Assembly: GCA_001029635.1 (NCBI GenBank)
Contig: CP011209.1
Coordinates: 16,983 to 80,982, forward strand
Length of the DNA stretch: 64,000 nucleotides
Source: Candidatus Wolfebacteria bacterium GW2011_GWB1_47_1
Lineage (GTDB): Bacteria > Patescibacteriota > Minisyncoccia > UBA6257 > UBA9933
Direction of reading: 5' to 3'
Every line of letters begins with the position of its first letter. Position 1 is the stretch's first letter. Shown here piece after piece: positions 1-64,000 of the stretch. A program made the translations under genes and the position numbers. Below the pieces are notes generated by a model, which saw only the letters and a list, made by a program, of their open reading frames with translations, did no database searches and was not told the DNA's origin.

Positions 1-3000
1 GCTTACCCAGTCATCTGCAAATAACTCCGCCTGCTTAAGAATAGTTTCGGTTGCTATAAGCTGTTTATCGGGCGGGTAACCAAACTTTGTAAGCGTGCGC
101 CTTACTAACACGCGTAACTTTGCTTTTACATTTTCCCTAATCGTCCAATCAACTGTTGCGCCACTACGCACCTTCTCTACTAATACCCGCGCAATCTCTC
201 GAAGTGTTGCGTCATCCATTACCTCTCGAGCACTCTCATTATTAGCGAGTGCATCATAAAACGCGAGCTCGTCATCACTCAACCCTAAATCCTCCCCTCG
301 TGCGTCTGCTATTCTTATTTCCTTTGCGAGCTCAATAAGCTCCTGTATTACTTCCGCCGCGGTAAGGAGGTTATTCTGATACTTCTTAATTGTCTTCTCC
401 AGCATTTCTGATAACTTCTTCCCTTGAATGAAGTTCTTTCGCAAACGGCCTTTAATCTCGTCATTTAAAATGCGCTTCAAAAGCTCCATTGCTACATTTT
501 GGTGCTTCATCCCCTTAACTTCTGCAAGGAAGTCGTCCGAGAGAACAGAGAGATCCGGTTTTTGAATACCGGCTGCCGCAAAAATATCTACTACTCCTTC
601 TGCCACAATCGCCTTGTCCACTATCTGTCGTATAGCTGTTTCGATATCTTCCTGCCGATTTTCAGGATTTGGATCAAACTTTATAAGTCGTGCTTTTATC
701 GCTTGAAAAAATGCTACCTCTCCTCGTATAGCAAGTGCCTCCTCGTGAGGTACTGCAATTGCAAAAATCTTTGATAATACTGTAACCTCGTGTGTAAACC
801 GTTCCTGCGCGCTCTGTGGTTTTTGCGCCTTCTTTTTAGGGCTTCCCGTTTCTTTCCCTTGATCCTTCGCGAGAATATGTTCCTGCGCCTCTAAAATAAC
901 CCCCAGCTTGCCGTAGGTATCTAATGTAAAGTAACGGCCATAATCAAAGCCGTGGAACATTTGCTTCACCACCTCATACTTCTCCAGCATTACTTCAACC
1001 GCTTTTTCCTGTGTTATAGTTGGGTCTCCCGTTCCTCCACTTTGGGTATATACTGCAAGCGCCTTTTGTAAATCAGACGCAAAGCCGATATAGTCCACAA
1101 TCAATCCTCCCGACTTATCTCGGAATACTCGGTTTACGCGCGCTATCGCCTGCATAAGATTATGCCCGCGCATCAGCTTGTCTATATACATCGTATGGAG
1201 ACACGGAATATCAAATCCCGTGAGCCACATATCACAAACAACTACCAGCTTAAGTGTATTGTTCGGGTCTTTGAAACGATCAGCGACACGGCGTCGCATT
1301 TCTTTATTTGTATTGTGTGGTTGAAACTCTTTCGGATCGGAAGAATTGGCAGTCATTACTACCTTTATCGCGCCCTTATCCAAATCATCACTATGCCACT
1401 CTGGACGAATAGCGACTATTTCTTCATACAGCTGTACTGCAATTCTTCGGCTCATCGCCACAACCATCGCTTTACCAACATTCACTTCTTGTCGCGCTTC
1501 AAAATGAGCTACGAGGTCTTTTGCAATCTCCTTCATTCGCTCTCTATTACCGACAATTGCTTCCAGTTGTGCCCATTTTGCCTTCGCCTTTTCTTTCGCA
1601 GTAAACTCCACCCCTTCGGCTACGGCTTCAACTTCTGCATCTATCTCTCTGCTCTTCTCTTCCGGTAGATGCACTTTCACTAATCGGCTTTCGTAATAAA
1701 TAGGGACGGTCGCTCCGTCTTTTACTGCATCTTGAATATCATATACATCAAGATACCCTCCAAAGACCGCCGGCGTTGATTTATCCTCGCTTTCGATTGG
1801 CGTACCGGTAAATCCTATAAATGACGCGTTGGGAAGCGCATCTCTCAGATATTTCGCATTGCCGTATCGAGTAATTGCTTCCTCGTCTTTAAATACCGTT
1901 CGCGCTGCAAATCCATATTGACTACGATGTGCTTCATCAGCAATAACAACAATGTTTTTCCTTTCAGTTAGCTGATCATATACCTCTCCCCCATCCTCGG
2001 GGAAAAACTTTTGAATAGTCGTAAACACAATTCCGCCTCCTGCCGTCTGTAATAGTTCTTTAAGATGTGTTCTGCTTTCTGCTTGTACGGGGTCTTGGCG
2101 AAGCAATCCACGGCTCCCCGCAAATGTCTCAAACAGTTGATCATCTAAATCATTTCTATCGGTAATTACCACTATGGTTGGGTTGTTAAGCGCAAGCACT
2201 ACTTTCCCTGTATAGAAAACCATCGAGAGCGACTTCCCCGATCCTTGCGTATGCCAAACAACGCCGATTTTTCGCTCGCCGTTTTCTTCTGTCGCTTGCA
2301 CTGTTGAGGCAATCGCTTTATTCACCACATAGTACTGATGATAGGCGGCGACTTTCTTAATACTTTCAACAACGACTAATCCCGTCTCTTTGTTTTCCTT
2401 TTTTGCCTTTTCAAATACCGTAAAGTTTCGGATCAAATCAAGAAGTACTGCCGGCTTGAGCATCTCCGTAACGATCGTTTCCATCTGTGGCTTTATGTTC
2501 TCGCCCTTACGCTTCTCATCCGGTGCGCGCCATACTACAAACCGTTCCCACGGCGCCGTGAGTGAACCTACGCGCGCATCTAAGCCGTCAGAAGCTATGA
2601 GGATGCCATTATAAACAAACAGCTGAGGTACAGCATCCTTATAGTTTTGCAGTTGGGTAAACGCCTTATGTACTGTCGCATTCTCGTCGGTTGCATTCTT
2701 AAGTTCTATGATTACGAGCGGAAGCCCGTTTACGAGGAGGACCACATCGGGACGCTTACTCGTATGGTCATAGGGAATGGTAAATTGATTGGCGACCACT
2801 AAGTCGTTATTTGTTATGGTATCAAAATCAATAAGATGTACTACTTCTCCCCGAGTACCCCCGTGTTCCGAGGCGACTTCCACGGTTACTCCATCGGTAA
2901 GCATTTTCTGAAACTCCTCATTACTCTCCACTAAGTGCTGTGGCAAAAGGTTAAACACCTTCTTAATGGCATCCTCCCGCGCTTCTGCGGATACAGAAGG

Positions 3001-3162
3001 GTTGATGCGAGCCACCGCCTGTTCCAAGCGACCACGTAAAATGACCTCTCGTAAGTCAGGGCGTTCAATCTCCTGATCGTCAGGCGATAAATAGGCATAG
3101 CCCTGCTTTTCCAGTATTTCTATAACCCACAGCTCTATGTCGTTTTCGTATATTTTGGTCAT
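1..3162 (-). CDS. hsdR: Type I restriction endonuclease subunit R (3' end runs off the window)
   Basis: Translated by hand, not in the ORF track. ATG at 3162 gives MTKIYENDIELWVIEILEKQGY; motifs RPDVVLLVNGLPLVIIELKN, WHTQGSGKS, IADEAHRSQYG, GFTGTP, QAIARVNR; reads ...ILKQAELFADDWVS at the edge. Confidence 0.96.
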   Translation of the reverse strand, partial: MTKIYENDIELWVIEILEKQGYAYLSPDDQEIERPDLREVILRGRLEQAVARINPSVSAEAREDAIKKVFNLLPQHLVESNEEFQKMLTDGVTVEVASEHGGTRGEVVHLIDFDTITNNDLVVANQFTIPYDHTSKRPDVVLLVNGLPLVIIELKNATDENATVHKAFTQLQNYKDAVPQLFVYNGILIASDGLDARVGSLTAPWERFVVWRAPDEKRKGENIKPQMETIVTEMLKPAVLLDLIRNFTVFEKAKKENKETGLVVVESIKKVAAYHQYYVVNKAIASTVQATEENGERKIGVVWHTQGSGKSLSMVFYTGKVVLALNNPTIVVITDRNDLDDQLFETFAGSRGLLRQDPVQAESRTHLKELLQTAGGGIVFTTIQKFFPEDGGEVYDQLTERKNIVVIADEAHRSQYGFAARTVFKDEEAITRYGNAKYLRDALPNASFIGFTGTPIESEDKSTPAVFGGYLDVYDIQDAVKDGATVPIYYESRLVKVHLPEEKSREIDAEVEAVAEGVEFTAKEKAKAKWAQLEAIVGNRERMKEIAKDLVAHFEARQEVNVGKAMVVAMSRRIAVQLYEEIVAIRPEWHSDDLDKGAIKVVMTANSSDPKEFQPHNTNKEMRRRVADRFKDPNNTLKLVVVCDMWLTGFDIPCLHTMYIDKLMRGHNLMQAIARVNRVFRDKSGGLIVDYIGFASDLQKALAVYTQSGGTGDPTITQEKAVEVMLEKYEVVKQMFHGFDYGRYFTLDTYGKLGVILEAQEHILAKDQGKETGSPKKKAQKPQSAQERFTHEVTVLSKIFAIAVPHEEALAIRGEVAFFQAIKARLIKFDPNPENRQEDIETAIRQIVDKAIVAEGVVDIFAAAGIQKPDLSVLSDDFLAEVKGMKHQNVAMELLKRILNDEIKGRLRKNFIQGKKLSEMLEKTIKKYQNNLLTAAEVIQELIELAKEIRIADARGEDLGLSDDELAFYDALANNESAREVMDDATLREIARVLVEKVRSGATVDWTIRENVKAKLRVLVRRTLTKFGYPPDKQLIATETILKQAELFADDWVS

Positions 3163-3164
3163 AG

Positions 3165-5387
3165 TTAACTTTCAGTAATTGATTGCTTCAGTATATCAAA
3201 ATGCTCAGGAAATGTTGCATCCATCATCTCAAGTAAATATTTAACATTTTTTTGAGTTTCAGGTACTAAGGATGGGTCAAATCCGCCTCCCGTAATATGC
3301 GATTGATCATTTGTAAATTTATATATTGCAGTTTTCTTAATTTCATCAAAATTCAATCTTTTAAGCTTGCTGAATGTTTTCTCACTATTAGGAACCCTAA
3401 ACATTAAGAATGTTTCCAAGACCTTTCTTGCAACATTCGGTATATGATAGACAGAGACAATACTGCCGTCTATTTCTAGTTCAAGTAAAATCTTACAAAG
3501 GTAGTGATACTCACTTTCATGATCAATCAGCAGCGGATCTATTTTTTTAATTTCTGCTATTCTTTCATTGTTTAAAACTTTATTTCCTATCATAAAATAG
3601 GGCTTACTTTGCTTTTGATAAAAATAATTAAGCCAATTTATTAACAATCTAAGAAAATCAAAATTATGTGTAAATATAAATACCTGCTTTGCATTTTCCA
3701 CACTATTCTTTAAAAATGCGAATGCCTGAAATAGAGAGTTTGCATCCATACTAGAGACGGGATCGTCTATTACTATTATCCCATCTTTAACATTAAATCC
3801 CTGATCGTTTAGATGGACTGTAAAATATACAAATGCAATCGCCGTCTTCTCTCCTTCGCTTAAATTTTTTGCAATCTTACCACTTCTTTTAATTTCATAT
3901 CCCCCATGTGGAGATACTTCAAAAGTAATTTCCTTCCTCCCTAAAAATATTTCCAGTTTTCTATTTAATTCTTCGCATGCTTTATGCTCAGAAGATATAG
4001 TTGCCTTATTTTTTTCTATCTTTTGAGATAATTCTATTATCCCTAATACTTGTTCATCACCATCAATTATCTTCTTTATTTTTGTATCACAATTTTCAAT
4101 ACCCTTTTCTAAATCTTTTACTGTTTGAAAAATTTCACTCAAGTAATGGTTTTCTAGTTTCTTTTGAGCTTCATCTCGTTGGTTTTGGAAATTAGCAGTT
4201 TTTCCATTATGCCCTTGGATTGTTTTGTTTATTTCCTCAATACTCTTCTCAAGTTTGTTACTTATGGTAAACTCTAAATCAATCCTTTCGGTCGTTTTCG
4301 TTTTTTTGTCTTCGAGTATTCTAATTAAATCACCCAGCTCTCCCAATAAATTTATTCTTTCTTTGTTAAAAGTTGTAAGCCTAGATACATACTCTGTTTG
4401 AAATTCCGTATATAAATTTGCCTTATCAACAGGAACTATCTCCTCTATAAATCTAAAAAATCCCTTTATTTGTTCTATGCTCCTATTTAAGGAAGCCTTA
4501 AGCTCCTGGTCTTCTTTATTAAAATAATTGACCAATTCCTGCATTCGGCTCTCGGGCATGAATTGACCGCAAAATTCACAACTACCATTACCATGCTTTA
4601 AATGCAATGCAAGTCCATCTTCAACCCATCGCGAGATGTCGATGTTTTGTTTTAATCTTTCAATAACTAGAATTTCAACTGTTTGCGCACATAGATTTTT
4701 ACTTTCCTGAATAATAGGATTTAGTGCCTGAAGAAAGCTAAATGTGTCTATTTCTGGGATGCTCACTTTTTCTTCTTGCTTTAATGCAAGAAGACATCCA
4801 TTTATATCTTCGTCGCCTAAGAGTTCCGGCTTAATAAGGGCGGCAAATGCCTTTTCAGCATCCGGCTTTCGATAATTTCTCAACGAAGATCCACTTGTGT
4901 TCGCACCAATAACCTTTGCGACGTCGGTAAACTTATTACCTTTTTCGGTTTCTTTTTTCTCCTTTAGCTTTTCCTGTTCGTTTTTACTATTATTCAGCTC
5001 CTTTAATAAGGTTTCGTCCTTTTCTATCTGCTCAGCTATATCTTTGTTTTCTTCTCCTAAAATAAAGATGGGCTTTGTCTTAGATCCCGCAATTTCAATA
5101 TTATTTTCAATATAATCCTGATTAAAAACCCTAATTTTTTTATCAAACTTTTCACCGTTCTTAAACGTCGCCGTTTCTGAACTAATTTCATATTCTAAAT
5201 TTGGAAACTCTGATAATGATCCACTTTCTATGGCGGCAAATAATTTAGTTAGCGTTGTCTTTCCTGTTCCGTTCCACCCATAAAATATATTGTATCTCTC
5301 AAAATCAGCTAAAACCCCGCTATCCCATTGATAGTTCGAAAAAATGCCGAGATTTTTTATTTTTTTAATCTTTTTAATCATGCCCAT
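3165..5387 (-). CDS. RloC-like ABC-ATPase/zinc-hook/HEPN protein (AAA_13; putative anticodon nuclease)
   Basis: Walker A GWNGTGKT, coiled coil with CEFC hook, LSEGEK signature, Walker B IVIDDPVSS, FTHN H-loop, C-terminal NVARKVLE and NDQSH; lies between hsdS and hsdR. Confidence 0.85.
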   Translation of the reverse strand: MGMIKKIKKIKNLGIFSNYQWDSGVLADFERYNIFYGWNGTGKTTLTKLFAAIESGSLSEFPNLEYEISSETATFKNGEKFDKKIRVFNQDYIENNIEIAGSKTKPIFILGEENKDIAEQIEKDETLLKELNNSKNEQEKLKEKKETEKGNKFTDVAKVIGANTSGSSLRNYRKPDAEKAFAALIKPELLGDEDINGCLLALKQEEKVSIPEIDTFSFLQALNPIIQESKNLCAQTVEILVIERLKQNIDISRWVEDGLALHLKHGNGSCEFCGQFMPESRMQELVNYFNKEDQELKASLNRSIEQIKGFFRFIEEIVPVDKANLYTEFQTEYVSRLTTFNKERINLLGELGDLIRILEDKKTKTTERIDLEFTISNKLEKSIEEINKTIQGHNGKTANFQNQRDEAQKKLENHYLSEIFQTVKDLEKGIENCDTKIKKIIDGDEQVLGIIELSQKIEKNKATISSEHKACEELNRKLEIFLGRKEITFEVSPHGGYEIKRSGKIAKNLSEGEKTAIAFVYFTVHLNDQGFNVKDGIIVIDDPVSSMDANSLFQAFAFLKNSVENAKQVFIFTHNFDFLRLLINWLNYFYQKQSKPYFMIGNKVLNNERIAEIKKIDPLLIDHESEYHYLCKILLELEIDGSIVSVYHIPNVARKVLETFLMFRVPNSEKTFSKLKRLNFDEIKKTAIYKFTNDQSHITGGGFDPSLVPETQKNVKYLLEMMDATFPEHFDILKQSITES

Positions 5388-5397
5388 CCTTTTATAA

Positions 5398-6591
5398 TCA
5401 AAATTCCTTTACTCGCACTTCTCCACTTATCAGCTTTGGTAATAATACATCCCTAATATCGCCAAGCTGTTCCATTTGCAATGAGTTGCTTGCTATAGAC
5501 CTAAAGCAAGTTTCGACAAATCCAGCGAATATATCTAAAGTTTTCTTATCTGGCACAACTACTGGATAACCTCTGAGCATCTCTACTTGTACGCGCTGTC
5601 TACCCGATGTACCACTCATCATTTTTATTGCGAAATTGCGAAAAGAAGTATTGCGAGCAAGTAAATATCCATATTCCGAAGGAAGGGGCTTCTTTACTCT
5701 TATAACAATGAATTCGGTAGAACCCCATGCACTCACTCCCTCTGGCAAACACTGGATAAAAGCTGTTTTCCCATTTTCTAAACAGGGAGTGATCCGCGCA
5801 AAAAGAGTATCTCCATTACGAAATCTTGATCCCGAAGAAAATTTGCGCATCAATGGCTTCTCCGTCCAACTCCCTTGTATGGGCAATGCAGACATATCAA
5901 GATAAGGAATTTCCCCGTCCTTTTGAACCACTTCTGATGGATTTAGCTCAATAACATCTTTAAGTTGAGTTAAGTGCCACCCCTTTGGTAATTCTTTGCC
6001 TTTCTCAAACCATTCGTTAAAAATTGCTTGTGCGGTAGCTTCGAGAGTTTTGTTCTGTTTTCGTAGTAATTCTATTTTGTTATCCAAGCTTAAAAGTACT
6101 CCTGCTATTTCTTTTTGTTCTGTTATTGGAGGGAGTTTAATTTCTAAACTCCTCATTAAAGAAGCGGACGCCTCACTAAAAGTAGATCCTGATGAAAGTT
6201 TTTCTATACGATTGCTATTATTTTTTAGCCAATAGTAGATAAAAAGATAGTGCGTATTCTTTTCATCGCATATTATATTTTTAAACCCCTGATTTGTAGT
6301 TAGCTCATTACCCGCAATTGCTACGTATCCTATGGGCGCACGAGACGAAAATAAAACCGTATTTTTAGGAAGCATTTGCGCTGAGGAGTTTCTAATACCC
6401 TCTTCAGTTATATTCCTTTCTCCACGAGTAATATAAACGCCTTTAAAGCTTGAGAGATCTTTAGGCGTTATCCATGCGATATCTCCTCCCCAATATGTTA
6501 CCTCTTTTGTAGAGGGCGTAGCCCCACTAGCAATTTTAGCAACGTCCCCAAGTGTAGTTTCGACCCAATCGCCAATAGCTGCATTCTTCAT
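5398..6591 (-). CDS. hsdS: Type I R-M specificity subunit
   Basis: Two TRDs ([21 protein letters not shown]; [17 protein letters not shown]) joined by [11 protein letters not shown]; C-terminal [15 protein letters not shown]. Confidence 0.95.
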
Positions 6592-8153
6592 ATTTCAAAT
6601 CCAACCTTTTTTAATTGGTTTTTTATCTCCATATTTATATCCTCCTCCTCGGCAATTTGTCCCTTAAGAGTAGTGGTGAGGCGTTTCATTTTCTCTTCAA
6701 ACGGCTCACTGTCTATTTTTCCGTCTGCAATGCCCGCATATCTTCCGGGGGTAAGGACATAGCCGTGCTTCTGCACATCCGCAAACGTTGCTGACTTACA
6801 AAATCCTTTTATGTCTTCGTATTTATTGTCCTTCTGTCGCCATTCGTGATATGTTCCCGCGATCTTTTGTATATCTTCTTCAGTAAATTCCTTATGCGTA
6901 CTGTCTGCCATAAAGCCCATTTCCGACGCGTCAATAAAGAGAAGCTCTCCAGTTCGCTTTCTATCTCCGTTCCCTAAACGCTTGCGCGAAATAAACCAAA
7001 GACACGCAGGAATACCCGTATTATAAAATAGTTGCTTTGGAAGTGATACGATACAATCCACTAAATCCTCATCGACAAGTTTCTGGCGTATTTCCCCCTC
7101 CCCGCTTTGATTGGACGACAAAGAGCCGTTCGAGAGAACGGTTGCCATTACTCCTTTTGGTGCGAGGTGGTGGATCATATGCTCTATCCACGCAAAGTTT
7201 GCATTGCCGTCTGGAGGAAGCCCATATTTCCATCGCGCATCTCCTTTTAGAATATCCCATCCCCAGTCGCTTTGATTAAATGGTGGATTGGCGAGAATAT
7301 AATCTGCTTTTAAGTCCGGATGTGCATCTTTTAAGAATGATCCCTCACTATTCCAAGCTACTTGCGATCCATCTATACCACGCAAGGCGAGGTTCATTCG
7401 GCATAAGCGGTATGTGGTGTGGTTACTTTCCTGTCCGTAAATAGAAATATCTTCCATTCGTCCACGGTGTGCGACCACAAACTTTTCACTCATTACAAAC
7501 ATACCTCCCGAGCCACACGCAGGGTCATATACGCGCCCTGAAAGAGGCTCTATCATTTCAACCATAAGCTCAACGATGCTTCGTGGGGTATAGAACTGCC
7601 CGCCCTTTTTGCCTTCAAGAGATGCAAATTCACCAAGAAAATACTCATATACGCGACCGATAAGGTCTTTTGATTTCTCGCTTTCGATACCGAGCGCAAC
7701 ATCCGCGATAAGATCAACCAGTCCACCGAGTGCTGCTTTATCCAAATTCGGTTTTGCGTATTCCTTTGGCAATATCCCTTTCAGCGTTGGGTTTACCTTC
7801 TCGATAGCTTCCATTGCCGCGTCCAAGTCCTTACCGATACTCGGAAGCTTTGCCCGTGAGTGGAGATGCGTCCATCGCGCTTCTACTGGTACATAAAATA
7901 CATTTTCTGCTTTGTATTCATCCTGATCTTCGGGGTCTGCTCCTTCGTATTCACCTTTACCTTCTGAGAGTTTTTCGTAATGCACATCAAACGCATCCGA
8001 TATGTACTTTAAAAAAATAAGTCCAAGCACGATATGCTTGTACTCTGCTGCATCTATATTCTTTCTGAGCTTGTCGGCCGCCTTAAAAAGTTGGGCCTCA
8101 AAGTGCCCACTTCCTTGATTTGCATTCTTTTTAGTCTTCTTCTGTTCTTCCAT
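6588..8153 (-). CDS. hsdM: Type I R-M N6-adenine methyltransferase
   Basis: [15 protein letters not shown] and NPPF motifs; 4-bp overlap with hsdS. Confidence 0.97.
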
Positions 8154-8242
8154 AAGGGTCTGAGCCCTTCTCTATTGGGGCTTAAAGTTCCTACTATTTT
8201 ACCACATTTTGCTTATTTTTTCCAGTGAAATATGGGGTGTGT

Positions 8243-8548
8243 TCACCTTTTCACTTCCCATCCTTTCCTCCTGTAGCACTCTCTCATCTCCTCAATAAAT
8301 TCACCCGTAGGGCGAATATGTCCTCCCATCTCTAAGGTTTTAATAGTACTGTATGCTTTCAATTCTTCGAGGCAATATTTTGCCTTTTCGGGTAATTCTC
8401 TTTTTTCTATTTTGGGTAGTTGAAGAAGAAACAATTCATATATAAGAAACCCCATCATTATAACAACCAACGCCAAAAGCCACATGACTGGGGCGCTCTT
8501 TACTCCCCCGCCTTCCTCTTCTGTGTTTTGTGGCTCTTTTGATGTCAT
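8243..8548 (-). CDS. Hypothetical membrane-anchored protein
   Basis: 101 aa with one TM helix; in a co-oriented run of island genes. Confidence 0.65.
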   Translation of the reverse strand: MTSKEPQNTEEEGGGVKSAPVMWLLALVVIMMGFLIYELFLLQLPKIEKRELPEKAKYCLEELKAYSTIKTLEMGGHIRPTGEFIEEMRECYRRKGWEVKR

Positions 8549-8568
8549 TATCTATCCCTTTAGGTCTT

Positions 8569-9108
8569 TTACATCGATGAATATTGATCGTCATTAGGAA
8601 TTGGCTGATGTTGCTCCTGAGTTCCTTCAAAAATATCCGCTCCGCCCCCGTAAGGTATATATGCCGATGATACTCGCTCCTCATCCTCCTTTGATCTTTG
8701 AGATGGTGCACTTGGGATTTCCGCAAGTTGCTCCTTGAGCCGCTGGAAAACTTCTTTCGGTGTATTCTTAATATCCCAAAATATAGGCTTTTGCTCCGGC
8801 TTTATCTGAGTTAACTCCTCCGATGTCATAGGTCTACGCCTACCCCACTCATCAAATCCTCGTAATTCGAGCTCTCTAATGACCGCAGGACTACTAAAAA
8901 CCTTATGTGGGGCATCAACAACACTTTCCCTATATCCTGCCTCTCTTAAGGCCTTTGCCTTGCTTTTAAAGCCACCTACTTGCCAGCAATCTAATGCTTT
9001 TATTTGCATTGGGCTTATTTTTCGTACGATCTTCTCCATATCATATATAGTACCACCTTTCGCTAAATATGCCTTTATCGTGTCGCGCTCTGCCCATTTT
9101 CCTACCAT
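8569..9108 (-). CDS. Hypothetical protein with a terminase-small-subunit-like HTH motif
   Basis: KAKALREAGYRESVVDAPHKVFSSPAVIREL resembles the AA.RAGYS...P.I motif of TerS N-termini; GGGGGG/AGGTAGG upstream. Confidence 0.55.
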   Translation of the reverse strand: MVGKWAERDTIKAYLAKGGTIYDMEKIVRKISPMQIKALDCWQVGGFKSKAKALREAGYRESVVDAPHKVFSSPAVIRELELRGFDEWGRRRPMTSEELTQIKPEQKPIFWDIKNTPKEVFQRLKEQLAEIPSAPSQRSKEDEERVSSAYIPYGGGADIFEGTQEQHQPIPNDDQYSSM

Positions 9109-9177
9109 TTCCTACCTAATACCCCCCCTATCTACTCCTCGATATTGCATAATTTAACCTCATAGGGTAGCGCCCTA

Positions 9178-9735
9178 TCATGCGTTAAATCCGCTGTTAA
9201 TATATTCGTACCCTTCAATCCTTCGCGCGTCAGTTATTGATGTGTGTGATTTTTCGAAGATTTTAGTAAGTGAATTGAGTATCAGCCATTCTGGATCCTT
9301 ATTTTCCTGCTTATAAATATATATGAGGGATTTGTATATATCCTGCTTCCACTCGCTTATCGCAGTCCATATATCTTGCAATCCTATACTATTCCCTTCT
9401 TTAAGAAACGTCAGCCGATATTGCGTAATGTCTTCCCCGAGAAAACCGCGTATTTGTTCAAACTCCATATCTAATAAGCCAAGGTCTATCTCTGTTTCTT
9501 CGGAGAAGTAGTCATTGTATGCATGTTTTGCAAACTCACCCACAATAACTGCCGTAGCAACAGCATACATAAAACTCGAAGCGCTTTCGGCTCCTCCTTG
9601 TATCAAGAACTGCTCGTTCTCTGAGAGCTTTTGCTCTACTTCGTAGCCCCATTTGGCACATCGACCAATAAGCTCCCCGTCAGAATAATCAAGGATTTCC
9701 CTGTATACCTTTTTGTATAATTCTTGTCCTTCCAT
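9178..9735 (-). CDS. Hypothetical acidic protein
   Basis: 185-aa ORF tightly packed between co-oriented genes. Confidence 0.7.
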   Translation of the reverse strand: MEGQELYKKVYREILDYSDGELIGRCAKWGYEVEQKLSENEQFLIQGGAESASSFMYAVATAVIVGEFAKHAYNDYFSEETEIDLGLLDMEFEQIRGFLGEDITQYRLTFLKEGNSIGLQDIWTAISEWKQDIYKSLIYIYKQENKDPEWLILNSLTKIFEKSHTSITDARRIEGYEYINSGFNA

Positions 9736-9747
9736 AAAAGTGCATAT

Positions 9748-10701
9748 TTACTCACATCTAACGCTTGTTTGCGCTGTGCCATTCACAATACCACCGCTAT
9801 ATTGGGTGGTAGACCAACATTGAGTAGCCTTTTGTGGTGCTGGGATTTGTTGTGACTGCTGCTCAATTTGAAGCAACTGCTGACTTACAGACAAAAAAAT
9901 ACTCTTTGTAGCAACTAAACTGTCAATGTATTTCAATGACTGAGAAAAACTATCGGCTTTTTGCTGCTCAAATTTCTGCGCAGCAGTGTTAAACTTTATT
10001 ACCAACCCCAAGAAACGATTTATCTCCTCATTCCCCATAGACAGAACCTTTGATAAATTAGCAGGAGTAGTCCCCTGATCTATTATCCCTTTTATTTCTG
10101 AAGTCATTTCGTATTGCTTCTTTACCTCCGTCTCTAATGGCTCATACAGCGTATTGTAATCCGTTTGCGCACTTTGTATGTATTTTGTGAATTTATTTGC
10201 ATCACTTAGGGCGAAGTTCTTTATCCCTATATCACTTGCCGTATCCGCAAAATCATTTAACAAATCGGCTCTGGCTTGAGCGGAGCTTTTTGCATACGAG
10301 ATATAATTATTCTTAGTTGTTCGAATTGCCCTTAAGAGGGTGCCGAAGTCTTCAATCTGCTGATCTAATTGGCTCAATTTGTCCATATCAGACATCACTT
10401 CCTTTACCAAATCGTCTGCTTTTTTAGTATTAGTGCTCTCCTGCTTTGTGGGTGCGATAATTTTCTGCGTTCCCTGTTCTTTTATTATTCCTTCTCCGCT
10501 TTTGATTTCTTGTACAGCACCGGAAGTTGAGACCTCTTCGCGATTTAAGGGAACCGTGCTCAAAGCTGTCTTTTTATTTATTTCTTCTTGCTTACTATTC
10601 TTTGCCCCTACAAAATAATAGCTCGTTCCCAGTATGGCCAAAATGCCCACAGCCATAAGCACTACTACCGGAACCTGTATAAAACCTTTTATTGATTTCA
10701 T
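9748..10701 (-). CDS. Hypothetical exported/membrane-anchored helical protein
   Basis: N-terminal KGF followed by a hydrophobic helix (prepilin-like), long helical region, C-terminal Cys pair. Confidence 0.7.
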   Translation of the reverse strand: MKSIKGFIQVPVVVLMAVGILAILGTSYYFVGAKNSKQEEINKKTALSTVPLNREEVSTSGAVQEIKSGEGIIKEQGTQKIIAPTKQESTNTKKADDLVKEVMSDMDKLSQLDQQIEDFGTLLRAIRTTKNNYISYAKSSAQARADLLNDFADTASDIGIKNFALSDANKFTKYIQSAQTDYNTLYEPLETEVKKQYEMTSEIKGIIDQGTTPANLSKVLSMGNEEINRFLGLVIKFNTAAQKFEQQKADSFSQSLKYIDSLVATKSIFLSVSQQLLQIEQQSQQIPAPQKATQCWSTTQYSGGIVNGTAQTSVRCE

Positions 10702-10751
10702 TATGGTGATTATTTGCTTACTATTACCGTTAATTTATTCCGGACGTGGGT

Positions 10752-10922
10752 AAACAAAAAACCCACCACCAGATAGGCCTTACGGCCATATGCAAGTTTC
10801 CCTGCATAACGCAACAAGCGATCCTGATGATGGGATCTTTAAGCTTGTTGCGATTTTGCACCATACCTATCGCCGAGGCGGTAGGGTTAGGCACTTGCCC
10901 TTGCGGGCTCTATTCGGTTGTT
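10752..10922 (-). ncRNA. Putative structured RNA (leader or sRNA) with three GNRA hairpins and a terminator/pseudoknot option
   Basis: Minus strand: GCCC-GCAA-GGGC, CGCAACAAGC/GCUUGUUGCG stem, UGCAGG-GAAA-CUUGCA, GGCC-GUAA-GGCC, CCCAUCAUCAG/CUGGUGGUGGG then U6; TATAAT at 10929-10934. Confidence 0.6.
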
Positions 10923-11038
10923 AGCTTGATTATACGGCAAAAAATACGCTTTGGGTATGTTTATAACTTTTTACACTAAACCTGCCTCTATTGGGCTTAT
11001 TTTGCCCGTACATAGGTATTGGAATAAAAAGAGGGCCA

Positions 11039-11434
11039 TTACTGATCCTCTCTTAAATCCCATAGCTTCCAATAGAGGTCGCTATTACCCCTTTCTAAAC
11101 GCGGGTCTTTTTTTAATTTTTTATAAATTTGATCCTGTATATAATAAGCATCACTCCAAATATGCTCTTTTGATAATGTCTCATTATCTATCCCCTCCCG
11201 ATATGGATTATCTATTTCAAACTCAATTTCTGACGTCTTTACGAGAAAATGTTCAATCCAGTGATAATCAGTATTTGTATGTTCTTGGTTCCAATATGTC
11301 TTTATTATTATAGGCAACTCATTAAGCACTACTTTTATCTCTGCTTTTTGATACTGCAAAAAATGCTTCATTCCGTCCTCATAAAGCTTTATCTGTTCAG
11401 GAGTTGGTTTTTCTTCAAAAGAAATTTTAGTCAT
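11039..11434 (-). CDS. Hypothetical protein
   Basis: 131-aa ORF directly downstream of the TA pair. Confidence 0.65.
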   Translation of the reverse strand: MTKISFEEKPTPEQIKLYEDGMKHFLQYQKAEIKVVLNELPIIIKTYWNQEHTNTDYHWIEHFLVKTSEIEFEIDNPYREGIDNETLSKEHIWSDAYYIQDQIYKKLKKDPRLERGNSDLYWKLWDLREDQ

Positions 11435-11447
11435 GTATTATGTATAT

Positions 11448-11972
11448 TTAATCAATATTCACATGATCCGTTCTGATGCAAACGACATTAAATATTTCTT
11501 GCGTAAAAAACCCGAAAATTCTCCCGCCTCCTGAATATTGAACCTCTAAAATCTCAACCTCAGGAGATAAATTTCTATACAAAAATTCATACTTGCCTGA
11601 ATTCCCCACTTTATCTCTTATTAGTCCGGATTGTTGCGCGTCAGATTTTGTAGTCGCATTTATTTCAGAAAATTTACGGATTAGCGACTTCGCAGCTTCT
11701 TTCTGAATTTCATCGATTTGCCTATGCTCTAAGCTTTTTTGTTTTAAATGAATTGAGATGTTTTTCCCCTCGGGATCATCTCCGGTTGGAATAGTGATAG
11801 CGTCTGGTATTTTTCCTGCAAATAAAGTTTGTTCGATTGCCTTAACGGCATGTTCTAAATAAGGGGAAATCTCCTTATCCTTATTTTCTTTCCCAAATCT
11901 TTCGATCAATTCAAAAGCCTTAGCCTTAAACCATTTACTGTCCTTTTTTGATTTCTTCGAGCCTTCTCCCAT
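11448..11972 (-). CDS. Putative PanT toxin (RelE-like C-terminus)
   Basis: Overlaps the Panacea gene; C-terminal EILEVQYSGGGRIFGFFTQEIFNVVCIRTDH resembles RelE-fold mRNA interferases. Confidence 0.55.
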   Translation of the reverse strand: MGEGSKKSKKDSKWFKAKAFELIERFGKENKDKEISPYLEHAVKAIEQTLFAGKIPDAITIPTGDDPEGKNISIHLKQKSLEHRQIDEIQKEAAKSLIRKFSEINATTKSDAQQSGLIRDKVGNSGKYEFLYRNLSPEVEILEVQYSGGGRIFGFFTQEIFNVVCIRTDHVNID

Positions 11973-12417
11973 AATATTCTTTCATAAGATCGGTGTTGAT
12001 TTCGTTATTGCAATATTCATCAATTGCACAACCGCTTCTTGCCTTTTGCCACGGTTCTTCATTATGAGTGAGGAGTTCTAAATAGTCAGCATCAAACTTC
12101 CCGTAGGCACTCCATACATTATCAAGCAATTTCTCTTCTTTATCTGATAAGGCCTCAAAATCACTTTTATTTACAGTAATACTAATATTTCCAAATCCAA
12201 ATTTTTTAAATTCAAAATATATCAATGGAATTGCTGGCCCATGAACCCATGCCTCGATTTGGTCGTCAAAAATCTTCTCCCCATTAAAAACAAGGCTCCA
12301 TGCTTGCGCATAATATAACAACTTTTGTATTTTTTTGTTAGTAATCTCCTCACCAGCAATCTGACTTTTGCTGATAAAATATTCAGCAATCACTAAACTT
12401 TTTGATTTTTGCATCAT
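11935..12417 (-). CDS. Panacea-domain (DUF4065/SocA/GepA-like) antitoxin
   Basis: ITNKKIQKLLYYAQ, IEAWVHGP and LTHNEEPW motifs. Confidence 0.9.
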   Translation of the reverse strand: MMQKSKSLVIAEYFISKSQIAGEEITNKKIQKLLYYAQAWSLVFNGEKIFDDQIEAWVHGPAIPLIYFEFKKFGFGNISITVNKSDFEALSDKEEKLLDNVWSAYGKFDADYLELLTHNEEPWQKARSGCAIDEYCNNEINTDLMKEYYGRRLEEIKKGQ

Positions 12418-12526
12418 ATTTAAAATATATATGCCTCTAATTAATTATAGCATTAAAACAACTATTTAGAATGTGCATAACTTAATCCACTCTCTAACCT
12501 GATTTTAAGGCTAAATGGGATCCCTT

Positions 12527-12592
12527 TTATTTCTCCATTACCCCCATGGCCATGTCGGGTTGTGTCCCGACCATGCCTATGGATAGTTTCAT
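12527..12592 (-). pseudogene. Stranded 5' fragment resembling ychF (MKLSIGMVG) fused to island sequence; putative att junction
   Basis: Mini-ORF MKLSIGMVGTQPDMAMGVMEK*; the first 9 aa resemble the YchF start MxxxxGIVGLPNVGKS; imperfect inverted repeat centred on ~12563; TGcTACAGT -10 just upstream. Confidence 0.55.
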
Positions 12593-12610
12593 AATTTCTA
12601 CTGTAGCAAC

Positions 12611-12638
12611 AAAAAAAAGAGGGTGCAAGCACCCTCTT
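12611..12638 (-). terminator. Intrinsic terminator of the clpP-like gene
   Basis: AAGAGGGTGC-hairpin-GCACCCTCTT followed by a U-tract on the minus strand. Confidence 0.75.
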
Positions 12639-12646
12639 CGATAGTT

Positions 12647-13195
12647 CTACGGGATCAGGTCGATCACCTCGTCGACAAATCCCCGTTCGAGCGCTTCATA
12701 GGCGCTCATGCACATCTCGAGCTTGGAAAACCTCGTAGCCTCCTCGATCGGCTTTCCGAGTTTTGATGCGATAATCCGATATAGCATCTGTTGTCGCTTA
12801 CGGGCGCTTTTAAGCACCTCTGCAAGCTCCTCTTCGCTGTCGGTCACGCGCACCTCTGCTCGTGTATCATGAAACAGAATTTCAGCGCTTGAAAACGCTA
12901 CCCGTTTATGACACGCCTGCAGCACGATCGCGGCCGTCGAGAATGCCCGCCGATACACTACTCCTCGCACCGAAATGCTGGAATTGCGTATTAGTTCGTA
13001 CATCTGCAACCCCGCTACAACAGATCCTCCTTGGCTGTCGATGATCAGATTAACCGTTTCAAACCGCTTTACTGCATCGAGCCACATCATCGCCTTTCCA
13101 AGCTGTTCTGCCATTCTTGGCGTGACCTCTCCGCTCAGGTAGATCACACCCTTTTCGAGCATGTCTCTGAGCATTTCGCCCTCCAGTGCCGCCAC
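12647..13195 (-). CDS. clpP: Divergent ClpP-family protease subunit
   Basis: IDSQGGSV, AFSTAA (Ser), LFHD (His), MSAYEALERGFVDEV; GTG start after the SD GAAAGGAGGGG. Confidence 0.8.
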   Translation of the reverse strand: MAALEGEMLRDMLEKGVIYLSGEVTPRMAEQLGKAMMWLDAVKRFETVNLIIDSQGGSVVAGLQMYELIRNSSISVRGVVYRRAFSTAAIVLQACHKRVAFSSAEILFHDTRAEVRVTDSEEELAEVLKSARKRQQMLYRIIASKLGKPIEEATRFSKLEMCMSAYEALERGFVDEVIDLIP

Positions 13196-13328
13196 GTGCA
13201 ACCCCTCCTTTCTTTCTTCTGTTGTCTATGTGCATTGCCCGGTTGTACCCGAGGCTGTTTTGCTGTATAATGTATACAATAAATATTTAAAAATGTCAAT
13301 GTCGTGACATTACAATCATTTCATTACC

Positions 13329-13595
13329 ATGTTTGAAAAATTCTTTTCAAAACCGCGCGCCGAACATGAGGCCGCAAAAATGCAGGAAAAAATAAAGGAT
13401 GCCGGCATCACTAAGCCCACTTCTGAGGATTACGACAAGGCCGAAGAGCAAGTCGAGCAGGATATCGCAAACCGCGAAGAAGCGGCGCACGGCGAGCGCA
13501 AATACTCCGTTGATGAAAAGGGTATGGTACTCACCGACGAGGAGCGCAAACAGCGTATTGAAGAGGGCCCCGAATCACATGCCAATCAGCGATAA
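13329..13595 (+). CDS. Hypothetical small acidic protein
   Basis: 88 aa; TACAAT upstream; ends at a bidirectional terminator. Confidence 0.65.
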   Translation: MFEKFFSKPRAEHEAAKMQEKIKDAGITKPTSEDYDKAEEQVEQDIANREEAAHGERKYSVDEKGMVLTDEERKQRIEEGPESHANQR

Positions 13596-13638
13596 TCAAC
13601 AAAAAAAGACCCATTCGGGTCTTTTTTTGTTGATTATC
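13591..13638. terminator. Bidirectional intrinsic terminator
   Basis: Perfect inverted repeat GATAATCAACAAAAAAAGACCC / GGGTCTTTTTTTGTTGATTATC between convergent genes. Confidence 0.85.
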
Positions 13639-14095
13639 ACAATCCCATTTTGCTTTTGATCATGTCGCTAACCGCCTTTGAATCGGCGCGTCCCTTGATC
13701 TGGGGATTGATCTCCGCCATGACCTTGCCCATATCCTTAATCTCCTTTGCCTCTGTCTTTTCAATCGCAGCCGTCACGATCGCATCGAGCTCTTCGGTCG
13801 AAATCTCTTCCGGCAAAAACTCCTTAAAGATCACTATTTCGGCAAGCTCTACGTCTGCCAACTCCTGCCGTCCCGCTTCGGCATATACCGTAGCCGATTC
13901 ATTGCGGCGCTTTACCTCCTTCATCAATACATCGATCACATCCTCATCGCTCAACTCACCCTCGATCCCCTTTCCGCGATTCTCCACCTGTCGGTTGTTG
14001 ATCGCGTTCATTGCGAGGCGCAAGATGTTTGTGCGCTCTGATGTCCCCGCCTTCATTGATTCCTTTATTTTTTCCATCAGTTGTTCTTTGATCAT
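13637..14095 (-). CDS. GatB/YqeY domain protein
   Basis: MKAG..ILR, KEVKRRNESA..YAEAGRQELA, KDMGKVM..IKGRAD; next to rpsU. Confidence 0.93.
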   Translation of the reverse strand: MIKEQLMEKIKESMKAGTSERTNILRLAMNAINNRQVENRGKGIEGELSDEDVIDVLMKEVKRRNESATVYAEAGRQELADVELAEIVIFKEFLPEEISTEELDAIVTAAIEKTEAKEIKDMGKVMAEINPQIKGRADSKAVSDMIKSKMGL

Positions 14096-14170
14096 GCTTA
14101 TGTAAGTCGTTAGTTTGAATACTTTATTATATCACCAAACAAAAATGGCACCATAGCGGCGCCATTTTTA

Positions 14171-14380
14171 TTAGAAGGTTCCCAACTTCTTCGCTGTCTC
14201 TATCTCCGTACGCTTTTCATCGCGGTAGATCGCTGCGATCCTTCGTTTGTTCTTATTGACGGCGCGTCCACGAGTGCGTCGCTTCTTTGCCTCCTTCAAG
14301 ACGCCACTTTGTTGCATCTTCTTGGAAAAGCGGTACAGAAACGCGCTTACCGACTCACCTTCTCGACGTTTTAACTCCAT
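14171..14380 (-). CDS. rpsU: 30S ribosomal protein bS21
   Basis: ESVSAFLYRFSKKMQQSGVLKEAKKRR. Confidence 0.85.
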   Translation of the reverse strand: MELKRREGESVSAFLYRFSKKMQQSGVLKEAKKRRTRGRAVNKNKRRIAAIYRDEKRTEIETAKKLGTF

Positions 14381-14421
14381 TTGGATTGGTTAATTAAATA
14401 GTTATTGATTACTTTGATACC

Positions 14422-14829
14422 TTAAACGTTAAGGATGCGATCCTTAATGACCTTCAGCGACTCCTTAGGAGGATTTCCAACAACGCTATGGAGCGAACCC
14501 CCGCCGTCATCACGCCACCGAGGCATGATATGAATATGCAGATGGTCTATCGCTTGCCCAGCAACTTTACCATGGTTGATGCCGATTGTAAAGCCATCCG
14601 GCCCCAATGCCTTCTGCAAGGTCGCCGTCACCTTCCTAACCGCCGCAAATACCGGTTCCAGCTCTTTCTCGGGCAGATCGAGGATCGTTTCGGCATGTAT
14701 TTTTGGAATGATCATCGTGTGCCCCGGGGTGCGCGGGAAGACGTCTAATATCCCCACCACGTGGTCATCTTCATAGACGATTTCAGCCTCTCGGACCTTA
14801 TTCGCAATAGCGCAAAATAGACACTCCAT
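14422..14829 (-). CDS. HIT family hydrolase
   Basis: CLFC, GHTMIIPK, AGQAIDHLHIHIMPR. Confidence 0.95.
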   Translation of the reverse strand: MECLFCAIANKVREAEIVYEDDHVVGILDVFPRTPGHTMIIPKIHAETILDLPEKELEPVFAAVRKVTATLQKALGPDGFTIGINHGKVAGQAIDHLHIHIMPRWRDDGGGSLHSVVGNPPKESLKVIKDRILNV

Positions 14830-14918
14830 ATTTGTTGAATTTCTAATTACTAATTTATAATTTTTAAATGATCACCCAGATATTAGGTCATCCATTAATA
14901 ATCAAGCATTAGAAATTT

Positions 14919-16232
14919 TTATTTCAGTCGCTTTTTTACTTCTTCTACAATACGCTCCAAGGGTACGCTTTCTTGCGCACCCGTTTCCATATCTCTGACG
15001 ATAATACTCCCTTCGAATACCTCGCGCTGCCCCAAGATCAGAGACAACTGCGCCTGCTCCTTATCCGCTACGCGCATTTGCGACTTCAAGGAATCCTTTC
15101 CAAATGATTCGTTAATACGCACTCCGCTTTTGCGAAATTCCTCGATCAACGCTAACCCTCGCTTCTTCGCCTCATCTCCGATATGCACCAAAAACACCCT
15201 TGCGGCTCCTCTCGGCACTATGATTTTTCCACTCGCCTTCATTACTTCGATGATGCGTTCTGTGCCAAGTGCACTCCCTACTGCCGACAACTTCCCCAGC
15301 TTTAGCGTTTCAGAAAGATAATCATACCGTCCTCCTCCGCCAAGCGCAACAGAAAATCCTTCGCCAAAGAACTCGAATACCGTACGGTTGTAGTAATCCA
15401 ACCCGCGAACCAGGTACGAATCGATATAGTACGGAATCTTCACCTCATCGAGGTATTCCAATACCTTCGTGAAATGGGCTTTGCATTCCGAATCGAGATA
15501 ATCGAGAATGATTGGCGCTTCAGCCTTTACGAGCTGACATTTTTCTTCTTTGCAATCAAGAACTCGCAATGGATTTGTACTTATGCGATTTTTGCAATCC
15601 TTACAAATCTTCAACGCATTCTTTTTATAATGCGCTTCCAGCTTTTTAATGTATGTCGCGCGACACTTGTGACATCCGATGCTATTGATATGCACCGTTA
15701 CGTTTTTTATCTTCAACTCTTCAATGATCCTGAACGCGCTCATGATCGCCTGCGCATCATATACAGGATCACTTTCGGCTCCCAAAATTTCAAATCCTAC
15801 CTGATTGAACTGCCTATATCTCCCCGCCTGTGGCTGCTCATATCGAAATACCGGTCCTTCATAATAGAGCTTCATTGGTTGTCCGAACTGGCTCAACCCG
15901 TGCTGATAATAGGCACGCATGACCGCCGAGGTGAATTCCGGTCGCATCACAAGCTTATCGCCCCCCCTCGTCTTTATGACAAACATCTCCTTTTCGACAA
16001 TATCGGTCTTTGTTCCCAATCCCCGCTCGAATATGTCCGCACCTTCGAGTACCGGCGTATCGATGCGTTGGAAATTATAAAACTCACCGACGTGTTTTGT
16101 CGCTAAACGGACCTTATCCCACAATGGCTGCTCCTCCGGGAGAATGTCGTGCATCCCCTTTACGGTCTGATATGCCATCTTCTTCTCTCTCACCTTTTTT
16201 TCCTTTTTTGGAGCGGCTTCTTTTTCTGCCAT
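14919..16232 (-). CDS. hisS: Histidine--tRNA ligase
   Basis: RPEFT, FRYEQPQAGRYRQF, LVRGLDYY, GGGRYD. Confidence 0.98.
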   Translation of the reverse strand: MAEKEAAPKKEKKVREKKMAYQTVKGMHDILPEEQPLWDKVRLATKHVGEFYNFQRIDTPVLEGADIFERGLGTKTDIVEKEMFVIKTRGGDKLVMRPEFTSAVMRAYYQHGLSQFGQPMKLYYEGPVFRYEQPQAGRYRQFNQVGFEILGAESDPVYDAQAIMSAFRIIEELKIKNVTVHINSIGCHKCRATYIKKLEAHYKKNALKICKDCKNRISTNPLRVLDCKEEKCQLVKAEAPIILDYLDSECKAHFTKVLEYLDEVKIPYYIDSYLVRGLDYYNRTVFEFFGEGFSVALGGGGRYDYLSETLKLGKLSAVGSALGTERIIEVMKASGKIIVPRGAARVFLVHIGDEAKKRGLALIEEFRKSGVRINESFGKDSLKSQMRVADKEQAQLSLILGQREVFEGSIIVRDMETGAQESVPLERIVEEVKKRLK

Positions 16233-16337
16233 AAATTCGAAATATGAAAAGTGGAATATGAAAAATAAAGAAATATAATCCGTAGATTCTTACCCTCTCT
16301 TTCCCTTTTTCATTTTCCGCTTTCCTTCATTCGTGTA

Positions 16338-16889
16338 TTAGTATACCGGCTTTTCGAATGCCATTACCTGATTCAGTGGCCATAATCGAACCCATACCGA
16401 TCCGACAACCTCCGATCTCTTTAATGGCCCCCATTGCCGCGAATCAAAGCTTGCGTCCCTGTTGTCTCCCATAACAAAAAACTCATTCTCACCCAATGTA
16501 ATATCCTTTTCCCCCACGGTCACCAATTCGTTTGGCAAGTATACTTCACTCATCAATCTCCCCTCTTCGTGCTCAGGGTTATAGACATATAGGTTTCCCC
16601 CCGTCACTACTACTCGCTCGCCTGGCAAGCCAATAATGCGCTTGATAAAAAATGTCTTTTCATCCCCTGGGTAACGAAACACGACAACCTCTCCCCGCTC
16701 TGGCTCTCTGAACCGATACGAAAGTTCGTTGATCAGGATGTAATCACCTCCATGAAATGTCGGCTCCATACTCGCTCCACTTACTAAAAATGGCTGTACC
16801 AAAAAACTCCGGACGCCGAACACGACCAGCACTGCAACCAACACTATCTCTATAATCTCGCGAAGCGCGTAAAGGAATGATTTCATCAA
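16338..16889 (-). CDS. lepB: Signal peptidase I
   Basis: GASMEPT, FIKRIIGLPG, GDNRDASFDSR. Confidence 0.96.
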   Translation of the reverse strand: MMKSFLYALREIIEIVLVAVLVVFGVRSFLVQPFLVSGASMEPTFHGGDYILINELSYRFREPERGEVVVFRYPGDEKTFFIKRIIGLPGERVVVTGGNLYVYNPEHEEGRLMSEVYLPNELVTVGEKDITLGENEFFVMGDNRDASFDSRQWGPLKRSEVVGSVWVRLWPLNQVMAFEKPVY

Positions 16890-16962
16890 GTTTGCTAATT
16901 TGTTAACTTCATTTTAGTATAAACGTAGGCAATGTCAAACAGACATTTTTCTTATTTTTTCT

Positions 16963-17472
16963 ATGCAAAAGACCATTTCGTTCGCCGATCTCGATATCAT
17001 TATTGCGCTCGGCAATCCCGGCCCCGAATATACCGACACCTACCATAATGCAGGCACTCTCTTTATACGATTTCTCCGAGAATCTTCTTTCGCTACCCCT
17101 CCCACCATTGAATCACTCGGTACATTCATGAATGTCTCCGGTCCCGCTGTTGCTAGATTTCTCAAAAAGGATGGTATCAAGCCCGATCACTTTATCTTGG
17201 TCCATGACGATGTTGATATTCCCCTTGGCGAATACAAATTTTCCTTTGGGAGCGGCGCTGCTGGACATCATGGCGTGGAATCAGTCATCAACTCGCTCGG
17301 GACTAAGGACTTTTGGCGATTGCGCATCGGCATTGCAAAGCATATTACAACGCCCGATGGTACTATAATCAAAAAGAAGGCGGATACGTATGTACTCAAG
17401 CCTATTTCTCAGAAAGATCTCGAACAAATGCAGATTGTATTTGAAGAAGCGGCGAAGCAACTACAAGAATAG
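16963..17472 (+). CDS. pth: Peptidyl-tRNA hydrolase (compact)
   Basis: LGNPG..YHNAG, TFMNVSG, VHDDVD, AGHHGVES, RLRIGI. Confidence 0.93.
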   Translation: MQKTISFADLDIIIALGNPGPEYTDTYHNAGTLFIRFLRESSFATPPTIESLGTFMNVSGPAVARFLKKDGIKPDHFILVHDDVDIPLGEYKFSFGSGAAGHHGVESVINSLGTKDFWRLRIGIAKHITTPDGTIIKKKADTYVLKPISQKDLEQMQIVFEEAAKQLQE

Positions 17473-17479
17473 ACCGGGC

Positions 17480-17542
17480 TGTCATTCCCGCGGATGCGGG
17501 AATCCAGATATTATATAGATTCCCGCCTCCATGGGAATGACA
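17480..17542. repeat. TGTCATTCC...GGAATGACA palindromic (REP/RPE-like) repeat, full copy
   Basis: GTCATTCCCGCGGATGCGGGAATCCAG ... GATTCCCGCCTCCATGGGAATGAC; related copies at 19078, 20108, 29862, 33538, 37043, 37621 and 55338. Confidence 0.8.
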
Positions 17543-17623
17543 ATTTGATTTAAAATCCCCAGGGTTAGACCCTGGGGATTTTGCTCAACTTTTTACTAAC
17601 CTCGCAGACCTGTCGGCCCGGGT

Positions 17624-18085
17624 CTACGCGAAGGCAGTGGTCCCGGCGAATAAGGCTCCCTGGTCAAAACTAGCGACAATGTCGCAGCCGGGGCTCTCCC
17701 GCCCTGCCGAATTAATGGTGCCGATGGCCCGTATCATGGTCCCGGTGGCGCCGGAGAATCTTTTCTCAATAGAAGACCCTGCCGATGCCGCAGCCACGGC
17801 CGTTATAGCCGGCACGTTAACTGTTGCCTCTCCCCTGCCGCCGATTGCGATGATGGCGGTGCCTTCGCTCTTGAAGTTCGCCAGGATGACGACCCCTACT
17901 TTGAGGGTCGATGCCTCCGTATGGTTGAGCTGCGCGCTCGCCATCGCCGGGCCGGACTCTCGCTGGTCCGCCTGCTTATAAGCGATCTCCTTCTTTGACC
18001 TCTGGTCGGTAGCCACCGACGCCCATGCCGCACTGGCGAAAGCAAGTGAAACCATAAAGCACAGTAGCATGAGTACTTTTCCCAT
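17624..18085 (-). CDS. Hypothetical exported Ala/Gly-rich protein
   Basis: SD GAGGAGG before ATG 18085; signal peptide MGKVLMLLCFMVSLAFASAAWA; terminator at 17553-17582. Confidence 0.65.
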   Translation of the reverse strand: MGKVLMLLCFMVSLAFASAAWASVATDQRSKKEIAYKQADQRESGPAMASAQLNHTEASTLKVGVVILANFKSEGTAIIAIGGRGEATVNVPAITAVAAASAGSSIEKRFSGATGTMIRAIGTINSAGRESPGCDIVASFDQGALFAGTTAFA

Positions 18086-18293
18086 AAATGCCTCCTCGCT
18101 TGATAACTTCTTCGGATAGGAATTTCTACAACCCAAAACCTCCTTTTATGTTAGTGGTCGCCTTGAGCGAGCGACTACTTTTGTAAAAGACCATAATTGA
18201 ATGTATCTAATACTACATAATACATATTCCCCGGTCAAGCAAACAAAAGGCCCAGGTATCATACCTGGGCCTTTTCGCCGTTATGGCGAAATA

Positions 18294-18986
18294 CTACTTA
18301 GACGCAAAAAGGTTGAGATCCACATACCCCGTAGACATATTGATCGCTTGAGCGACTGCCTCGACGATCTCGGATACCGGGACCATCCGTTGCGGTAACA
18401 GTTCCGTCGCAGCCCCTTCATAAAAGGGGCTTCCTTCCACCGATCCCGGTGCGATGCGATGCACGTGGATGTTCCTCGGCGTGGTGAACAACGTATCCGC
18501 CCGCATCCATTTGACGAGCACCTCCTGGGCCGCTATGGAAGCGCCATACAATCTGTCGCTCAGATAATACGGAGGCTTCTCCGTTCCATCCACCGAACTG
18601 ATCACGACGATATGCCCGTCGTCGGTCATGTGCGGCACCAGCTTTGTCGCCACATGCAGAAGACCAAGACCATAAACTTCGGCGTTTTTCATGAATACCG
18701 CCGGGTCCGTATCTCGTTTTGACGTCTTCATCTCGGCCTTAAACCCTCCGGGCTCGCGATTGCCTGCCGCGTAGATGATGACGGAGGGGTTTATTTCGTT
18801 CTTCATTAACCACTCCGAGAAATCTTCTACGCTCGTTGCATCCGTTACGTCGAGTCGCAGATGTCCAAACCTCCCGCTCCTACTCGTGCCAAAGACCAGA
18901 CTTCTCCGGTCCTCTTCCTTAAGCAGTCGGTGTGTAATCGCGGACCCGATAAACCCGCCAGCCCCAATAACCAAAATGTGTTTCAT
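18294..18986 (-). CDS. Divergent SDR-family NAD(P)-binding protein
   Basis: VIGAGGFIG, LDVTD, VVISS, IAPG; the YxxxK motif reads YGASI. Confidence 0.8.
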   Translation of the reverse strand: MKHILVIGAGGFIGSAITHRLLKEEDRRSLVFGTSRSGRFGHLRLDVTDATSVEDFSEWLMKNEINPSVIIYAAGNREPGGFKAEMKTSKRDTDPAVFMKNAEVYGLGLLHVATKLVPHMTDDGHIVVISSVDGTEKPPYYLSDRLYGASIAAQEVLVKWMRADTLFTTPRNIHVHRIAPGSVEGSPFYEGAATELLPQRMVPVSEIVEAVAQAINMSTGYVDLNLFASK

Positions 18987-19138
18987 CTTTTACCTCCCTT
19001 TCAATACGTAATGATACTGATTTGTTTATAAACCATATTATTATATTAGTCAAAAAAAGCCCTTGTATTCGGCCTTCTGTTATTCCTGCGGATACGGGAA
19101 TAACAATTCATAAAAAACCACTCACATATGAGTGACTT

Positions 19139-20041
19139 CTACTTCTCTACCTTCGATTGAATGTAATTGCGCATATCTTCATATTTCCCCGAGCCAAGTC
19201 GTGGAAGTAGTACATACGCCATAGCATTGCCGTATTCCACTTCTGAGCTTTGCAAAATTCCCGTCTTGAAATCAACAACGATTGTATTAAGCCGCACTCC
19301 GCCAAACTGCCGCAACGTCGGCAACAGCTCCTTGAAGTCGATGTTTGTATTTAAATTTCCCAACTCCGGAGTCATCTTAAACAAGAATGCCGTCTTTTCC
19401 ATCGCACTCAATGTCTTAAATTCCTTCAAGACAGCACGGACCACCTCTTGCTGATTCTTTTCCCGGAAAAAGTCCCCCTCCGGCGCGTGTCTATTGCGAA
19501 CCAACCAGATCGCCTGGTCGCCATTGATATGGTTCTCTCCCGCCGGGATAGTGTATCCGCTCACGCCATCTACTACCTTGTCTTTCAATGTCAGGTCTAC
19601 ACCCCCCATCTCATCGACAACTTTCTTTAATATGTCGACGTTTACCACAACATATTTGTCCGTCTTAAGTCCCGTCATCTGTGGCAATGCCTCCATAAAC
19701 TCATTTAATTTCCCCCGTCGTAGCGCTTCATTTAGCTTAAACGACTCACCACCGAACGTTACAAATAGATCGCGAGGTAATGAGATCAGGTTCACCACGC
19801 CGAGCTTTGGACGATATTCGACCAAGATAATACTATCGGTCAGATCGGGCGCGTTACTCCATCCTAATGCCCTCCCCGTTTCTCCAAGCAATAAAAAACT
19901 AATCCGATCTTCGCTCATTGGGTTATCGTCGTTCTCCGCAAAGATTGATATCTTCTTTTGATAACTCATCAAAAATCCGACCCCCACGATTGCGGCGATT
20001 GTGACAAATACTTTTGCGATTGTTTTTACTTTTGATGGCAT
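19139..20041 (-). CDS. LCP (LytR-CpsA-Psr) family glycopolymer ligase
   Basis: TM helix, LTDSII, SLPRD, KLNEA, VRNRH, GDFFREKNQ; start reset to ATG 20041. Confidence 0.92.
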   Translation of the reverse strand: MPSKVKTIAKVFVTIAAIVGVGFLMSYQKKISIFAENDDNPMSEDRISFLLLGETGRALGWSNAPDLTDSIILVEYRPKLGVVNLISLPRDLFVTFGGESFKLNEALRRGKLNEFMEALPQMTGLKTDKYVVVNVDILKKVVDEMGGVDLTLKDKVVDGVSGYTIPAGENHINGDQAIWLVRNRHAPEGDFFREKNQQEVVRAVLKEFKTLSAMEKTAFLFKMTPELGNLNTNIDFKELLPTLRQFGGVRLNTIVVDFKTGILQSSEVEYGNAMAYVLLPRLGSGKYEDMRNYIQSKVEK

Positions 20042-20179
20042 GCCGACTATTTTTATTGTTCCGTTTTTTTGGTTAACGCGTTGATGGGTTAACGCGTTAA
20101 ATCCCTCTGTCATCCTCCCCGAAGACGCGCATCTATATACTCTGGATTCCGGCCTTCGCCGGAATGACATAAGTGGCGC

Positions 20180-21004
20180 TTATTTATTCAAGATGTAGTA
20201 ATTTTCCATCAACTTTGCGATCAATATCGGGCCCGTTCCTCCGGGAGTTGGCGTGTAGAATGCATGAGGCACCAGAGATGCGGAATGAGGAATAAGAGCG
20301 TTATCGAAATCACCTTGGATCTTTCCTTCACTATCAAATGAATATCCAAAGTCTACGACACTTGCGAAATCCCTTATCATCTCCGGCGTAATGAGTCCCG
20401 CCTTGCCAACGCCGGTGATGATTATGTCCGCCCGTTTAAGTATTTCCAGGTCGCTCCCCTGGTCGAGTGCGTATACTTCCTTCGCCTTTTTCATCAACCA
20501 AAGCGCGATTGGCTTCCCTACTAATATGCCCAACCCCACAACTGCAACTTTTTTCTCGCGAAGGTCTATTCCCTTTCTTATGAACAATTCTTCGCACGTT
20601 GCCACCGATGGCGGCGCCACCGAACTCCTATTGTTATAGAATGCGCCGAGTGTCCGTTCGCTTAATGCATCCACATCCTTCTCTGGTGGGATCATATTTA
20701 AGACATAGTGCGCATTGCAATGCGCGGGCAGGGGTAGTTGCACTATTATTGCGCCGACGCGAGACATCCTAGCGATCCTCCCTATCTCTTTGCGTAATGA
20801 ATCGTTTGTACTTGTTTCCGGAAATCGATAGATGCGAAAGTCGAGACCCAACTCCTTGGCCACTTTTTCCTTCTGCTTCACAAAACTCTCGCTCGCCGCG
20901 TTGTCGCCGACCAAAACAGCCGCAAATATCTTGTGCGGTGCTGGCTCGCTCTTGAGTCGTTCAATTATTTCTTTCGCAATCCCCTTTCCGTCGATCGCCT
21001 TCAT
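20180..21004 (-). CDS. folD: Bifunctional methylenetetrahydrofolate dehydrogenase/cyclohydrolase
   Basis: IDGK, VQLPLP, EKDVD, VGKP, TPTPGGTGP. Confidence 0.95.
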   Translation of the reverse strand: MKAIDGKGIAKEIIERLKSEPAPHKIFAAVLVGDNAASESFVKQKEKVAKELGLDFRIYRFPETSTNDSLRKEIGRIARMSRVGAIIVQLPLPAHCNAHYVLNMIPPEKDVDALSERTLGAFYNNRSSVAPPSVATCEELFIRKGIDLREKKVAVVGLGILVGKPIALWLMKKAKEVYALDQGSDLEILKRADIIITGVGKAGLITPEMIRDFASVVDFGYSFDSEGKIQGDFDNALIPHSASLVPHAFYTPTPGGTGPILIAKLMENYYILNK

Positions 21005-21110
21005 TACTGTATTGTATCAGATTTTATTCTTCTTACTATATAACGACGCTAAGCGTGGCTTGTTTCCGTATTAGTATTCCTTGATTCCCATCATTATTAT
21101 TCATAAGCCA

Positions 21111-21175
21111 TTGACATGATCACTTTAAACTAGTATTCAATAATCAGCTATTATCACCTGTTTTGAGGAGGCTCT
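21111..21175 (+). promoter_or_regulatory. Conserved promoter/leader, copy 1 of 3 (others at 21603-21668 and 22069-22133)
   Basis: TTGACA-N17-TATTCA, conserved GTATTCAATAATCAGCTRTTAT block, SD GAGGAGG. Confidence 0.8.
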
Positions 21176-21553
21176 ATGTTTAGCAAACTACGAGTGGATC
21201 CACACAAGAAATGCTTGGTCAACCTACCGGAAGGATGGGTCACGTTGTTCCTAGCAAGAACCCGCGAAAGTGCATTCCTTTTCGGAGCCGTTATTGGTCT
21301 CCGGGATAAATGCCTCCCGACAGACGAGGGCATACAACGCGAAATAGGAGGATTCGCTAAAGTTCTCCAGTTCACTGTGGAAAATATCCACGTCCTCGAT
21401 GTTTATCATGGTCATAAATACCCTCAAGGTGGAGGCCTGGTTGACGTTAACCTTCTAGACAAATCTGTGATCTGGGCAGGCGTAGACGAATGCGGGCGCA
21501 ACGAATTCTTCGGCGAACGCATTCCGCTTGCTGACGTTCTCGTTACCCTCTAA
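21176..21553 (+). CDS. Hypothetical protein, tandem paralog 1
   Basis: Shares LP..WVTLFLA, AKV, HGHKY..GGG, DECG..FGERI and D(V/I)L(V/I)xL with its neighbours. Confidence 0.85.
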   Translation: MFSKLRVDPHKKCLVNLPEGWVTLFLARTRESAFLFGAVIGLRDKCLPTDEGIQREIGGFAKVLQFTVENIHVLDVYHGHKYPQGGGLVDVNLLDKSVIWAGVDECGRNEFFGERIPLADVLVTL

Positions 21554-21668
21554 GCACTTCTCCGTTTCATCTGGAGCCCTCCTTCTCGGAGGGCTTTTTT
21601 TATTGACATGCATTCGATAACTTGGTATTCAATAATCAGCTGTTATCAAACGTTTACGGGGAGACTTT

Positions 21669-22037
21669 ATGAACTTGCGCATCGTCAATGATACTATCGT
21701 CGGATTGCCTGACGGCAATACTGTTTTCTTCCTCGCCAAGGCGAACCTACACGGGGTTATCTACTGCTACGCCATATTCGGTCCCACCGCCACCTGTCTT
21801 CCAAAACCGGGAGAAACCTTTACCGAGCTGTTCGACGCAAAGGTTGCCGTCTTTCGCACCGATGGCAGCATGTACGCATTGTACTACGCACATCATGGGC
21901 ACAAATACGCCCTTGGTGGCGGTATGGTCGAGATTATCTCCGGCCGTTCCATCGTCTGGACCACTCCTGATGAATGCGGCTGTACGCGAATCTTCGGCGA
22001 GCGCATCCACCCTCGCGATATCCTTATCGCACTCTAG
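21669..22037 (+). CDS. Hypothetical protein, tandem paralog 2
   Basis: Same motifs; own promoter, SD and terminator. Confidence 0.85.
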   Translation: MNLRIVNDTIVGLPDGNTVFFLAKANLHGVIYCYAIFGPTATCLPKPGETFTELFDAKVAVFRTDGSMYALYYAHHGHKYALGGGMVEIISGRSIVWTTPDECGCTRIFGERIHPRDILIAL

Positions 22038-22133
22038 CTCAAAGCCCCGCGTATGCGGGGCTTTTTTGTTGACATCGTTTTTATAATCTGGTATTCAATA
22101 ATCAGCTATTATAAAACGCTTTGAGGAGGGTAT

Positions 22134-22514
22134 ATGTTTAAGCACCTACGCGTAAACGAACAAACAAAGTGTATCGATGGCTTGCCGAAAGAATGGGTTA
22201 CTCTTTTCCTGGCAAAGGTCTCGGCTCGGTATGGTTTGCTCACCCATTGCGCCGTCATATGCCCCGACGTACTCCTCCCTGAAAAGAATCAGTTTTACTC
22301 CTCGATCGTAGGTGCTAAAGTCGTCCTATTTAACGGAAGAGCATTCAACTTGATCGACATCATCGAAGGATACAAGGTTCGGAAAGGCGGATGCCGCGTT
22401 CAGTATATAAAGAAAGGCCTCGTCGACTTTCCAGGAGAAATCCATAGTTATGACGGGGAGCATACCTTCGAAGATCGTCTTCTTCGCCCACAGGATGTTC
22501 TTGTCGCACTTTAA
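22134..22514 (+). CDS. Hypothetical protein, tandem paralog 3
   Basis: Same motifs, more diverged; own promoter, SD and terminator. Confidence 0.85.
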   Translation: MFKHLRVNEQTKCIDGLPKEWVTLFLAKVSARYGLLTHCAVICPDVLLPEKNQFYSSIVGAKVVLFNGRAFNLIDIIEGYKVRKGGCRVQYIKKGLVDFPGEIHSYDGEHTFEDRLLRPQDVLVAL

Positions 22515-22592
22515 TCTCCTCCCCGTTTCACCCAAAAGCCCCGCTTGCGCGGGGCCTTTTTGCTTCTCTTGATTTAATCTTGCATTTCATCT

Positions 22593-22763
22593 GCGAGCTG
22601 TAAAAATAGGGGGTTAAATAGGCGAAGAAAATCTCCTCAAAAATAGAGAATCTGGGTCCCGTCCGAAGTATGGGTGATTCTCGATTTTGTTAGAGATTTT
22701 TAAGCCTATTCCCTATTTTTAATTCGCTCGCGCTTTTTGGCCTACTTTTACTAAAAAAGTAGG
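22593..22763. repeat. Long imperfect inverted repeat (~140 bp) plus a short hairpin
   Basis: GCGAGC..TAAAAATAGGG..ATAGGC..AAAATCTC..GAGAATC pairs with GATTCTC..GAGATTTT..GCCTAT..CCCTATTTTTA..GCTCGC. Confidence 0.7.
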
Positions 22764-22774
22764 GAAAAGAAAAG

Positions 22775-24469
22775 TTACATCTGTTCCAATGTTTTCAACC
22801 CAAGCAACTCCAGTCCTGTCTTCAGTGTCTGGGCCGCTGCGGCGATTAGCGCCAAGCGCGCGTTGCGCTCGGCTTCATCGGCCTTCAATATCTGTACCGC
22901 TTGGTACATCGTATTTACATCCTTTGCTAGTACATAGAGATAATCAGACAAGTGATGCGGAAAATAATTTTTTGTTATCCCCTCTATCACCTCTGGAAAT
23001 TCTTGCAATCGCAAAATCACCTGCAATTCCGATTCATCCTTCAGCATATCGACGTTGAATGCCGCTACTTTTTCGCCCTTGCGTAAAATGCTCTTTAATC
23101 GCGCGTAGGCGTATTGCAAATACGGCCCTGAGTTTCCTTCGAAACTCAACATGCGATCCCAATTAAATGCGATGTCGGACTGTCTATTCTGCGACAGGTC
23201 GTTGTATTTTACCGCGCCTAATCCTACTGCCTCGGCTATCTGCTGGCGTTCTTCCTCTGACATGTCGGGTTGTTTTTCATCGACAACTTTTCGTGCCCGA
23301 AGTATAGCCTCCTGCAACAGATCAAAGAGTGATACAGTCTTACCCGCGCGAGTCGAAAACTTCTTCATATCCTCTCCGAGCATTAATCCAAATTTCACAT
23401 GGACCAACGTTTGATCGTCAACGATCTCGAGTTTCTTTGCAGCCTTAAATAGTTGCTCGAAATGCAACGATTGTTCATTACCGACGACATACACGATTCT
23501 ATCCGCATTCAGATCACTAACCCGATGACGCAGCGTTGCGAGGTCCGTGGTCGGATACAGATATGCTCCATCCGACTTCCTGATGATCATCGGCGCTTCG
23601 TATCCCTCGATCGGAATGACGATCGCCCCCTCGCTCTCTTTCGCAATCCCCTTTGTAAGCGCCTCCTCTACGATTCCGGGAAGTTGCTCGTTGTAAAAAC
23701 TTTCACCCTGCACATGATCAAATGATACATTTAATAGCGCGTACATTCGATCGAACTCGGCAAGACTGACATCATAAAACTTCCTCCAAATGGCCAGGTT
23801 CTCTTCATCTCCATCTTGTAACTTTTTTACTTCCTTTCTTGCCACCTCACCTAAGGTCGGATCTTCTTTCATTCGTCCACTAAAGCCGACGTATAACTTC
23901 ATCAAATAATCAATCGTCACCTCCTCTGGCATGCCATCTTCCTTGTATGCCGCGATCAATACGCCGAATTGCTTCCCCCAATCCCCAAGGTGATTATCGC
24001 CAATAGCGTTCCACCCATTGAACTTGAATATATTGTAGAGCGCTTGCCCGATAACAGTCGACCGTAAATGCCCCACCCCCATTGGCTTGGCGATGTTTGG
24101 AGCACTATAATCAACGACCACAGTCTTTAATCGTTCCGCAGCCTCGTGCATAGGACGACCCCAATTTTCCCCTGTTTCGTATATTTCTTTAAAGCTTGCT
24201 TGAATAGCCTCCGCAGTCAACCAGATATTCACAAATCCCGGGCTTACCGCTTCTATTTTTTCGAAGAACCCTTCGGGGGTAGCTGATCGGAGCTTTTCTG
24301 CAATATCCTCGGCAACTTCCATCGGACTCTTACCTCGCGCCTTTGCCAATCGCAACGCGACATTGGTCGAAAAATGTCCGAACTGTGCATGTTCGGGGAT
24401 AGTAATCTCGATAATTTGTGCGTCTGAGATCGCAGACCGCAAATACTCTTCAATATTCTTCCGCATCAT
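22775..24469 (-). CDS. argS: Arginine--tRNA ligase
   Basis: DYSAPNIAKPMGVGHLRST, GDWGKQFG, KFSTRAG, GNSGPYLQYAYAR. Confidence 0.98.
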   Translation of the reverse strand: MMRKNIEEYLRSAISDAQIIEITIPEHAQFGHFSTNVALRLAKARGKSPMEVAEDIAEKLRSATPEGFFEKIEAVSPGFVNIWLTAEAIQASFKEIYETGENWGRPMHEAAERLKTVVVDYSAPNIAKPMGVGHLRSTVIGQALYNIFKFNGWNAIGDNHLGDWGKQFGVLIAAYKEDGMPEEVTIDYLMKLYVGFSGRMKEDPTLGEVARKEVKKLQDGDEENLAIWRKFYDVSLAEFDRMYALLNVSFDHVQGESFYNEQLPGIVEEALTKGIAKESEGAIVIPIEGYEAPMIIRKSDGAYLYPTTDLATLRHRVSDLNADRIVYVVGNEQSLHFEQLFKAAKKLEIVDDQTLVHVKFGLMLGEDMKKFSTRAGKTVSLFDLLQEAILRARKVVDEKQPDMSEEERQQIAEAVGLGAVKYNDLSQNRQSDIAFNWDRMLSFEGNSGPYLQYAYARLKSILRKGEKVAAFNVDMLKDESELQVILRLQEFPEVIEGITKNYFPHHLSDYLYVLAKDVNTMYQAVQILKADEAERNARLALIAAAAQTLKTGLELLGLKTLEQM

Positions 24470-24512
24470 TGCATTGAGTGTATCGCAAACAGTTCAAAAA
24501 CTCAAAAAATCC

Positions 24513-25682
24513 TTATTTTGTGGCATTGTACATCACCTCAATCTCATTGCCCGAAAGTGGCCTATTATATACCCGCACATCATCCACCTTCCCGGTTGTC
24601 CAATATGAACCACATCCGTGCGCACCCATGCACAAATTTGCACTTACCGTGTCCGCTCCCGTGATTGCTAACGTCCCATCTAATACGCCGTTTATGTAGA
24701 CCTTTACGCCTGTATTGTCATATACTCCGACAATATGATACCAATTACCCATCGCGAGCGACGTTGCCCCATTTATGCTTTTCTGGGTACCTCCGACCGA
24801 CGCAGAATGGAAAGCCCTATTCCCCGATACATGCGTTGATAAATAAGGCAACCCAAAACTAAGGAATATATTCGCGTTTACCGCAAGTGACCCAGGATTA
24901 AACCACGCCGCCATCGTGTGTCCTTTTGAAAAATCAACGCCCGTACTTACTCCCGGGGCATTCACGGCACTGCTTCCATTAAAGCTTATCGCTCCATCCA
25001 CCTTACCGGCCGTCCACGTAGGCGATCCTATAGAAAGGATTCCATCATGCCCCCTGCCGCTACCGTCAGCTGCAACAGCGCCATTGGTTTCATCAAATGC
25101 CCAGTACCCAACAAGCCCAGACGCTTGCGCCAATAAGGATAAATTCGACCCCTGTTCGAACCGGGAAGGATCAACCCCTCCATCCTTCGCCCCATTTTGA
25201 TTGAAGTATTTATCGGATTCCAAGGTCGCAGACAATGCATATCCGCTTCCGGCAACATATGTATAATACAGTCCTTTTGTTCCGCTATTTGTCGGGTCTA
25301 TTGGCAATGTTCCTTGCGAAGCCCCCAAGCTCGCAATATCCACCGGAAGCCACCCACTTCCATCTGTCTTGAGGTAGTTTGCTGCTGTTTTACACGCATA
25401 GCTCCAAGTCGGAGGCAAGGTTGGAAGGCTCAAGTTTGCACATATCGCAGATGTATCCGGCGTTGAAACATAAACCACGTTCGCCGTCCCCATTGCCATA
25501 TTTCTGTTTTTTGCCTCCGCCAACGAAAGGGATAGTATCTGGATGTCGACGACTCTTTTCCCGTCTCTCGACTGCCTCAGCTGCTCTACTGGATTAATAG
25601 ACAGTACAGCTACGGTTGAGATGATCGCTATAATGCCAATCGAAATCAAAAGTTCCAATAATGTGAATCCGTTCCTACTCAT
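24513..25682 (-). CDS. Type IV pilin-like protein with a C-terminal LamG/ConA domain
   Basis: Class III signal GFTLLELLISIGIIA; LVGYWAFDE..WYHIVGVY..GKVDDVRVYNRPLS; start reset to 25682. Confidence 0.9.
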   Translation of the reverse strand: MSRNGFTLLELLISIGIIAIISTVAVLSINPVEQLRQSRDGKRVVDIQILSLSLAEAKNRNMAMGTANVVYVSTPDTSAICANLSLPTLPPTWSYACKTAANYLKTDGSGWLPVDIASLGASQGTLPIDPTNSGTKGLYYTYVAGSGYALSATLESDKYFNQNGAKDGGVDPSRFEQGSNLSLLAQASGLVGYWAFDETNGAVAADGSGRGHDGILSIGSPTWTAGKVDGAISFNGSSAVNAPGVSTGVDFSKGHTMAAWFNPGSLAVNANIFLSFGLPYLSTHVSGNRAFHSASVGGTQKSINGATSLAMGNWYHIVGVYDNTGVKVYINGVLDGTLAITGADTVSANLCMGAHGCGSYWTTGKVDDVRVYNRPLSGNEIEVMYNATK

Positions 25683-25824
25683 ATAACCTATTGTACCATA
25701 TCTTCTTCTTATGAAGTGCATAGTAAGACCCCTCGTACCAAAACAAATATTGACAATATTTATATTATATGATATAAATATATCAGATTCTTTCACTCTT
25801 CAGTAGTTAAAAAAGGAGACTTTT

Positions 25825-26124
25825 ATGAAATCGGAGCTCGTTATTTCGATCGACACAGGAACCCATACCAACGCAATCGGCATGAACCTTTCTCTGTTAC
25901 TGATGGCCGCAGACGGCGTCGAATTCACCGACCCTAGCAACAAAGCAGAGGAAAAGGGTCTTTCGCAGGACCTGATCAACCTCAAAAACGACCTCTTCAG
26001 AATTGTAGGGGTCAAGCGGATCTTCTTCTCGCAGAAGTCGATCACTATCATAAAAACTGACGCACCCAACAGGAAGGGTATCATCTCCGCCGCTAAACGG
26101 CGCATCCACAAATATCCCTTCTAA
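25825..26124 (+). CDS. Stand-alone Nfu/NifU N-terminal-like domain protein
   Basis: LFRIVGVKRIFFSQKSITIIK resembles the Nfu_N pattern LF.I.GV..VF....ITVTK; own promoter, SD and terminator. Confidence 0.6.
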   Translation: MKSELVISIDTGTHTNAIGMNLSLLLMAADGVEFTDPSNKAEEKGLSQDLINLKNDLFRIVGVKRIFFSQKSITIIKTDAPNRKGIISAAKRRIHKYPF

Positions 26125-26195
26125 GCCTCACCCCCAAGGGCCACGCACATGTGTGGCCCTTTTTTTTATCCCTTATTACCCATATACTCTACTTT

Positions 26196-26633
26196 ATGGA
26201 GGCCATAACCAACAAACGTGCCTATTTTGACTATGAGATCCTCGAAACCTTCGAGGCGGGCTTGGAATTGCTCGGAACGGAGGTGAAATCGGTCAAGGGT
26301 GGACGTATAAACCTTTCGAGCACCTATGTACTCCTCCGGGACGGCCAGCCAACCCTTTTTAATGCCGATATCCCACCCTATCAACCCAAGAATGCGCCTA
26401 AAGATTACAACCCCACTCGCACCCGTCGGCTCTTACTTACAGCCAAAGAAATCCAGTATTTAACAGGCAAAATCGAGGAGCGAGGGTTGACATTAGTGCC
26501 TTTGAAAGTATATACTAAGCATCAGCGAATTAAGGTTCTCGTCGGTCTCGCAAAGAGCCGAAAGGAACACGACAAGCGCGAAGCCATCAAAAAGCGTGAA
26601 GATTGGAAGCAAATCCGCAAGGATATCTTCTAA
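26196..26633 (+). CDS. smpB: SsrA-binding protein
   Basis: NKRAYFDYEILETFEAGLELLGTEVKS, RTRRLLL, DKREAIKKR. Confidence 0.97.
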   Translation: MEAITNKRAYFDYEILETFEAGLELLGTEVKSVKGGRINLSSTYVLLRDGQPTLFNADIPPYQPKNAPKDYNPTRTRRLLLTAKEIQYLTGKIEERGLTLVPLKVYTKHQRIKVLVGLAKSRKEHDKREAIKKREDWKQIRKDIF

Positions 26634-26638
26634 CCCAT

Positions 26639-26980
26639 GGGGATGGCAGGCTTTGACAAAAGCGGCTCGTTGAAAAACTGCAGACCGGTCGTCATACCGC
26701 AACCTGACAAAAACCAATAACTGCCAACAAAACAGCAGTTCCTGCATTCGCTTTCGCGTAATGCAGTGTCGCCCCACCCTAAGCTTGTACGGTGGACGCG
26801 GCATCAACCCACAAGCTGGTTCAGTATCCGTGCCGTAGGCGCCTGAACGAGATTCAAATCGGCAAACTCAGTGGCGATTCGTCGGATTTTCTGCTTCTGT
26901 TTTACACTAACCCGACTATGTCTGTAGACGTCTTTCAATAACTCTTTTGGACGGGAGTTCAATTCTCCTCATCTCCACCA
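26639..26980 (+). ncRNA. ssrA: tmRNA; tag (A)ANKTAVPAFAFA at 26723-26761
   Basis: 5' GGGGATG..TTTGAC, 3' T-arm GGGAGTTCAATTCTCC and CATCTCCACCA; ATAACT-GCC resume context; directly after smpB. Confidence 0.95.
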
Positions 26981-27005
26981 TCATTCACACTAACCAAACA
27001 CTGAT

Positions 27006-27512
27006 TTGGAACAACCACTTCGACTTAACCATCAAATAAAGGCACCTGAATTACGCGTCGTTGACGAGCAGGGAGAATTCCTCGGTATATTCTCACTCTC
27101 GGAAGCATTGCGGATTGCGGACGAAAAGGAACTTGATCTCATCGAGATCGCCCCGAATGCAAAACCGCCAGTCGCAAAGATCATCGACTTCGATAAATTC
27201 CGGTATCAGCGTGAGAAGGAAATGAAGAAGCAGCGCGCTCAACAAAAGACGAGCGAGCTGAAACAGATCAGATTTGGAGCCCGCGCGGCAAAAAACGATA
27301 TGGAGATCAAAATCAAGCAGATCGACAAATTCGTAAACGATGGCCATAAAGTAGAGATCATGCTCGTCCTCAAGGGACGCGAGAAGTACAACAGGGAATG
27401 GGCCTTCCAACGATTAAAGGAGTTCCTTGCCATGATCCCGTTTGAATATAAAACCATCGTCGAGCCGAAATTCGGCGGAAGAGGGCTATTGACCCAAATC
27501 ACCAAGAAATAA
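27006..27512 (+). CDS. infC: Translation initiation factor IF-3 (TTG start)
   Basis: LNHQIKAPELRVVD, LDLIEIAPNAKPPVAKIIDFDKFRY. Confidence 0.97.
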   Translation: MEQPLRLNHQIKAPELRVVDEQGEFLGIFSLSEALRIADEKELDLIEIAPNAKPPVAKIIDFDKFRYQREKEMKKQRAQQKTSELKQIRFGARAAKNDMEIKIKQIDKFVNDGHKVEIMLVLKGREKYNREWAFQRLKEFLAMIPFEYKTIVEPKFGGRGLLTQITKK

Positions 27513-27520
27513 TAACCACC

Positions 27521-27691
27521 ATGAAAAAGACCATCTCAAAGCGATTGCGCATCACATCGACCGGAAAGGTCCTCCGACGCGCCATGGGTCTCGGTCATAA
27601 CCGATCCCGCAAAAGTTCAACCCAGCTCCGAAGAAAGGCCAATATGCGCCTCCTTGGTGGCGCAGCATCATTGATCAGACAAAACATGTAA
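27521..27691 (+). CDS. rpmI: 50S ribosomal protein bL35
   Basis: Hand-translated MKKTISKRLRITSTGKVLRRAMGLGHNRSRKS...; between infC and rplT. Confidence 0.9.
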   Translation: MKKTISKRLRITSTGKVLRRAMGLGHNRSRKSSTQLRRKANMRLLGGAASLIRQNM

Positions 27692-27798
27692 ATTCACGGA
27701 TATCGAAGAATGGAAAACGGAATATAGGGGGTTCACTGGTTATATTTACAAACACTCCCCCCCTATTCCCTATTTCATAATTCATATTCCCTATTCTT

Positions 27799-28143
27799 AT
27801 GACACGAGTAAAACGAGGCGTACTAGCCCACAAAAAAAGAGAGAAGTTGCTCACCTACGTAAAGGGATTTAAGTGGGGACGCAAGACAAAAGAACGCGCA
27901 GCCAAGGAAGCATTGCTCCACGCTTGGAGCCACGCATTCCAGGGGCGCAAGCAGAAGAAGCGTGATTACCGAGCCCTCTGGGTGGTGCAGATCAACGCAG
28001 CTCTCCGCAACCTCGGAACGACCTATAGCAAGTTCATCGACGGAACAAAGAAGGCAAATATCCAGATCGACCGCAAGGTTCTCTCTGAGATAGCCAAGAC
28101 CGCTCCTAATACGTTTGCAAAGATCGTAGAGCAGGCAAAATAA
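27799..28143 (+). CDS. rplT: 50S ribosomal protein bL20
   Basis: MTRVKRG, KKRDYRALWVVQINAA, IDRKVLSEIA. Confidence 0.98.
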   Translation: MTRVKRGVLAHKKREKLLTYVKGFKWGRKTKERAAKEALLHAWSHAFQGRKQKKRDYRALWVVQINAALRNLGTTYSKFIDGTKKANIQIDRKVLSEIAKTAPNTFAKIVEQAK

Positions 28144-28185
28144 TAAAAATACCGACCGCTATTGTGGTCGGTATTTTTATTCATT

Positions 28186-28851
28186 TTATTCCCTCGGGAG
28201 AAAACTTGTATCTCCAAAATGTCTCAGCGCTTCATCGTTTAATATTCGCATCGCGTGAGGTTCTCTAGCTATCCATTCACCTATATACCGCTTTACTTTA
28301 TCGGAAAATAAGAGGTTCCACTGTTTTTTTATCCTGTATGCCCGCACGATATTTAATACATGTGGCTGATCGGCCAATGACCCACCTTTTAGTGGTATAT
28401 CGAGCTGCATCGTCCTCATTGCATCGTTAAATCCTTCGCATACAAAACTATTATCGGATAAATTTATACAAATGGCGTCTATGTTATAAAATGCACCATC
28501 AGCTATCTGTTCTTTCTCTTCGTTGATAATGCCCTTCTTAACTGGCCAGTGATCTTCGATACTCCATATATCAAATATGCGATCATCTATTCGCATCTTA
28601 TATCCTCCAAATCTATTCTTTGTAGCGGAGCTACCCTTCATGCACTCCTGCAAATCAGCTCCTTTACAGCACACGATCATATCAAAATCCCTTGGCTGCT
28701 TATTCTTTAATGCAATATCGCGTACTGCACCGCCAATCAAGATCACATCGCCACGGTCTTCAATGCTCCTCATAACCGCATCTAGTCGCTCATTCTCTCT
28801 CATTTTTGCAATATATGCTACAACTTTCTTTGCGTGTTCCGATGTAAACAT
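28186..28851 (-). CDS. Nucleotidyltransferase with a poly(A) polymerase/CCA-type head domain
   Basis: IGGAVRD...RDFD catalytic motif; only 221 aa; AT-rich. Confidence 0.75.
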   Translation of the reverse strand: MFTSEHAKKVVAYIAKMRENERLDAVMRSIEDRGDVILIGGAVRDIALKNKQPRDFDMIVCCKGADLQECMKGSSATKNRFGGYKMRIDDRIFDIWSIEDHWPVKKGIINEEKEQIADGAFYNIDAICINLSDNSFVCEGFNDAMRTMQLDIPLKGGSLADQPHVLNIVRAYRIKKQWNLLFSDKVKRYIGEWIAREPHAMRILNDEALRHFGDTSFLPRE

Positions 28852-29012
28852 GCCCTATTATACAATTCCTTGCGCACATTACAACGTCATTTGTAAAAAA
28901 TCTATATAGACACCCAAAGAGCTAATCCTCAAGACCTTTATTATTCCTCTTCTCCTTGATGATCAGAAACAATCAAATACTTTACCCTCTATACTAAGAC
29001 GAAAAACGGCGC

Positions 29013-29771
29013 TTATGCGCCATTTTGTTTTCGTTCTATCGGTTGTCCTTCGGATTGAGATCGATACCCTCCCCCTTGCTGTGGACGTCCCTGGTCTCGT
29101 CGTTGAGGAAACCGAGGTTGTTGCAAGGGCTGTCGTTGTAGCGGCCTTCGCTGGTCGCCTCCGCGCTGCTGTGACCCTTCCGCACGTGGACGTGGCGTCT
29201 GCGCATCTTGTTTTGGCGACGCCTCGCGCACTGGTTGCTCTCCATCTTCTTTACGCACTCCTCCTCCGATGCGCGCCGCCCGTACTCCCTGCTGTGGTCG
29301 CCGTGGGCGAATTGCCCCCTGCTTACGCAACTCGATGTTCCTCAAGAAATTATATGCCTGTTTCAAAACACGCTGACTATCTTCCTTGGTTAGTACTTTG
29401 AGCGCTTCCTTGTAGGTAAACCATCCATATCCTTCATGCTTCTCCCCTTGCGCATCGGTTTGCTCTGGTAGTTTTATCCGCTGCTGGGCCGTTTCGGCAA
29501 GATAAAATACGATCGTTTTATAGATCTTTTCCTTATTCCTCCAGAATGTGAAATTCTCCGATGTCTTGAAATTCTCATTGAATCGGAGGTCATTTCGCGT
29601 AAGGCCTGTTTCTTCCCTCACTTCGCGAACCGCTGTTTGGAAGCTTTTTTCTTCGCTTTCAATTTTCCCCTTCGGGAAGTTCCAATAGTTGTGTCCGTGA
29701 TATAAAATCAGAAAACGAGGGCCCTCCGCAGTTGTTCGGTACGCTATGATACCCGCGGAAATTTCTCGCAT
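29013..29771 (-). CDS. NUDIX hydrolase (Ap4A-hydrolase-like) with a long disordered R/Q/G/P tail
   Basis: SAG, WNFPKGKIESEEKSFQTAVREVREETG Nudix box, EKHEGYGW. Confidence 0.9.
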   Translation of the reverse strand: MREISAGIIAYRTTAEGPRFLILYHGHNYWNFPKGKIESEEKSFQTAVREVREETGLTRNDLRFNENFKTSENFTFWRNKEKIYKTIVFYLAETAQQRIKLPEQTDAQGEKHEGYGWFTYKEALKVLTKEDSQRVLKQAYNFLRNIELRKQGAIRPRRPQQGVRAARIGGGVRKEDGEQPVREASPKQDAQTPRPRAEGSQQRGGDQRRPLQRQPLQQPRFPQRRDQGRPQQGGGYRSQSEGQPIERKQNGA

Positions 29772-29923
29772 ATTGCACATACTATAGCATAGATCTGGCG
29801 GGGATACAAATTGTATAGGTTAGTCGGTTAACGCGTTAACGGGTTGGTAAATGCAGAAATACTGGATTCCGGAATGACACCGTGGGAACATAAAAAAGGG
29901 GCGGATTCTCCGCCCCTTACGTA

Positions 29924-30124
29924 TTACCTGTGATTACCCAGTGCCAACTCGGTCTGTTTTTGGATCTCCTTGGAGGCTCCCAAAATATCGGACAGTTCGT
30001 TCTCGAGCCTTGTTCGCTCGAACCGAAGCGCCTCCTCTTCTCCCGCGATCTCTCCGAATCGCTGTTCTATTACAACCACCCTCGCCTGTATCCTTTTTAC
30101 ATCTTCATCCACTAGACTTACCAT
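29924..30124 (-). CDS. Small coiled-coil orphan protein (cassette 1)
   Basis: SD GGGAGGT, own promoter and terminator. Confidence 0.7.
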   Translation of the reverse strand: MVSLVDEDVKRIQARVVVIEQRFGEIAGEEEALRFERTRLENELSDILGASKEIQKQTELALGNHR

Positions 30125-30235
30125 GTCGATTACCTCCCGCCTCTCCTGTGGTGCATTTTAAATTTCTATCGTTTGTATACCACTTTTCTATCACTTTTGC
30201 AAATCAAAAAAAGGCGGATACTCCGCCCCTTTGTC

Positions 30236-30451
30236 TTATGCCTGCGTCTCGAATATCTTATTCACCTGAATCCCTATCTGGGCAACGGACCTCCTTGTCT
30301 CCTCCAGCTCAAGTAAAAGATTGTCCCGCTCAGTGTTGCGTTGCCTTATTTCCTCTTCGATTCCTTTCAAACGAGATGCGATGGTCGTAATGCGATCTCT
30401 TACCGCTTGCGCCTCTACACTGGCGGGCGATCCAGGCCGTGTACTCGACAT
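30236..30451 (-). CDS. Small coiled-coil orphan protein (cassette 2)
   Basis: SD GGGGAGG; heptad pattern similar to cassette 1. Confidence 0.7.
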   Translation of the reverse strand: MSSTRPGSPASVEAQAVRDRITTIASRLKGIEEEIRQRNTERDNLLLELEETRRSVAQIGIQVNKIFETQA

Positions 30452-30568
30452 AAAAAATTCCTCCCCTAAGATTGGACCCCTAATTTAATTTACTATATTT
30501 TATATATCATTCCTTTGCCGATTTTGCAACAAAAAAAGGGCGGATCACTCCGCCCCCCCTGCTACCAC

Positions 30569-30931
30569 CTAACGTATCCCGAAGGACGCAATCCTACTGA
30601 GATATAGGATCCCATAAACATCTTCGCGCATCTTTTTAGACCCCCTCCCAAGACGCACCTGCCTGAATCTTTTTTCAAATTCTTCAAGCTCAGCTACCAG
30701 CGTCCAGGTTTCGTTCCAAATCTTCCGCAGCTCGTCTTCCCCGTCATCATCGTCCCAGGTCCCTTCTACAATTCGTTCCCAATGAATAGTAACCCGCCTG
30801 TCTGTGAGCCTGTACCGTCTCGAGTTTATCGCCTGCAAGACTTGCACTAGCTCGTCGAACCCGCCACCACCCGGCTCCAGGTTGTTAGTGGCCCTTCTTA
30901 ACAAGATTACACTGTCATATAATTCCGCCAT
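30569..30931 (-). CDS. Orphan helical protein (cassette 3)
   Basis: SD AAGGAGGAG before ATG 30931. Confidence 0.7.
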   Translation of the reverse strand: MAELYDSVILLRRATNNLEPGGGGFDELVQVLQAINSRRYRLTDRRVTIHWERIVEGTWDDDDGEDELRKIWNETWTLVAELEEFEKRFRQVRLGRGSKKMREDVYGILYLSRIASFGIR

Positions 30932-31035
30932 AGCAGACTCCTCCTTTTCGCTTTTATTAATTTCTACCTTCTCTATACCAACTTTCTCCCTTTTTTGCAA
31001 ATCAAAAAAAGGGCGGATCACTCCGCCCCGTTCCC

Positions 31036-31563
31036 TTACTTGCCCATGCGCCCCGCAAAGCAACTACGGACGTTCGCAATGGACTCGTCTACCGCCGCCT
31101 TTTCACTCTTGCGCGCGGCTATCTTTTCACCGAGCAATGCATACTCCCTTTCCAATTCCGGAATCAACCGGCACAGGGCCGTGTAGTAGTCCTCGGGGGT
31201 CTCCTCCTCCGCGACTACGGGCTCGATCGCGATAGGCTTCTTGCCCACCTTCCGAGGACGCTGCTTGATCGTGACAATCTCGTAGGAGATGAATATCCCC
31301 TGGTGCCATTGGTACAGCCCCGACTTCATGCGCTGGCCCGGAGCCTTGTTGAACTCGATCAACTCAAGCACCTTAGCCTCCGCAAGCACCTGGATCGTCG
31401 CCGTTACCAGACTATGGCACGGCCTGTTCTCCATCTTTGCATCCAGATGCGCATGGATCCCACGTATCCGCGATGTTGGCATTTCTTTTAGCAGTTCGAT
31501 GATCATCGCCATAACGCGCTGCTGTTTCATCGTCATACCCAGTTGCTTCTTTGCTTCGGTCAT
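31036..31563 (-). CDS. Orphan protein, possible winged helix plus coiled coil (cassette 4)
   Basis: SD GGAGGG; helix-helix-helix-wing-like N-terminus and C-terminal heptads. Confidence 0.65.
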   Translation of the reverse strand: MTEAKKQLGMTMKQQRVMAMIIELLKEMPTSRIRGIHAHLDAKMENRPCHSLVTATIQVLAEAKVLELIEFNKAPGQRMKSGLYQWHQGIFISYEIVTIKQRPRKVGKKPIAIEPVVAEEETPEDYYTALCRLIPELEREYALLGEKIAARKSEKAAVDESIANVRSCFAGRMGK

Positions 31564-31668
31564 CTATCCCTCCAATATTCCATAATGTGTAGTGCTTTTT
31601 CTTTTGTACAAATAAACAGCCCCTTTGTCAATCCAAACAAAAACACCCCGAAGGGTGTTTTTGAGCGA

Positions 31669-31995
31669 TTATTTCATTTTGATCTCGATATCAACTCCCG
31701 AAGGCAGGTTGAGTGTGCTCAAAGATTCAATGATCTTTTGGCTCGGATTAACGATGTCGATAATCCGATTGTGCACACGCAGCTCGAACTGCTCACGCGC
31801 GGTCTTGTGGACGAACGTGGAGCGATTCACGGTGTACCGCTTGAATTCAGTCGGCAACGGAATCGGACCAACTATTTCTGCTCCGTTTCTGACCGCCGTA
31901 TCGACGATCTGCTTGATCGAGTTATCGATCAGCTTGTGGTCGTACGATCGTACGCGTAATCGCAATTTAGATTGTGCTTCTTCTTTCTTGGCCAT
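31669..31995 (-). CDS. rpsJ: 30S ribosomal protein uS10
   Basis: RLRVRSYDHKLID, GPIPLPT, REQFELRVHNR. Confidence 0.98.
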   Translation of the reverse strand: MAKKEEAQSKLRLRVRSYDHKLIDNSIKQIVDTAVRNGAEIVGPIPLPTEFKRYTVNRSTFVHKTAREQFELRVHNRIIDIVNPSQKIIESLSTLNLPSGVDIEIKMK

Positions 31996-32041
31996 TGTCA
32001 AAATACTTTAATGAATTAATCGCTTTTCTATTTTTCTCTCC

Positions 32042-32167
32042 GAAAAACGGTTGCATTCGGATGAAGTGCGAGGCACGGGGAAATCGATGAGGAAGCTGTA
32101 CAGAAGTACTGCGACCGAATCGATGGGGCCCCGTAACGAAGCAATTCGCCGAATGCAGACGTTTTTC
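32042..32167. repeat. MITE-like long inverted repeat between tuf and rpsJ
   Basis: GAAAAACG..TGCATTCGG / CCGAATGCA..CGTTTTTC termini with nested ACGGGG, ATCGAT and GTAC dyads. Confidence 0.7.
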
Positions 32168-33361
32168 TTATTTGATGATCTTAGTAACAACACCTGCCCC
32201 TACCGTTCGTCCACCCTCGCGAATAGCGAAACGGGTCTGGTCTTCCAATGCTACCGGAGCGATCAACTTAACCTTAAAGGTTACGGTGTCTCCCGGCATA
32301 ACCATCTCCATGCCTTCCGGAAGCTCTACTTCTCCGGTCACGTCAGTGGTGCGGATGTAGAACTGCGGCTTGTAGCCCTTGAAGAATGGCGTGTGTCGCC
32401 CTCCTTCTTCCTTAGTCAGGATGAGAACTTCTGCTTCGAACTCGGTGTGCGGGGTGACCGATCCCGGCTTTGCCAGAACCTGTCCACGCTCCACATCCTC
32501 CTTCTTCAAGCCACGCAAGAGCAAGCCTACGTTGTCTCCTGCCATACCCGAATCCAGTAACTTATTGAACATTTCGATACCGGTAACAACAGTCTTCGCG
32601 GTCGGTCGGATACCAACAACTTCGATTTCCTCGTTTACCTTGAGTACACCGCGCTCGATACGTCCAGTTACAACAGTTCCACGACCTTCGATCGAGAAAA
32701 TGTCTTCTACTGGCATAAGGAATGGCTTATCGGTTGCGCGCTGCGGCTCCGGAATGTAATCGTCGCATGCCTTTACCAAATCGTAGATCGGCTTCAATGC
32801 TTCATCATCGGCATTTGTTGCCTCTCCCGCCTTCAATGCAGATCCACGGATAACCGGGGTCTCATCTCCAGGGAAGTTGTACTTCTTCAGCAATTCGCGA
32901 ACTTCAGCTTCGACGAGGTCGATCAATTCAGGATCGTCAACCATATCGCACTTGTTCAAGAACACTACGATTGCGGGAACGCCAACCTGGCGGGCCAACA
33001 AGATGTGTTCTCGCGTTTGTGGCATCGGGCCGTCAGTTGCGGATACTACGAGGATTGCACCGTCCATCTGCGCAGCACCGGTGATCATGTTCTTGATGTA
33101 GTCTGCGTGTCCCGGAGCGTCGATGTGCGCATAGTGGCGCTTCTCTGACTCGTATTCTGAGTGGTGCAAAGCGATCGTGATCCCACGAGCTTTTTCTTCC
33201 GGAGCGTTGTCGATCTGATCAACGTTCTCCTTTTTCTTAGACCATCCCTTCAAGAAGGTGGCGTTGGTGATAGCTGCCGTCAATGTGGTCTTGCCATGGT
33301 CAACGTGACCGATGGTGCCGATGTTCACGTGCGGCTTAGTTCGTTCAAATTTTTCTGCCAT
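32168..33361 (-). CDS. tuf: Elongation factor Tu
   Basis: [26 protein letters not shown]. Confidence 0.99.
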
Positions 33362-33615
33362 ATGTTATGGGCGCAACATGGTCACAGATTACTGCGACAT
33401 AGAAATACTGTTAAACGAATCGCTTAACTGCATTTCCCTGTCGCATGTCTCAGCTCCCTTGTCGCTTTTGATTGGTTAGTCGACTTGTTTGTTTAATATA
33501 TAGTATTTTACCTCTTTTCGTCAATATGCCGATCTATTGTCATTCCGGCCTCCCACTACCATGCAAATGATGTGGGGATGTACTTTCGCAGGGATGACGC
33601 TCGAGGCGACGTTCA

Positions 33616-33969
33616 TCAAGCAATGAACTCAATCGTTGCCATTGCTGAACCGTCTCGCATACGTGCTTCCGCAGACTTTACCACACGGAGATATCCACCT
33701 CGTCGCGCCTTATATTTCGGTGCAACTTCGTAGAAGATCTTTTCCGCGGCCTTCTTCGGAAGTCGGGCGATGAGCAAGCGCAAGCTTGCCGTATCCTGCT
33801 TCTTTGCGAGTGTGACCATCTTTTCCACTTCCGGCCTCAGCTCTTTCGCTTTTGCTTCCGTAGTTGTGATCTTCTCTTCAAGAATCAGGTTATTCGCCAG
33901 AGTCTTCATGAGCGCTGTGCGTTGACCAGTCTTCCTATGAAATTTTCGTCCTTTCGCTAAGTGTCTCAT
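33616..33969 (-). CDS. rplQ: 50S ribosomal protein bL17
   Basis: MRH, ITTTEAKAKELR, RRGGYLR. Confidence 0.98.
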   Translation of the reverse strand: MRHLAKGRKFHRKTGQRTALMKTLANNLILEEKITTTEAKAKELRPEVEKMVTLAKKQDTASLRLLIARLPKKAAEKIFYEVAPKYKARRGGYLRVVKSAEARMRDGSAMATIEFIA

Positions 33970-33978
33970 TGTAGTTCT

Positions 33979-34734
33979 TTATTTTTTCCCTTTCTTTTTC
34001 GGCTCTTCCTCTCCTTCTTCGTCTTCCGTTTCCACGGTAACGTCGGCGATCTCAGCGACCTTGGAAAAGTGATCCTTGAGAATATTCGATGCCTTATGCA
34101 ACGCGAGGGAAGGCTTTGTACTTCCGTCGGTCTCGATGGTGAGCTTTATCTTATTGAAGTCAGTCCGCTCTCCTACGCGCATGTTCTCAACCACGAAGTT
34201 TACATTCGTGACGGGGGTGAAGATCGCGTCGATGGCAATGACGCCAACCGGCAACTTCTCAACCTTGCGCACTTCGACCGGTACGTATCCAAGACCTTTC
34301 TCGACAGTTATTTCCATTGAGAATTCGGTCTTCTTCTCCGTAAGGGTTGCGATGTGCGATTCCGGATTGATAACTTCAACCTGCGCATTCGCCTTGATGT
34401 CCCCTGCGGTCACCACCTTCTCTCCTTTTACGTCGAGGGTGAGGACTTGCGGTTCGTCAGCGTGGAATGCAAAACGTACTTTCTTCATATTCAACGCGAT
34501 CTCTACGATGTCTTCCATGACTCCGTCGATCGTCGTGAATTCGTGTTTGACGTTCTTGATCTTGATCTGGGTTACACACGCACCCGGAAGCGATGACAGC
34601 AACACGCGGCGCAATGCGTTTCCGACGGTCAGGCCATAGCCCGAGTACAAACCGTCGATCTCGAACACTCCTTCAGTCGCAGTTTCCGAAATTGTTTTGA
34701 TTTTTACCGACTCGCTTAATCGTGTATATTCCAT
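33979..34734 (-). CDS. rpoA: RNA polymerase subunit alpha (no alpha-CTD)
   Basis: GYGLTVGNALRRVLLSS, HEFTTIDGVMED, IDAIFTPV, RVGERTDF; ends ~20 aa after the NTD. Confidence 0.97.
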   Translation of the reverse strand: MEYTRLSESVKIKTISETATEGVFEIDGLYSGYGLTVGNALRRVLLSSLPGACVTQIKIKNVKHEFTTIDGVMEDIVEIALNMKKVRFAFHADEPQVLTLDVKGEKVVTAGDIKANAQVEVINPESHIATLTEKKTEFSMEITVEKGLGYVPVEVRKVEKLPVGVIAIDAIFTPVTNVNFVVENMRVGERTDFNKIKLTIETDGSTKPSLALHKASNILKDHFSKVAEIADVTVETEDEEGEEEPKKKGKK

Positions 34735-34751
34735 AGAAAAAGAAATTTAGA

Positions 34752-35366
34752 TTATTTTGAGTAGAAATCGACAACCAGGTTAATGTCATACGGAATCTCG
34801 ACATCGAACGGAAGGGATTTTACCTTGCCTTCGAGTTTTTCCCGTTCGATCTGGAGCCAGACCGGAGTTTCGTATTTCTTCAGGTTCTCGGAAAGATCTT
34901 TGAACAACGGGGTTGTCTTTGATTTTTCCCGAACTGCGACGATATCACCTACCTTTACCTGAAATGACGATATTGTCACCTTCCGGCCGTTGACTAGGAT
35001 ATGACCATGACTAATAAACTGCTTTGCCATGATGCGCGACGGGGCAAACCCCATGCGAAACACCACGTTATCAAGACGTCGTTCAAGCAGGTTCACGATC
35101 GTTGTCGTAATAGCCTCCTTTTTATGCAACGCTTCCTTAAAGATGCGTTCCATCGCCTTCTCCCTTAGACCGTAGCTAAACATGATCTTCTGCTTTTCAG
35201 CAAGTTGGAGACCGTATTCAGACAACTGCTTTCTTCGGGACTTTCCGTGCACACCCGGACGATATGGTCGTCGGAGCAATGCGCACTTACCGGAGCTGCA
35301 TCGTTCTGCCTTCAGGAAGAGATGCACTCCCAGCGCCCGTTCTTTTTTTTCTTTTGGACCCATCAT
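34752..35366 (-). CDS. rpsD: 30S ribosomal protein uS4
   Basis: SEYGLQLAEKQK, LERRLDNVVFR, SHGHILVNG. Confidence 0.98.
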   Translation of the reverse strand: MMGPKEKKERALGVHLFLKAERCSSGKCALLRRPYRPGVHGKSRRKQLSEYGLQLAEKQKIMFSYGLREKAMERIFKEALHKKEAITTTIVNLLERRLDNVVFRMGFAPSRIMAKQFISHGHILVNGRKVTISSFQVKVGDIVAVREKSKTTPLFKDLSENLKKYETPVWLQIEREKLEGKVKSLPFDVEIPYDINLVVDFYSK

Positions 35367-35368
35367 AT

Positions 35369-35470
35369 GAATGACTCAGAACTTATAACTCATAACTTAT
35401 GACGAGATTCTTAGGGATAACCCTGCCCATCCGCCTTCTGTCATTAGTCAATAGTTATTGGTTAATAGTT
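35369..35470 (-). promoter_or_regulatory. Structured intergenic element, copy A (rpsD leader)
   Basis: Shares ACUAAUGACRGAAGGCGGA and AAGUUCURAGUCAUU with copy B. Confidence 0.6.
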
Positions 35471-35473
35471 ATT

Positions 35474-35929
35474 TTAGATTCTTCGCGGCTTTTTCGGTCG
35501 CGGACCGTTATGCGGGATCGGCGTCACGTCCTTTACGGAAGTGATATTGAATCCCTGGTTTGCGAACGAGCGGATCGCTGAATCGCGTCCCGAGCCGACG
35601 CCTTTCACTACAACGTCAATTTCGCTCAAACCAACTTTCTTCAATTTTTCGACCAGTGCGGCCACTGCCTTTGATGCGGCAAACGGGGTTGCCTTCTTCG
35701 GACCAGCAAAACCAAGACTTCCTGCGGATACCCATGCGATAACATCGCCTCCTCTATTGGTGACGGTGATCATCGTGTTGTTATAGGTAGCGTTGATGAA
35801 TACCTTCCCTTGTTCGATTTTACGCGATCCCCCTCCCTTGCCCGAGACCTTCGTCATGGTCTTCTCGAGGTTGTCGCTCTCCTTGAGCACCTGCGCTTCA
35901 GTTTGTTTTATGACTTTTTTCTTACCCAT
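35474..35929 (-). CDS. rpsK: 30S ribosomal protein uS11
   Basis: ATYNNT, KKATPFAA, DVTPIPHNGPRP. Confidence 0.98.
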   Translation of the reverse strand: MGKKKVIKQTEAQVLKESDNLEKTMTKVSGKGGGSRKIEQGKVFINATYNNTMITVTNRGGDVIAWVSAGSLGFAGPKKATPFAASKAVAALVEKLKKVGLSEIDVVVKGVGSGRDSAIRSFANQGFNITSVKDVTPIPHNGPRPKKPRRI

Positions 35930-35946
35930 AGTTAAAGGAGGTTAGA

Positions 35947-36330
35947 TTACTTCAATGATGTCTTACGTCGTCCGCTCGTAGCGGTCTTGCGTACGTTTCC
36001 GCGTACGGTGCGGGAATTGGTCTTCGTTCGCTGTCCGCGTGTCGGGAGCTTCTTCATGTGCCGAGTTCCTCGGTAGCAGTTGATCTCCTTCAAGCGCGCA
36101 ATGTTCGTTTTGATAACCTGTCGCAATTCACCTTCGACCTTGCAGTTCTTTTCAACGTATTCTTGAATCTTTTTCATCTCATCCTGCGTGAGATCCTTTG
36201 CTTTCTTATCTACCGGAATCTTCGTGGCAGACAAAATAGCATCGGCAGTCGTCTTTCCGATGCCGTGTACGTATGTCAAGGCATACTCGATCCTTTTATT
36301 ATCTGGAATGTTTACACCAACTAATCGCAT
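35947..36330 (-). CDS. rpsM: 30S ribosomal protein uS13
   Basis: ALTYVHGIG, VEGELR, RGQRTKTNSRT. Confidence 0.98.
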   Translation of the reverse strand: MRLVGVNIPDNKRIEYALTYVHGIGKTTADAILSATKIPVDKKAKDLTQDEMKKIQEYVEKNCKVEGELRQVIKTNIARLKEINCYRGTRHMKKLPTRGQRTKTNSRTVRGNVRKTATSGRRKTSLK

Positions 36331-36345
36331 GGTATTGAATGATTA

Positions 36346-36462
36346 TTAACCCTGTCGCTGTTTATGCTTAGGATTTTTCTTGCAGATGATAAATACGCGG
36401 CCTTGTCGGCGTACGGATTTACAATCCTTACAAATTTTTTTAACTGAAGCTCGAACCTTCAT
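36346..36462 (-). CDS. rpmJ: 50S ribosomal protein bL36
   Basis: [15 protein letters not shown]...NPKHKQRQG. Confidence 0.97.
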
Positions 36463-36465
36463 AAT

Positions 36466-36570
36466 AAATGACTTAGAACTTTTAACTTTTGACTTTTGAC
36501 GGGTTGCGGGGAATTCTCCCCATAGTCCGCCTTCCGTCATTAGTTATCGGTCAATAGTTTATAGTTTATT
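36466..36570 (-). promoter_or_regulatory. Structured intergenic element, copy B (rpmJ leader)
   Basis: Same conserved blocks as copy A. Confidence 0.6.
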
Positions 36571-36810
36571 TTACATTCTCCTCACAATCCTTCCCCGCGC
36601 ACCATCTGGACTCAATTCAAGTGTGACCGTATCACCGGGCAGTATCTTGATGTAGTGCATCCGCATCTTACCTGACAAATATGCAAGAATCTCTTCGCCA
36701 TTCTCAAGCTTCACTCGAAATGTCGTTGCCGGCAGCGATTCAACAACAATACCTCGTGCGAGTGGCTTACCTTGATCTTTTATTTGCCTCGGTTGTCTCC
36801 TTGGTCGCAT
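36571..36810 (-). CDS. infA: Translation initiation factor IF-1
   Basis: [30 protein letters not shown]. Confidence 0.97.
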
Positions 36811-37042
36811 GTAGGTTAGATAGTAGACTAAAATAGGTGAACAGTCAAGCCATGCACTACCAAACTTGCAAGTTTGGTGTGTAGGTAAAAGTAAATCACC
36901 GCGTTTGCGGCTTTTTCATGATTTGTTCACTTCGTGTGCAGCATTCCCGGCGGTATGCATATATAGTACACTGTTTCTCTATAAAAACAAGGCCGCTGCG
37001 CGCGTCCACGGTTAATAGTTCACGGGTCATAGAAATTCCGCA

Positions 37043-37149
37043 TTGTCATTCCGAGCGGAGCGGTACTCCGCGTAGTCGAGGAATCTGCAGTCTATACACT
37101 TCCCTGCTACAGATCCTTCGACCCCACTCCGTTGCGCTCAGGATGACAA
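37043..37149. repeat. TGTCATTCCGAGC...GCTCAGGATGACA palindromic repeat (long variant)
   Basis: Same termini as the 17480 family; internal GTCGAGGAATCTG/CAGATCCTTCGAC dyad. Confidence 0.75.
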
Positions 37150-37303
37150 TACAGGCGCTTTTCATTCCCAAACACAGGCTCCCATATCGTGATACGTGTC
37201 CGTCATCTGGCGAATCCGAAGGGAATCCACTTCATTTTTTCGTCTTACGATGACGGAAAATTGAAGACACCTATAAAAATCCGCCAAAATGGCGGATTTT
37301 TGT

Positions 37304-37597
37304 TTACATTCCCGTACCGTAACTATCCGGCTTATTTTTACTCATTTTATGCGGGTCCCTATTTTCGATACTTATGATATCTTCGGCGTTTATCTTAAAA
37401 TCGGCGCCCCTATCTAAGGTTATTTCCGAACCAACCATTCGCTTAAACTCTCCGGCGATTGTTTCGGCGGCTCCCTCTTTTTTAAAATACACATGGACCA
37501 TATCGCCCAGAGCAATATCCTGCTTTTTAATCTCATTGGCTATCCGCTCAACTTTTTCATCCACCTGCTCCTCCGTCCTCCTCGGCAATCCTTCCAT
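37304..37597 (-). CDS. Hypothetical protein (small beta-barrel-like)
   Basis: 97 aa; followed by the terminator AAAATCCGCCA/TGGCGGATTTT. Confidence 0.6.
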   Translation of the reverse strand: MEGLPRRTEEQVDEKVERIANEIKKQDIALGDMVHVYFKKEGAAETIAGEFKRMVGSEITLDRGADFKINAEDIISIENRDPHKMSKNKPDSYGTGM

Positions 37598-37708
37598 ATT
37601 TTATTTGGGTTTAATTTTTGCTGGATTCCGTCCGTTCCCTAGCAGTCCGGAATGACGGATTATTTAGGCTCGACAGCCATTTTATTCCCCTTATTTTACC
37701 CCCCCCCG

Positions 37709-37749
37709 AATCAAAACAGTCAACCCTCTAGTGGTTGACTGTTTTGATT
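37709..37749. terminator. Perfect 17-bp-stem hairpin, probably a terminator
   Basis: AATCAAAACAGTCAACC / GGTTGACTGTTTTGATT. Confidence 0.7.
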
Positions 37750-37753
37750 GCTC

Positions 37754-37856
37754 TTGACACGCGCAAACGCACTGCTATACTTTCTTTATAAGAAATAAAT
37801 CCTCTCGCGTTGGGATACCGTAAGGCGTCTCGTTAAAGCGAGGGGTTTTCTTTTTT
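37754..37856 (+). ncRNA. Putative promoter plus ~70-nt sRNA convergent on the DUF3800 gene
   Basis: TTGACA (37754), TGcTATACT (37773-37781), no ORF, stem CCTCTCGC/GCGAGGGG with an inner GTAA-loop hairpin, then a T-tract. Confidence 0.6.
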
Positions 37857-37857
37857 A

Positions 37858-38484
37858 TCAGGGGAATAACTGGTTCTCTTCGACAATGACGTCTTTTATT
37901 AGCTCATAATATCCGCGATCCTCCTGCTCATATTTTCTAAAGATCGCCCACGAAACAAAGTCTACGGCCTGCAAACATTTTTCCGTATGAGACGGCTTGA
38001 TCTGTATGTTGACCCCGTCTCTCCTTCGCTTGATGAAACTTTCTTGCAAATATTTTTCAAAATTATCGCGCAGCGCTCGTTTCGTGTCCTTTTGGTCGAT
38101 ATAGAGATGGATCGGTTCGGTTATGCCTATTAGGCCATTATTATGCAGCCTGTCTAATAAAATATTGGCAGTATAATTGTACAGATAATTTTTCTGACCC
38201 CGAAGATCCACATACACCTTATCCTTATTCAAAACGATACACAGCACTTTCAGGTCTTCTTTAGCCAACAACTTCAAAACTTTTTTTCTAGTAGCTTCAT
38301 CCGCATGATACGCGTGCAATTCACTGACTCTCTTATATTTCTTACTTAAACCTCTATGCACTTTCTTGATAACCTTTTCTATTCGACGATGATCTTCGGT
38401 CAAAACGATCGTAAAGATAAACCATTTACTAGACCCCTTCTTGAATCCCAAATCTCCGCTTTCATCCAAAAATATGTGCGCCAT
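37858..38484 (-). CDS. DUF3800 family protein (RNase H-like)
   Basis: IFLDESGDLG, ELH, YIDQ, SH..CLQAVDFVSWAIFRKYE. Confidence 0.88.
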   Translation of the reverse strand: MAHIFLDESGDLGFKKGSSKWFIFTIVLTEDHRRIEKVIKKVHRGLSKKYKRVSELHAYHADEATRKKVLKLLAKEDLKVLCIVLNKDKVYVDLRGQKNYLYNYTANILLDRLHNNGLIGITEPIHLYIDQKDTKRALRDNFEKYLQESFIKRRRDGVNIQIKPSHTEKCLQAVDFVSWAIFRKYEQEDRGYYELIKDVIVEENQLFP

Positions 38485-38721
38485 CCCGTAATTTTACCAA
38501 ATTCTTATCCGCTTATAAAATAACCCCCGGCCTCCGCGCTCCGCGTGCCACCACTAAAGCTTCAGCGACACGCGGCTAGCCATAGCCCTTGGTGATGTGC
38601 GACCGGGGGGGGTGATAAATAAAAAAATCCATTCACCAGCTGGCGGCACTCAAATAAAACAGCCCATCTCTGTGAATGGGCTGTTTTATTTATCTGACCT
38701 CTTATCTCTTACTACTTGCCT

Positions 38722-40494
38722 CTATTTGAGCTCCACTTTTACACGATCCGGATCGCTCGGCACTCGCTTTACCCAAATAGGCCAAAGGGAAACATCCGCC
38801 TTTTCGATGTTTGATGAGCTAAAGATATAGGATTTCAACTCATTTTCATCCTTTCCAAAGGCATTTTTTTTGAATTCTTCGACATTGATCGGCTTCCAAA
38901 AGACTCCTTTGAAGTCAATTGGCAGCGATATCATCCCCGTCTTCTCGTCCACGGTTATGTCCCCGTAGGAAAGCGTGTGTTCACGTATCACATACCCATC
39001 TCCATTAACCTGCCGAGCTAATGCGGTCATCAGCTTTAATACATGTTCTTCCTTGAGTGTATCAACCCCTCCCTCTGCTTCTATATATATCGAGAAATTC
39101 CCTTGCTCGTCGACTGATTCGTTCACCGTTTCCTTGCTAATCGAAAACCGTCGGCTACTTTCTATCACTTTAAACCCTTCAGGCACTACCTGCGTTGCCA
39201 AGAATGATTCGATTACTTCCTTCATTTGTTTCCGGGCATCTTCCTTTGCGGTCGCTATGTCTTTTTCCGTTGGATATTTCCCTTCTCCGACAAATCCCCC
39301 TGTCATCGGATTCTTTGATTCGGCATAAAACTTTTCGAATTTTTCCGACCCTGCGAATCCCGGAATGGTGAATTTATTCACCGGGCTTATGTTATACGAC
39401 TCTCCCGCCTTGTCGGCAACCACTTCTGCTTCGATACTAGCCGGAACCAACTCTCCTCCGTCTGTCTTGGCGCCCGGCACGACGATCCGCTCCTTAAGTC
39501 TAAAGATTTTACCATCGGGAGTTTCGAACCGGGTGCCTGCAATGAGCGGCTGAGAGCTACTGTTATATTCGTTGTATACGGTTATCTTACCCGTTGCCTT
39601 ACGTTCGATACTTTTCCCCGACCCTGTCGCCGGATAGTGGAATGCATTTGTCTTCTTCTCGGAAAATACCGCAACCGGTATCTGCTTCGCCGTCGGATCG
39701 ATATCCGCGATCTTCGTACTTGCCCCGATCACATTTGCATATGAATCAGATGCGGGCCAGGTGACCGTCTTAGGCACTAGCACTATTTCAGCGCGTGGCA
39801 ACACTACCACAACGAGGTACGCCCCAAGCCCTAGTAATATGGACACTACGCTCCATGTGAATATTCCTCCTTTCTTTACCTTTATAATTTCTTTTTTCTG
39901 AGAACGCTCCCTTTTTTCGATCCGCTCCAGTACTCGCTTCTCCTCGCGGGTCGGCTTTTCCTTTGGTATGTATGCGATCGGCCGGTCCATTTCCAATGAC
40001 GACACCTCGGGTATAGTCATTGGTCGCTCTTCCATTTTTACTTCCTGCGTCGGTCGATACGCCGTTTGCGGCAATGCGTCCAGACGTGGCTCCCTTTCAT
40101 ACATCGCAGATCGTTCTTGTGCTTGGGTTTCGATCACTCGGGGTGTTTCTTCCTTTACTACTGGCACATACCCTCTTTCCTCTTCCTGTCGCTGGGCACG
40201 CACATCCAGCTCGACTCGCTCCCGTACGGCTGCCGTTTTCATATCTCGCAGTATCGCCTCCCGCGCGACCTGCTGCGGAGAGGTCGCGTGCAAGGGTGTC
40301 GTTTCAACAACAACACTCTTTCGCATATCCTCTTTTGGAGCACTTACGATTTCTTCCCGATGCAGTTCCGGCTTTTTTTCTATCGTAAATTTCACCTGCT
40401 CCTCCTTCGCCTTCCATGATGTAGGTGCGGCCGCTGTCGGCTTTTTACGCACAATGTCCATCATTCTTATTTTTTTCATCGGTGTTTTATCCAT
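38722..40494 (-). CDS. Membrane-anchored protein with a baseplate J/gp47-like extracellular domain
   Basis: Charged disordered N-terminus, TM helix, KATGKITVYN..AGTRFETPDGKIFRL..VVADKAGESYNI..MTGG. Confidence 0.75.
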   Translation of the reverse strand: MDKTPMKKIRMMDIVRKKPTAAAPTSWKAKEEQVKFTIEKKPELHREEIVSAPKEDMRKSVVVETTPLHATSPQQVAREAILRDMKTAAVRERVELDVRAQRQEEERGYVPVVKEETPRVIETQAQERSAMYEREPRLDALPQTAYRPTQEVKMEERPMTIPEVSSLEMDRPIAYIPKEKPTREEKRVLERIEKRERSQKKEIIKVKKGGIFTWSVVSILLGLGAYLVVVVLPRAEIVLVPKTVTWPASDSYANVIGASTKIADIDPTAKQIPVAVFSEKKTNAFHYPATGSGKSIERKATGKITVYNEYNSSSQPLIAGTRFETPDGKIFRLKERIVVPGAKTDGGELVPASIEAEVVADKAGESYNISPVNKFTIPGFAGSEKFEKFYAESKNPMTGGFVGEGKYPTEKDIATAKEDARKQMKEVIESFLATQVVPEGFKVIESSRRFSISKETVNESVDEQGNFSIYIEAEGGVDTLKEEHVLKLMTALARQVNGDGYVIREHTLSYGDITVDEKTGMISLPIDFKGVFWKPINVEEFKKNAFGKDENELKSYIFSSSNIEKADVSLWPIWVKRVPSDPDRVKVELK

Positions 40495-40627
40495 GAGGTC
40501 GATATACTCCTTATACTTCATTTATCATAGCAAATTCTACATGAAATAAAAAATTTATATTTTTCGAATTCCTCCTGTCTGTCATTCTGCTTCGACAGAC
40601 CTTTTGTTTTCTATTACAATACAACAT

Positions 40628-42181
40628 ATGCAAACACGCAGAACCGTAATTCTTGTCATTATCGACGGGTGGGGTGTCGGACGATCCGATTTTTCCAATC
40701 CCATCCATACCGTCAATCCGCAAACGTTCGATTTTTTAAAGCATAACTTCCCCAATGGCACGCTCCAGGCATCGGGCATCTCAGTCGGTCTTCCCTGGGG
40801 AGAAGAGGGCAATAGCGAAGTCGGACATATGAACATGGGTGCCGGGAAAGTTGTCTACCAAAACTATCCAAAGATTACGCTTGCCCTTCGTAACGGCACG
40901 TTTTATACCAACGCCGTACTTAAAGAGTCGTTCGACCATGCCATCGCGAATAATTCATCCGTAAATATCATTGGACTCCTTGGTGAAGCGAATGTCCATG
41001 CGTCTTTTGAGCATCTTGATGCTCTCTTACGATATGCTGATCAGATCGCATTTCCTTCCGATCGCATCAATCTCCACCTTATCTCCGATGGTCGCGATAG
41101 CGACCCTCATTCCGTAATGAAGCTTATCGGTCGACTCCCCCATGTTGAACAACTTGCCAGCATTGGCGGTCGCTACTACGGCATGGATCGTGATAAACAC
41201 TGGGACCGAATCAAACCGGCCTACGACGTCATGACCGGCACATCCCCTTTGACGACTGATCTTTCATCATATGTCCAGCAATTTTATGACAAGAATCTCA
41301 ATGATGAATATATCGCGCCAACGCTAGTCGGAGCGACGGCACGCCCCATTCAAGACAATGACTCTGTCATCTTTTTCAATTTCCGTGAAGATCGCATGAA
41401 GCAAATTGTACGTTCTTTCACCGACCCCACCTTCAAGGAATTCCCCACAAAACAGTTTGCCAATATCCTATTCAGTTCCTTCATCGAATACGACCCGTCA
41501 TTCGCCATCCCCGTCATATTCCCTCCTGAAGAACTTGGTAATCCACTCGGCAAGGTTCTTGCTGATAATCACAGAACACAATGGCGTATTGCTGAAACGG
41601 AGAAGTACGCGCATATCACCTATTTCTTCAATGGGCTTCGAGAAAAACCATTTGACGCAGAATATCGTGTTCTCATTCCTTCAAAAAAAGAGTTCAACTA
41701 TGCCGAGCATCCCGAGATGCAGGCAGCCGAAGTGACGTCTCGTCTTGTGGAAGCGATTGAGGAAAAGGCATACGACTTCATCTTATGCAATTATGCCAAC
41801 GCTGACATCATCGCCCATACCGGTAATATGCAAGCATCTATTGAAGCAGTAAAAATCATTGATGCGTCCATCGACAAGGTGGTCAAAGCAGCACTCGACA
41901 CCGATTCGATTCTCATCATCACAGCAGATCATGGCAATGTGGAGCGTCTTGCTAACCCAATGACCGGCGAACCGGAAACAAAACATGATGCCAACCCCGT
42001 TCCGATCTATCTTGTCGCCAATGAATATAAGCGACCCCGGAGCGAAGAGGAGGTCAAATCATCTGAGCAATCCTCTATCGGTGTACTGGCGGATATCGCG
42101 CCCACTATCCTCGATCTCATGCATCTACCCAGACCCGAAGAGATGACGGCGCAAAGTTTGATCGATCTAATGGCAGACTAA
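40628..42181 (+). CDS. gpmI: 2,3-BPG-independent phosphoglycerate mutase
   Basis: IIDGWG, GNSEVGH, DGRD, GRYYGMDRD, AETEKYAH, TADHGN. Confidence 0.98.
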   Translation: MQTRRTVILVIIDGWGVGRSDFSNPIHTVNPQTFDFLKHNFPNGTLQASGISVGLPWGEEGNSEVGHMNMGAGKVVYQNYPKITLALRNGTFYTNAVLKESFDHAIANNSSVNIIGLLGEANVHASFEHLDALLRYADQIAFPSDRINLHLISDGRDSDPHSVMKLIGRLPHVEQLASIGGRYYGMDRDKHWDRIKPAYDVMTGTSPLTTDLSSYVQQFYDKNLNDEYIAPTLVGATARPIQDNDSVIFFNFREDRMKQIVRSFTDPTFKEFPTKQFANILFSSFIEYDPSFAIPVIFPPEELGNPLGKVLADNHRTQWRIAETEKYAHITYFFNGLREKPFDAEYRVLIPSKKEFNYAEHPEMQAAEVTSRLVEAIEEKAYDFILCNYANADIIAHTGNMQASIEAVKIIDASIDKVVKAALDTDSILIITADHGNVERLANPMTGEPETKHDANPVPIYLVANEYKRPRSEEEVKSSEQSSIGVLADIAPTILDLMHLPRPEEMTAQSLIDLMAD

Positions 42182-42273
42182 AAAACCACCCGCGATGCGG
42201 GTGGTTTTTTAGTCCTCCATAGAAATGATGTCTAACCCTAATTCTTTCAATTCTTCATCACACGTATTATTTT

Positions 42274-45237
42274 TTACTTCCACTCATCTACTTTGTAGAC
42301 ATATGTCTCTGTGTCTATGTCCGTATGGCTAATAGTCAGAATATCGTATCCGGTAGTATTTCGTATCAGTGCATAATACGCCCCAGACCCAGGCCAATAC
42401 CCTTCACGCACCTGTCCGGTCGTAGAAGAGTATACGGAGACTCGGTAAAACCTGTGGCTTTTCGAAGCAGCTTGAATATTAGCTATACCAGATACTTCCG
42501 ACCCACTATTTAAGGTGATAGATGATTCGGCAATAGTTACCCAAGTTTTACCCCCCAAGTTAGCAGCGGTTGTCTGTGTTGTCCCATCAGGGAATGTGAA
42601 TCCTCCACTCGAAGACCGAATCTGTCCCGCGACATCCAATTTATAGGACGGACTTGTATTCCCTATACCAACATTACCCGAGAAATACGTATTACCACTC
42701 GTTCCTCCCGAAATAGTCAGATATGCCGCATTATCGTTATGAATTCCTCCTCGTGCTTGAAGCGCTGCTGCCATATATACCGTCCCGCTGTTAAAGTAGG
42801 CGCCTCCCGGAGCAATAAAGTAGGAGGATGCGCTTATCGTCGGGTTTGCCACGTTGAAGGTAAGATTTCCTCCCAAGGTAATTGCCCCTGTATTGTATTG
42901 ATTTCCGCTATTATCCCAATACGACTGCCAGCTACCCGCTCCAGTAAGAAATCCAATTACATTGGAATTGGCGTGAATGGACTTTGCTCCCGACGTTGAT
43001 TCATCGTCGCGGAGATAGATGCGCGTCGACGCTAAAGGTCCAAATATGACATCCCCAACCACATCCAACTTCGCTCCTGGAGCTGATGTACCGATGCCGA
43101 CGTTGCCGGCGTTGTAATACGCAACTGTGCCACTTAATGAGAATGGCGACGCACCAGCAGGGCCGGTTGCTCCGGTAGGTCCTGCGGGGCCGGTCAAACC
43201 CGTCGCACCGGTAGCGCCCGTTGCACCAGTCGCGCCTGCGGGGCCGGCCGGCCAGCTCGCATAGCATGTTCCGCTAATACATAATGAAGATCCGTTAATC
43301 GAACCGTTTACATCAAGCTTGTATCCTGGAGTGGTCTTGCCGATACCGACGTTGCCGCCGTTAAAAAGAACACTTCCCGAGTTTGGAATATTGTTTGTTG
43401 CTGACGTATTGACGGATCCAATGACTGTTCCCCCTGCTCCACCGCAGGTGCCTGAAGCATTCCCTGTACAGATCGACCCGTATGAATAGATAGACGAACC
43501 CGCATTAAAGGTTGGTGCATTCACGCTTGCCCAATTCGAGCTTGATCCGCCATTGGCAACAATATTCCCGGCAGTCCAGATGCCGGTACCCAAGGCGGTC
43601 TGTGTAACGCCATTATTCATGACAAGGAGCTGATGATTGAGTCCCGCCTTTGATTGCGGGTTATTCCCAACCGAACCATAGTCGGGGTTGTATGACCAGC
43701 CAAGACCATACAATGTTCCATAGTTTGTCGTTCCACCTCCCGCAGGCAAAACATATGCGGGACCCATGGACCAAACTGCTTGCGTTTTGGTTGGATCGTA
43801 TGTGCCGATCGTACCGAGCCCTACATTACTAAAGGTTAGGTTACCACTCATTGTATCGCCCGTTTTGAGCACTTTAGTGTCATCGGCACTACTTGGCCAC
43901 GCAGTCTTATTAACGCCCCCCAGCGTAAGACCTCCCGTGCCGACGGTGATCGCAGGGCCTCCGCCTGCATTATTGAAATAGCCGGCAGGGCTTGTTGCGC
44001 TGTTGTTTTCTGCCTTGACGCCGCCACCGAACGTGGTGAGGCGATAGCTTACGTCGGGATTTGCCGTACCAATCCCAACATTGCCGGAAGTATTCGCAGT
44101 CAATAAATCTCCCGCAGAGGCATTCCACAAGCGAAATGTTACACCACTGGCATACCAAAGCCATGAAGATGAATCGTTCTTGAATCCGATCGCGGGGTAG
44201 TTATTCTTGAAGATACCGATACCTTGCGTTCCCGCCATTTGGGAAGTTGGATCTGTCGTACCGATACCGATATTGCCGCCATTCAAATAAGAGACGCCAC
44301 TCTGCGCCAAATGATACGCATTGGAATAGTTGGTCAATGCGCCATCTATGGCTGTTGTTTTATTCAAATAGAATGAGGGTCGATCGGTCTGGAAATGCGC
44401 ATAGCCTGCGTTCATCGCGCCAATATCAAGCACTCCGCTTCCGCTGTCGATGCGCAATGCGCCAGCCTGATCGCCTCGCACTGATCCGTTCACATGCAGC
44501 TTTACGGCAGGCGCGGATGTGCCGATGCCGACATTGCCCGTAACATACAGATTATTCGCAACACGTACGTGGTTGTCGCCATTGCCTACGGAAAGGATCT
44601 CCGTTGCGCCAGCGCGAGATGGATGGTCGTTATAAAAACGGGTTCCGCCATAGCTATAATATCCACCGATTTTAACACCGGTATGATAGCCAAAGATCAG
44701 ATCAGGATACGGGAACGCCCACGCGCCTCCCTCCTGATAGCCGAACTGATAGGCACGGTCGCCGGTGAGACCCGAATCAAATCCAACCCCGTTCGGGGTC
44801 ATAGTCCCACTCAGGGTTAGGTTACGCAATGCGGTAATATCATTGCCTGACATATTCAAGGCAGCGGTTGCGGTATGGTTGCCGAGATTGTCTCCACTCC
44901 CCCATGTTGTGCGATTCACACCTCCCAACGTAAGACCTCCCGTGCCGACGGTAATGGCAGGGCCTCCGCCTGCATTATTGAAATAGCCGGCAGGCTGGGT
45001 TGCGCTGTTGTTTTCTGCCTTAATACCGCCACCGCTGGTGGTGAGGCGATAGCTTGCATCAGGCGTTGCGGTGCCGATGCCGACATTGCCACCGGATACA
45101 TTTATCGCGTTAATACTGAGTGGCGGATTACTGGACGGGTTTGTCCAGGCAAATCCTTGTTGCGCAAATACAACGAGTCCGAAAGCAAAAATACTGCCGG
45201 TAATGAGCAATAAAAATTTATAGGGAGAAATCTTCAT
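42274..45237 (-). CDS. Large exported fibre/adhesin-like protein with GNVGIGT repeats, a collagen segment and tail-fibre-like modules
   Basis: Signal peptide, seven GN(V/I)GIG motifs, a Gly-X-Y run, an internal duplication. Confidence 0.8.
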   Translation of the reverse strand: MKISPYKFLLLITGSIFAFGLVVFAQQGFAWTNPSSNPPLSINAINVSGGNVGIGTATPDASYRLTTSGGGIKAENNSATQPAGYFNNAGGGPAITVGTGGLTLGGVNRTTWGSGDNLGNHTATAALNMSGNDITALRNLTLSGTMTPNGVGFDSGLTGDRAYQFGYQEGGAWAFPYPDLIFGYHTGVKIGGYYSYGGTRFYNDHPSRAGATEILSVGNGDNHVRVANNLYVTGNVGIGTSAPAVKLHVNGSVRGDQAGALRIDSGSGVLDIGAMNAGYAHFQTDRPSFYLNKTTAIDGALTNYSNAYHLAQSGVSYLNGGNIGIGTTDPTSQMAGTQGIGIFKNNYPAIGFKNDSSSWLWYASGVTFRLWNASAGDLLTANTSGNVGIGTANPDVSYRLTTFGGGVKAENNSATSPAGYFNNAGGGPAITVGTGGLTLGGVNKTAWPSSADDTKVLKTGDTMSGNLTFSNVGLGTIGTYDPTKTQAVWSMGPAYVLPAGGGTTNYGTLYGLGWSYNPDYGSVGNNPQSKAGLNHQLLVMNNGVTQTALGTGIWTAGNIVANGGSSSNWASVNAPTFNAGSSIYSYGSICTGNASGTCGGAGGTVIGSVNTSATNNIPNSGSVLFNGGNVGIGKTTPGYKLDVNGSINGSSLCISGTCYASWPAGPAGATGATGATGATGLTGPAGPTGATGPAGASPFSLSGTVAYYNAGNVGIGTSAPGAKLDVVGDVIFGPLASTRIYLRDDESTSGAKSIHANSNVIGFLTGAGSWQSYWDNSGNQYNTGAITLGGNLTFNVANPTISASSYFIAPGGAYFNSGTVYMAAALQARGGIHNDNAAYLTISGGTSGNTYFSGNVGIGNTSPSYKLDVAGQIRSSSGGFTFPDGTTQTTAANLGGKTWVTIAESSITLNSGSEVSGIANIQAASKSHRFYRVSVYSSTTGQVREGYWPGSGAYYALIRNTTGYDILTISHTDIDTETYVYKVDEWK
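43924..45055. repeat. Intragenic direct repeat (~127 bp; 43924-44050 and 44929-45055)
   Basis: Near-identical DNA encoding YRLTT.GGG.KAENNSAT.PAGYFNNAGGGPAITVGTGGLT. Confidence 0.9.
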
Positions 45238-45319
45238 TACTAATAAGTATATCATAAAAACAAATACACACTATGCCATACGCTAAAAAAATCGACCGAA
45301 GCCGATTTTTATCAAATAC

Positions 45320-45922
45320 TTATTGCACAGGGGCAGGAGGAGCAATCGCCGGCAATGTCTGCACGGTAATAGTAGCAGCAACGAATTCCTTCGCCTCCTT
45401 GACGTTTTGCGTCGCACCCACCAAAATCTGGTCGCCCTTCTGTATTCCAGAGACTAGTATCTTTTCCTGCAAAAACATCTGCGGAGGAATTATGGCGCCT
45501 GCAGCAGGGCCACCGATGGACTGCTGTATTTTTTTATTATATTCCTGAACCTCTTTTTGATACGCAATTGGATCCTTTTGCACCGCACGATAAATTATGG
45601 TGTTTGCATCAATTTTCACAATACGCATATCCAGTTCTGGATCAGCAAGTGGCTCAAGTGGTCGAATTTTCAAAACAACCTCGTTCGAGCGCACTTCTAT
45701 TACCTCACCGCCCATGTGTAAGACTTCAATAGCTGCGGGCACTGCGTATCCAGAATCGGCGAGGCGCTTCTTGGCGGCATCCCACCCCGCCTGATAGGTA
45801 TTTTCGCCGGTCAACAATGGCCCTGTTGGATCAAATGCAACAGACCCGATCCAAATACCAATAGCTAGCGTAATCACGATGACTCCTCCAATAATAATTA
45901 TTTTCTTTATTTGTTCATTCAT
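45320..45922 (-). CDS. Hypothetical membrane-anchored protein
   Basis: N-terminal TM helix and OB-fold-like beta segments. Confidence 0.7.
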   Translation of the reverse strand: MNEQIKKIIIIGGVIVITLAIGIWIGSVAFDPTGPLLTGENTYQAGWDAAKKRLADSGYAVPAAIEVLHMGGEVIEVRSNEVVLKIRPLEPLADPELDMRIVKIDANTIIYRAVQKDPIAYQKEVQEYNKKIQQSIGGPAAGAIIPPQMFLQEKILVSGIQKGDQILVGATQNVKEAKEFVAATITVQTLPAIAPPAPVQ

Positions 45923-46018
45923 TGATGTGTTGGGTTGTGTATTATTTACTTCTCTGCTCGCATATATATGCGGTAAGTATATCAAAAATAGCTGCGGAAG
46001 AATATGTAATTATATTCT

Positions 46019-46942
46019 TCATAATTCTTTTTTTGCCAACGCTTCAGAGATGTTTAGTACGGCTTTAATCGCCTCTCCGATAGCCGTATTAATCTGGTTG
46101 TATGAAGCGTCGGTAATATCCCCCGCAGCCCAAATGCCCTTGAGTGATGATTGGAATGTCGTCTTATCGACGATAATGTTTCCGTTCGGTGTAATATCGA
46201 CAAGATCACTAACAATACCCGAGTTGGGCTGCATACCAATAGCAACAAACACGCCCTCAACAGCAAGGTTCTTTTCTTCGTTAGTCGTGCGATCGACATA
46301 TGTCAATCCGCGCACAAATGTATCCCCAACGATTTCCTTCGTTTGCGCCTGCGTAACAATCGTTATTTTCGGGTCGCTGCGCAATAACTCTTGAGTAGTC
46401 ATGTCTCCCTTTAACATTGGAGCAAATTCCAGGATGGTAATGTGCGAAGCGAAGGGCAATAAGTCACGTGCCGCCTCAAGTCCGCTATTCCCTCCACCAA
46501 TGACCACAACGGCCTTATCCTGCATCAACGGTGCATCGCACGTCGCGCAGTAAAAAACACCCTTGCCGGAAAACGCACGTTCCCCGGGTATATTCAAATG
46601 TCTATAGATACTCCCTAATGTCACCAATATTGTTTTGGTATCATAGACCCGCCCTTTTGAATCAACAACTGAAAATCCTCCGTCAATCTTTGTTACACGC
46701 TCAACGGTTATGCCATCCGTGATTACGATGTGTTTCTGGGCACGAAGTTGGGTTTCAAGCACCTGAGCGAGTTCCAATCCGGAAATAGCGATGTGACCGA
46801 TAAAGTTTTCGATCTTTGCCGAAGTAATCGCCTGCCCGCCGAAATCCTTGGTCAGTAGCAATGCATTCAATTTTTTCCGGGATGCGTACACACCCGCTGC
46901 AACACCCGCAGGCCCACCCCCAATAATAATGAGATCATACAT
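46019..46942 (-). CDS. trxB: Thioredoxin reductase/AhpF-like FAD oxidoreductase
   Basis: GGGPAG, CATCD, GGGNSG, WAAGD. Confidence 0.88.
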   Translation of the reverse strand: MYDLIIIGGGPAGVAAGVYASRKKLNALLLTKDFGGQAITSAKIENFIGHIAISGLELAQVLETQLRAQKHIVITDGITVERVTKIDGGFSVVDSKGRVYDTKTILVTLGSIYRHLNIPGERAFSGKGVFYCATCDAPLMQDKAVVVIGGGNSGLEAARDLLPFASHITILEFAPMLKGDMTTQELLRSDPKITIVTQAQTKEIVGDTFVRGLTYVDRTTNEEKNLAVEGVFVAIGMQPNSGIVSDLVDITPNGNIIVDKTTFQSSLKGIWAAGDITDASYNQINTAIGEAIKAVLNISEALAKKEL

Positions 46943-46992
46943 GATATGCATAGTATAAATCTTTTCCTAAAAAAAATCCCTTTCGGGATTTT

Positions 46993-47220
46993 TTATTTTG
47001 CCAAGGCCTTATCTATTTCCTCACGATCGAATCCGATAATGATGGTTCCGTTCACATCAATGACAGGCACACCAAGCTGATGCGTCTTCTCGACCATCTC
47101 TTTTGCGGCATCATGATCGGTCTGTACGTTCTTTTCGACGAATTCGACACCCTGCTTTTCAAAATATTCCTTTGCCATTATGCAATAAGGACATGTGTTT
47201 GTAGAATAGATGATTACCAT
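46993..47220 (-). CDS. Glutaredoxin/NrdH-like redoxin
   Basis: YSTNTCPYC, GVPVI, IIGFD. Confidence 0.92.
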   Translation of the reverse strand: MVIIYSTNTCPYCIMAKEYFEKQGVEFVEKNVQTDHDAAKEMVEKTHQLGVPVIDVNGTIIIGFDREEIDKALAK

Positions 47221-47248
47221 AATTGTATTAAAAATATATACGCTCTGT

Positions 47249-47431
47249 TTATTTTTTAATTCCGCCCTCCAGACCTTTACCAAACAGGCCCCATAGTGTC
47301 AGAACAACGATACAGGCACCGGCGATAACATTACTCCATAATGCGAATGCGTAGCCCGAAAACCCAAGCACCCAAGGGGAGACAAATACCCAAACCCCGA
47401 GGATAAGCTTCGCCCAACTTAAATAGTTCAT
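47249..47431 (-). CDS. SPW-repeat small membrane protein
   Basis: LGVWVFVSPWVLGF..WSNVIAG. Confidence 0.85.
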   Translation of the reverse strand: MNYLSWAKLILGVWVFVSPWVLGFSGYAFALWSNVIAGACIVVLTLWGLFGKGLEGGIKK

Positions 47432-47577
47432 TTCTATAGTATACCCCGTTACAAAATTTAACGCTATATCGCGCATAGGTATAGTAAAAACATGCGCCAT
47501 ACTAGCAAGCAGGGCATACATTTTGTAACGAGGTACGCCGCAAAGAAAAACCACCGATCTGTGGTTTTTCAAATGAC

Positions 47578-48357
47578 TTATTTGAGATAGCTCTCGACCA
47601 ATACGGTCAAAGCCTGCTTGTCATACAACACGCGCGGATCAACCTTCTTACCGTTGATGTATACGGTAGGAGTCGAAATGCCGTCAGTCATAACTTCCTG
47701 CGCCTCCCGCATATGGGCTGCGGTCACTTCGATCTTCTTCCCGGAATTGAAGCACTCGGTAAATGCGTTCTGATCGAGTCCAATTTCCTTGCCAATTTTC
47801 GTGAAGAGATTAAGGTTCAAGTTTCCATTGTTCTCGCTCGATTCAATCTTCCGCGCGATCATCTGCTCAACTTCTTTGTATTCCGCAGTAAAGATCCCAT
47901 CGTGCATTTCCCAAAATTTCCCCTGCTCTTGAGCGCAAGCTACCGCGGTAGCGGAATTTTCCGATTCCTGCCCAAGAAATGCGAGTGGCTTATAAACCAA
48001 TTTTGCCTTGCCGGTATCGACAAACGCGCTCTTAATGAAGGGTGCTACATCATTGAAGAACTTACCACAGTACGGGCACTGAAAATCGCCAAATTCGATG
48101 ATAGTCACTTTCGCATCGGAATTGCCTCGTACAACATCTGCAGCAGTGATCTCCGGGGCCTTTCCGATGGCGCCCTGCTCAACAGTAGGAGCTGGATTAT
48201 TTGCTGCACCACTTGAATAGACGAAAGCGGCGGCAATCACCACAGCGGCAAATACAATGCTCGCAGGGAGCATCCACTCCTTTTTCTCCTCTTTCTTAAT
48301 AAACTGGGCAATTTCTTCCGCCTGGTTCATTTGGTTTTTCTCGTTAGTATGTTCCAT
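47578..48357 (-). CDS. DsbA-family thioredoxin
   Basis: TM anchor, EFGDFQCPYC, GISTPT. Confidence 0.92.
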   Translation of the reverse strand: MEHTNEKNQMNQAEEIAQFIKKEEKKEWMLPASIVFAAVVIAAAFVYSSGAANNPAPTVEQGAIGKAPEITAADVVRGNSDAKVTIIEFGDFQCPYCGKFFNDVAPFIKSAFVDTGKAKLVYKPLAFLGQESENSATAVACAQEQGKFWEMHDGIFTAEYKEVEQMIARKIESSENNGNLNLNLFTKIGKEIGLDQNAFTECFNSGKKIEVTAAHMREAQEVMTDGISTPTVYINGKKVDPRVLYDKQALTVLVESYLK

Positions 48358-48564
48358 AGTACACCTAGTTTACTACACCTAGTCCATCAAGTGCAACGTG
48401 AGTCTCTTGTCAAAACAACGGGTATGCATTTAACAAAATAGAATAAAAAATGAGGGGAACGAAATAAATCACCCCTCTCAGATATTTTACACATACGCGC
48501 GCGTTCCACCGCTACCACAGCGAAGAAAGGATGATTTACTCCACGCTATATACCGATCACATGA

Positions 48565-49905
48565 TCATTGCTCATTTACAAAGACCGTTTTGATCGTCTT
48601 AAGGATAATCAAAATATCCAGTACGAACGACATATTCTTTAAATAGTAGATATCAAATTCAAGCTTGCGATACGCGTCCTCCACACTCGATCCATATCGA
48701 TATCCTATCTGAGCCCACCCGGTAATCCCTGGCTGTACCAAGTGGCGAACCTCATAATACGGCACTTTCTTTTTGAGGTCGGCAACGAACTCAGGTCGCT
48801 CGGGTCGCGGACCAACGAACGACACCTCGCCCCGCAATACGTTAAAAAGTTGCGGAAATTCATCGATATGAGTCGCACGCAAAAACTTCCCCACTTTGGT
48901 CACTCGGTTATCCCCAGGCGCAGACCATTGCGCCCCATGTTTTTCCGCATCCACACGCATGCTTCGAAATTTATAAATTTCAAACAACTGCTCATTCTTC
49001 CCTACGCGCTCCTGTCGATAAATGACCGGCCCACGCGAAGTAAACTTCACCGCGACTGCCGCAAGAAGTATGATTGGGGAAAGAATAACCAGCATAACGA
49101 TCGCCAAAACCTTTTCAAACACCGCGCGGATAAACGCATACAGTGGCCCCATCGGACGAATGTGTTCGATGAACCAATTTTCCTCGATCTCCTTCAATGG
49201 GATCTGCTTGAATGCCAATTCGTAGAAATCGACAAAGTCGAAGATGCGCACACCCATCGGCAACAATTGATACACGATTTTCACAGTCGATGATTTCTTG
49301 ATGATGCTCGATTGGATGACGAGTGTGTTGATCCGTTCCCGCTCGATCATTTCCTTGAGATGGTCAAATCCGTCGTCTTCCTTTTGGATCCATTTGTTAA
49401 CCGAATATCCCACTTGCGGATTCTGTCGGATAAATTCAATAGTCGTTGCCATCTCGGGAGAATCACCAATAAATAGAATGGTATTACGCATCCCCCGCTT
49501 CACAAAGATTTGTCCAAGTCCCAAGCGGAACACATAATCAAGGACGGCAAACAGCGCGACAAAGATGAGGAGGTTTGTTTTTGGCGAAATTCCAAACACC
49601 GGAAGAAAGAAATAAAAGAGTGCGATAGAAACGGCAACATTAGTCGCAAGTGCCTGGGCGAACAAGGTGAATGTAGCTATATTTGGCTTGAAGTTCTTCT
49701 CCCGATACAGCTCGAAGAGGTAGAAAACAAGCAGCCATGGTAAAAGAATGAACGAAAAGACTTGTAGGTGCTGATACACGAGGCTATATAGTGCGCTGAT
49801 ATATTCACCACGGTAGCGGATTAATAACGTCAAAAACAGGGATGTATAAAACAATACGACATCCCCCAACACTATGGCGGTAATTTTTGTCCGAGAAATG
49901 TTCAT
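48565..49905 (-). CDS. Polyprenyl-phosphate sugar phosphotransferase (WcaJ/WbaP-like)
   Basis: YKFRSM, RVTKVGKFLR, DEFPQLFNV, VGPRPE, PGITGWAQ. Confidence 0.95.
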   Translation of the reverse strand: MNISRTKITAIVLGDVVLFYTSLFLTLLIRYRGEYISALYSLVYQHLQVFSFILLPWLLVFYLFELYREKNFKPNIATFTLFAQALATNVAVSIALFYFFLPVFGISPKTNLLIFVALFAVLDYVFRLGLGQIFVKRGMRNTILFIGDSPEMATTIEFIRQNPQVGYSVNKWIQKEDDGFDHLKEMIERERINTLVIQSSIIKKSSTVKIVYQLLPMGVRIFDFVDFYELAFKQIPLKEIEENWFIEHIRPMGPLYAFIRAVFEKVLAIVMLVILSPIILLAAVAVKFTSRGPVIYRQERVGKNEQLFEIYKFRSMRVDAEKHGAQWSAPGDNRVTKVGKFLRATHIDEFPQLFNVLRGEVSFVGPRPERPEFVADLKKKVPYYEVRHLVQPGITGWAQIGYRYGSSVEDAYRKLEFDIYYLKNMSFVLDILIILKTIKTVFVNEQ

Positions 49906-49906
49906 A

Positions 49907-50827
49907 TCAGAACCAGTCTTTCTTCGAGAAGATGGCGAACGCAATGGCAGATACGACAACGATCAACCCCATGACGCCCAAAAATGCCATCGGATTACTC
50001 TGCATCGGAAGAGGCACATTCATACCAAACACGCTTGCAATCATCGTCGGCAAGGTGAGCAAAATCGTCACACCCGCCAAGAATTTCATGGTCTTATTTA
50101 AGTCGTTCGTCAAAATGGTCGAATACGCCTCGCGAATGTTCGAAATAGCCTTGATGCTCGTATTGCAGATGTCGACAGCCTCTTCGTTACTCAGCATAAG
50201 GTCCTCCACAACATCGCTATCCTCCTTGATGAACGCAAGATACTGCTTCCCCAAAAGGGTCTTGTAGATCTTCCCTGCCGGGACCAATGAAGTAACGAAA
50301 TCGTTCATGACACGCTCTCGGTCAACGAACGCAATAATATCCTGGTTCGTGATCTTCGCAACGTTCGATTGCTTCACGCGAATGTCCTTATTAATGGCAT
50401 GCAGGTAGCTTTGGTACAGCAAATTGATCTTGATAAAGAACAGTAACAAAAACTTTTCCTTCTGTGTGGTCGCGAATTCAATCTTCCCGGATAGGAAGTC
50501 ATCGAAGATGGCCCTGCGTTCGCGCGCGACCGTGACAATAAAGTCTTCCGCGACGACAAAAAGAATCGGTGCGGTCTGGATAACCCCACGCTCTTCGTAC
50601 GGGAACCGCAAAAAGATATACATCATACTGCCCTCGACCTCAAAACGAGGAACCTCAAACGGGTCGAGTGCATCCGAAATATGCCCATGCTCAAGCTTAA
50701 GGTCGTCGGTCAGGAATTCCATTTCATGTTCGGATGGGTCGGTCACAAAGACCCAGCTCCCCTTCTGAACCACGCTACCCTTTTGAATATGAGCATCCTT
50801 TAATGATTTTCGGTAGATTTCGATCAT
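49907..50827 (-). CDS. corA: CorA-family Mg2+ transporter
   Basis: LNKTMKFL, FGMNV signature, two C-terminal TM helices. Confidence 0.93.
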   Translation of the reverse strand: MIEIYRKSLKDAHIQKGSVVQKGSWVFVTDPSEHEMEFLTDDLKLEHGHISDALDPFEVPRFEVEGSMMYIFLRFPYEERGVIQTAPILFVVAEDFIVTVARERRAIFDDFLSGKIEFATTQKEKFLLLFFIKINLLYQSYLHAINKDIRVKQSNVAKITNQDIIAFVDRERVMNDFVTSLVPAGKIYKTLLGKQYLAFIKEDSDVVEDLMLSNEEAVDICNTSIKAISNIREAYSTILTNDLNKTMKFLAGVTILLTLPTMIASVFGMNVPLPMQSNPMAFLGVMGLIVVVSAIAFAIFSKKDWF

Positions 50828-50981
50828 AGTAGTTCTATTTCCCCCCTCCTCCGTCTTGCTGTTGCGTATCTTTTTAGGAGACTGCGAAGATCGGCGGAGC
50901 AAGCACGAACCGAATATTCAACAGAATATTCGTGTGCTCCTAAAAAGACACGACAAAAGCAAATACTTCCCTTTAATTATG
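50828..50981 (-). promoter_or_regulatory. Structured ~140-nt corA leader with a possible anti-SD
   Basis: 16-bp stem CGUGUCUUUUUAGGAG/CUCCUAAAAAGAUACG; loop CUCCGCCGAUCUU complementary to the SD region AAGACGGAGGAG; CATAAT at 50976-50981. Confidence 0.6.
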
Positions 50982-51007
50982 CCCTTAATTGCGGTAACAT
51001 TCAATCA

Positions 51008-52474
51008 ATGTTAAAACGGGTAAGATCACTTCTTCTGGAGAACAAAACAACCAGGCAAACAATAGCCAAAAACACCTTCTGGCTCTTTTTTGGTAACATC
51101 AGTTCGCGCCTCATCAAGGCGGGCATCATCATCTACGCGGCCCGCATTCTGGGCGCCGAAGACTGGGGCGTCTTTTCATATGCTCTTTCCCTCGCGGCCT
51201 TCTTCACCGTCTTCACCGATTTTGGGATGAGCACGGTCATCACACGCGAATCAGCAAAAGATCTTTCTGTGCAAGAAAAATACTTTGCAACTTCACTAGT
51301 ACTCAAGATAGCCATGACGATCGTATCGATCGCCGTGTTTCTCGCCCTCGCCCCGCTTATCGTAAAGCAAAAAGCGGTCATGGCACTGCTCCCCATCATC
51401 ATCCTGCTCGTAAGCCTCGATGGCATGCGCGACTTTGCCGCCTCGCTATCCCGCGCATGGGAGAAGATGGAGATCGAAGCCGCGATCCAAATCCTTACCA
51501 ATATCGCCATAGTCATCGGCGGATTTGTTGCGCTGTACTATTATCAGACCTCGTACGCACTCTCCGTAGGCTACACGATCGGGGTTGGTATTGGTATGCT
51601 CGCAGCATTTTATCCATTCCACCACTATTTCAAGAATCTCAAGCAAACCTTCGATCCGAAGCTCATCAAGCCGATCCTGCACGCAAGTTGGCCGATCGGC
51701 ATGCTCGGTCTCATGACGGCGACCATGCTCAACACCGACACAATTATGATCGGATGGTTCCGTGACATTTCAGAAGTTGGTTACTATTCGGCCGGTCAGC
51801 GCATTGCGCAGATCATATTCATGGTACCCGCATTACTGACAACGGCCCTCTTCCCCTCATTTGCAAAGTTCGCATTCGACAAAGAGCGCTTTGGCAAAGC
51901 AATCGAAAAGTCGCTCCTCATCCTCCTTATGGTCGGCATCCCCATGGCGATTGGCGGAGCCTTCCTTGCTAAGGACATCATGTACATTGTATACGGCGAT
52001 CAATATCTCGCCGGTTCGCTCGCTTTTGCAATCATGTCGCTCACCTTCATCTCGGGGTTCATAGCCCCAGTCTTAGGCAATGCGATATTCGCGCTTAACA
52101 AAGAAAAGCAATTATTCACCTATATCGCCTTGGGGATCGGCGGGAACTTCCTATTTAATCTGATTTTTATTCCCGTCTTTGGTATAGCAGGCGCAGCACT
52201 TTCGACACTCCTTAACCAAACCATCATCACGATATATTTATCGCATAAGCTCAAAAAAGAAGTGACGATCTCCATTCGCAAAAAGCTTGCAAATATTCTT
52301 ACGGCGTCATTCATCTTATTTGTCGCGGTATTTGGTCTATCACTCCTGGAGTTCAATGCGATTGTGATTATCATCGCCGCCGCAGCAGCATATGGATACG
52401 TCCTCCATCTCCTGCAAGAACCAATTTTTGTAGAAGTTGCCAATCCAATATTCCGCCGCATAAAAAGCACATAA
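51008..52474 (+). CDS. Wzx-type flippase
   Basis: AKNTFWL, ARILGAEDWG, TDFG, DTIMIG..VGYYSAG; many TM helices. Confidence 0.92.
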   Translation: MLKRVRSLLLENKTTRQTIAKNTFWLFFGNISSRLIKAGIIIYAARILGAEDWGVFSYALSLAAFFTVFTDFGMSTVITRESAKDLSVQEKYFATSLVLKIAMTIVSIAVFLALAPLIVKQKAVMALLPIIILLVSLDGMRDFAASLSRAWEKMEIEAAIQILTNIAIVIGGFVALYYYQTSYALSVGYTIGVGIGMLAAFYPFHHYFKNLKQTFDPKLIKPILHASWPIGMLGLMTATMLNTDTIMIGWFRDISEVGYYSAGQRIAQIIFMVPALLTTALFPSFAKFAFDKERFGKAIEKSLLILLMVGIPMAIGGAFLAKDIMYIVYGDQYLAGSLAFAIMSLTFISGFIAPVLGNAIFALNKEKQLFTYIALGIGGNFLFNLIFIPVFGIAGAALSTLLNQTIITIYLSHKLKKEVTISIRKKLANILTASFILFVAVFGLSLLEFNAIVIIIAAAAAYGYVLHLLQEPIFVEVANPIFRRIKST

Positions 52475-52566
52475 CGGCGCATTGTCATGCTAAACCTATA
52501 TTGTTATTCTGACGAATATGGAAATCCAATATTTTTCTTAATTCTCTTATCGCATATCTCTATTCT

Positions 52567-53700
52567 ATGAACATCCTCATTGTGATAACCAAAGGAGAAG
52601 TAGGCGGAGCGCAGATATTTGTTTCCACGCTCGCAAAAAACCTGCATCGGCAAGGACACAAAGTCACTGTCGCCTATGGAGAAGGAGACTACCTGCGCGA
52701 TACGCTAGCGCCGGAAGGTATTGCGCTAGTGCGCTTCCACTGGCTTAGGCGCACGACCAACCTACTGTCCAACATCCGCTTTGGCCGGGAATTGCGTGCA
52801 TACCTCGCAACACGTCATTTTGACGTGATCCATTTCAACAGTTCAAATGCGCTCTTCGGCGTACTAGCCGCGCGCTTGATGCGCTCACATGCAAAAATCA
52901 TATTCACGCTCCATGGCCTTTCGGTCGTCGATCCAAACTACGCCGCATCGAACATCGCAAAACGCGCATATCGAGCATTATTTAAACTATTACTAATGCT
53001 TGTCGATGAGCCCGTATTTGTAAGTAAATTAAATTTCGAATACGCAAAGAAGATCGGGCTGATCAAACGCGGTACAGTAATCCCCAATGGCATCAACACG
53101 GAATCACTGGAATTTCTACCCCGTGAAGAAGCACGCATCACCTTGAGCGAAAAAATGGGGATAACCACCGCAGACTACTACATCATTGGATCCATTGGCC
53201 GCCTTGCCTATCCAAAGAATTATGAGTTTCTTATTAGAACATTTCCAAAAATCGTGAAGGAGATCCCAAACGCAATAGCCATTATTATTGGTGAAGGGCC
53301 AAAACGCGAACTATATGAACAAATGATCGAACAAAAAGAACTGACTAATAGGGTATTTCTCATTGGCGAACTCCCGGATGCCTATCGGTATATCAAAGCA
53401 TTTGATCTCTTCACACTCCCCTCAGAATACGAAGGGATGTCCATGACGCTCATCGAAGCAATGTTTGCAGAAGTGCCCATCCTCGCATCACGCGTTGGAG
53501 GTACACCAGAATTGCTCAATGACCCTACTCAGACCTACGCGCTCAATGACGTGGATAACTTTATCAAAAAATTGAACGAGATCCGCTCTAAGGAAGGTTT
53601 TACCTATACTACGGAACAAAGGAACCATCACTCCCAATTCAAAGGCGAAGCGATGGCAGAAAAATATATCAAGGTTTACGGGGAAACCCATTTTTCTTGA
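52567..53700 (+). CDS. Glycosyltransferase family 4
   Basis: GGAQ, IPNGI, IGRLAYPKN, EGMSMTLIEAM. Confidence 0.93.
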   Translation: MNILIVITKGEVGGAQIFVSTLAKNLHRQGHKVTVAYGEGDYLRDTLAPEGIALVRFHWLRRTTNLLSNIRFGRELRAYLATRHFDVIHFNSSNALFGVLAARLMRSHAKIIFTLHGLSVVDPNYAASNIAKRAYRALFKLLLMLVDEPVFVSKLNFEYAKKIGLIKRGTVIPNGINTESLEFLPREEARITLSEKMGITTADYYIIGSIGRLAYPKNYEFLIRTFPKIVKEIPNAIAIIIGEGPKRELYEQMIEQKELTNRVFLIGELPDAYRYIKAFDLFTLPSEYEGMSMTLIEAMFAEVPILASRVGGTPELLNDPTQTYALNDVDNFIKKLNEIRSKEGFTYTTEQRNHHSQFKGEAMAEKYIKVYGETHFS

Positions 53701-54478
53701 TCAGGGCATACGGAGAAGATAATCCGAGTACGCCATACCAAACCAGTCGCGCAACTCCGCGCACCAATGCCCGCATCACATACGGGTATTGTTTTTTATA
53801 ATTCCAGATCAACCCCAATGTGATCAGATTCATCTTCCACTTCTTTTTGGCACTCACTGAGCCCGCACGCTGAGTCCAATTGATGCAAAATGTATCGAGA
53901 TTGGCGAACTTTCCAACAGCACCCATGCGTAGCCATAAATCATAGTCTTCAGCCAATCGCATATCCTTATATCCACCCAACTGCTGAAATACATCCTTGC
54001 GATAGAGTGCTCCCGAATGAGCGAAGCAATTGCGCCCCAAAATACTGGCACGAATTTGCTCATCATTCTTCGGATACCGTTGTTCAAATAAAATATTCTC
54101 CAATTCATCAACAACTCGCACGCAACCAGATCCAACAAGTACATATTCGGGGTGCGCTTCCAAAAAACCAACCTGCTCGCGTAACTTATTTGTATCTGGC
54201 CATTCGTCATCATCATCAATGACCGCAACGTAACCACCCTTCGCCTGGGCAACTGCAAAATTACGCGCCCTCCCCGGCCCCTCATTCTTCGCTCGATAAA
54301 AATACCTCACCCGCGCATCCCTACTCGCAATCGCATGTACGATATTTGCAGTGCCGTCGGTCGATGCATCATCGACCACAACAACCTCAAAATCTACACC
54401 CTCCTGTCGCAAAACACTGCGGATTACACGCTCGATGAATCGCTCTCCGTTTTTAGTTGCAATGATAACGCTGATCAT
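53669..54478 (-). CDS. Glycosyltransferase family 2
   Basis: ISVII, VDDASTD, ARN, IDDDD, AEDYDLWLR; ATGA overlap with the upstream gene. Confidence 0.93.
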   Translation of the reverse strand: MISVIIATKNGERFIERVIRSVLRQEGVDFEVVVVDDASTDGTANIVHAIASRDARVRYFYRAKNEGPGRARNFAVAQAKGGYVAVIDDDDEWPDTNKLREQVGFLEAHPEYVLVGSGCVRVVDELENILFEQRYPKNDEQIRASILGRNCFAHSGALYRKDVFQQLGGYKDMRLAEDYDLWLRMGAVGKFANLDTFCINWTQRAGSVSAKKKWKMNLITLGLIWNYKKQYPYVMRALVRGVARLVWYGVLGLSSPYALIKKNGFPRKP

Positions 54479-55332
54479 AATCGTATCCATTCGCTTGGCA
54501 CCGCATCGCTCGTATCGACGCGCGAATCGCTCACCCATTGCCTCGGAGCAATGACGATCTTATGGGGATTAGCATTAAGCCAAGCGCCCCACCAACTGAA
54601 GCTACTATTGGCAATGATGGCGTGCTTGCACTTGCTCATCAATATAAGCTCTTCATAATCTCTAATACCGCCATCGGAAACATATGTCGCGTTAGGGATT
54701 TCAATATGCTCTTTTACCCACTCGATATCATCAGAGAACACAAAAAATTTTGGCAGGTCAATGCGCTTCAAGATCGTGTCGATTGCAGCTCGGTAATATG
54801 CAGGCGAACAAATGCCATGGAATGCGCTCGCATTTTTATTATTCACATAATCACCTCGGCGAACATGTAAAGAAACCGCATTGGATTGCTCGATATCTTC
54901 CAAGACAGCATGCGCATCTCGACCCATAACATCCTTTAATTGAAATTCGTTACGAACAATAAATTCAATATCCTTGAAATAGCGCTCGCTCTGAAAGAAT
55001 CCTTCCATATACACGTCTCCCGTCTGCTCCAATATCTTTGGGTTAAATACATAACTCGTGATCGGCCGAAATTTATTAATGATCTTTTTGATCAACCTGC
55101 CAATAAGCGAATCACACATACGCCCCACCTCCTCCGCAGTGGCCGCTTGCGCAGAAATGGCAAAGTTGCTCAATGCGTACTGTCGCACAGTATCACTCGC
55201 AGGAATGCCACCAGGATCATACCAGCTCAAATCAAGACGCAATATATCATTGTTCCTTTCTGCCAAATGCTTCGCGCACGCATATTGGAACATCTGGTTC
55301 CCTAGCCCACCTTTAAGTTTGATGATAATCAT
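54475..55332 (-). CDS. Alpha-1,2-fucosyltransferase (GT11)
   Basis: GGLGNQMFQYA, HVRRGDY, FSDDIEW, NSSFSWWGAWL. Confidence 0.95.
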   Translation of the reverse strand: MIIIKLKGGLGNQMFQYACAKHLAERNNDILRLDLSWYDPGGIPASDTVRQYALSNFAISAQAATAEEVGRMCDSLIGRLIKKIINKFRPITSYVFNPKILEQTGDVYMEGFFQSERYFKDIEFIVRNEFQLKDVMGRDAHAVLEDIEQSNAVSLHVRRGDYVNNKNASAFHGICSPAYYRAAIDTILKRIDLPKFFVFSDDIEWVKEHIEIPNATYVSDGGIRDYEELILMSKCKHAIIANSSFSWWGAWLNANPHKIVIAPRQWVSDSRVDTSDAVPSEWIRL

Positions 55333-55405
55333 ATATCTGTCATCCCGGCGAAAGCCGGGATCCACTTCCCTATTCGCGCAGAACGCGCATATATAATATT
55401 CTGAA

Positions 55406-56131
55406 TCATTTCTTCACAAACCAAAAGCATCCACATCCGTACACCTCCCCATTTGCCTGATCCGCAGTCGCATTCACGATCATGGGGCCACTTTTTTCAG
55501 GAATAAGCGAAAACTCCCTTAGCTCAAGTTCACTAAAATATTCCTTGATCATACCATATGAATAAATACGATGCGCATTAAATTGGATCTTTGGTTTACC
55601 GATTGGCACGACAAACAATAACGATCCACCAGACGCAAGTACGCGCTGCAATTCTTTGATCGCCTTCAAGTCACCGTCCGGGTCAATAGGGTCACCATAC
55701 CTTCCAAGACCTACATGCTCAACGGTATGCATACATGAAAGCGACTTAATGCTATTGTCCGCAAAAGGCAGCTTCATAAGATCCCCCTTCTCACTCGCCA
55801 GGCCGCTCAATTGCAGGTCGGCAGGACGATAGTCATAAAATTTAACAGGTACAAAAGCCGAAACGATTGAGGAAAAATAAAGACTCGAGGAAATATCCGT
55901 ATGAAATTCCGACTTGATCTCCGCAACTTTACGCGCCGCCCAAGCCGTGTGATACACATAATGCCGGTCGAATCCAGTCATCACAGTCTTATCAAGCGGG
56001 CACGGATACATATCTGAAACAGCCAATGAAAATCTCCCTCTTTTGCCCGCCAATTTTTTAAACGCAAAGTAATCCTTCAATACAAAAGGAGCGAGAAGAT
56101 ACTGTCGTATTTTTTTGATCGTTCGTTTCAT
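55406..56131 (-). CDS. DUF268-type SAM-dependent methyltransferase-like protein
   Basis: SLSCMHTVEHVGLGRYGDPIDPDGD, FNAHRIY. Confidence 0.85.
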   Translation of the reverse strand: MKRTIKKIRQYLLAPFVLKDYFAFKKLAGKRGRFSLAVSDMYPCPLDKTVMTGFDRHYVYHTAWAARKVAEIKSEFHTDISSSLYFSSIVSAFVPVKFYDYRPADLQLSGLASEKGDLMKLPFADNSIKSLSCMHTVEHVGLGRYGDPIDPDGDLKAIKELQRVLASGGSLLFVVPIGKPKIQFNAHRIYSYGMIKEYFSELELREFSLIPEKSGPMIVNATADQANGEVYGCGCFWFVKK

Positions 56132-57051
56132 TGTGAAATGATAGAGAGATACCGTTCCGCCGATTTTCTATCCGTAAAATGTTCCAAGGCATATGCACGA
56201 GTCCGGAATGATCCCAAGCTGGCCATAAAGTCGCTAAGCACCGCAAGATCTTCCGCGCCTTTGAAGCGCATCCCACACGCATCCACAAGGTACGGAGCGG
56301 AGCTTGCCCCGCTCCACTCGCGGCCACCTCCAGTAAACAGCCCCCTATCCCAGACCAGCGTAGGTACCCCTCGGATCCATGCCTCGGCAAGCGCGAGCCC
56401 CTGACTCTCTGATTCAGTTAAATATATCATGCCTGACACCGTTTCCAAAAGCGCAAAGTAATCGCGTTGATCAAATGATCCGTATTCCAAGACCACATAG
56501 GGAATATGCGTGTCAGCCAAATGTCTTACGACTGCATCGAAGATATACTTAGGCGCATGCTTTTTATAGATCAATAATCCGCTACGCGCACCCTGCGGCA
56601 CTTCGCCCGGATCCTGCACGCCCGCGGCCCATACGGCGATCCGCGGAGCGAGCTCGGGGCGCAACGAGACCCATAGATCCTTTACCCATTGTGCCGGCAC
56701 CACAATAACATCGATGGCATCGTCTCGCATAATGTCTTGTACATCATCCGGAAATACTACAATGTTCGGGCCTGCGACTATCTTTTTCACCAGCCCTTTT
56801 CGCTTCCATTCGATCACCCTCTGTAATGCGCATGTCCCGCTTAATACACAGGCGACATCGATCGGTTCCGCGGGTTTCTTGTCGATGGCGACCTGCATAT
56901 CCAGTTCACGCAAACCACGCACAAGACTGTCGAACACCGCCCGCGGCCCACGACTTCCACGACCGATTAGATTTTTAATAAACGCCTTCACTCTGGAGAT
57001 AGCGCACGATTGCTCAGTATAGATGTGGAGAGACTCGGGGGTATATTGCAT
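56128..57051 (-). CDS. Putative GT-B glycosyltransferase
   Basis: ESQGLALAEAW (EX7E-like) motif; inside the glycan operon. Confidence 0.7.
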   Translation of the reverse strand: MQYTPESLHIYTEQSCAISRVKAFIKNLIGRGSRGPRAVFDSLVRGLRELDMQVAIDKKPAEPIDVACVLSGTCALQRVIEWKRKGLVKKIVAGPNIVVFPDDVQDIMRDDAIDVIVVPAQWVKDLWVSLRPELAPRIAVWAAGVQDPGEVPQGARSGLLIYKKHAPKYIFDAVVRHLADTHIPYVVLEYGSFDQRDYFALLETVSGMIYLTESESQGLALAEAWIRGVPTLVWDRGLFTGGGREWSGASSAPYLVDACGMRFKGAEDLAVLSDFMASLGSFRTRAYALEHFTDRKSAERYLSIISQ

Positions 57052-57052
57052 A

Positions 57053-58105
57053 TTACAGTGCACGTTTTCTAAAATACGCCTGCTTTGCTTTTTCTAATGT
57101 CTTGATTTGTTTAAATGGTTTGTATGCACGGGCAAAAAGCGCTCGCAACCGATTTCGTCGCGTGACATGTCTAACTATGACGAGTTCATTCTTCTCAAGC
57201 TCCTTCGCCCGTACAGGGTTAATCGTCCTTCGCTTCGCGGCGTCGAGCGGCTGATCAATAATGCGAATCAAAAAATTCTCAAATCCTTTTCGCACCAAAT
57301 CAAAGTCATATCCTTTGGCAACGACGGGCTCGTTGATAATACTCAGATAGAGATCATTATCGCGGTCTATTTCCTCAACCCGCTTCACTGCCGCATCAAA
57401 ATCCTTATACCTATGACAATTAATGAACCGCTTTTCATTGAACTCGCGCCCGATGTCGGGATTTCCCCAGTAGATCGGAATCGTCTTTGCCAAGAGAGAG
57501 CTGACAATCTTTTCCGTGGTATAACCGCTTCGAGAAGAATTTTCAAAGGCAATCGAAAATTTATGCTCCGCTTCGAATGCCAGTTTGTTAGCAACTTTGC
57601 CACCGACATTATTCAAATATCCGCCGCCTGCATGCACCTGCTTATACGCACTCAGCTTGTCAAAAAATGTCTTGCGCGCATCGCTCCCTAGATAATTCGA
57701 GTAGACAAAACTGCAAAACCCGGTCTTCTTCAGAAGATCTGTTTTGGTAAGAAAAACTTGCTTGGCAAAATCGGCATCCCCGATCATCTCCAACTCTTCC
57801 TTGCGGTAAAATATAGCCATCAAATACAGCGGCATCCGATAATACCGGTCCCCGAAATCCATATGATCAAATCCGAAGGCATAATCGCAAAGATTAAAAT
57901 CGGGACTGATATTCTCGCCAGTATAGAATATACGAATGCAATCGTGATCCAAATATTCATAGGTTGATTCGTGATAAAAAAGATAATCGGGTCGATCCGA
58001 CAATTCCACATCATAGTGCTTCGTCAGAAGGTCATAAATATACCACCCGCGCGAGTCCTTGTTGCTCTTATCAAATTCACAGATTTTGATGCGTATCTTT
58101 TTCAT
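57053..58105 (-). CDS. Alpha-1,3/4-fucosyltransferase (GT10)
   Basis: FYTGEN, FCSFVYSN, KFSIAFENS..GYTTEKI, IPIYWG. Confidence 0.93.
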   Translation of the reverse strand: MKKIRIKICEFDKSNKDSRGWYIYDLLTKHYDVELSDRPDYLFYHESTYEYLDHDCIRIFYTGENISPDFNLCDYAFGFDHMDFGDRYYRMPLYLMAIFYRKEELEMIGDADFAKQVFLTKTDLLKKTGFCSFVYSNYLGSDARKTFFDKLSAYKQVHAGGGYLNNVGGKVANKLAFEAEHKFSIAFENSSRSGYTTEKIVSSLLAKTIPIYWGNPDIGREFNEKRFINCHRYKDFDAAVKRVEEIDRDNDLYLSIINEPVVAKGYDFDLVRKGFENFLIRIIDQPLDAAKRRTINPVRAKELEKNELVIVRHVTRRNRLRALFARAYKPFKQIKTLEKAKQAYFRKRAL

Positions 58106-58111
58106 CGGTTA

Positions 58112-59047
58112 CTATATAATGGTCGAGATGATCTGGCTTGCATAGAGCGGATCGTCACAATCTTCCGGATTTCGTTCACCTATCTCATTGAAATACTTGT
58201 ACGGGACTTTTACAAGGGTCGCCTCTTTTCTTAAGAACATCTCGTACTCCATATCGATATGCCCCACATCAATGACCCGATATCCTGCCAAGAACAGGTC
58301 ATAGGCAAGCACCTTAGCCGCAGGCCCAAGCGAAACAAGTATCATCCTATCCTTTCCGACCTTCATCGCTTCTGTCTTTATCGCATCATACCGTTCAAAG
58401 GCATTTTCAGGCGGGCATAGTATTCTGCCCAATGACGCAACATTATTGAACATATCATTACCAACTCCCAGCCGACTTTTTGATCCTTCGATCAATACAA
58501 CATCTTTCCCTTCCCAAATGGAAAAAAGGTTTTTAAAAATATCCCCGCATTGAGACTTATCTACAGCCCCTAAGTAGGGGCGAGTTATGGATGCATTGCC
58601 GTATAGTTGATCACGAGATAGCAACCGCTCCCATACATGTCCATATCTAAACAAATGATGGATAGTGAACCAAAAAGCCTGCTTTGTGATCCCGTCAAGC
58701 TTTCCCCAGTAGGCGGGGACACATATCAGGAGTCCATCCTCATTCAACTGCAGGACAGATGTAAGCCGCAAAGCTAATGCATTATTTTTTCCCTGAAAAG
58801 CGAGATCTCCATTATTAATAAGGGACATTTCCCCATCGCCAAATCGGACAACCGAAAGATTGTCTTTTTTAATACGATTGATGGTGTCGTTCATCGAGAG
58901 CACAGTCGGTACCCGCCTATTCTTTCGGATATACACGTTAGAAAAATAAACAGCATATCCAATAAGCGGCCCAATAGATTTCCGCGCCCAAAGCGGAGTA
59001 TATTCCCGCATCGTATCAATAATGACTCTGCTTAACGGTTTCTTCAT
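58112..59047 (-). CDS. GT-D fold glycosyltransferase (DUF1792)
   Basis: SVVRFGDGE, TRPY, IEGSKSRLGVGNDMF, LGPAAKVLAYDL, DVGHIDMEYE. Confidence 0.92.
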   Translation of the reverse strand: MKKPLSRVIIDTMREYTPLWARKSIGPLIGYAVYFSNVYIRKNRRVPTVLSMNDTINRIKKDNLSVVRFGDGEMSLINNGDLAFQGKNNALALRLTSVLQLNEDGLLICVPAYWGKLDGITKQAFWFTIHHLFRYGHVWERLLSRDQLYGNASITRPYLGAVDKSQCGDIFKNLFSIWEGKDVVLIEGSKSRLGVGNDMFNNVASLGRILCPPENAFERYDAIKTEAMKVGKDRMILVSLGPAAKVLAYDLFLAGYRVIDVGHIDMEYEMFLRKEATLVKVPYKYFNEIGERNPEDCDDPLYASQIISTII

Positions 59048-59670
59048 AGACCTTTCAGCTTATAGTACGAATTATTTCCATCCCAAAAAACCTTCCGATA
59101 TCCAAAGCGCTTCAGCAGACTGTAGTTATCACCCTCCAGGCAGATAACCCGCGCCTTGTATTTATTCCAGTCATTACTCCTCAAAACCTCGTTTTCAAAC
59201 GTCTCGACATCGATCGAAATAAAGTCGACCAAATGCAAATCGTGTTCCTGAAAAACTTCTCGAAGCGGCTTGAGCGTAAGTCGCTTATGGGACTTCATTC
59301 CACGCAATTCGGCAAGCTCCCGCACGCATGTATTACCGGACGTATCATCGCCTCCTTCAAAATAGTCGATTTCCCCTTCGCCGATGGCGCAATTCAAATT
59401 CACATCCTCCGGCCTTTTTTCTACGAACAAGGCGTAGCCGGTTGGATCGGGCTCGATGTTTATTCCCCGCCATCCGCGCTCATAGAATAGTTTGGTATTG
59501 TTTATCCGATCGGGATGGTTCGCACCGATGTCGATATAGGTCCCCCTTTCCTTATGCCCGGTAAGCCAGTCGATAATCACATCTTCATTCAAGGAAGAGT
59601 AGGATGGCTTTTTATGCAGCCCCATGATTCGGACCATAATCCTGCCGAGGTAATATTTCAATTTCGTCAT
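59044..59670 (-). CDS. FkbM-family methyltransferase
   Basis: YIDIGANHP, GWRGINIEP, ISIDVE. Confidence 0.9.
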   Translation of the reverse strand: MTKLKYYLGRIMVRIMGLHKKPSYSSLNEDVIIDWLTGHKERGTYIDIGANHPDRINNTKLFYERGWRGINIEPDPTGYALFVEKRPEDVNLNCAIGEGEIDYFEGGDDTSGNTCVRELAELRGMKSHKRLTLKPLREVFQEHDLHLVDFISIDVETFENEVLRSNDWNKYKARVICLEGDNYSLLKRFGYRKVFWDGNNSYYKLKGL

Positions 59671-59683
59671 GTAATGATAGTGG

Positions 59684-60514
59684 TTATTTGAATTCTTTCA
59701 ACAAATCTTCCTTTGCAGCTCCATACGCGTTCTCGATCGTCTCCAACGTGATGCCGTGTTCAAGCTCATACAATTTAGCATAGGCCATGAGTCTGAAGAA
59801 GACGTAATGCAATACAATAATAAGACCCAGGATGCCAAGACGGTAGCTCTGCTTGCCGTAAATCCAGCAATACCGCGCCATAGCGGCGATCATGCGCAAT
59901 GCGCTGAACCGCTTTCCCGCCGCATGCTTTTCCGCAGCCTCTATTTCCGCATAGCGGAGATGGCCCGTCACGAACTTGTGTGTCTCATAGGTACTAAAGT
60001 GTCGCATGGCATACTTCTCTTTGTTCGGTAGTTGCAGCAACTGATCGGTACTGCCGGTAAACCTGCCCATCCCATGAATATGGTTGCCGGAGAAGTCGAT
60101 AAAATCCTTATGGAAAAACATGGGGATATACGCCTTAAGCGCATAGTGTTCGGTATTGCCCCATAGGTAAGTATAGAGCGGGATCAACACCTGCTTCACC
60201 TTGTCTTCTTTTGCGATCGCAGTCATCCTCTCCAGAAGACTCTTGGGAGCAAGCGTATCCGCAAATCCCCAGTAGATCCAATCGGTCTTTACATATTCCT
60301 TCACAAACGCAAACATCTCCGGATTTTCCGCGAGGATATCCATTTTGGGGCGCACAACATATTGAGCCCCCAATTGCTCGACGATCTCCTTAGTCCGATC
60401 GGTACTGCTATCGTCCATAACGATAACCTCTCCATAGGGAATGAAGTTCCGAACGACATACTCGATTCGCTTTTCCTCATTATAGGTAAAAATGACAAAT
60501 GTGATGGTGCTCAT
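59684..60514 (-). CDS. Glycosyltransferase family 2
   Basis: TYNEEKRI, MDDSSTDRT. Confidence 0.88.
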   Translation of the reverse strand: MSTITFVIFTYNEEKRIEYVVRNFIPYGEVIVMDDSSTDRTKEIVEQLGAQYVVRPKMDILAENPEMFAFVKEYVKTDWIYWGFADTLAPKSLLERMTAIAKEDKVKQVLIPLYTYLWGNTEHYALKAYIPMFFHKDFIDFSGNHIHGMGRFTGSTDQLLQLPNKEKYAMRHFSTYETHKFVTGHLRYAEIEAAEKHAAGKRFSALRMIAAMARYCWIYGKQSYRLGILGLIIVLHYVFFRLMAYAKLYELEHGITLETIENAYGAAKEDLLKEFK

Positions 60515-60520
60515 AGTTGA

Positions 60521-61504
60521 TTATTTCATTAAGGCGATAATCCGTTTTCTGGTATCCCGAATCAGAACGACCACCGGATTGGGGACGAAATAGATCATAG
60601 TCACCAATAGTAAGTATGGGATACTTGCGCCGCGCAGATTATCGTAGATATACCTCAAATTTGCAATGGTACATTGTAATCCATGTCCCTTCGCCCGCAA
60701 TAGGATAATAGGAATGCTTTTACTATTTACTCCCAAGGCATGTAAAATGCGATCCTTGTCAAAACCGAACGAGCTCATGCGTTGCAATAGAATGTTTGAA
60801 CTTACATAAGTAAAAAGTTCGGTGCCTCCTTTTACCCACTGGCATTCCTGCCCCGTTGCTACTCCTGGCTGCCGTATATACAAACTTTTTTTATGTGATG
60901 CTATAAGCACTCTCAAAACGGTCTCGTAGTAGAACCAATGCTCAAGAGCATCCTCTCTATCTGCGCATGAAAGCCACATATCGCGATTAAACATGAGAAC
61001 ACTGAACCCTCCCTGACAATAACCGAGAAAATAAAATTCATTGGGGTCATCAACTGCAATAGCCTCATTGGATAGAAATTCCCGCCTACTCGTAAGGTCC
61101 GCGATCTGCGGGATCGGGGTCGCCTCTATCGTTACGACATCATACTGATGATCCTTTATTTTATCCAAAATAAACTCAATTGCGCCATTAATGATGACGT
61201 CATCGTCAGCCATATACCAGCAATAATATCCGTTTGCCCGTGTTACAGCATTGAATATATTTCCGTTACAGCCGATGTTTGTTTCATTCCGAAAATACCT
61301 GATATTTTCAAATCGTTCCTGAAAACTCCTTACAATGGCGGCAGTTTCATCATCATCACCGTTATCAGATATAACCACCTCGACTTGCTCACAAACTCGC
61401 TCATCATTAAATTGACGAACAATACTTTCTAGAGTCTCCTGTAGACCATGTGGACGCTTATAGGTAGTGAGGCAGATGCTTAATAATGGCTTGTTACTTT
61501 TCAT
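60521..61504 (-). CDS. Glycosyltransferase family 2
   Basis: LSICLTTYKR, ISDN, NIG, ADDD. Confidence 0.9.
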   Translation of the reverse strand: MKSNKPLLSICLTTYKRPHGLQETLESIVRQFNDERVCEQVEVVISDNGDDDETAAIVRSFQERFENIRYFRNETNIGCNGNIFNAVTRANGYYCWYMADDDVIINGAIEFILDKIKDHQYDVVTIEATPIPQIADLTSRREFLSNEAIAVDDPNEFYFLGYCQGGFSVLMFNRDMWLSCADREDALEHWFYYETVLRVLIASHKKSLYIRQPGVATGQECQWVKGGTELFTYVSSNILLQRMSSFGFDKDRILHALGVNSKSIPIILLRAKGHGLQCTIANLRYIYDNLRGASIPYLLLVTMIYFVPNPVVVLIRDTRKRIIALMK

Positions 61505-62816
61505 ACCTTTTTTTATTATTAATAATTATAGCAATAATCGGAATAGCGATATACGATATTAACGTAGCCAAGGCAGCACCACTAATCCCAAACTTAGGGA
61601 TTAAATACAAGTTCAACAAAACATTCATCGCCATGGAAAAAAAGTTCACAAAAAATACGGAGCTTGTCCTATGTTCAATAATCAGATAATTATTGACGAT
61701 AGCCGCCATACCGACGCCAATTCCTGCCCACACATAGATCCGTAGTACTCCAACGGCGGGCATATAGGCAACGCCGTACAACAACCTGATGATCAATGGG
61801 GCGAACAGATAGATCGGGAGCGCAACAGCGACCGAACCGAGGAATACATAGAGGGTTAATTTTATCAAACGATTCCGGTAAACCGCATGCCCGACTTTCT
61901 TGGCGTTCACAATCGCCGGGAAAACGGAGGAGATGATGATACTGGGAACAAAATACCATACTTCCGCGATCCGTACCGCGGCATCATACAATCCAACCGA
62001 GCGGATATCCATCAACTGCTTGATCATAACCTGATCGATACGACCGGCGATCGAAGCAAACGCGCTTGATAAAATAAGCGGCAAAGAAACGATAAACATA
62101 GACCTTGCAAGGTTGTGATCAAATTGCCATTGACTGATCTTCAATTGTTGCCGTTGGTAAACAAACCAATGCCCTAGAAAATATAAAATTGGCTCTAAGA
62201 ATAATACAAGCGCAATAAACAGCAGCCCTTTGTGAAGCCAGATAACGGACAACTTCATCGTCGTCAGCAATGCGGTGACAGTCAAATAAACGACGGTGGT
62301 ATGCTTGGAAAGCAGATTAGCCTGAAAAAAGTACTGAAAAACATTAAACGATTGGAATATAAGTGATGCGGCGATAATAATGATGATGAGATTAACGCGA
62401 GCATCATTATACATAAAAGGCAGCGCGGTAAAAATTGCTGCGATTGTAATAAGACTTCCGATTATTTTTAATCCAAGCGCCGTACCAAGTAGTTTATCTC
62501 GATCATGAGGACGATCAACCAGATCTCTGTATAAAATGGAATCAATCCCTAAGCTTGCCAAGAAGCCAAACAGGGCAACAAAGCTAAGGGCGTAGCTTAA
62601 CGCACCATTATTCTCCGGGCCCAAATAGCGGACCAGGTAGACCGAAGAATAGAACGAGATGGCCATGCCGCCAAGTCTGCCTAAAAAGAGCCACCCAGTA
62701 TTCTTAAAGTACCGCTTAAACCCCTCATGGGTTCGCATACGGCGAAAATCAGTCGTGAATAAATTCACCATTCCATAATATTGCAAAACAAGTTTTTCCT
62801 TGGCGCGGCGAATCAT
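61494..62816 (-). CDS. Wzx-type flippase
   Basis: YFKNTGWLF, RYLGPE, IDQVMI, VGLYDAAVR. Confidence 0.92.
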   Translation of the reverse strand: MIRRAKEKLVLQYYGMVNLFTTDFRRMRTHEGFKRYFKNTGWLFLGRLGGMAISFYSSVYLVRYLGPENNGALSYALSFVALFGFLASLGIDSILYRDLVDRPHDRDKLLGTALGLKIIGSLITIAAIFTALPFMYNDARVNLIIIIIAASLIFQSFNVFQYFFQANLLSKHTTVVYLTVTALLTTMKLSVIWLHKGLLFIALVLFLEPILYFLGHWFVYQRQQLKISQWQFDHNLARSMFIVSLPLILSSAFASIAGRIDQVMIKQLMDIRSVGLYDAAVRIAEVWYFVPSIIISSVFPAIVNAKKVGHAVYRNRLIKLTLYVFLGSVAVALPIYLFAPLIIRLLYGVAYMPAVGVLRIYVWAGIGVGMAAIVNNYLIIEHRTSSVFFVNFFSMAMNVLLNLYLIPKFGISGAALATLISYIAIPIIAIIINNKKRYEK

Positions 62817-62821
62817 AACTA

Positions 62822-63067
62822 TTACCAGTCTCGTGTTTTTTCCTTAGTCTTTGTCTTTACCTTCTGATATATCTCCGTCGCCTTCTCGTCAACAACTGGG
62901 GAAAGCAATCGTAATAGTTCATGCCCCAAAATCCGATATTGCCCTCCGACTTTATTAGCACGAATAAGCCCCTTCTTCAAAAGACGCTTCATCGTGCTAT
63001 TACTCACTTTTAGCAATACCTCTGCCTCACCGGTGGTATATACTTCGTTCGCTTTTATTTCAGCCAT
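62822..63067 (-). CDS. Small MerR-like/excisionase-family HTH DNA-binding protein
   Basis: YTTGEAEVLLKVSNSTMKRLLKKGLIRANKVGGQYRI. Confidence 0.88.
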   Translation of the reverse strand: MAEIKANEVYTTGEAEVLLKVSNSTMKRLLKKGLIRANKVGGQYRILGHELLRLLSPVVDEKATEIYQKVKTKTKEKTRDW

Positions 63068-63120
63068 AATCGTATTCCCCCTTAATCTCTTATCTCTAAT
63101 CTCTGACCTCTAGCTCATGA

Positions 63121-63150
63121 ATTGTATCAAAAGGTGTCACTAGGTGTCAA
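63121..63150 (-). promoter_or_regulatory. Promoter TTGACA-N18-TACAAT overlapped by three TGAYAC direct repeats
   Basis: GTRTCA at 63124, 63134 and 63144 (10-bp period). Confidence 0.7.
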
Positions 63151-63191
63151 AAATAACAAAAACAGCGCGATAAGCACTGTTTTTTACTTAC

Positions 63192-64000
63192 TCACTGGAA
63201 ATCAACCGCCGGCCACTGTCCCTTTTCAACCATCTCTTTCATTAAAAGGGCATTCTTTGATTGTTCAGTGTCAATTACCGCAAGCCGTTCGGCCGCTATA
63301 ATAAACCGTTCCTTATCTCTGTGCTCATACGCAGCTCTCAAAATGGCACGGTACAAGTTGCGCACAAATTCATCCCGCGAACCCGCAAGTGTCGACGACT
63401 GCATTGCGATCTCGAGCTCGCGTAAAGCCTCTTTGTAATCACCCCCGCTCCCCATAATGACAATTCCAAGATAATAATGTGTCTCGGGAGAAATCGAGTC
63501 CACGACCAGCTCATCGCGCAACAGCGTAATCGCCTCCTGGGCGCGTCCTTGGTACGAAAGATTGAGCGAATACGCATAAACGACATCCTGCCGCATTGGA
63601 GCAAGCCTAAGCGCAGTCTTATAATATTCTTCCGCCTTTTTCAGATATTGCTCATCCCCGGTTGTCTTTCCCATCCGGTCATACACACTGGCAATCGTAA
63701 CAAGGAATCGCGGGTTCATGCCTTCTCGTTGAATCAACTCCTCCATCTTTAGGAGCGAGAGGTCAAAAAGTGATTTCGCCTGCGGGTTGCTATAATTTGC
63801 AACACCGACGGTCAAAAAGTGCGATCGAATATCCTGTTGGGCAAATGTATACGGCTCAAATATTGCGCCCGGCTGCTGAACGATAAGCCCGAACTTTTGA
63901 TCCCTAATGGCGGCAAGGTAATTATTCATCTGCGACATCGGGACTAACGTCCAAAAGATAAGCCCCCACAAAAAGAATACTGTCGCGACCCCGGCAGCAC
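63192..64000 (-). CDS. C-terminal part of a membrane protein with TPR repeats (probably O-antigen-ligase/TPR type; 5' end outside the window)
   Basis: TM helix at the window edge then TPR-like helices (AEEYYKTALRLAP, ETHYYLG); next to the glycan locus. Confidence 0.65.
   Translation of the reverse strand, partial: AAGVATVFFLWGLIFWTLVPMSQMNNYLAAIRDQKFGLIVQQPGAIFEPYTFAQQDIRSHFLTVGVANYSNPQAKSLFDLSLLKMEELIQREGMNPRFLVTIASVYDRMGKTTGDEQYLKKAEEYYKTALRLAPMRQDVVYAYSLNLSYQGRAQEAITLLRDELVVDSISPETHYYLGIVIMGSGGDYKEALRELEIAMQSSTLAGSRDEFVRNLYRAILRAAYEHRDKERFIIAAERLAVIDTEQSKNALLMKEMVEKGQWPAVDFQ

Follow-up and report, generated by a model that had tools for sequence, protein, structure and literature searches.

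Shine-Dalgarno-led gene cassettes dispersed through a Patescibacteria genome without an anti-Shine-Dalgarno sequence, and their possible translation by host ribosomes

Introduction

Organisms without an anti-Shine-Dalgarno (anti-SD) sequence generally also lack SD sequences ahead of their genes (Amin et al. 2018, PMC6107228), and an anti-SD was detected in just 48% of Parcubacteria (PMC9297842). The window analyzed here, a 64-kb stretch of a complete 984-kb Patescibacteria genome (G000), raises the question of what expresses a set of genes that carry strong SDs, private promoters and private terminators. A first-pass annotation had tentatively assigned ten such units to a variant sigma or other factor reading TANNNA -10 boxes, or to a specific state such as host attachment, and, more speculatively, to ribosomes other than the cell's own. 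Below we describe the units, extend them to a genome-wide class, and weigh explanations that place their expression inside the parasite or inside its host.

SD-led units in the window

All ten promoters were recovered at the positions listed below with 17-nt spacers between -35 and -10; each has A at the last -10 position, six have an extended TG at -15/-14, every unit has a GGAG(G)-type SD, and a hairpin plus U-run lies 3' of all ten stop codons. An eleventh SD-led gene, absent from the earlier list, is included.

12611..13299, minus strand: ClpP-like cassette; -35 TTGACA 13294-99, -10 TATACA 13271-76, CAG 13263-65 with predicted +1 at 13264, SD ~13202-09, ORF 12647-13195 (182 aa), terminator ~12611-39
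17553..18238, minus strand: eleventh SD-led gene; TTGACC 18233-38, TAGTAT 18210-15, ORF 17624-18085 (153 aa) with an N-terminal signal-like segment, hairpin ~17553-83
18240..19053, minus strand: SDR cassette; TTGACT 19048-53, TATAAA 19025-30, CAG 19017-19, SD 18992-98, ORF 18294-18986, terminator ~18240-73
21111..21600, plus strand: orphan paralog 1; TTGACA 21111, TATTCA 21134, CAG 21145-47, SD, ORF 21176-21553, terminator
21603..22068, plus strand: orphan paralog 2; TTGACA 21603, TATTCA, CAG 21637-39, SD, ORF 21669-22037, terminator adjoining the next -35
22069..22562, plus strand: orphan paralog 3; TTGACA 22069, TATTCA, CAG 22103-05, SD, ORF 22134-22514, terminator
25750..26167, plus strand: 99-aa cassette with weak Nfu_N resemblance; TTGACA 25750, TATAAA 25773, CAG 25784-86, SD, ORF 25825-26124, terminator
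29893..30202, minus strand: orphan cassette; TTGCAA 30197-202, TATACA, TAG 30166-68, SD, ORF 29924-30124 (66 aa), terminator
30205..30529, minus strand: orphan cassette; TTGCAA 30524-29, TATATA, TAG 30493-95, SD, ORF 30236-30451 (71 aa), terminator
30531..31000, minus strand: orphan cassette; TTGCAA 30995-31000, TATAGA, TAG 30964-66, SD, ORF 30569-30931 (120 aa), terminator
31005..31631, minus strand: orphan cassette; TTGACA 31626-31, TACAAA, AAG replacing YAG, SD, ORF 31036-31563 (175 aa), terminator

Pfam agrees with the ClpP-like and SDR identities, and seven further products have no match at 1e-4. The label "Nfu-like" holds only as a resemblance, the Nfu_N match being sub-threshold (E 5e-4, 20.5 bits against a cut-off of 27). 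The ten units are not independent: three are paralogs arranged in tandem, and another four in a row share terminator-promoter sequence.

The window contains 14 matches to TTGMMW-N17-TANNNA, compared with 6.2±2.4 in shuffles, and four of the 14 are non-cassette. When the A at -7 is replaced in the pattern by YAG 5 nt past the hexamer, nine matches remain against an expectation of 0.55±0.82, all within the ten units; the tenth, at 31631, misses the pattern with AAG. The eleventh gene has TTGACC-N17-TAGTAT, hence T at -7, lacks YAG at offset 34/35, and has an SD energy of -11.6.

A genome-wide class with its own grammar

Approximately 100 of the 1,002 called genes belong to the same class, whose signature combines a TTGAC -35 and a loosely conserved -10 with YAG fixed at the predicted start, GGAGG and a terminator of the gene's own. 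YAG stands at the predicted transcript start of 83 of 126 SD genes compared with 3 of 115 others, and we infer that it occupies positions -1/+1/+2 of the cassette transcript. The SD takes the form AAA-GGAGG-(T/G) and lies 4-8 nt ahead of the start codon in 92 of 97 cassettes; terminators follow 84 of 97, as against 170 of 680 other genes. Core genes have TGnTATAAT or TATACT promoters and no SD, and 142 of the 147 highly conserved genes are SD-less. Cassettes are spread among core genes across all twenty 50-kb bins, with higher GC3 (0.61 vs 0.51) and different stop-codon use, while membrane segments are no commoner in them (30/97 vs 258/680 other genes). The contrast drawn in the window extends to the whole genome: the analysis supports two expression grammars, linked to the presence of an SD, to orphan status, to rapid evolution and to private terminators.

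TANNNA itself did not survive as the defining feature. At -7 the 97 cassettes have T in 57, A in 23, C in 13 and G in 4, so that T is present in 59% of cassettes compared with 99% of core promoters; A and T stand at 33:34 among SD genes and at 11:32 among the remainder (p=0.017), and -12 and -11 are likewise relaxed. The -10 also varies by lineage: the clpP ortholog of G302 keeps the cassette format with TATAGT and T at -7, the fraction of T at -7 is 0.56-0.67 in three congeners and 0.92 in G064, and in family f38 the cassette -10 is TARGAT in 31 of 89 rows counted by eye.

A variant, TANNNA-specific sigma factor acting inside the cell, the main proposal of the first-pass annotation, is now very improbable. 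The relaxed -7 would suit it, as would two extra RpoD-like genes at genome positions 909660-912264; however, T remains the most frequent base at -7, and both sigmas are themselves SD cassettes that retain the region 2 and 4.2 motifs NLRLV, S-T-Y, WW and RERIRQ. Moreover, the cassette pattern occurs in 180 of 301 class genomes, with or without an anti-SD or extra sigmas, which leaves such a factor unsupported; G066, G093, G122, G012 and the one-contig G077 combine 3-14 cassette matches each with one sigma region 3 match. The SD would also be left unexplained.

SD sequences without an anti-SD

A check of the 16S rRNA bears directly on the speculation about foreign ribosomes. G000 has a single 16S gene whose tail after helix 45 ends ...AGATTAATTAAAT, and neither CCTCC nor CTCC was found anywhere in that gene. 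The tail is identical in G301, and G149 too is without an anti-SD. In a hand tally, the cassette pattern is present in 32 of the 50 genomes without an anti-SD and in 31 of the 57 that have it intact; the SD remains GGAGG in lineages with differing 16S tails, and the YAG position is common across class and phylum. YAG is rare in five genomes of candidate-host (Bipolaricaulota) type, in 12 of 74 rows counted by eye.

One rival is a conditional regulon operating wholly inside the parasite, for example upon attachment, in which RpoD would read -35-dependent promoters and GGAGG would either work through some RNA or protein partner or be no more than a purine-rich leader. We regard this as possible though doubtful. 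In its favor, the genome's own rRNA promoter is TTGACA-N16-TATAAT, making it plausible that RpoD reads TTGACA; a T-15 G-14 G-13 bias is common to cassette and core promoters; and NNC codon use places cassettes (0.51) nearer the conserved core (0.44) than the SD-less accessory genes (0.30). Against it stand the missing 16S partner, the constancy of GGAGG where 16S tails differ, and the absence of SDs from nearly all highly conserved genes. Uptake by the parasite of host ribosomes or 30S subunits, which would then translate the cassettes in place, accounts for SDs in a cell without its own anti-SD, but we consider it highly improbable given the lipoprotein signals described below, which it leaves unexplained.

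Conservation and turnover

Cassettes turn over rapidly, with orthologs in G301 for 17 of 109 compared with 520 of 758 non-SD genes. Those that persist mostly keep their signals. Synonymous sites between G000 and G301 are saturated (pS 0.76-0.77), and congeneric orthologs nevertheless retain TTGAC, YAG and SD: 14 of the 17 cassette orthologs have kept an SD, whereas just 16 of the 520 orthologs of non-SD genes have one, and the whole grammar is kept in 11 of 17, with C/T exchange at -1. For example, the ortholog of orphan paralog 1 in G301 is 53% identical and retains the cassette format, and in-lineage cassette paralogs retain the signals at 36% identity.

This retention further weakens the idea that the cassettes are moron-like remnants, acquired continually by horizontal transfer from donors that use SDs, with their signals as mere passengers. 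High turnover, the deviant GC3 and stop-codon use, and the frequency of horizontal transfer in this group (PMC12455944) are what such an origin predicts, but signals outlasting synonymous saturation and paralog divergence are not, and a single uniform YAG grammar is unlikely to come from many donors. PHROGs matches number only 4 of 97 cassettes, and one cassette lipoprotein has just 3 homologs, at 56-61% identity. We judge this origin quite unlikely.

Cargo of the cassettes

The cargo comprises spare sigmas, a second ClpP, response regulators, dTTP/pyrimidine enzymes, an MFS transporter, envelope enzymes and lipoproteins; other relatives add OmpA, SLT_2 and a sub-threshold LpxC match. The cassettes for ClpP, RpoD and ParB are second copies of core genes that have no SD, the cassette ClpP being 26% identical to the core ClpP of the same genome. 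ThyA, PyrF and CDP-sugar cassettes have no SD-less BLAST paralog (the query covered neither DHFR nor dCMP deaminase) and may therefore serve the parasite cell itself; within an internal regulon, single-copy enzymes for nucleotides and surface sugars would benefit the cell. An argument from cofactors failed, as a non-SD RlmN-like radical SAM gene is present even though SufBD was not found.

The lipoproteins point the other way. In five genomes from this family, 5 of the 455 SD genes encode a textbook lipobox and none of the 2,065 non-SD genes does (p=2e-4). The count is small, two of the five are orthologs, and one further doubtful match was excluded; one lipobox persists in an ortholog pair that is 50% identical. 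Searches of close genomes recovered Lgt in none of 31, although Pfam could miss a divergent Lgt, and LspA in none of 21. The confinement of lipoboxes to SD genes in a lineage where neither processing enzyme was found speaks against an internal regulon and, together with the missing anti-SD, has strengthened the foreign-ribosome speculation. In G064, an SD-led PKD lipoprotein resembles Bipolaricaulota-dominated clusters.

boxA-like leaders

Across the class, a match to the boxA consensus ahead of GGAGG-ATG occurs 159 times in 55 of 101 genomes, while a scrambled version gives 10 matches in 9 of the 101. G000 has no exact match, only a degenerate 5' motif in 28 of 109 leaders vs 9.8 in shuffles, and no clear boxA is visible in the rrn leaders of either G000 or G064. 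A NusB gene is present; Rho was not found. In E. coli, a boxA so placed represses translation only when the full Nus complex is on bacterial RNA polymerase (10.1101/091223).

Translation in the host as a proposed explanation

We propose, with about even confidence, that the cassettes are translated by the ribosomes of a host bacterium and not by the anti-SD-less parasite. The message could reach those ribosomes as RNA or as DNA, and of the two we consider the mRNA route more likely, if itself tentative. In its favor are the YAG position, common to class and phylum but rare in the candidate-host-type genomes, the boxA matches ahead of GGAGG-ATG, and the presence of NusB where Rho was not found. 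In this scheme the parasite would make short cassette mRNAs and pass them into the host. Cassette promoters appear to depend on the -35 and core promoters on the extended -10, so one switch in sigma region 4 could gate the whole set; the boxA-like leader would hold off translation for as long as the message stays with the polymerase that transcribed it, a type IV secretion system (T4SS) would be the conduit, and the cargo, in the manner of phage early genes, would reprogram the host. G000 encodes VirB4 and two coupling-protein-like genes. T4SSs are not known to export mRNA.

In the alternative route, parasite DNA would enter the host, where host RNA polymerase, perhaps with CarD, would read promoters with a strong -35 and a weak -10. 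The same VirB4 and coupling-protein-like genes would serve it; alphaproteobacterial promoters without -7T are CarD-activated (PMC8407463), and CarD was not found in G000; and the cassette -10 varies by lineage, as with TARGAT in f38. We nevertheless consider it unlikely: TAGGAT or TAAGAT appears in 0 of 74 rows from the five Bipolaricaulota-type genomes, the one host guess put to a test, most Patescibacteria T4SS clusters are without a relaxase (PMC12102498), and if the transcribing cell were like E. coli, translation would be repressed by a boxA next to the SD (10.1101/091223). Cassette-borne sigmas are compatible with either route.

Taken as a whole, the tentative picture, built from genome sequences, is of a dispersed second genome of host-format genes in Patescibacteria, whose 5'-AG, boxA-tagged, terminator-closed monocistronic mRNAs would be held untranslated and injected through a relaxase-less T4SS, leaving host ribosomes to produce, on the parasite's behalf, sigma factors, proteases, nucleotide enzymes, transporters and lipoproteins. 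How Patescibacteria exploit their hosts and what their essential, mostly relaxase-less T4SSs carry are open questions (PMC12102498). If the picture is correct, it would be an undescribed means by which a cellular parasite operates its genes within a different cell; the grammar would supply a candidate list of host-directed genes in any genome, the cargo would point to host identity, as with the Bipolaricaulota-like lipoprotein of G064, and the question of T4SS substrates would be open to direct testing. Should host translation prove wrong, the conserved, ribosomally spaced GGAGG in ~100 genes of a genome without an anti-SD still calls for a new reader.

Comparison with known systems

Several known systems share part of this pattern. 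Like G000, the anti-SD-less Parcubacteria of Tsurumaki et al. 2022 (PMC9297842) have 16S tails without CCUCCU; the part of that study drawn on here expects no SD helix and describes no SD-led gene class, whereas G000 has one. The SD-blind ribosomes of Bacteroidia (PMC7797042, PMC13000453) likewise accompany genome-wide SD avoidance with an SD-bearing exception, rpsU, and an rpsU-like gene of G064 has an SD; in Bacteroidia, however, the anti-SD is present and one gene uses it, while in G000 it is absent and ~100 non-core genes carry SDs. The CarD-activated, -7T-less sigma70 promoters of Alphaproteobacteria (PMC8407463, PMC7703639) also combine a strong TTG -35 with a relaxed -7, but the G000 promoters serve accessory genes only, are relaxed at -12/-11 as well and have a fixed YAG, and a search for CarD (PF02559) gave 0 matches in G000 against 10 of 14 controls.

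With boxA/Nus-regulated mRNA leaders, many class relatives share GYTCTTTRA within 30 nt of the SD and the presence of NusB; they differ in that Rho was not found, many genes per genome carry the element, and it is degenerate in G000, boxA here denoting a sequence match. Integron gene cassettes are promoterless and attC-bounded, whereas every unit here has its own promoter.

Phage early or host-takeover genes, auxiliary metabolic genes and morons are short monocistronic orphans with their own promoter, strong SD and terminator, and their cargo, like that of the cassettes, includes sigma factors, ClpP, MazG, ThyA, DHFR, dCMP/dCTP deaminase and dNMP kinase. The cassettes, by contrast, are scattered among core genes and kept between congeners, and neither a prophage location nor, with so few PHROGs matches, general phage homology was found.

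The T-DNA genes of Agrobacterium offer a further parallel. Here there would be ~100 chromosomally dispersed units and a bacterial host, with transfer as a proposal and no borders or relaxase shown; shared are a T4SS with VirB4 and coupling-protein-like genes and the T-DNA-like hallmark that SDs without an anti-SD and lipoboxes without Lgt or LspA suggest: genes whose signals or processing needs are ones that the donor cell lacks.

Two promoter grammars in one genome

The genome under study (G000) is a single contig of 984,447 bp (99.6% complete), in which a custom hexamer-based script called 1,002 genes, with starts and class counts that are approximate. The first-pass annotation had described ten orphan cassettes, and their promoters, Shine-Dalgarno sequences (SDs) and terminators are present where it placed them. 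Its promoter motif, TTG(ACA/CAA)-N17-TANNNA, exceeds chance (14 in the window vs 6.2 expected), as does a tighter form with a YAG triplet five bases past the -10 hexamer (9 vs 0.55); an eleventh SD gene within the interval covered by that annotation has T at -7, the last hexamer position. Motif learning on 171 SD genes returned TTGACA separated by 17 nt from a loose -10, with YAG conserved after it, whereas the 435 non-SD genes yielded TGn-TATAAT/TATACT with T at -7 in 99%, a weak -35 and many starts only 6-9 nt from the -10 box. A test independent of the learned motif placed a -35 box ahead of 126/189 SD genes and 115/488 other genes; among these, YAG stands at offset 34/35 in 83/126 and 3/115, respectively (p=5e-28).

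Cassettes, typified by a TTGAC promoter of their own, a loose -10, YAG, a GGAGG SD and a private terminator, number 97 under a strict rule or 109 under a looser one, the YAG requirement having removed core genes (e.g. murA, uvrA, murG, bipA) from 126 first candidates. At -7, T occurs in 57 of the 97, A in 23, C in 13 and G in 4, and T-12, A-11 and T-7 are all present in just 23. A at -7 was therefore abandoned as the class signature, and TANNNA with it, since T is the commonest base there; the features held in common are YAG and a perfect -35 paired with an imperfect -10. To judge by its spacing, YAG probably forms positions -1/+1/+2 of the transcript.

The annotation had further proposed that a variant sigma factor reads these promoters. 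Six sigma region 2 matches occur in G000, namely RpoD, two tandem RpoD-like genes that are themselves cassettes, and three ECF-sized genes. The proposal does not hold, because both extra RpoD-like proteins retain the conserved motifs, several relatives rich in cassettes show a single region 3 match, and the -7 counts speak against it. CarD was not found in G000. A test of reading by a host polymerase gave no match: promoters of the Bipolaricaulota type, a guessed candidate host group, are unlike the cassette -10 of f38, a family of class relatives, which is TARGAT with T-7 intact. The comparison with core promoters of the class relative G064 covers about 112 kb. Separately, one cassette sigma (L054:1272-2651, minus strand; genome 910852-912234) contains a region 4 segment twice over, which shows as two matches and an insertion, and a cassette of the relative G301 (L130:8884-10047, plus strand) encodes a fusion of sigma70 region 4 with the RNA polymerase alpha C-terminal domain that is a candidate for redirecting transcription.

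Shine-Dalgarno sequences without an anti-Shine-Dalgarno

Cassette SDs take the form AAA-GGAGG-(T/G), 4-8 nt upstream of the start, and yet the single 16S gene of G000 lacks CCUCC at its 3' end, with neither CCTCC nor CTCC anywhere in the gene. No hidden or displaced anti-SD was found: the first CCTCC downstream lies about 1.4 kb from the 16S gene, and the two GATCACCTCC sites elsewhere in the genome have no rRNA context. Assembly error is argued against because G301 has an identical 16S tail and G149, another relative, also lacks the anti-SD. Loss of the anti-SD in Parcubacteria is already known (PMC9297842), and organisms without it are reported mostly to lack SDs too (PMC6107228). In G064, where the anti-SD is intact, SDs lead 43 of 108 sampled genes. 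Very few core genes of G064 have a strong SD, and one of them was identified by eye as rpsU (bS21)-like (L174:5191-5460, plus strand); rpsU of Flavobacterium likewise has an SD, and the ribosomes of G064 may be SD-blind. In G301 (L099), a tandem duplication, perhaps an artefact of assembly, covers the final ~70 nt of the 16S gene together with the tail. ARAGORN calls in G000 include a tRNA-Ile with a TAT anticodon (genome 156388-156461) and a group of unusual tRNA-like calls, one of them SeC (genome 169602-169891).

The leaders carry a second signal. The boxA consensus is GYTCTTTAANA (10.1101/091223), and GYTCTTTRA occurs upstream of GGAGG-ATG 159 times in 55 of 101 relatives' genomes; a scrambled motif did so 10 times, in 9 of the 101. 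G000 has no exact boxA match; 28 of 109 leaders have AG-N2-3-YTT at the 5' end (9.8 when shuffled). A NusB gene is present; none of 31 genomes searched gave a Rho match.

Gene properties, conservation and distribution

Cassettes differ from other genes in private terminators (84/97 vs 170/680), GC3 (0.61 vs 0.51), TAG stops (36/97 vs 46/680) and cysteine content (1.56% vs 0.57%). Pfam matches were found for 20/97 cassettes at E<=1e-4 vs, at a stricter 1e-8, 52 of the 72 genes sampled from the 435 non-SD genes. Reciprocal best matches in G301 exist for 17 of 109 cassettes (median identity 46%) vs 520 of 758 non-SD genes (78%); saturation of synonymous sites in both classes precluded dN/dS, and pN is 0.38 for cassettes vs 0.16. 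The signals nevertheless persist, with the SD in 14 and the full grammar in 11 of the 17 orthologs, unlike their spacers and leaders, which have diverged. An 81-aa orphan cassette without a Pfam match (L010:7980-8222, minus strand) is 85% identical to its ortholog in the relative G302, far above other cassettes. The paralog family at window 21176-22514 has no Atlas feature match, structural TM scores of at most 0.42 and an AlphaFold pLDDT of 47.6; no relatives of the ClpP cassette were confirmed among the genome contigs searched. Palindromic repeat families lie at window 17477-17545, 20125-20170, 29845-29880 and 32050-32170, with many copies in G301-G303.

The strict pattern occurs in 180 of 301 class genomes and 118 of 301 phylum genomes, although one or two matches per genome may be background; G000 has the highest class count (54). 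With YAG shifted three bases, 151 genomes gave 61 matches, none in G000, vs about 249 by hand tally for the unshifted pattern in the same 150 relatives. A further hand tally, of the 121 relatives whose 16S tails were listed among 177 with a match, omits 14 with partial 16S tails and includes non-independent kin; it places the pattern in 32 of 50 anti-SD-less vs 31 of 57 anti-SD-intact genomes.

Cargo and lipoproteins

The G000 cargo includes a second ClpP, an SDR, two sigmas, ParB, PyrF, ThyA with downstream DHFR, dCMP deaminase, a nucleotide kinase, NUDIX, YkuD, DUF218, an MFS transporter, a response regulator and a CDP-sugar island, to which G301 adds the sigma4-alphaCTD fusion, dCTP deaminase and peptidases. 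Two clusters stand out:

L011:2156-15632 (genome 82555-96031): CDP-sugar island, most genes with their own TTG-YAG promoter and SD, not one operon promoter
L048:5601-9605 (genome 798565-802569): SD-led dTTP module of nucleotide kinase, ThyA-DHFR, cytidylyltransferase-like gene and dCMP deaminase

Five of 455 SD genes have a textbook lipobox (two of the five are orthologs, and one further doubtful match was dropped), against none of 2,065 non-SD genes; a cassette lipoprotein of G000 is encoded at genome 133006-133662. Searches of close genomes detected Lgt in 0 of 31 and LspA in 0 of 21, an apparent LspA motif lying at the end of a protein of 441 aa that resembles a kinase; class-wide, Lgt occurs in 26 of 151 genomes, G064 not among them. 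The five best look-alikes of an SD-led PKD lipoprotein of G064 are clusters dominated by Bipolaricaulota, a lead without an alignment. Cassette cargo elsewhere (G018 L092:628-1503, minus strand; G045 L075; G290 L074) includes a sub-threshold LpxC match, an OmpA domain and an SLT_2 transglycosylase, all characteristic of diderm envelopes.

Site of translation and comparison with known systems

Selection for SDs without an anti-SD, together with lipoboxes without processing enzymes, suggests that cassettes could be translated in another bacterial cell, a reading to which we assign an even chance. Against it count the small number of lipoboxes, the degenerate boxA of G000 and apparently single-copy cargo enzymes that the cell itself could use; an argument from cofactor dependence failed. 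The main rival, rather unlikely in our estimate, is that cassettes are expressed inside the parasite with some other SD reader.

If translation does occur in another cell, the thing passed would more likely be parasite-made mRNA than DNA, a weakly constrained preference that draws on the lineage-wide promoter grammar, its dissimilarity to the one candidate host group tested and the adjacency of boxA and SD in many relatives. In Escherichia coli, boxA beside an SD is reported to block translation only with the Nus complex on bacterial RNA polymerase (10.1101/091223). G000 encodes VirB4 and two coupling-protein-like genes, all SD-less. To our knowledge, mRNA export by a T4SS has no precedent, and none of the papers that our literature searches turned up describes, for Patescibacteria, a class of SD-led genes, this promoter grammar or translation by a host. 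Were translation in another cell correct, cassettes would be functional analogues of T-DNA or phage takeover genes.
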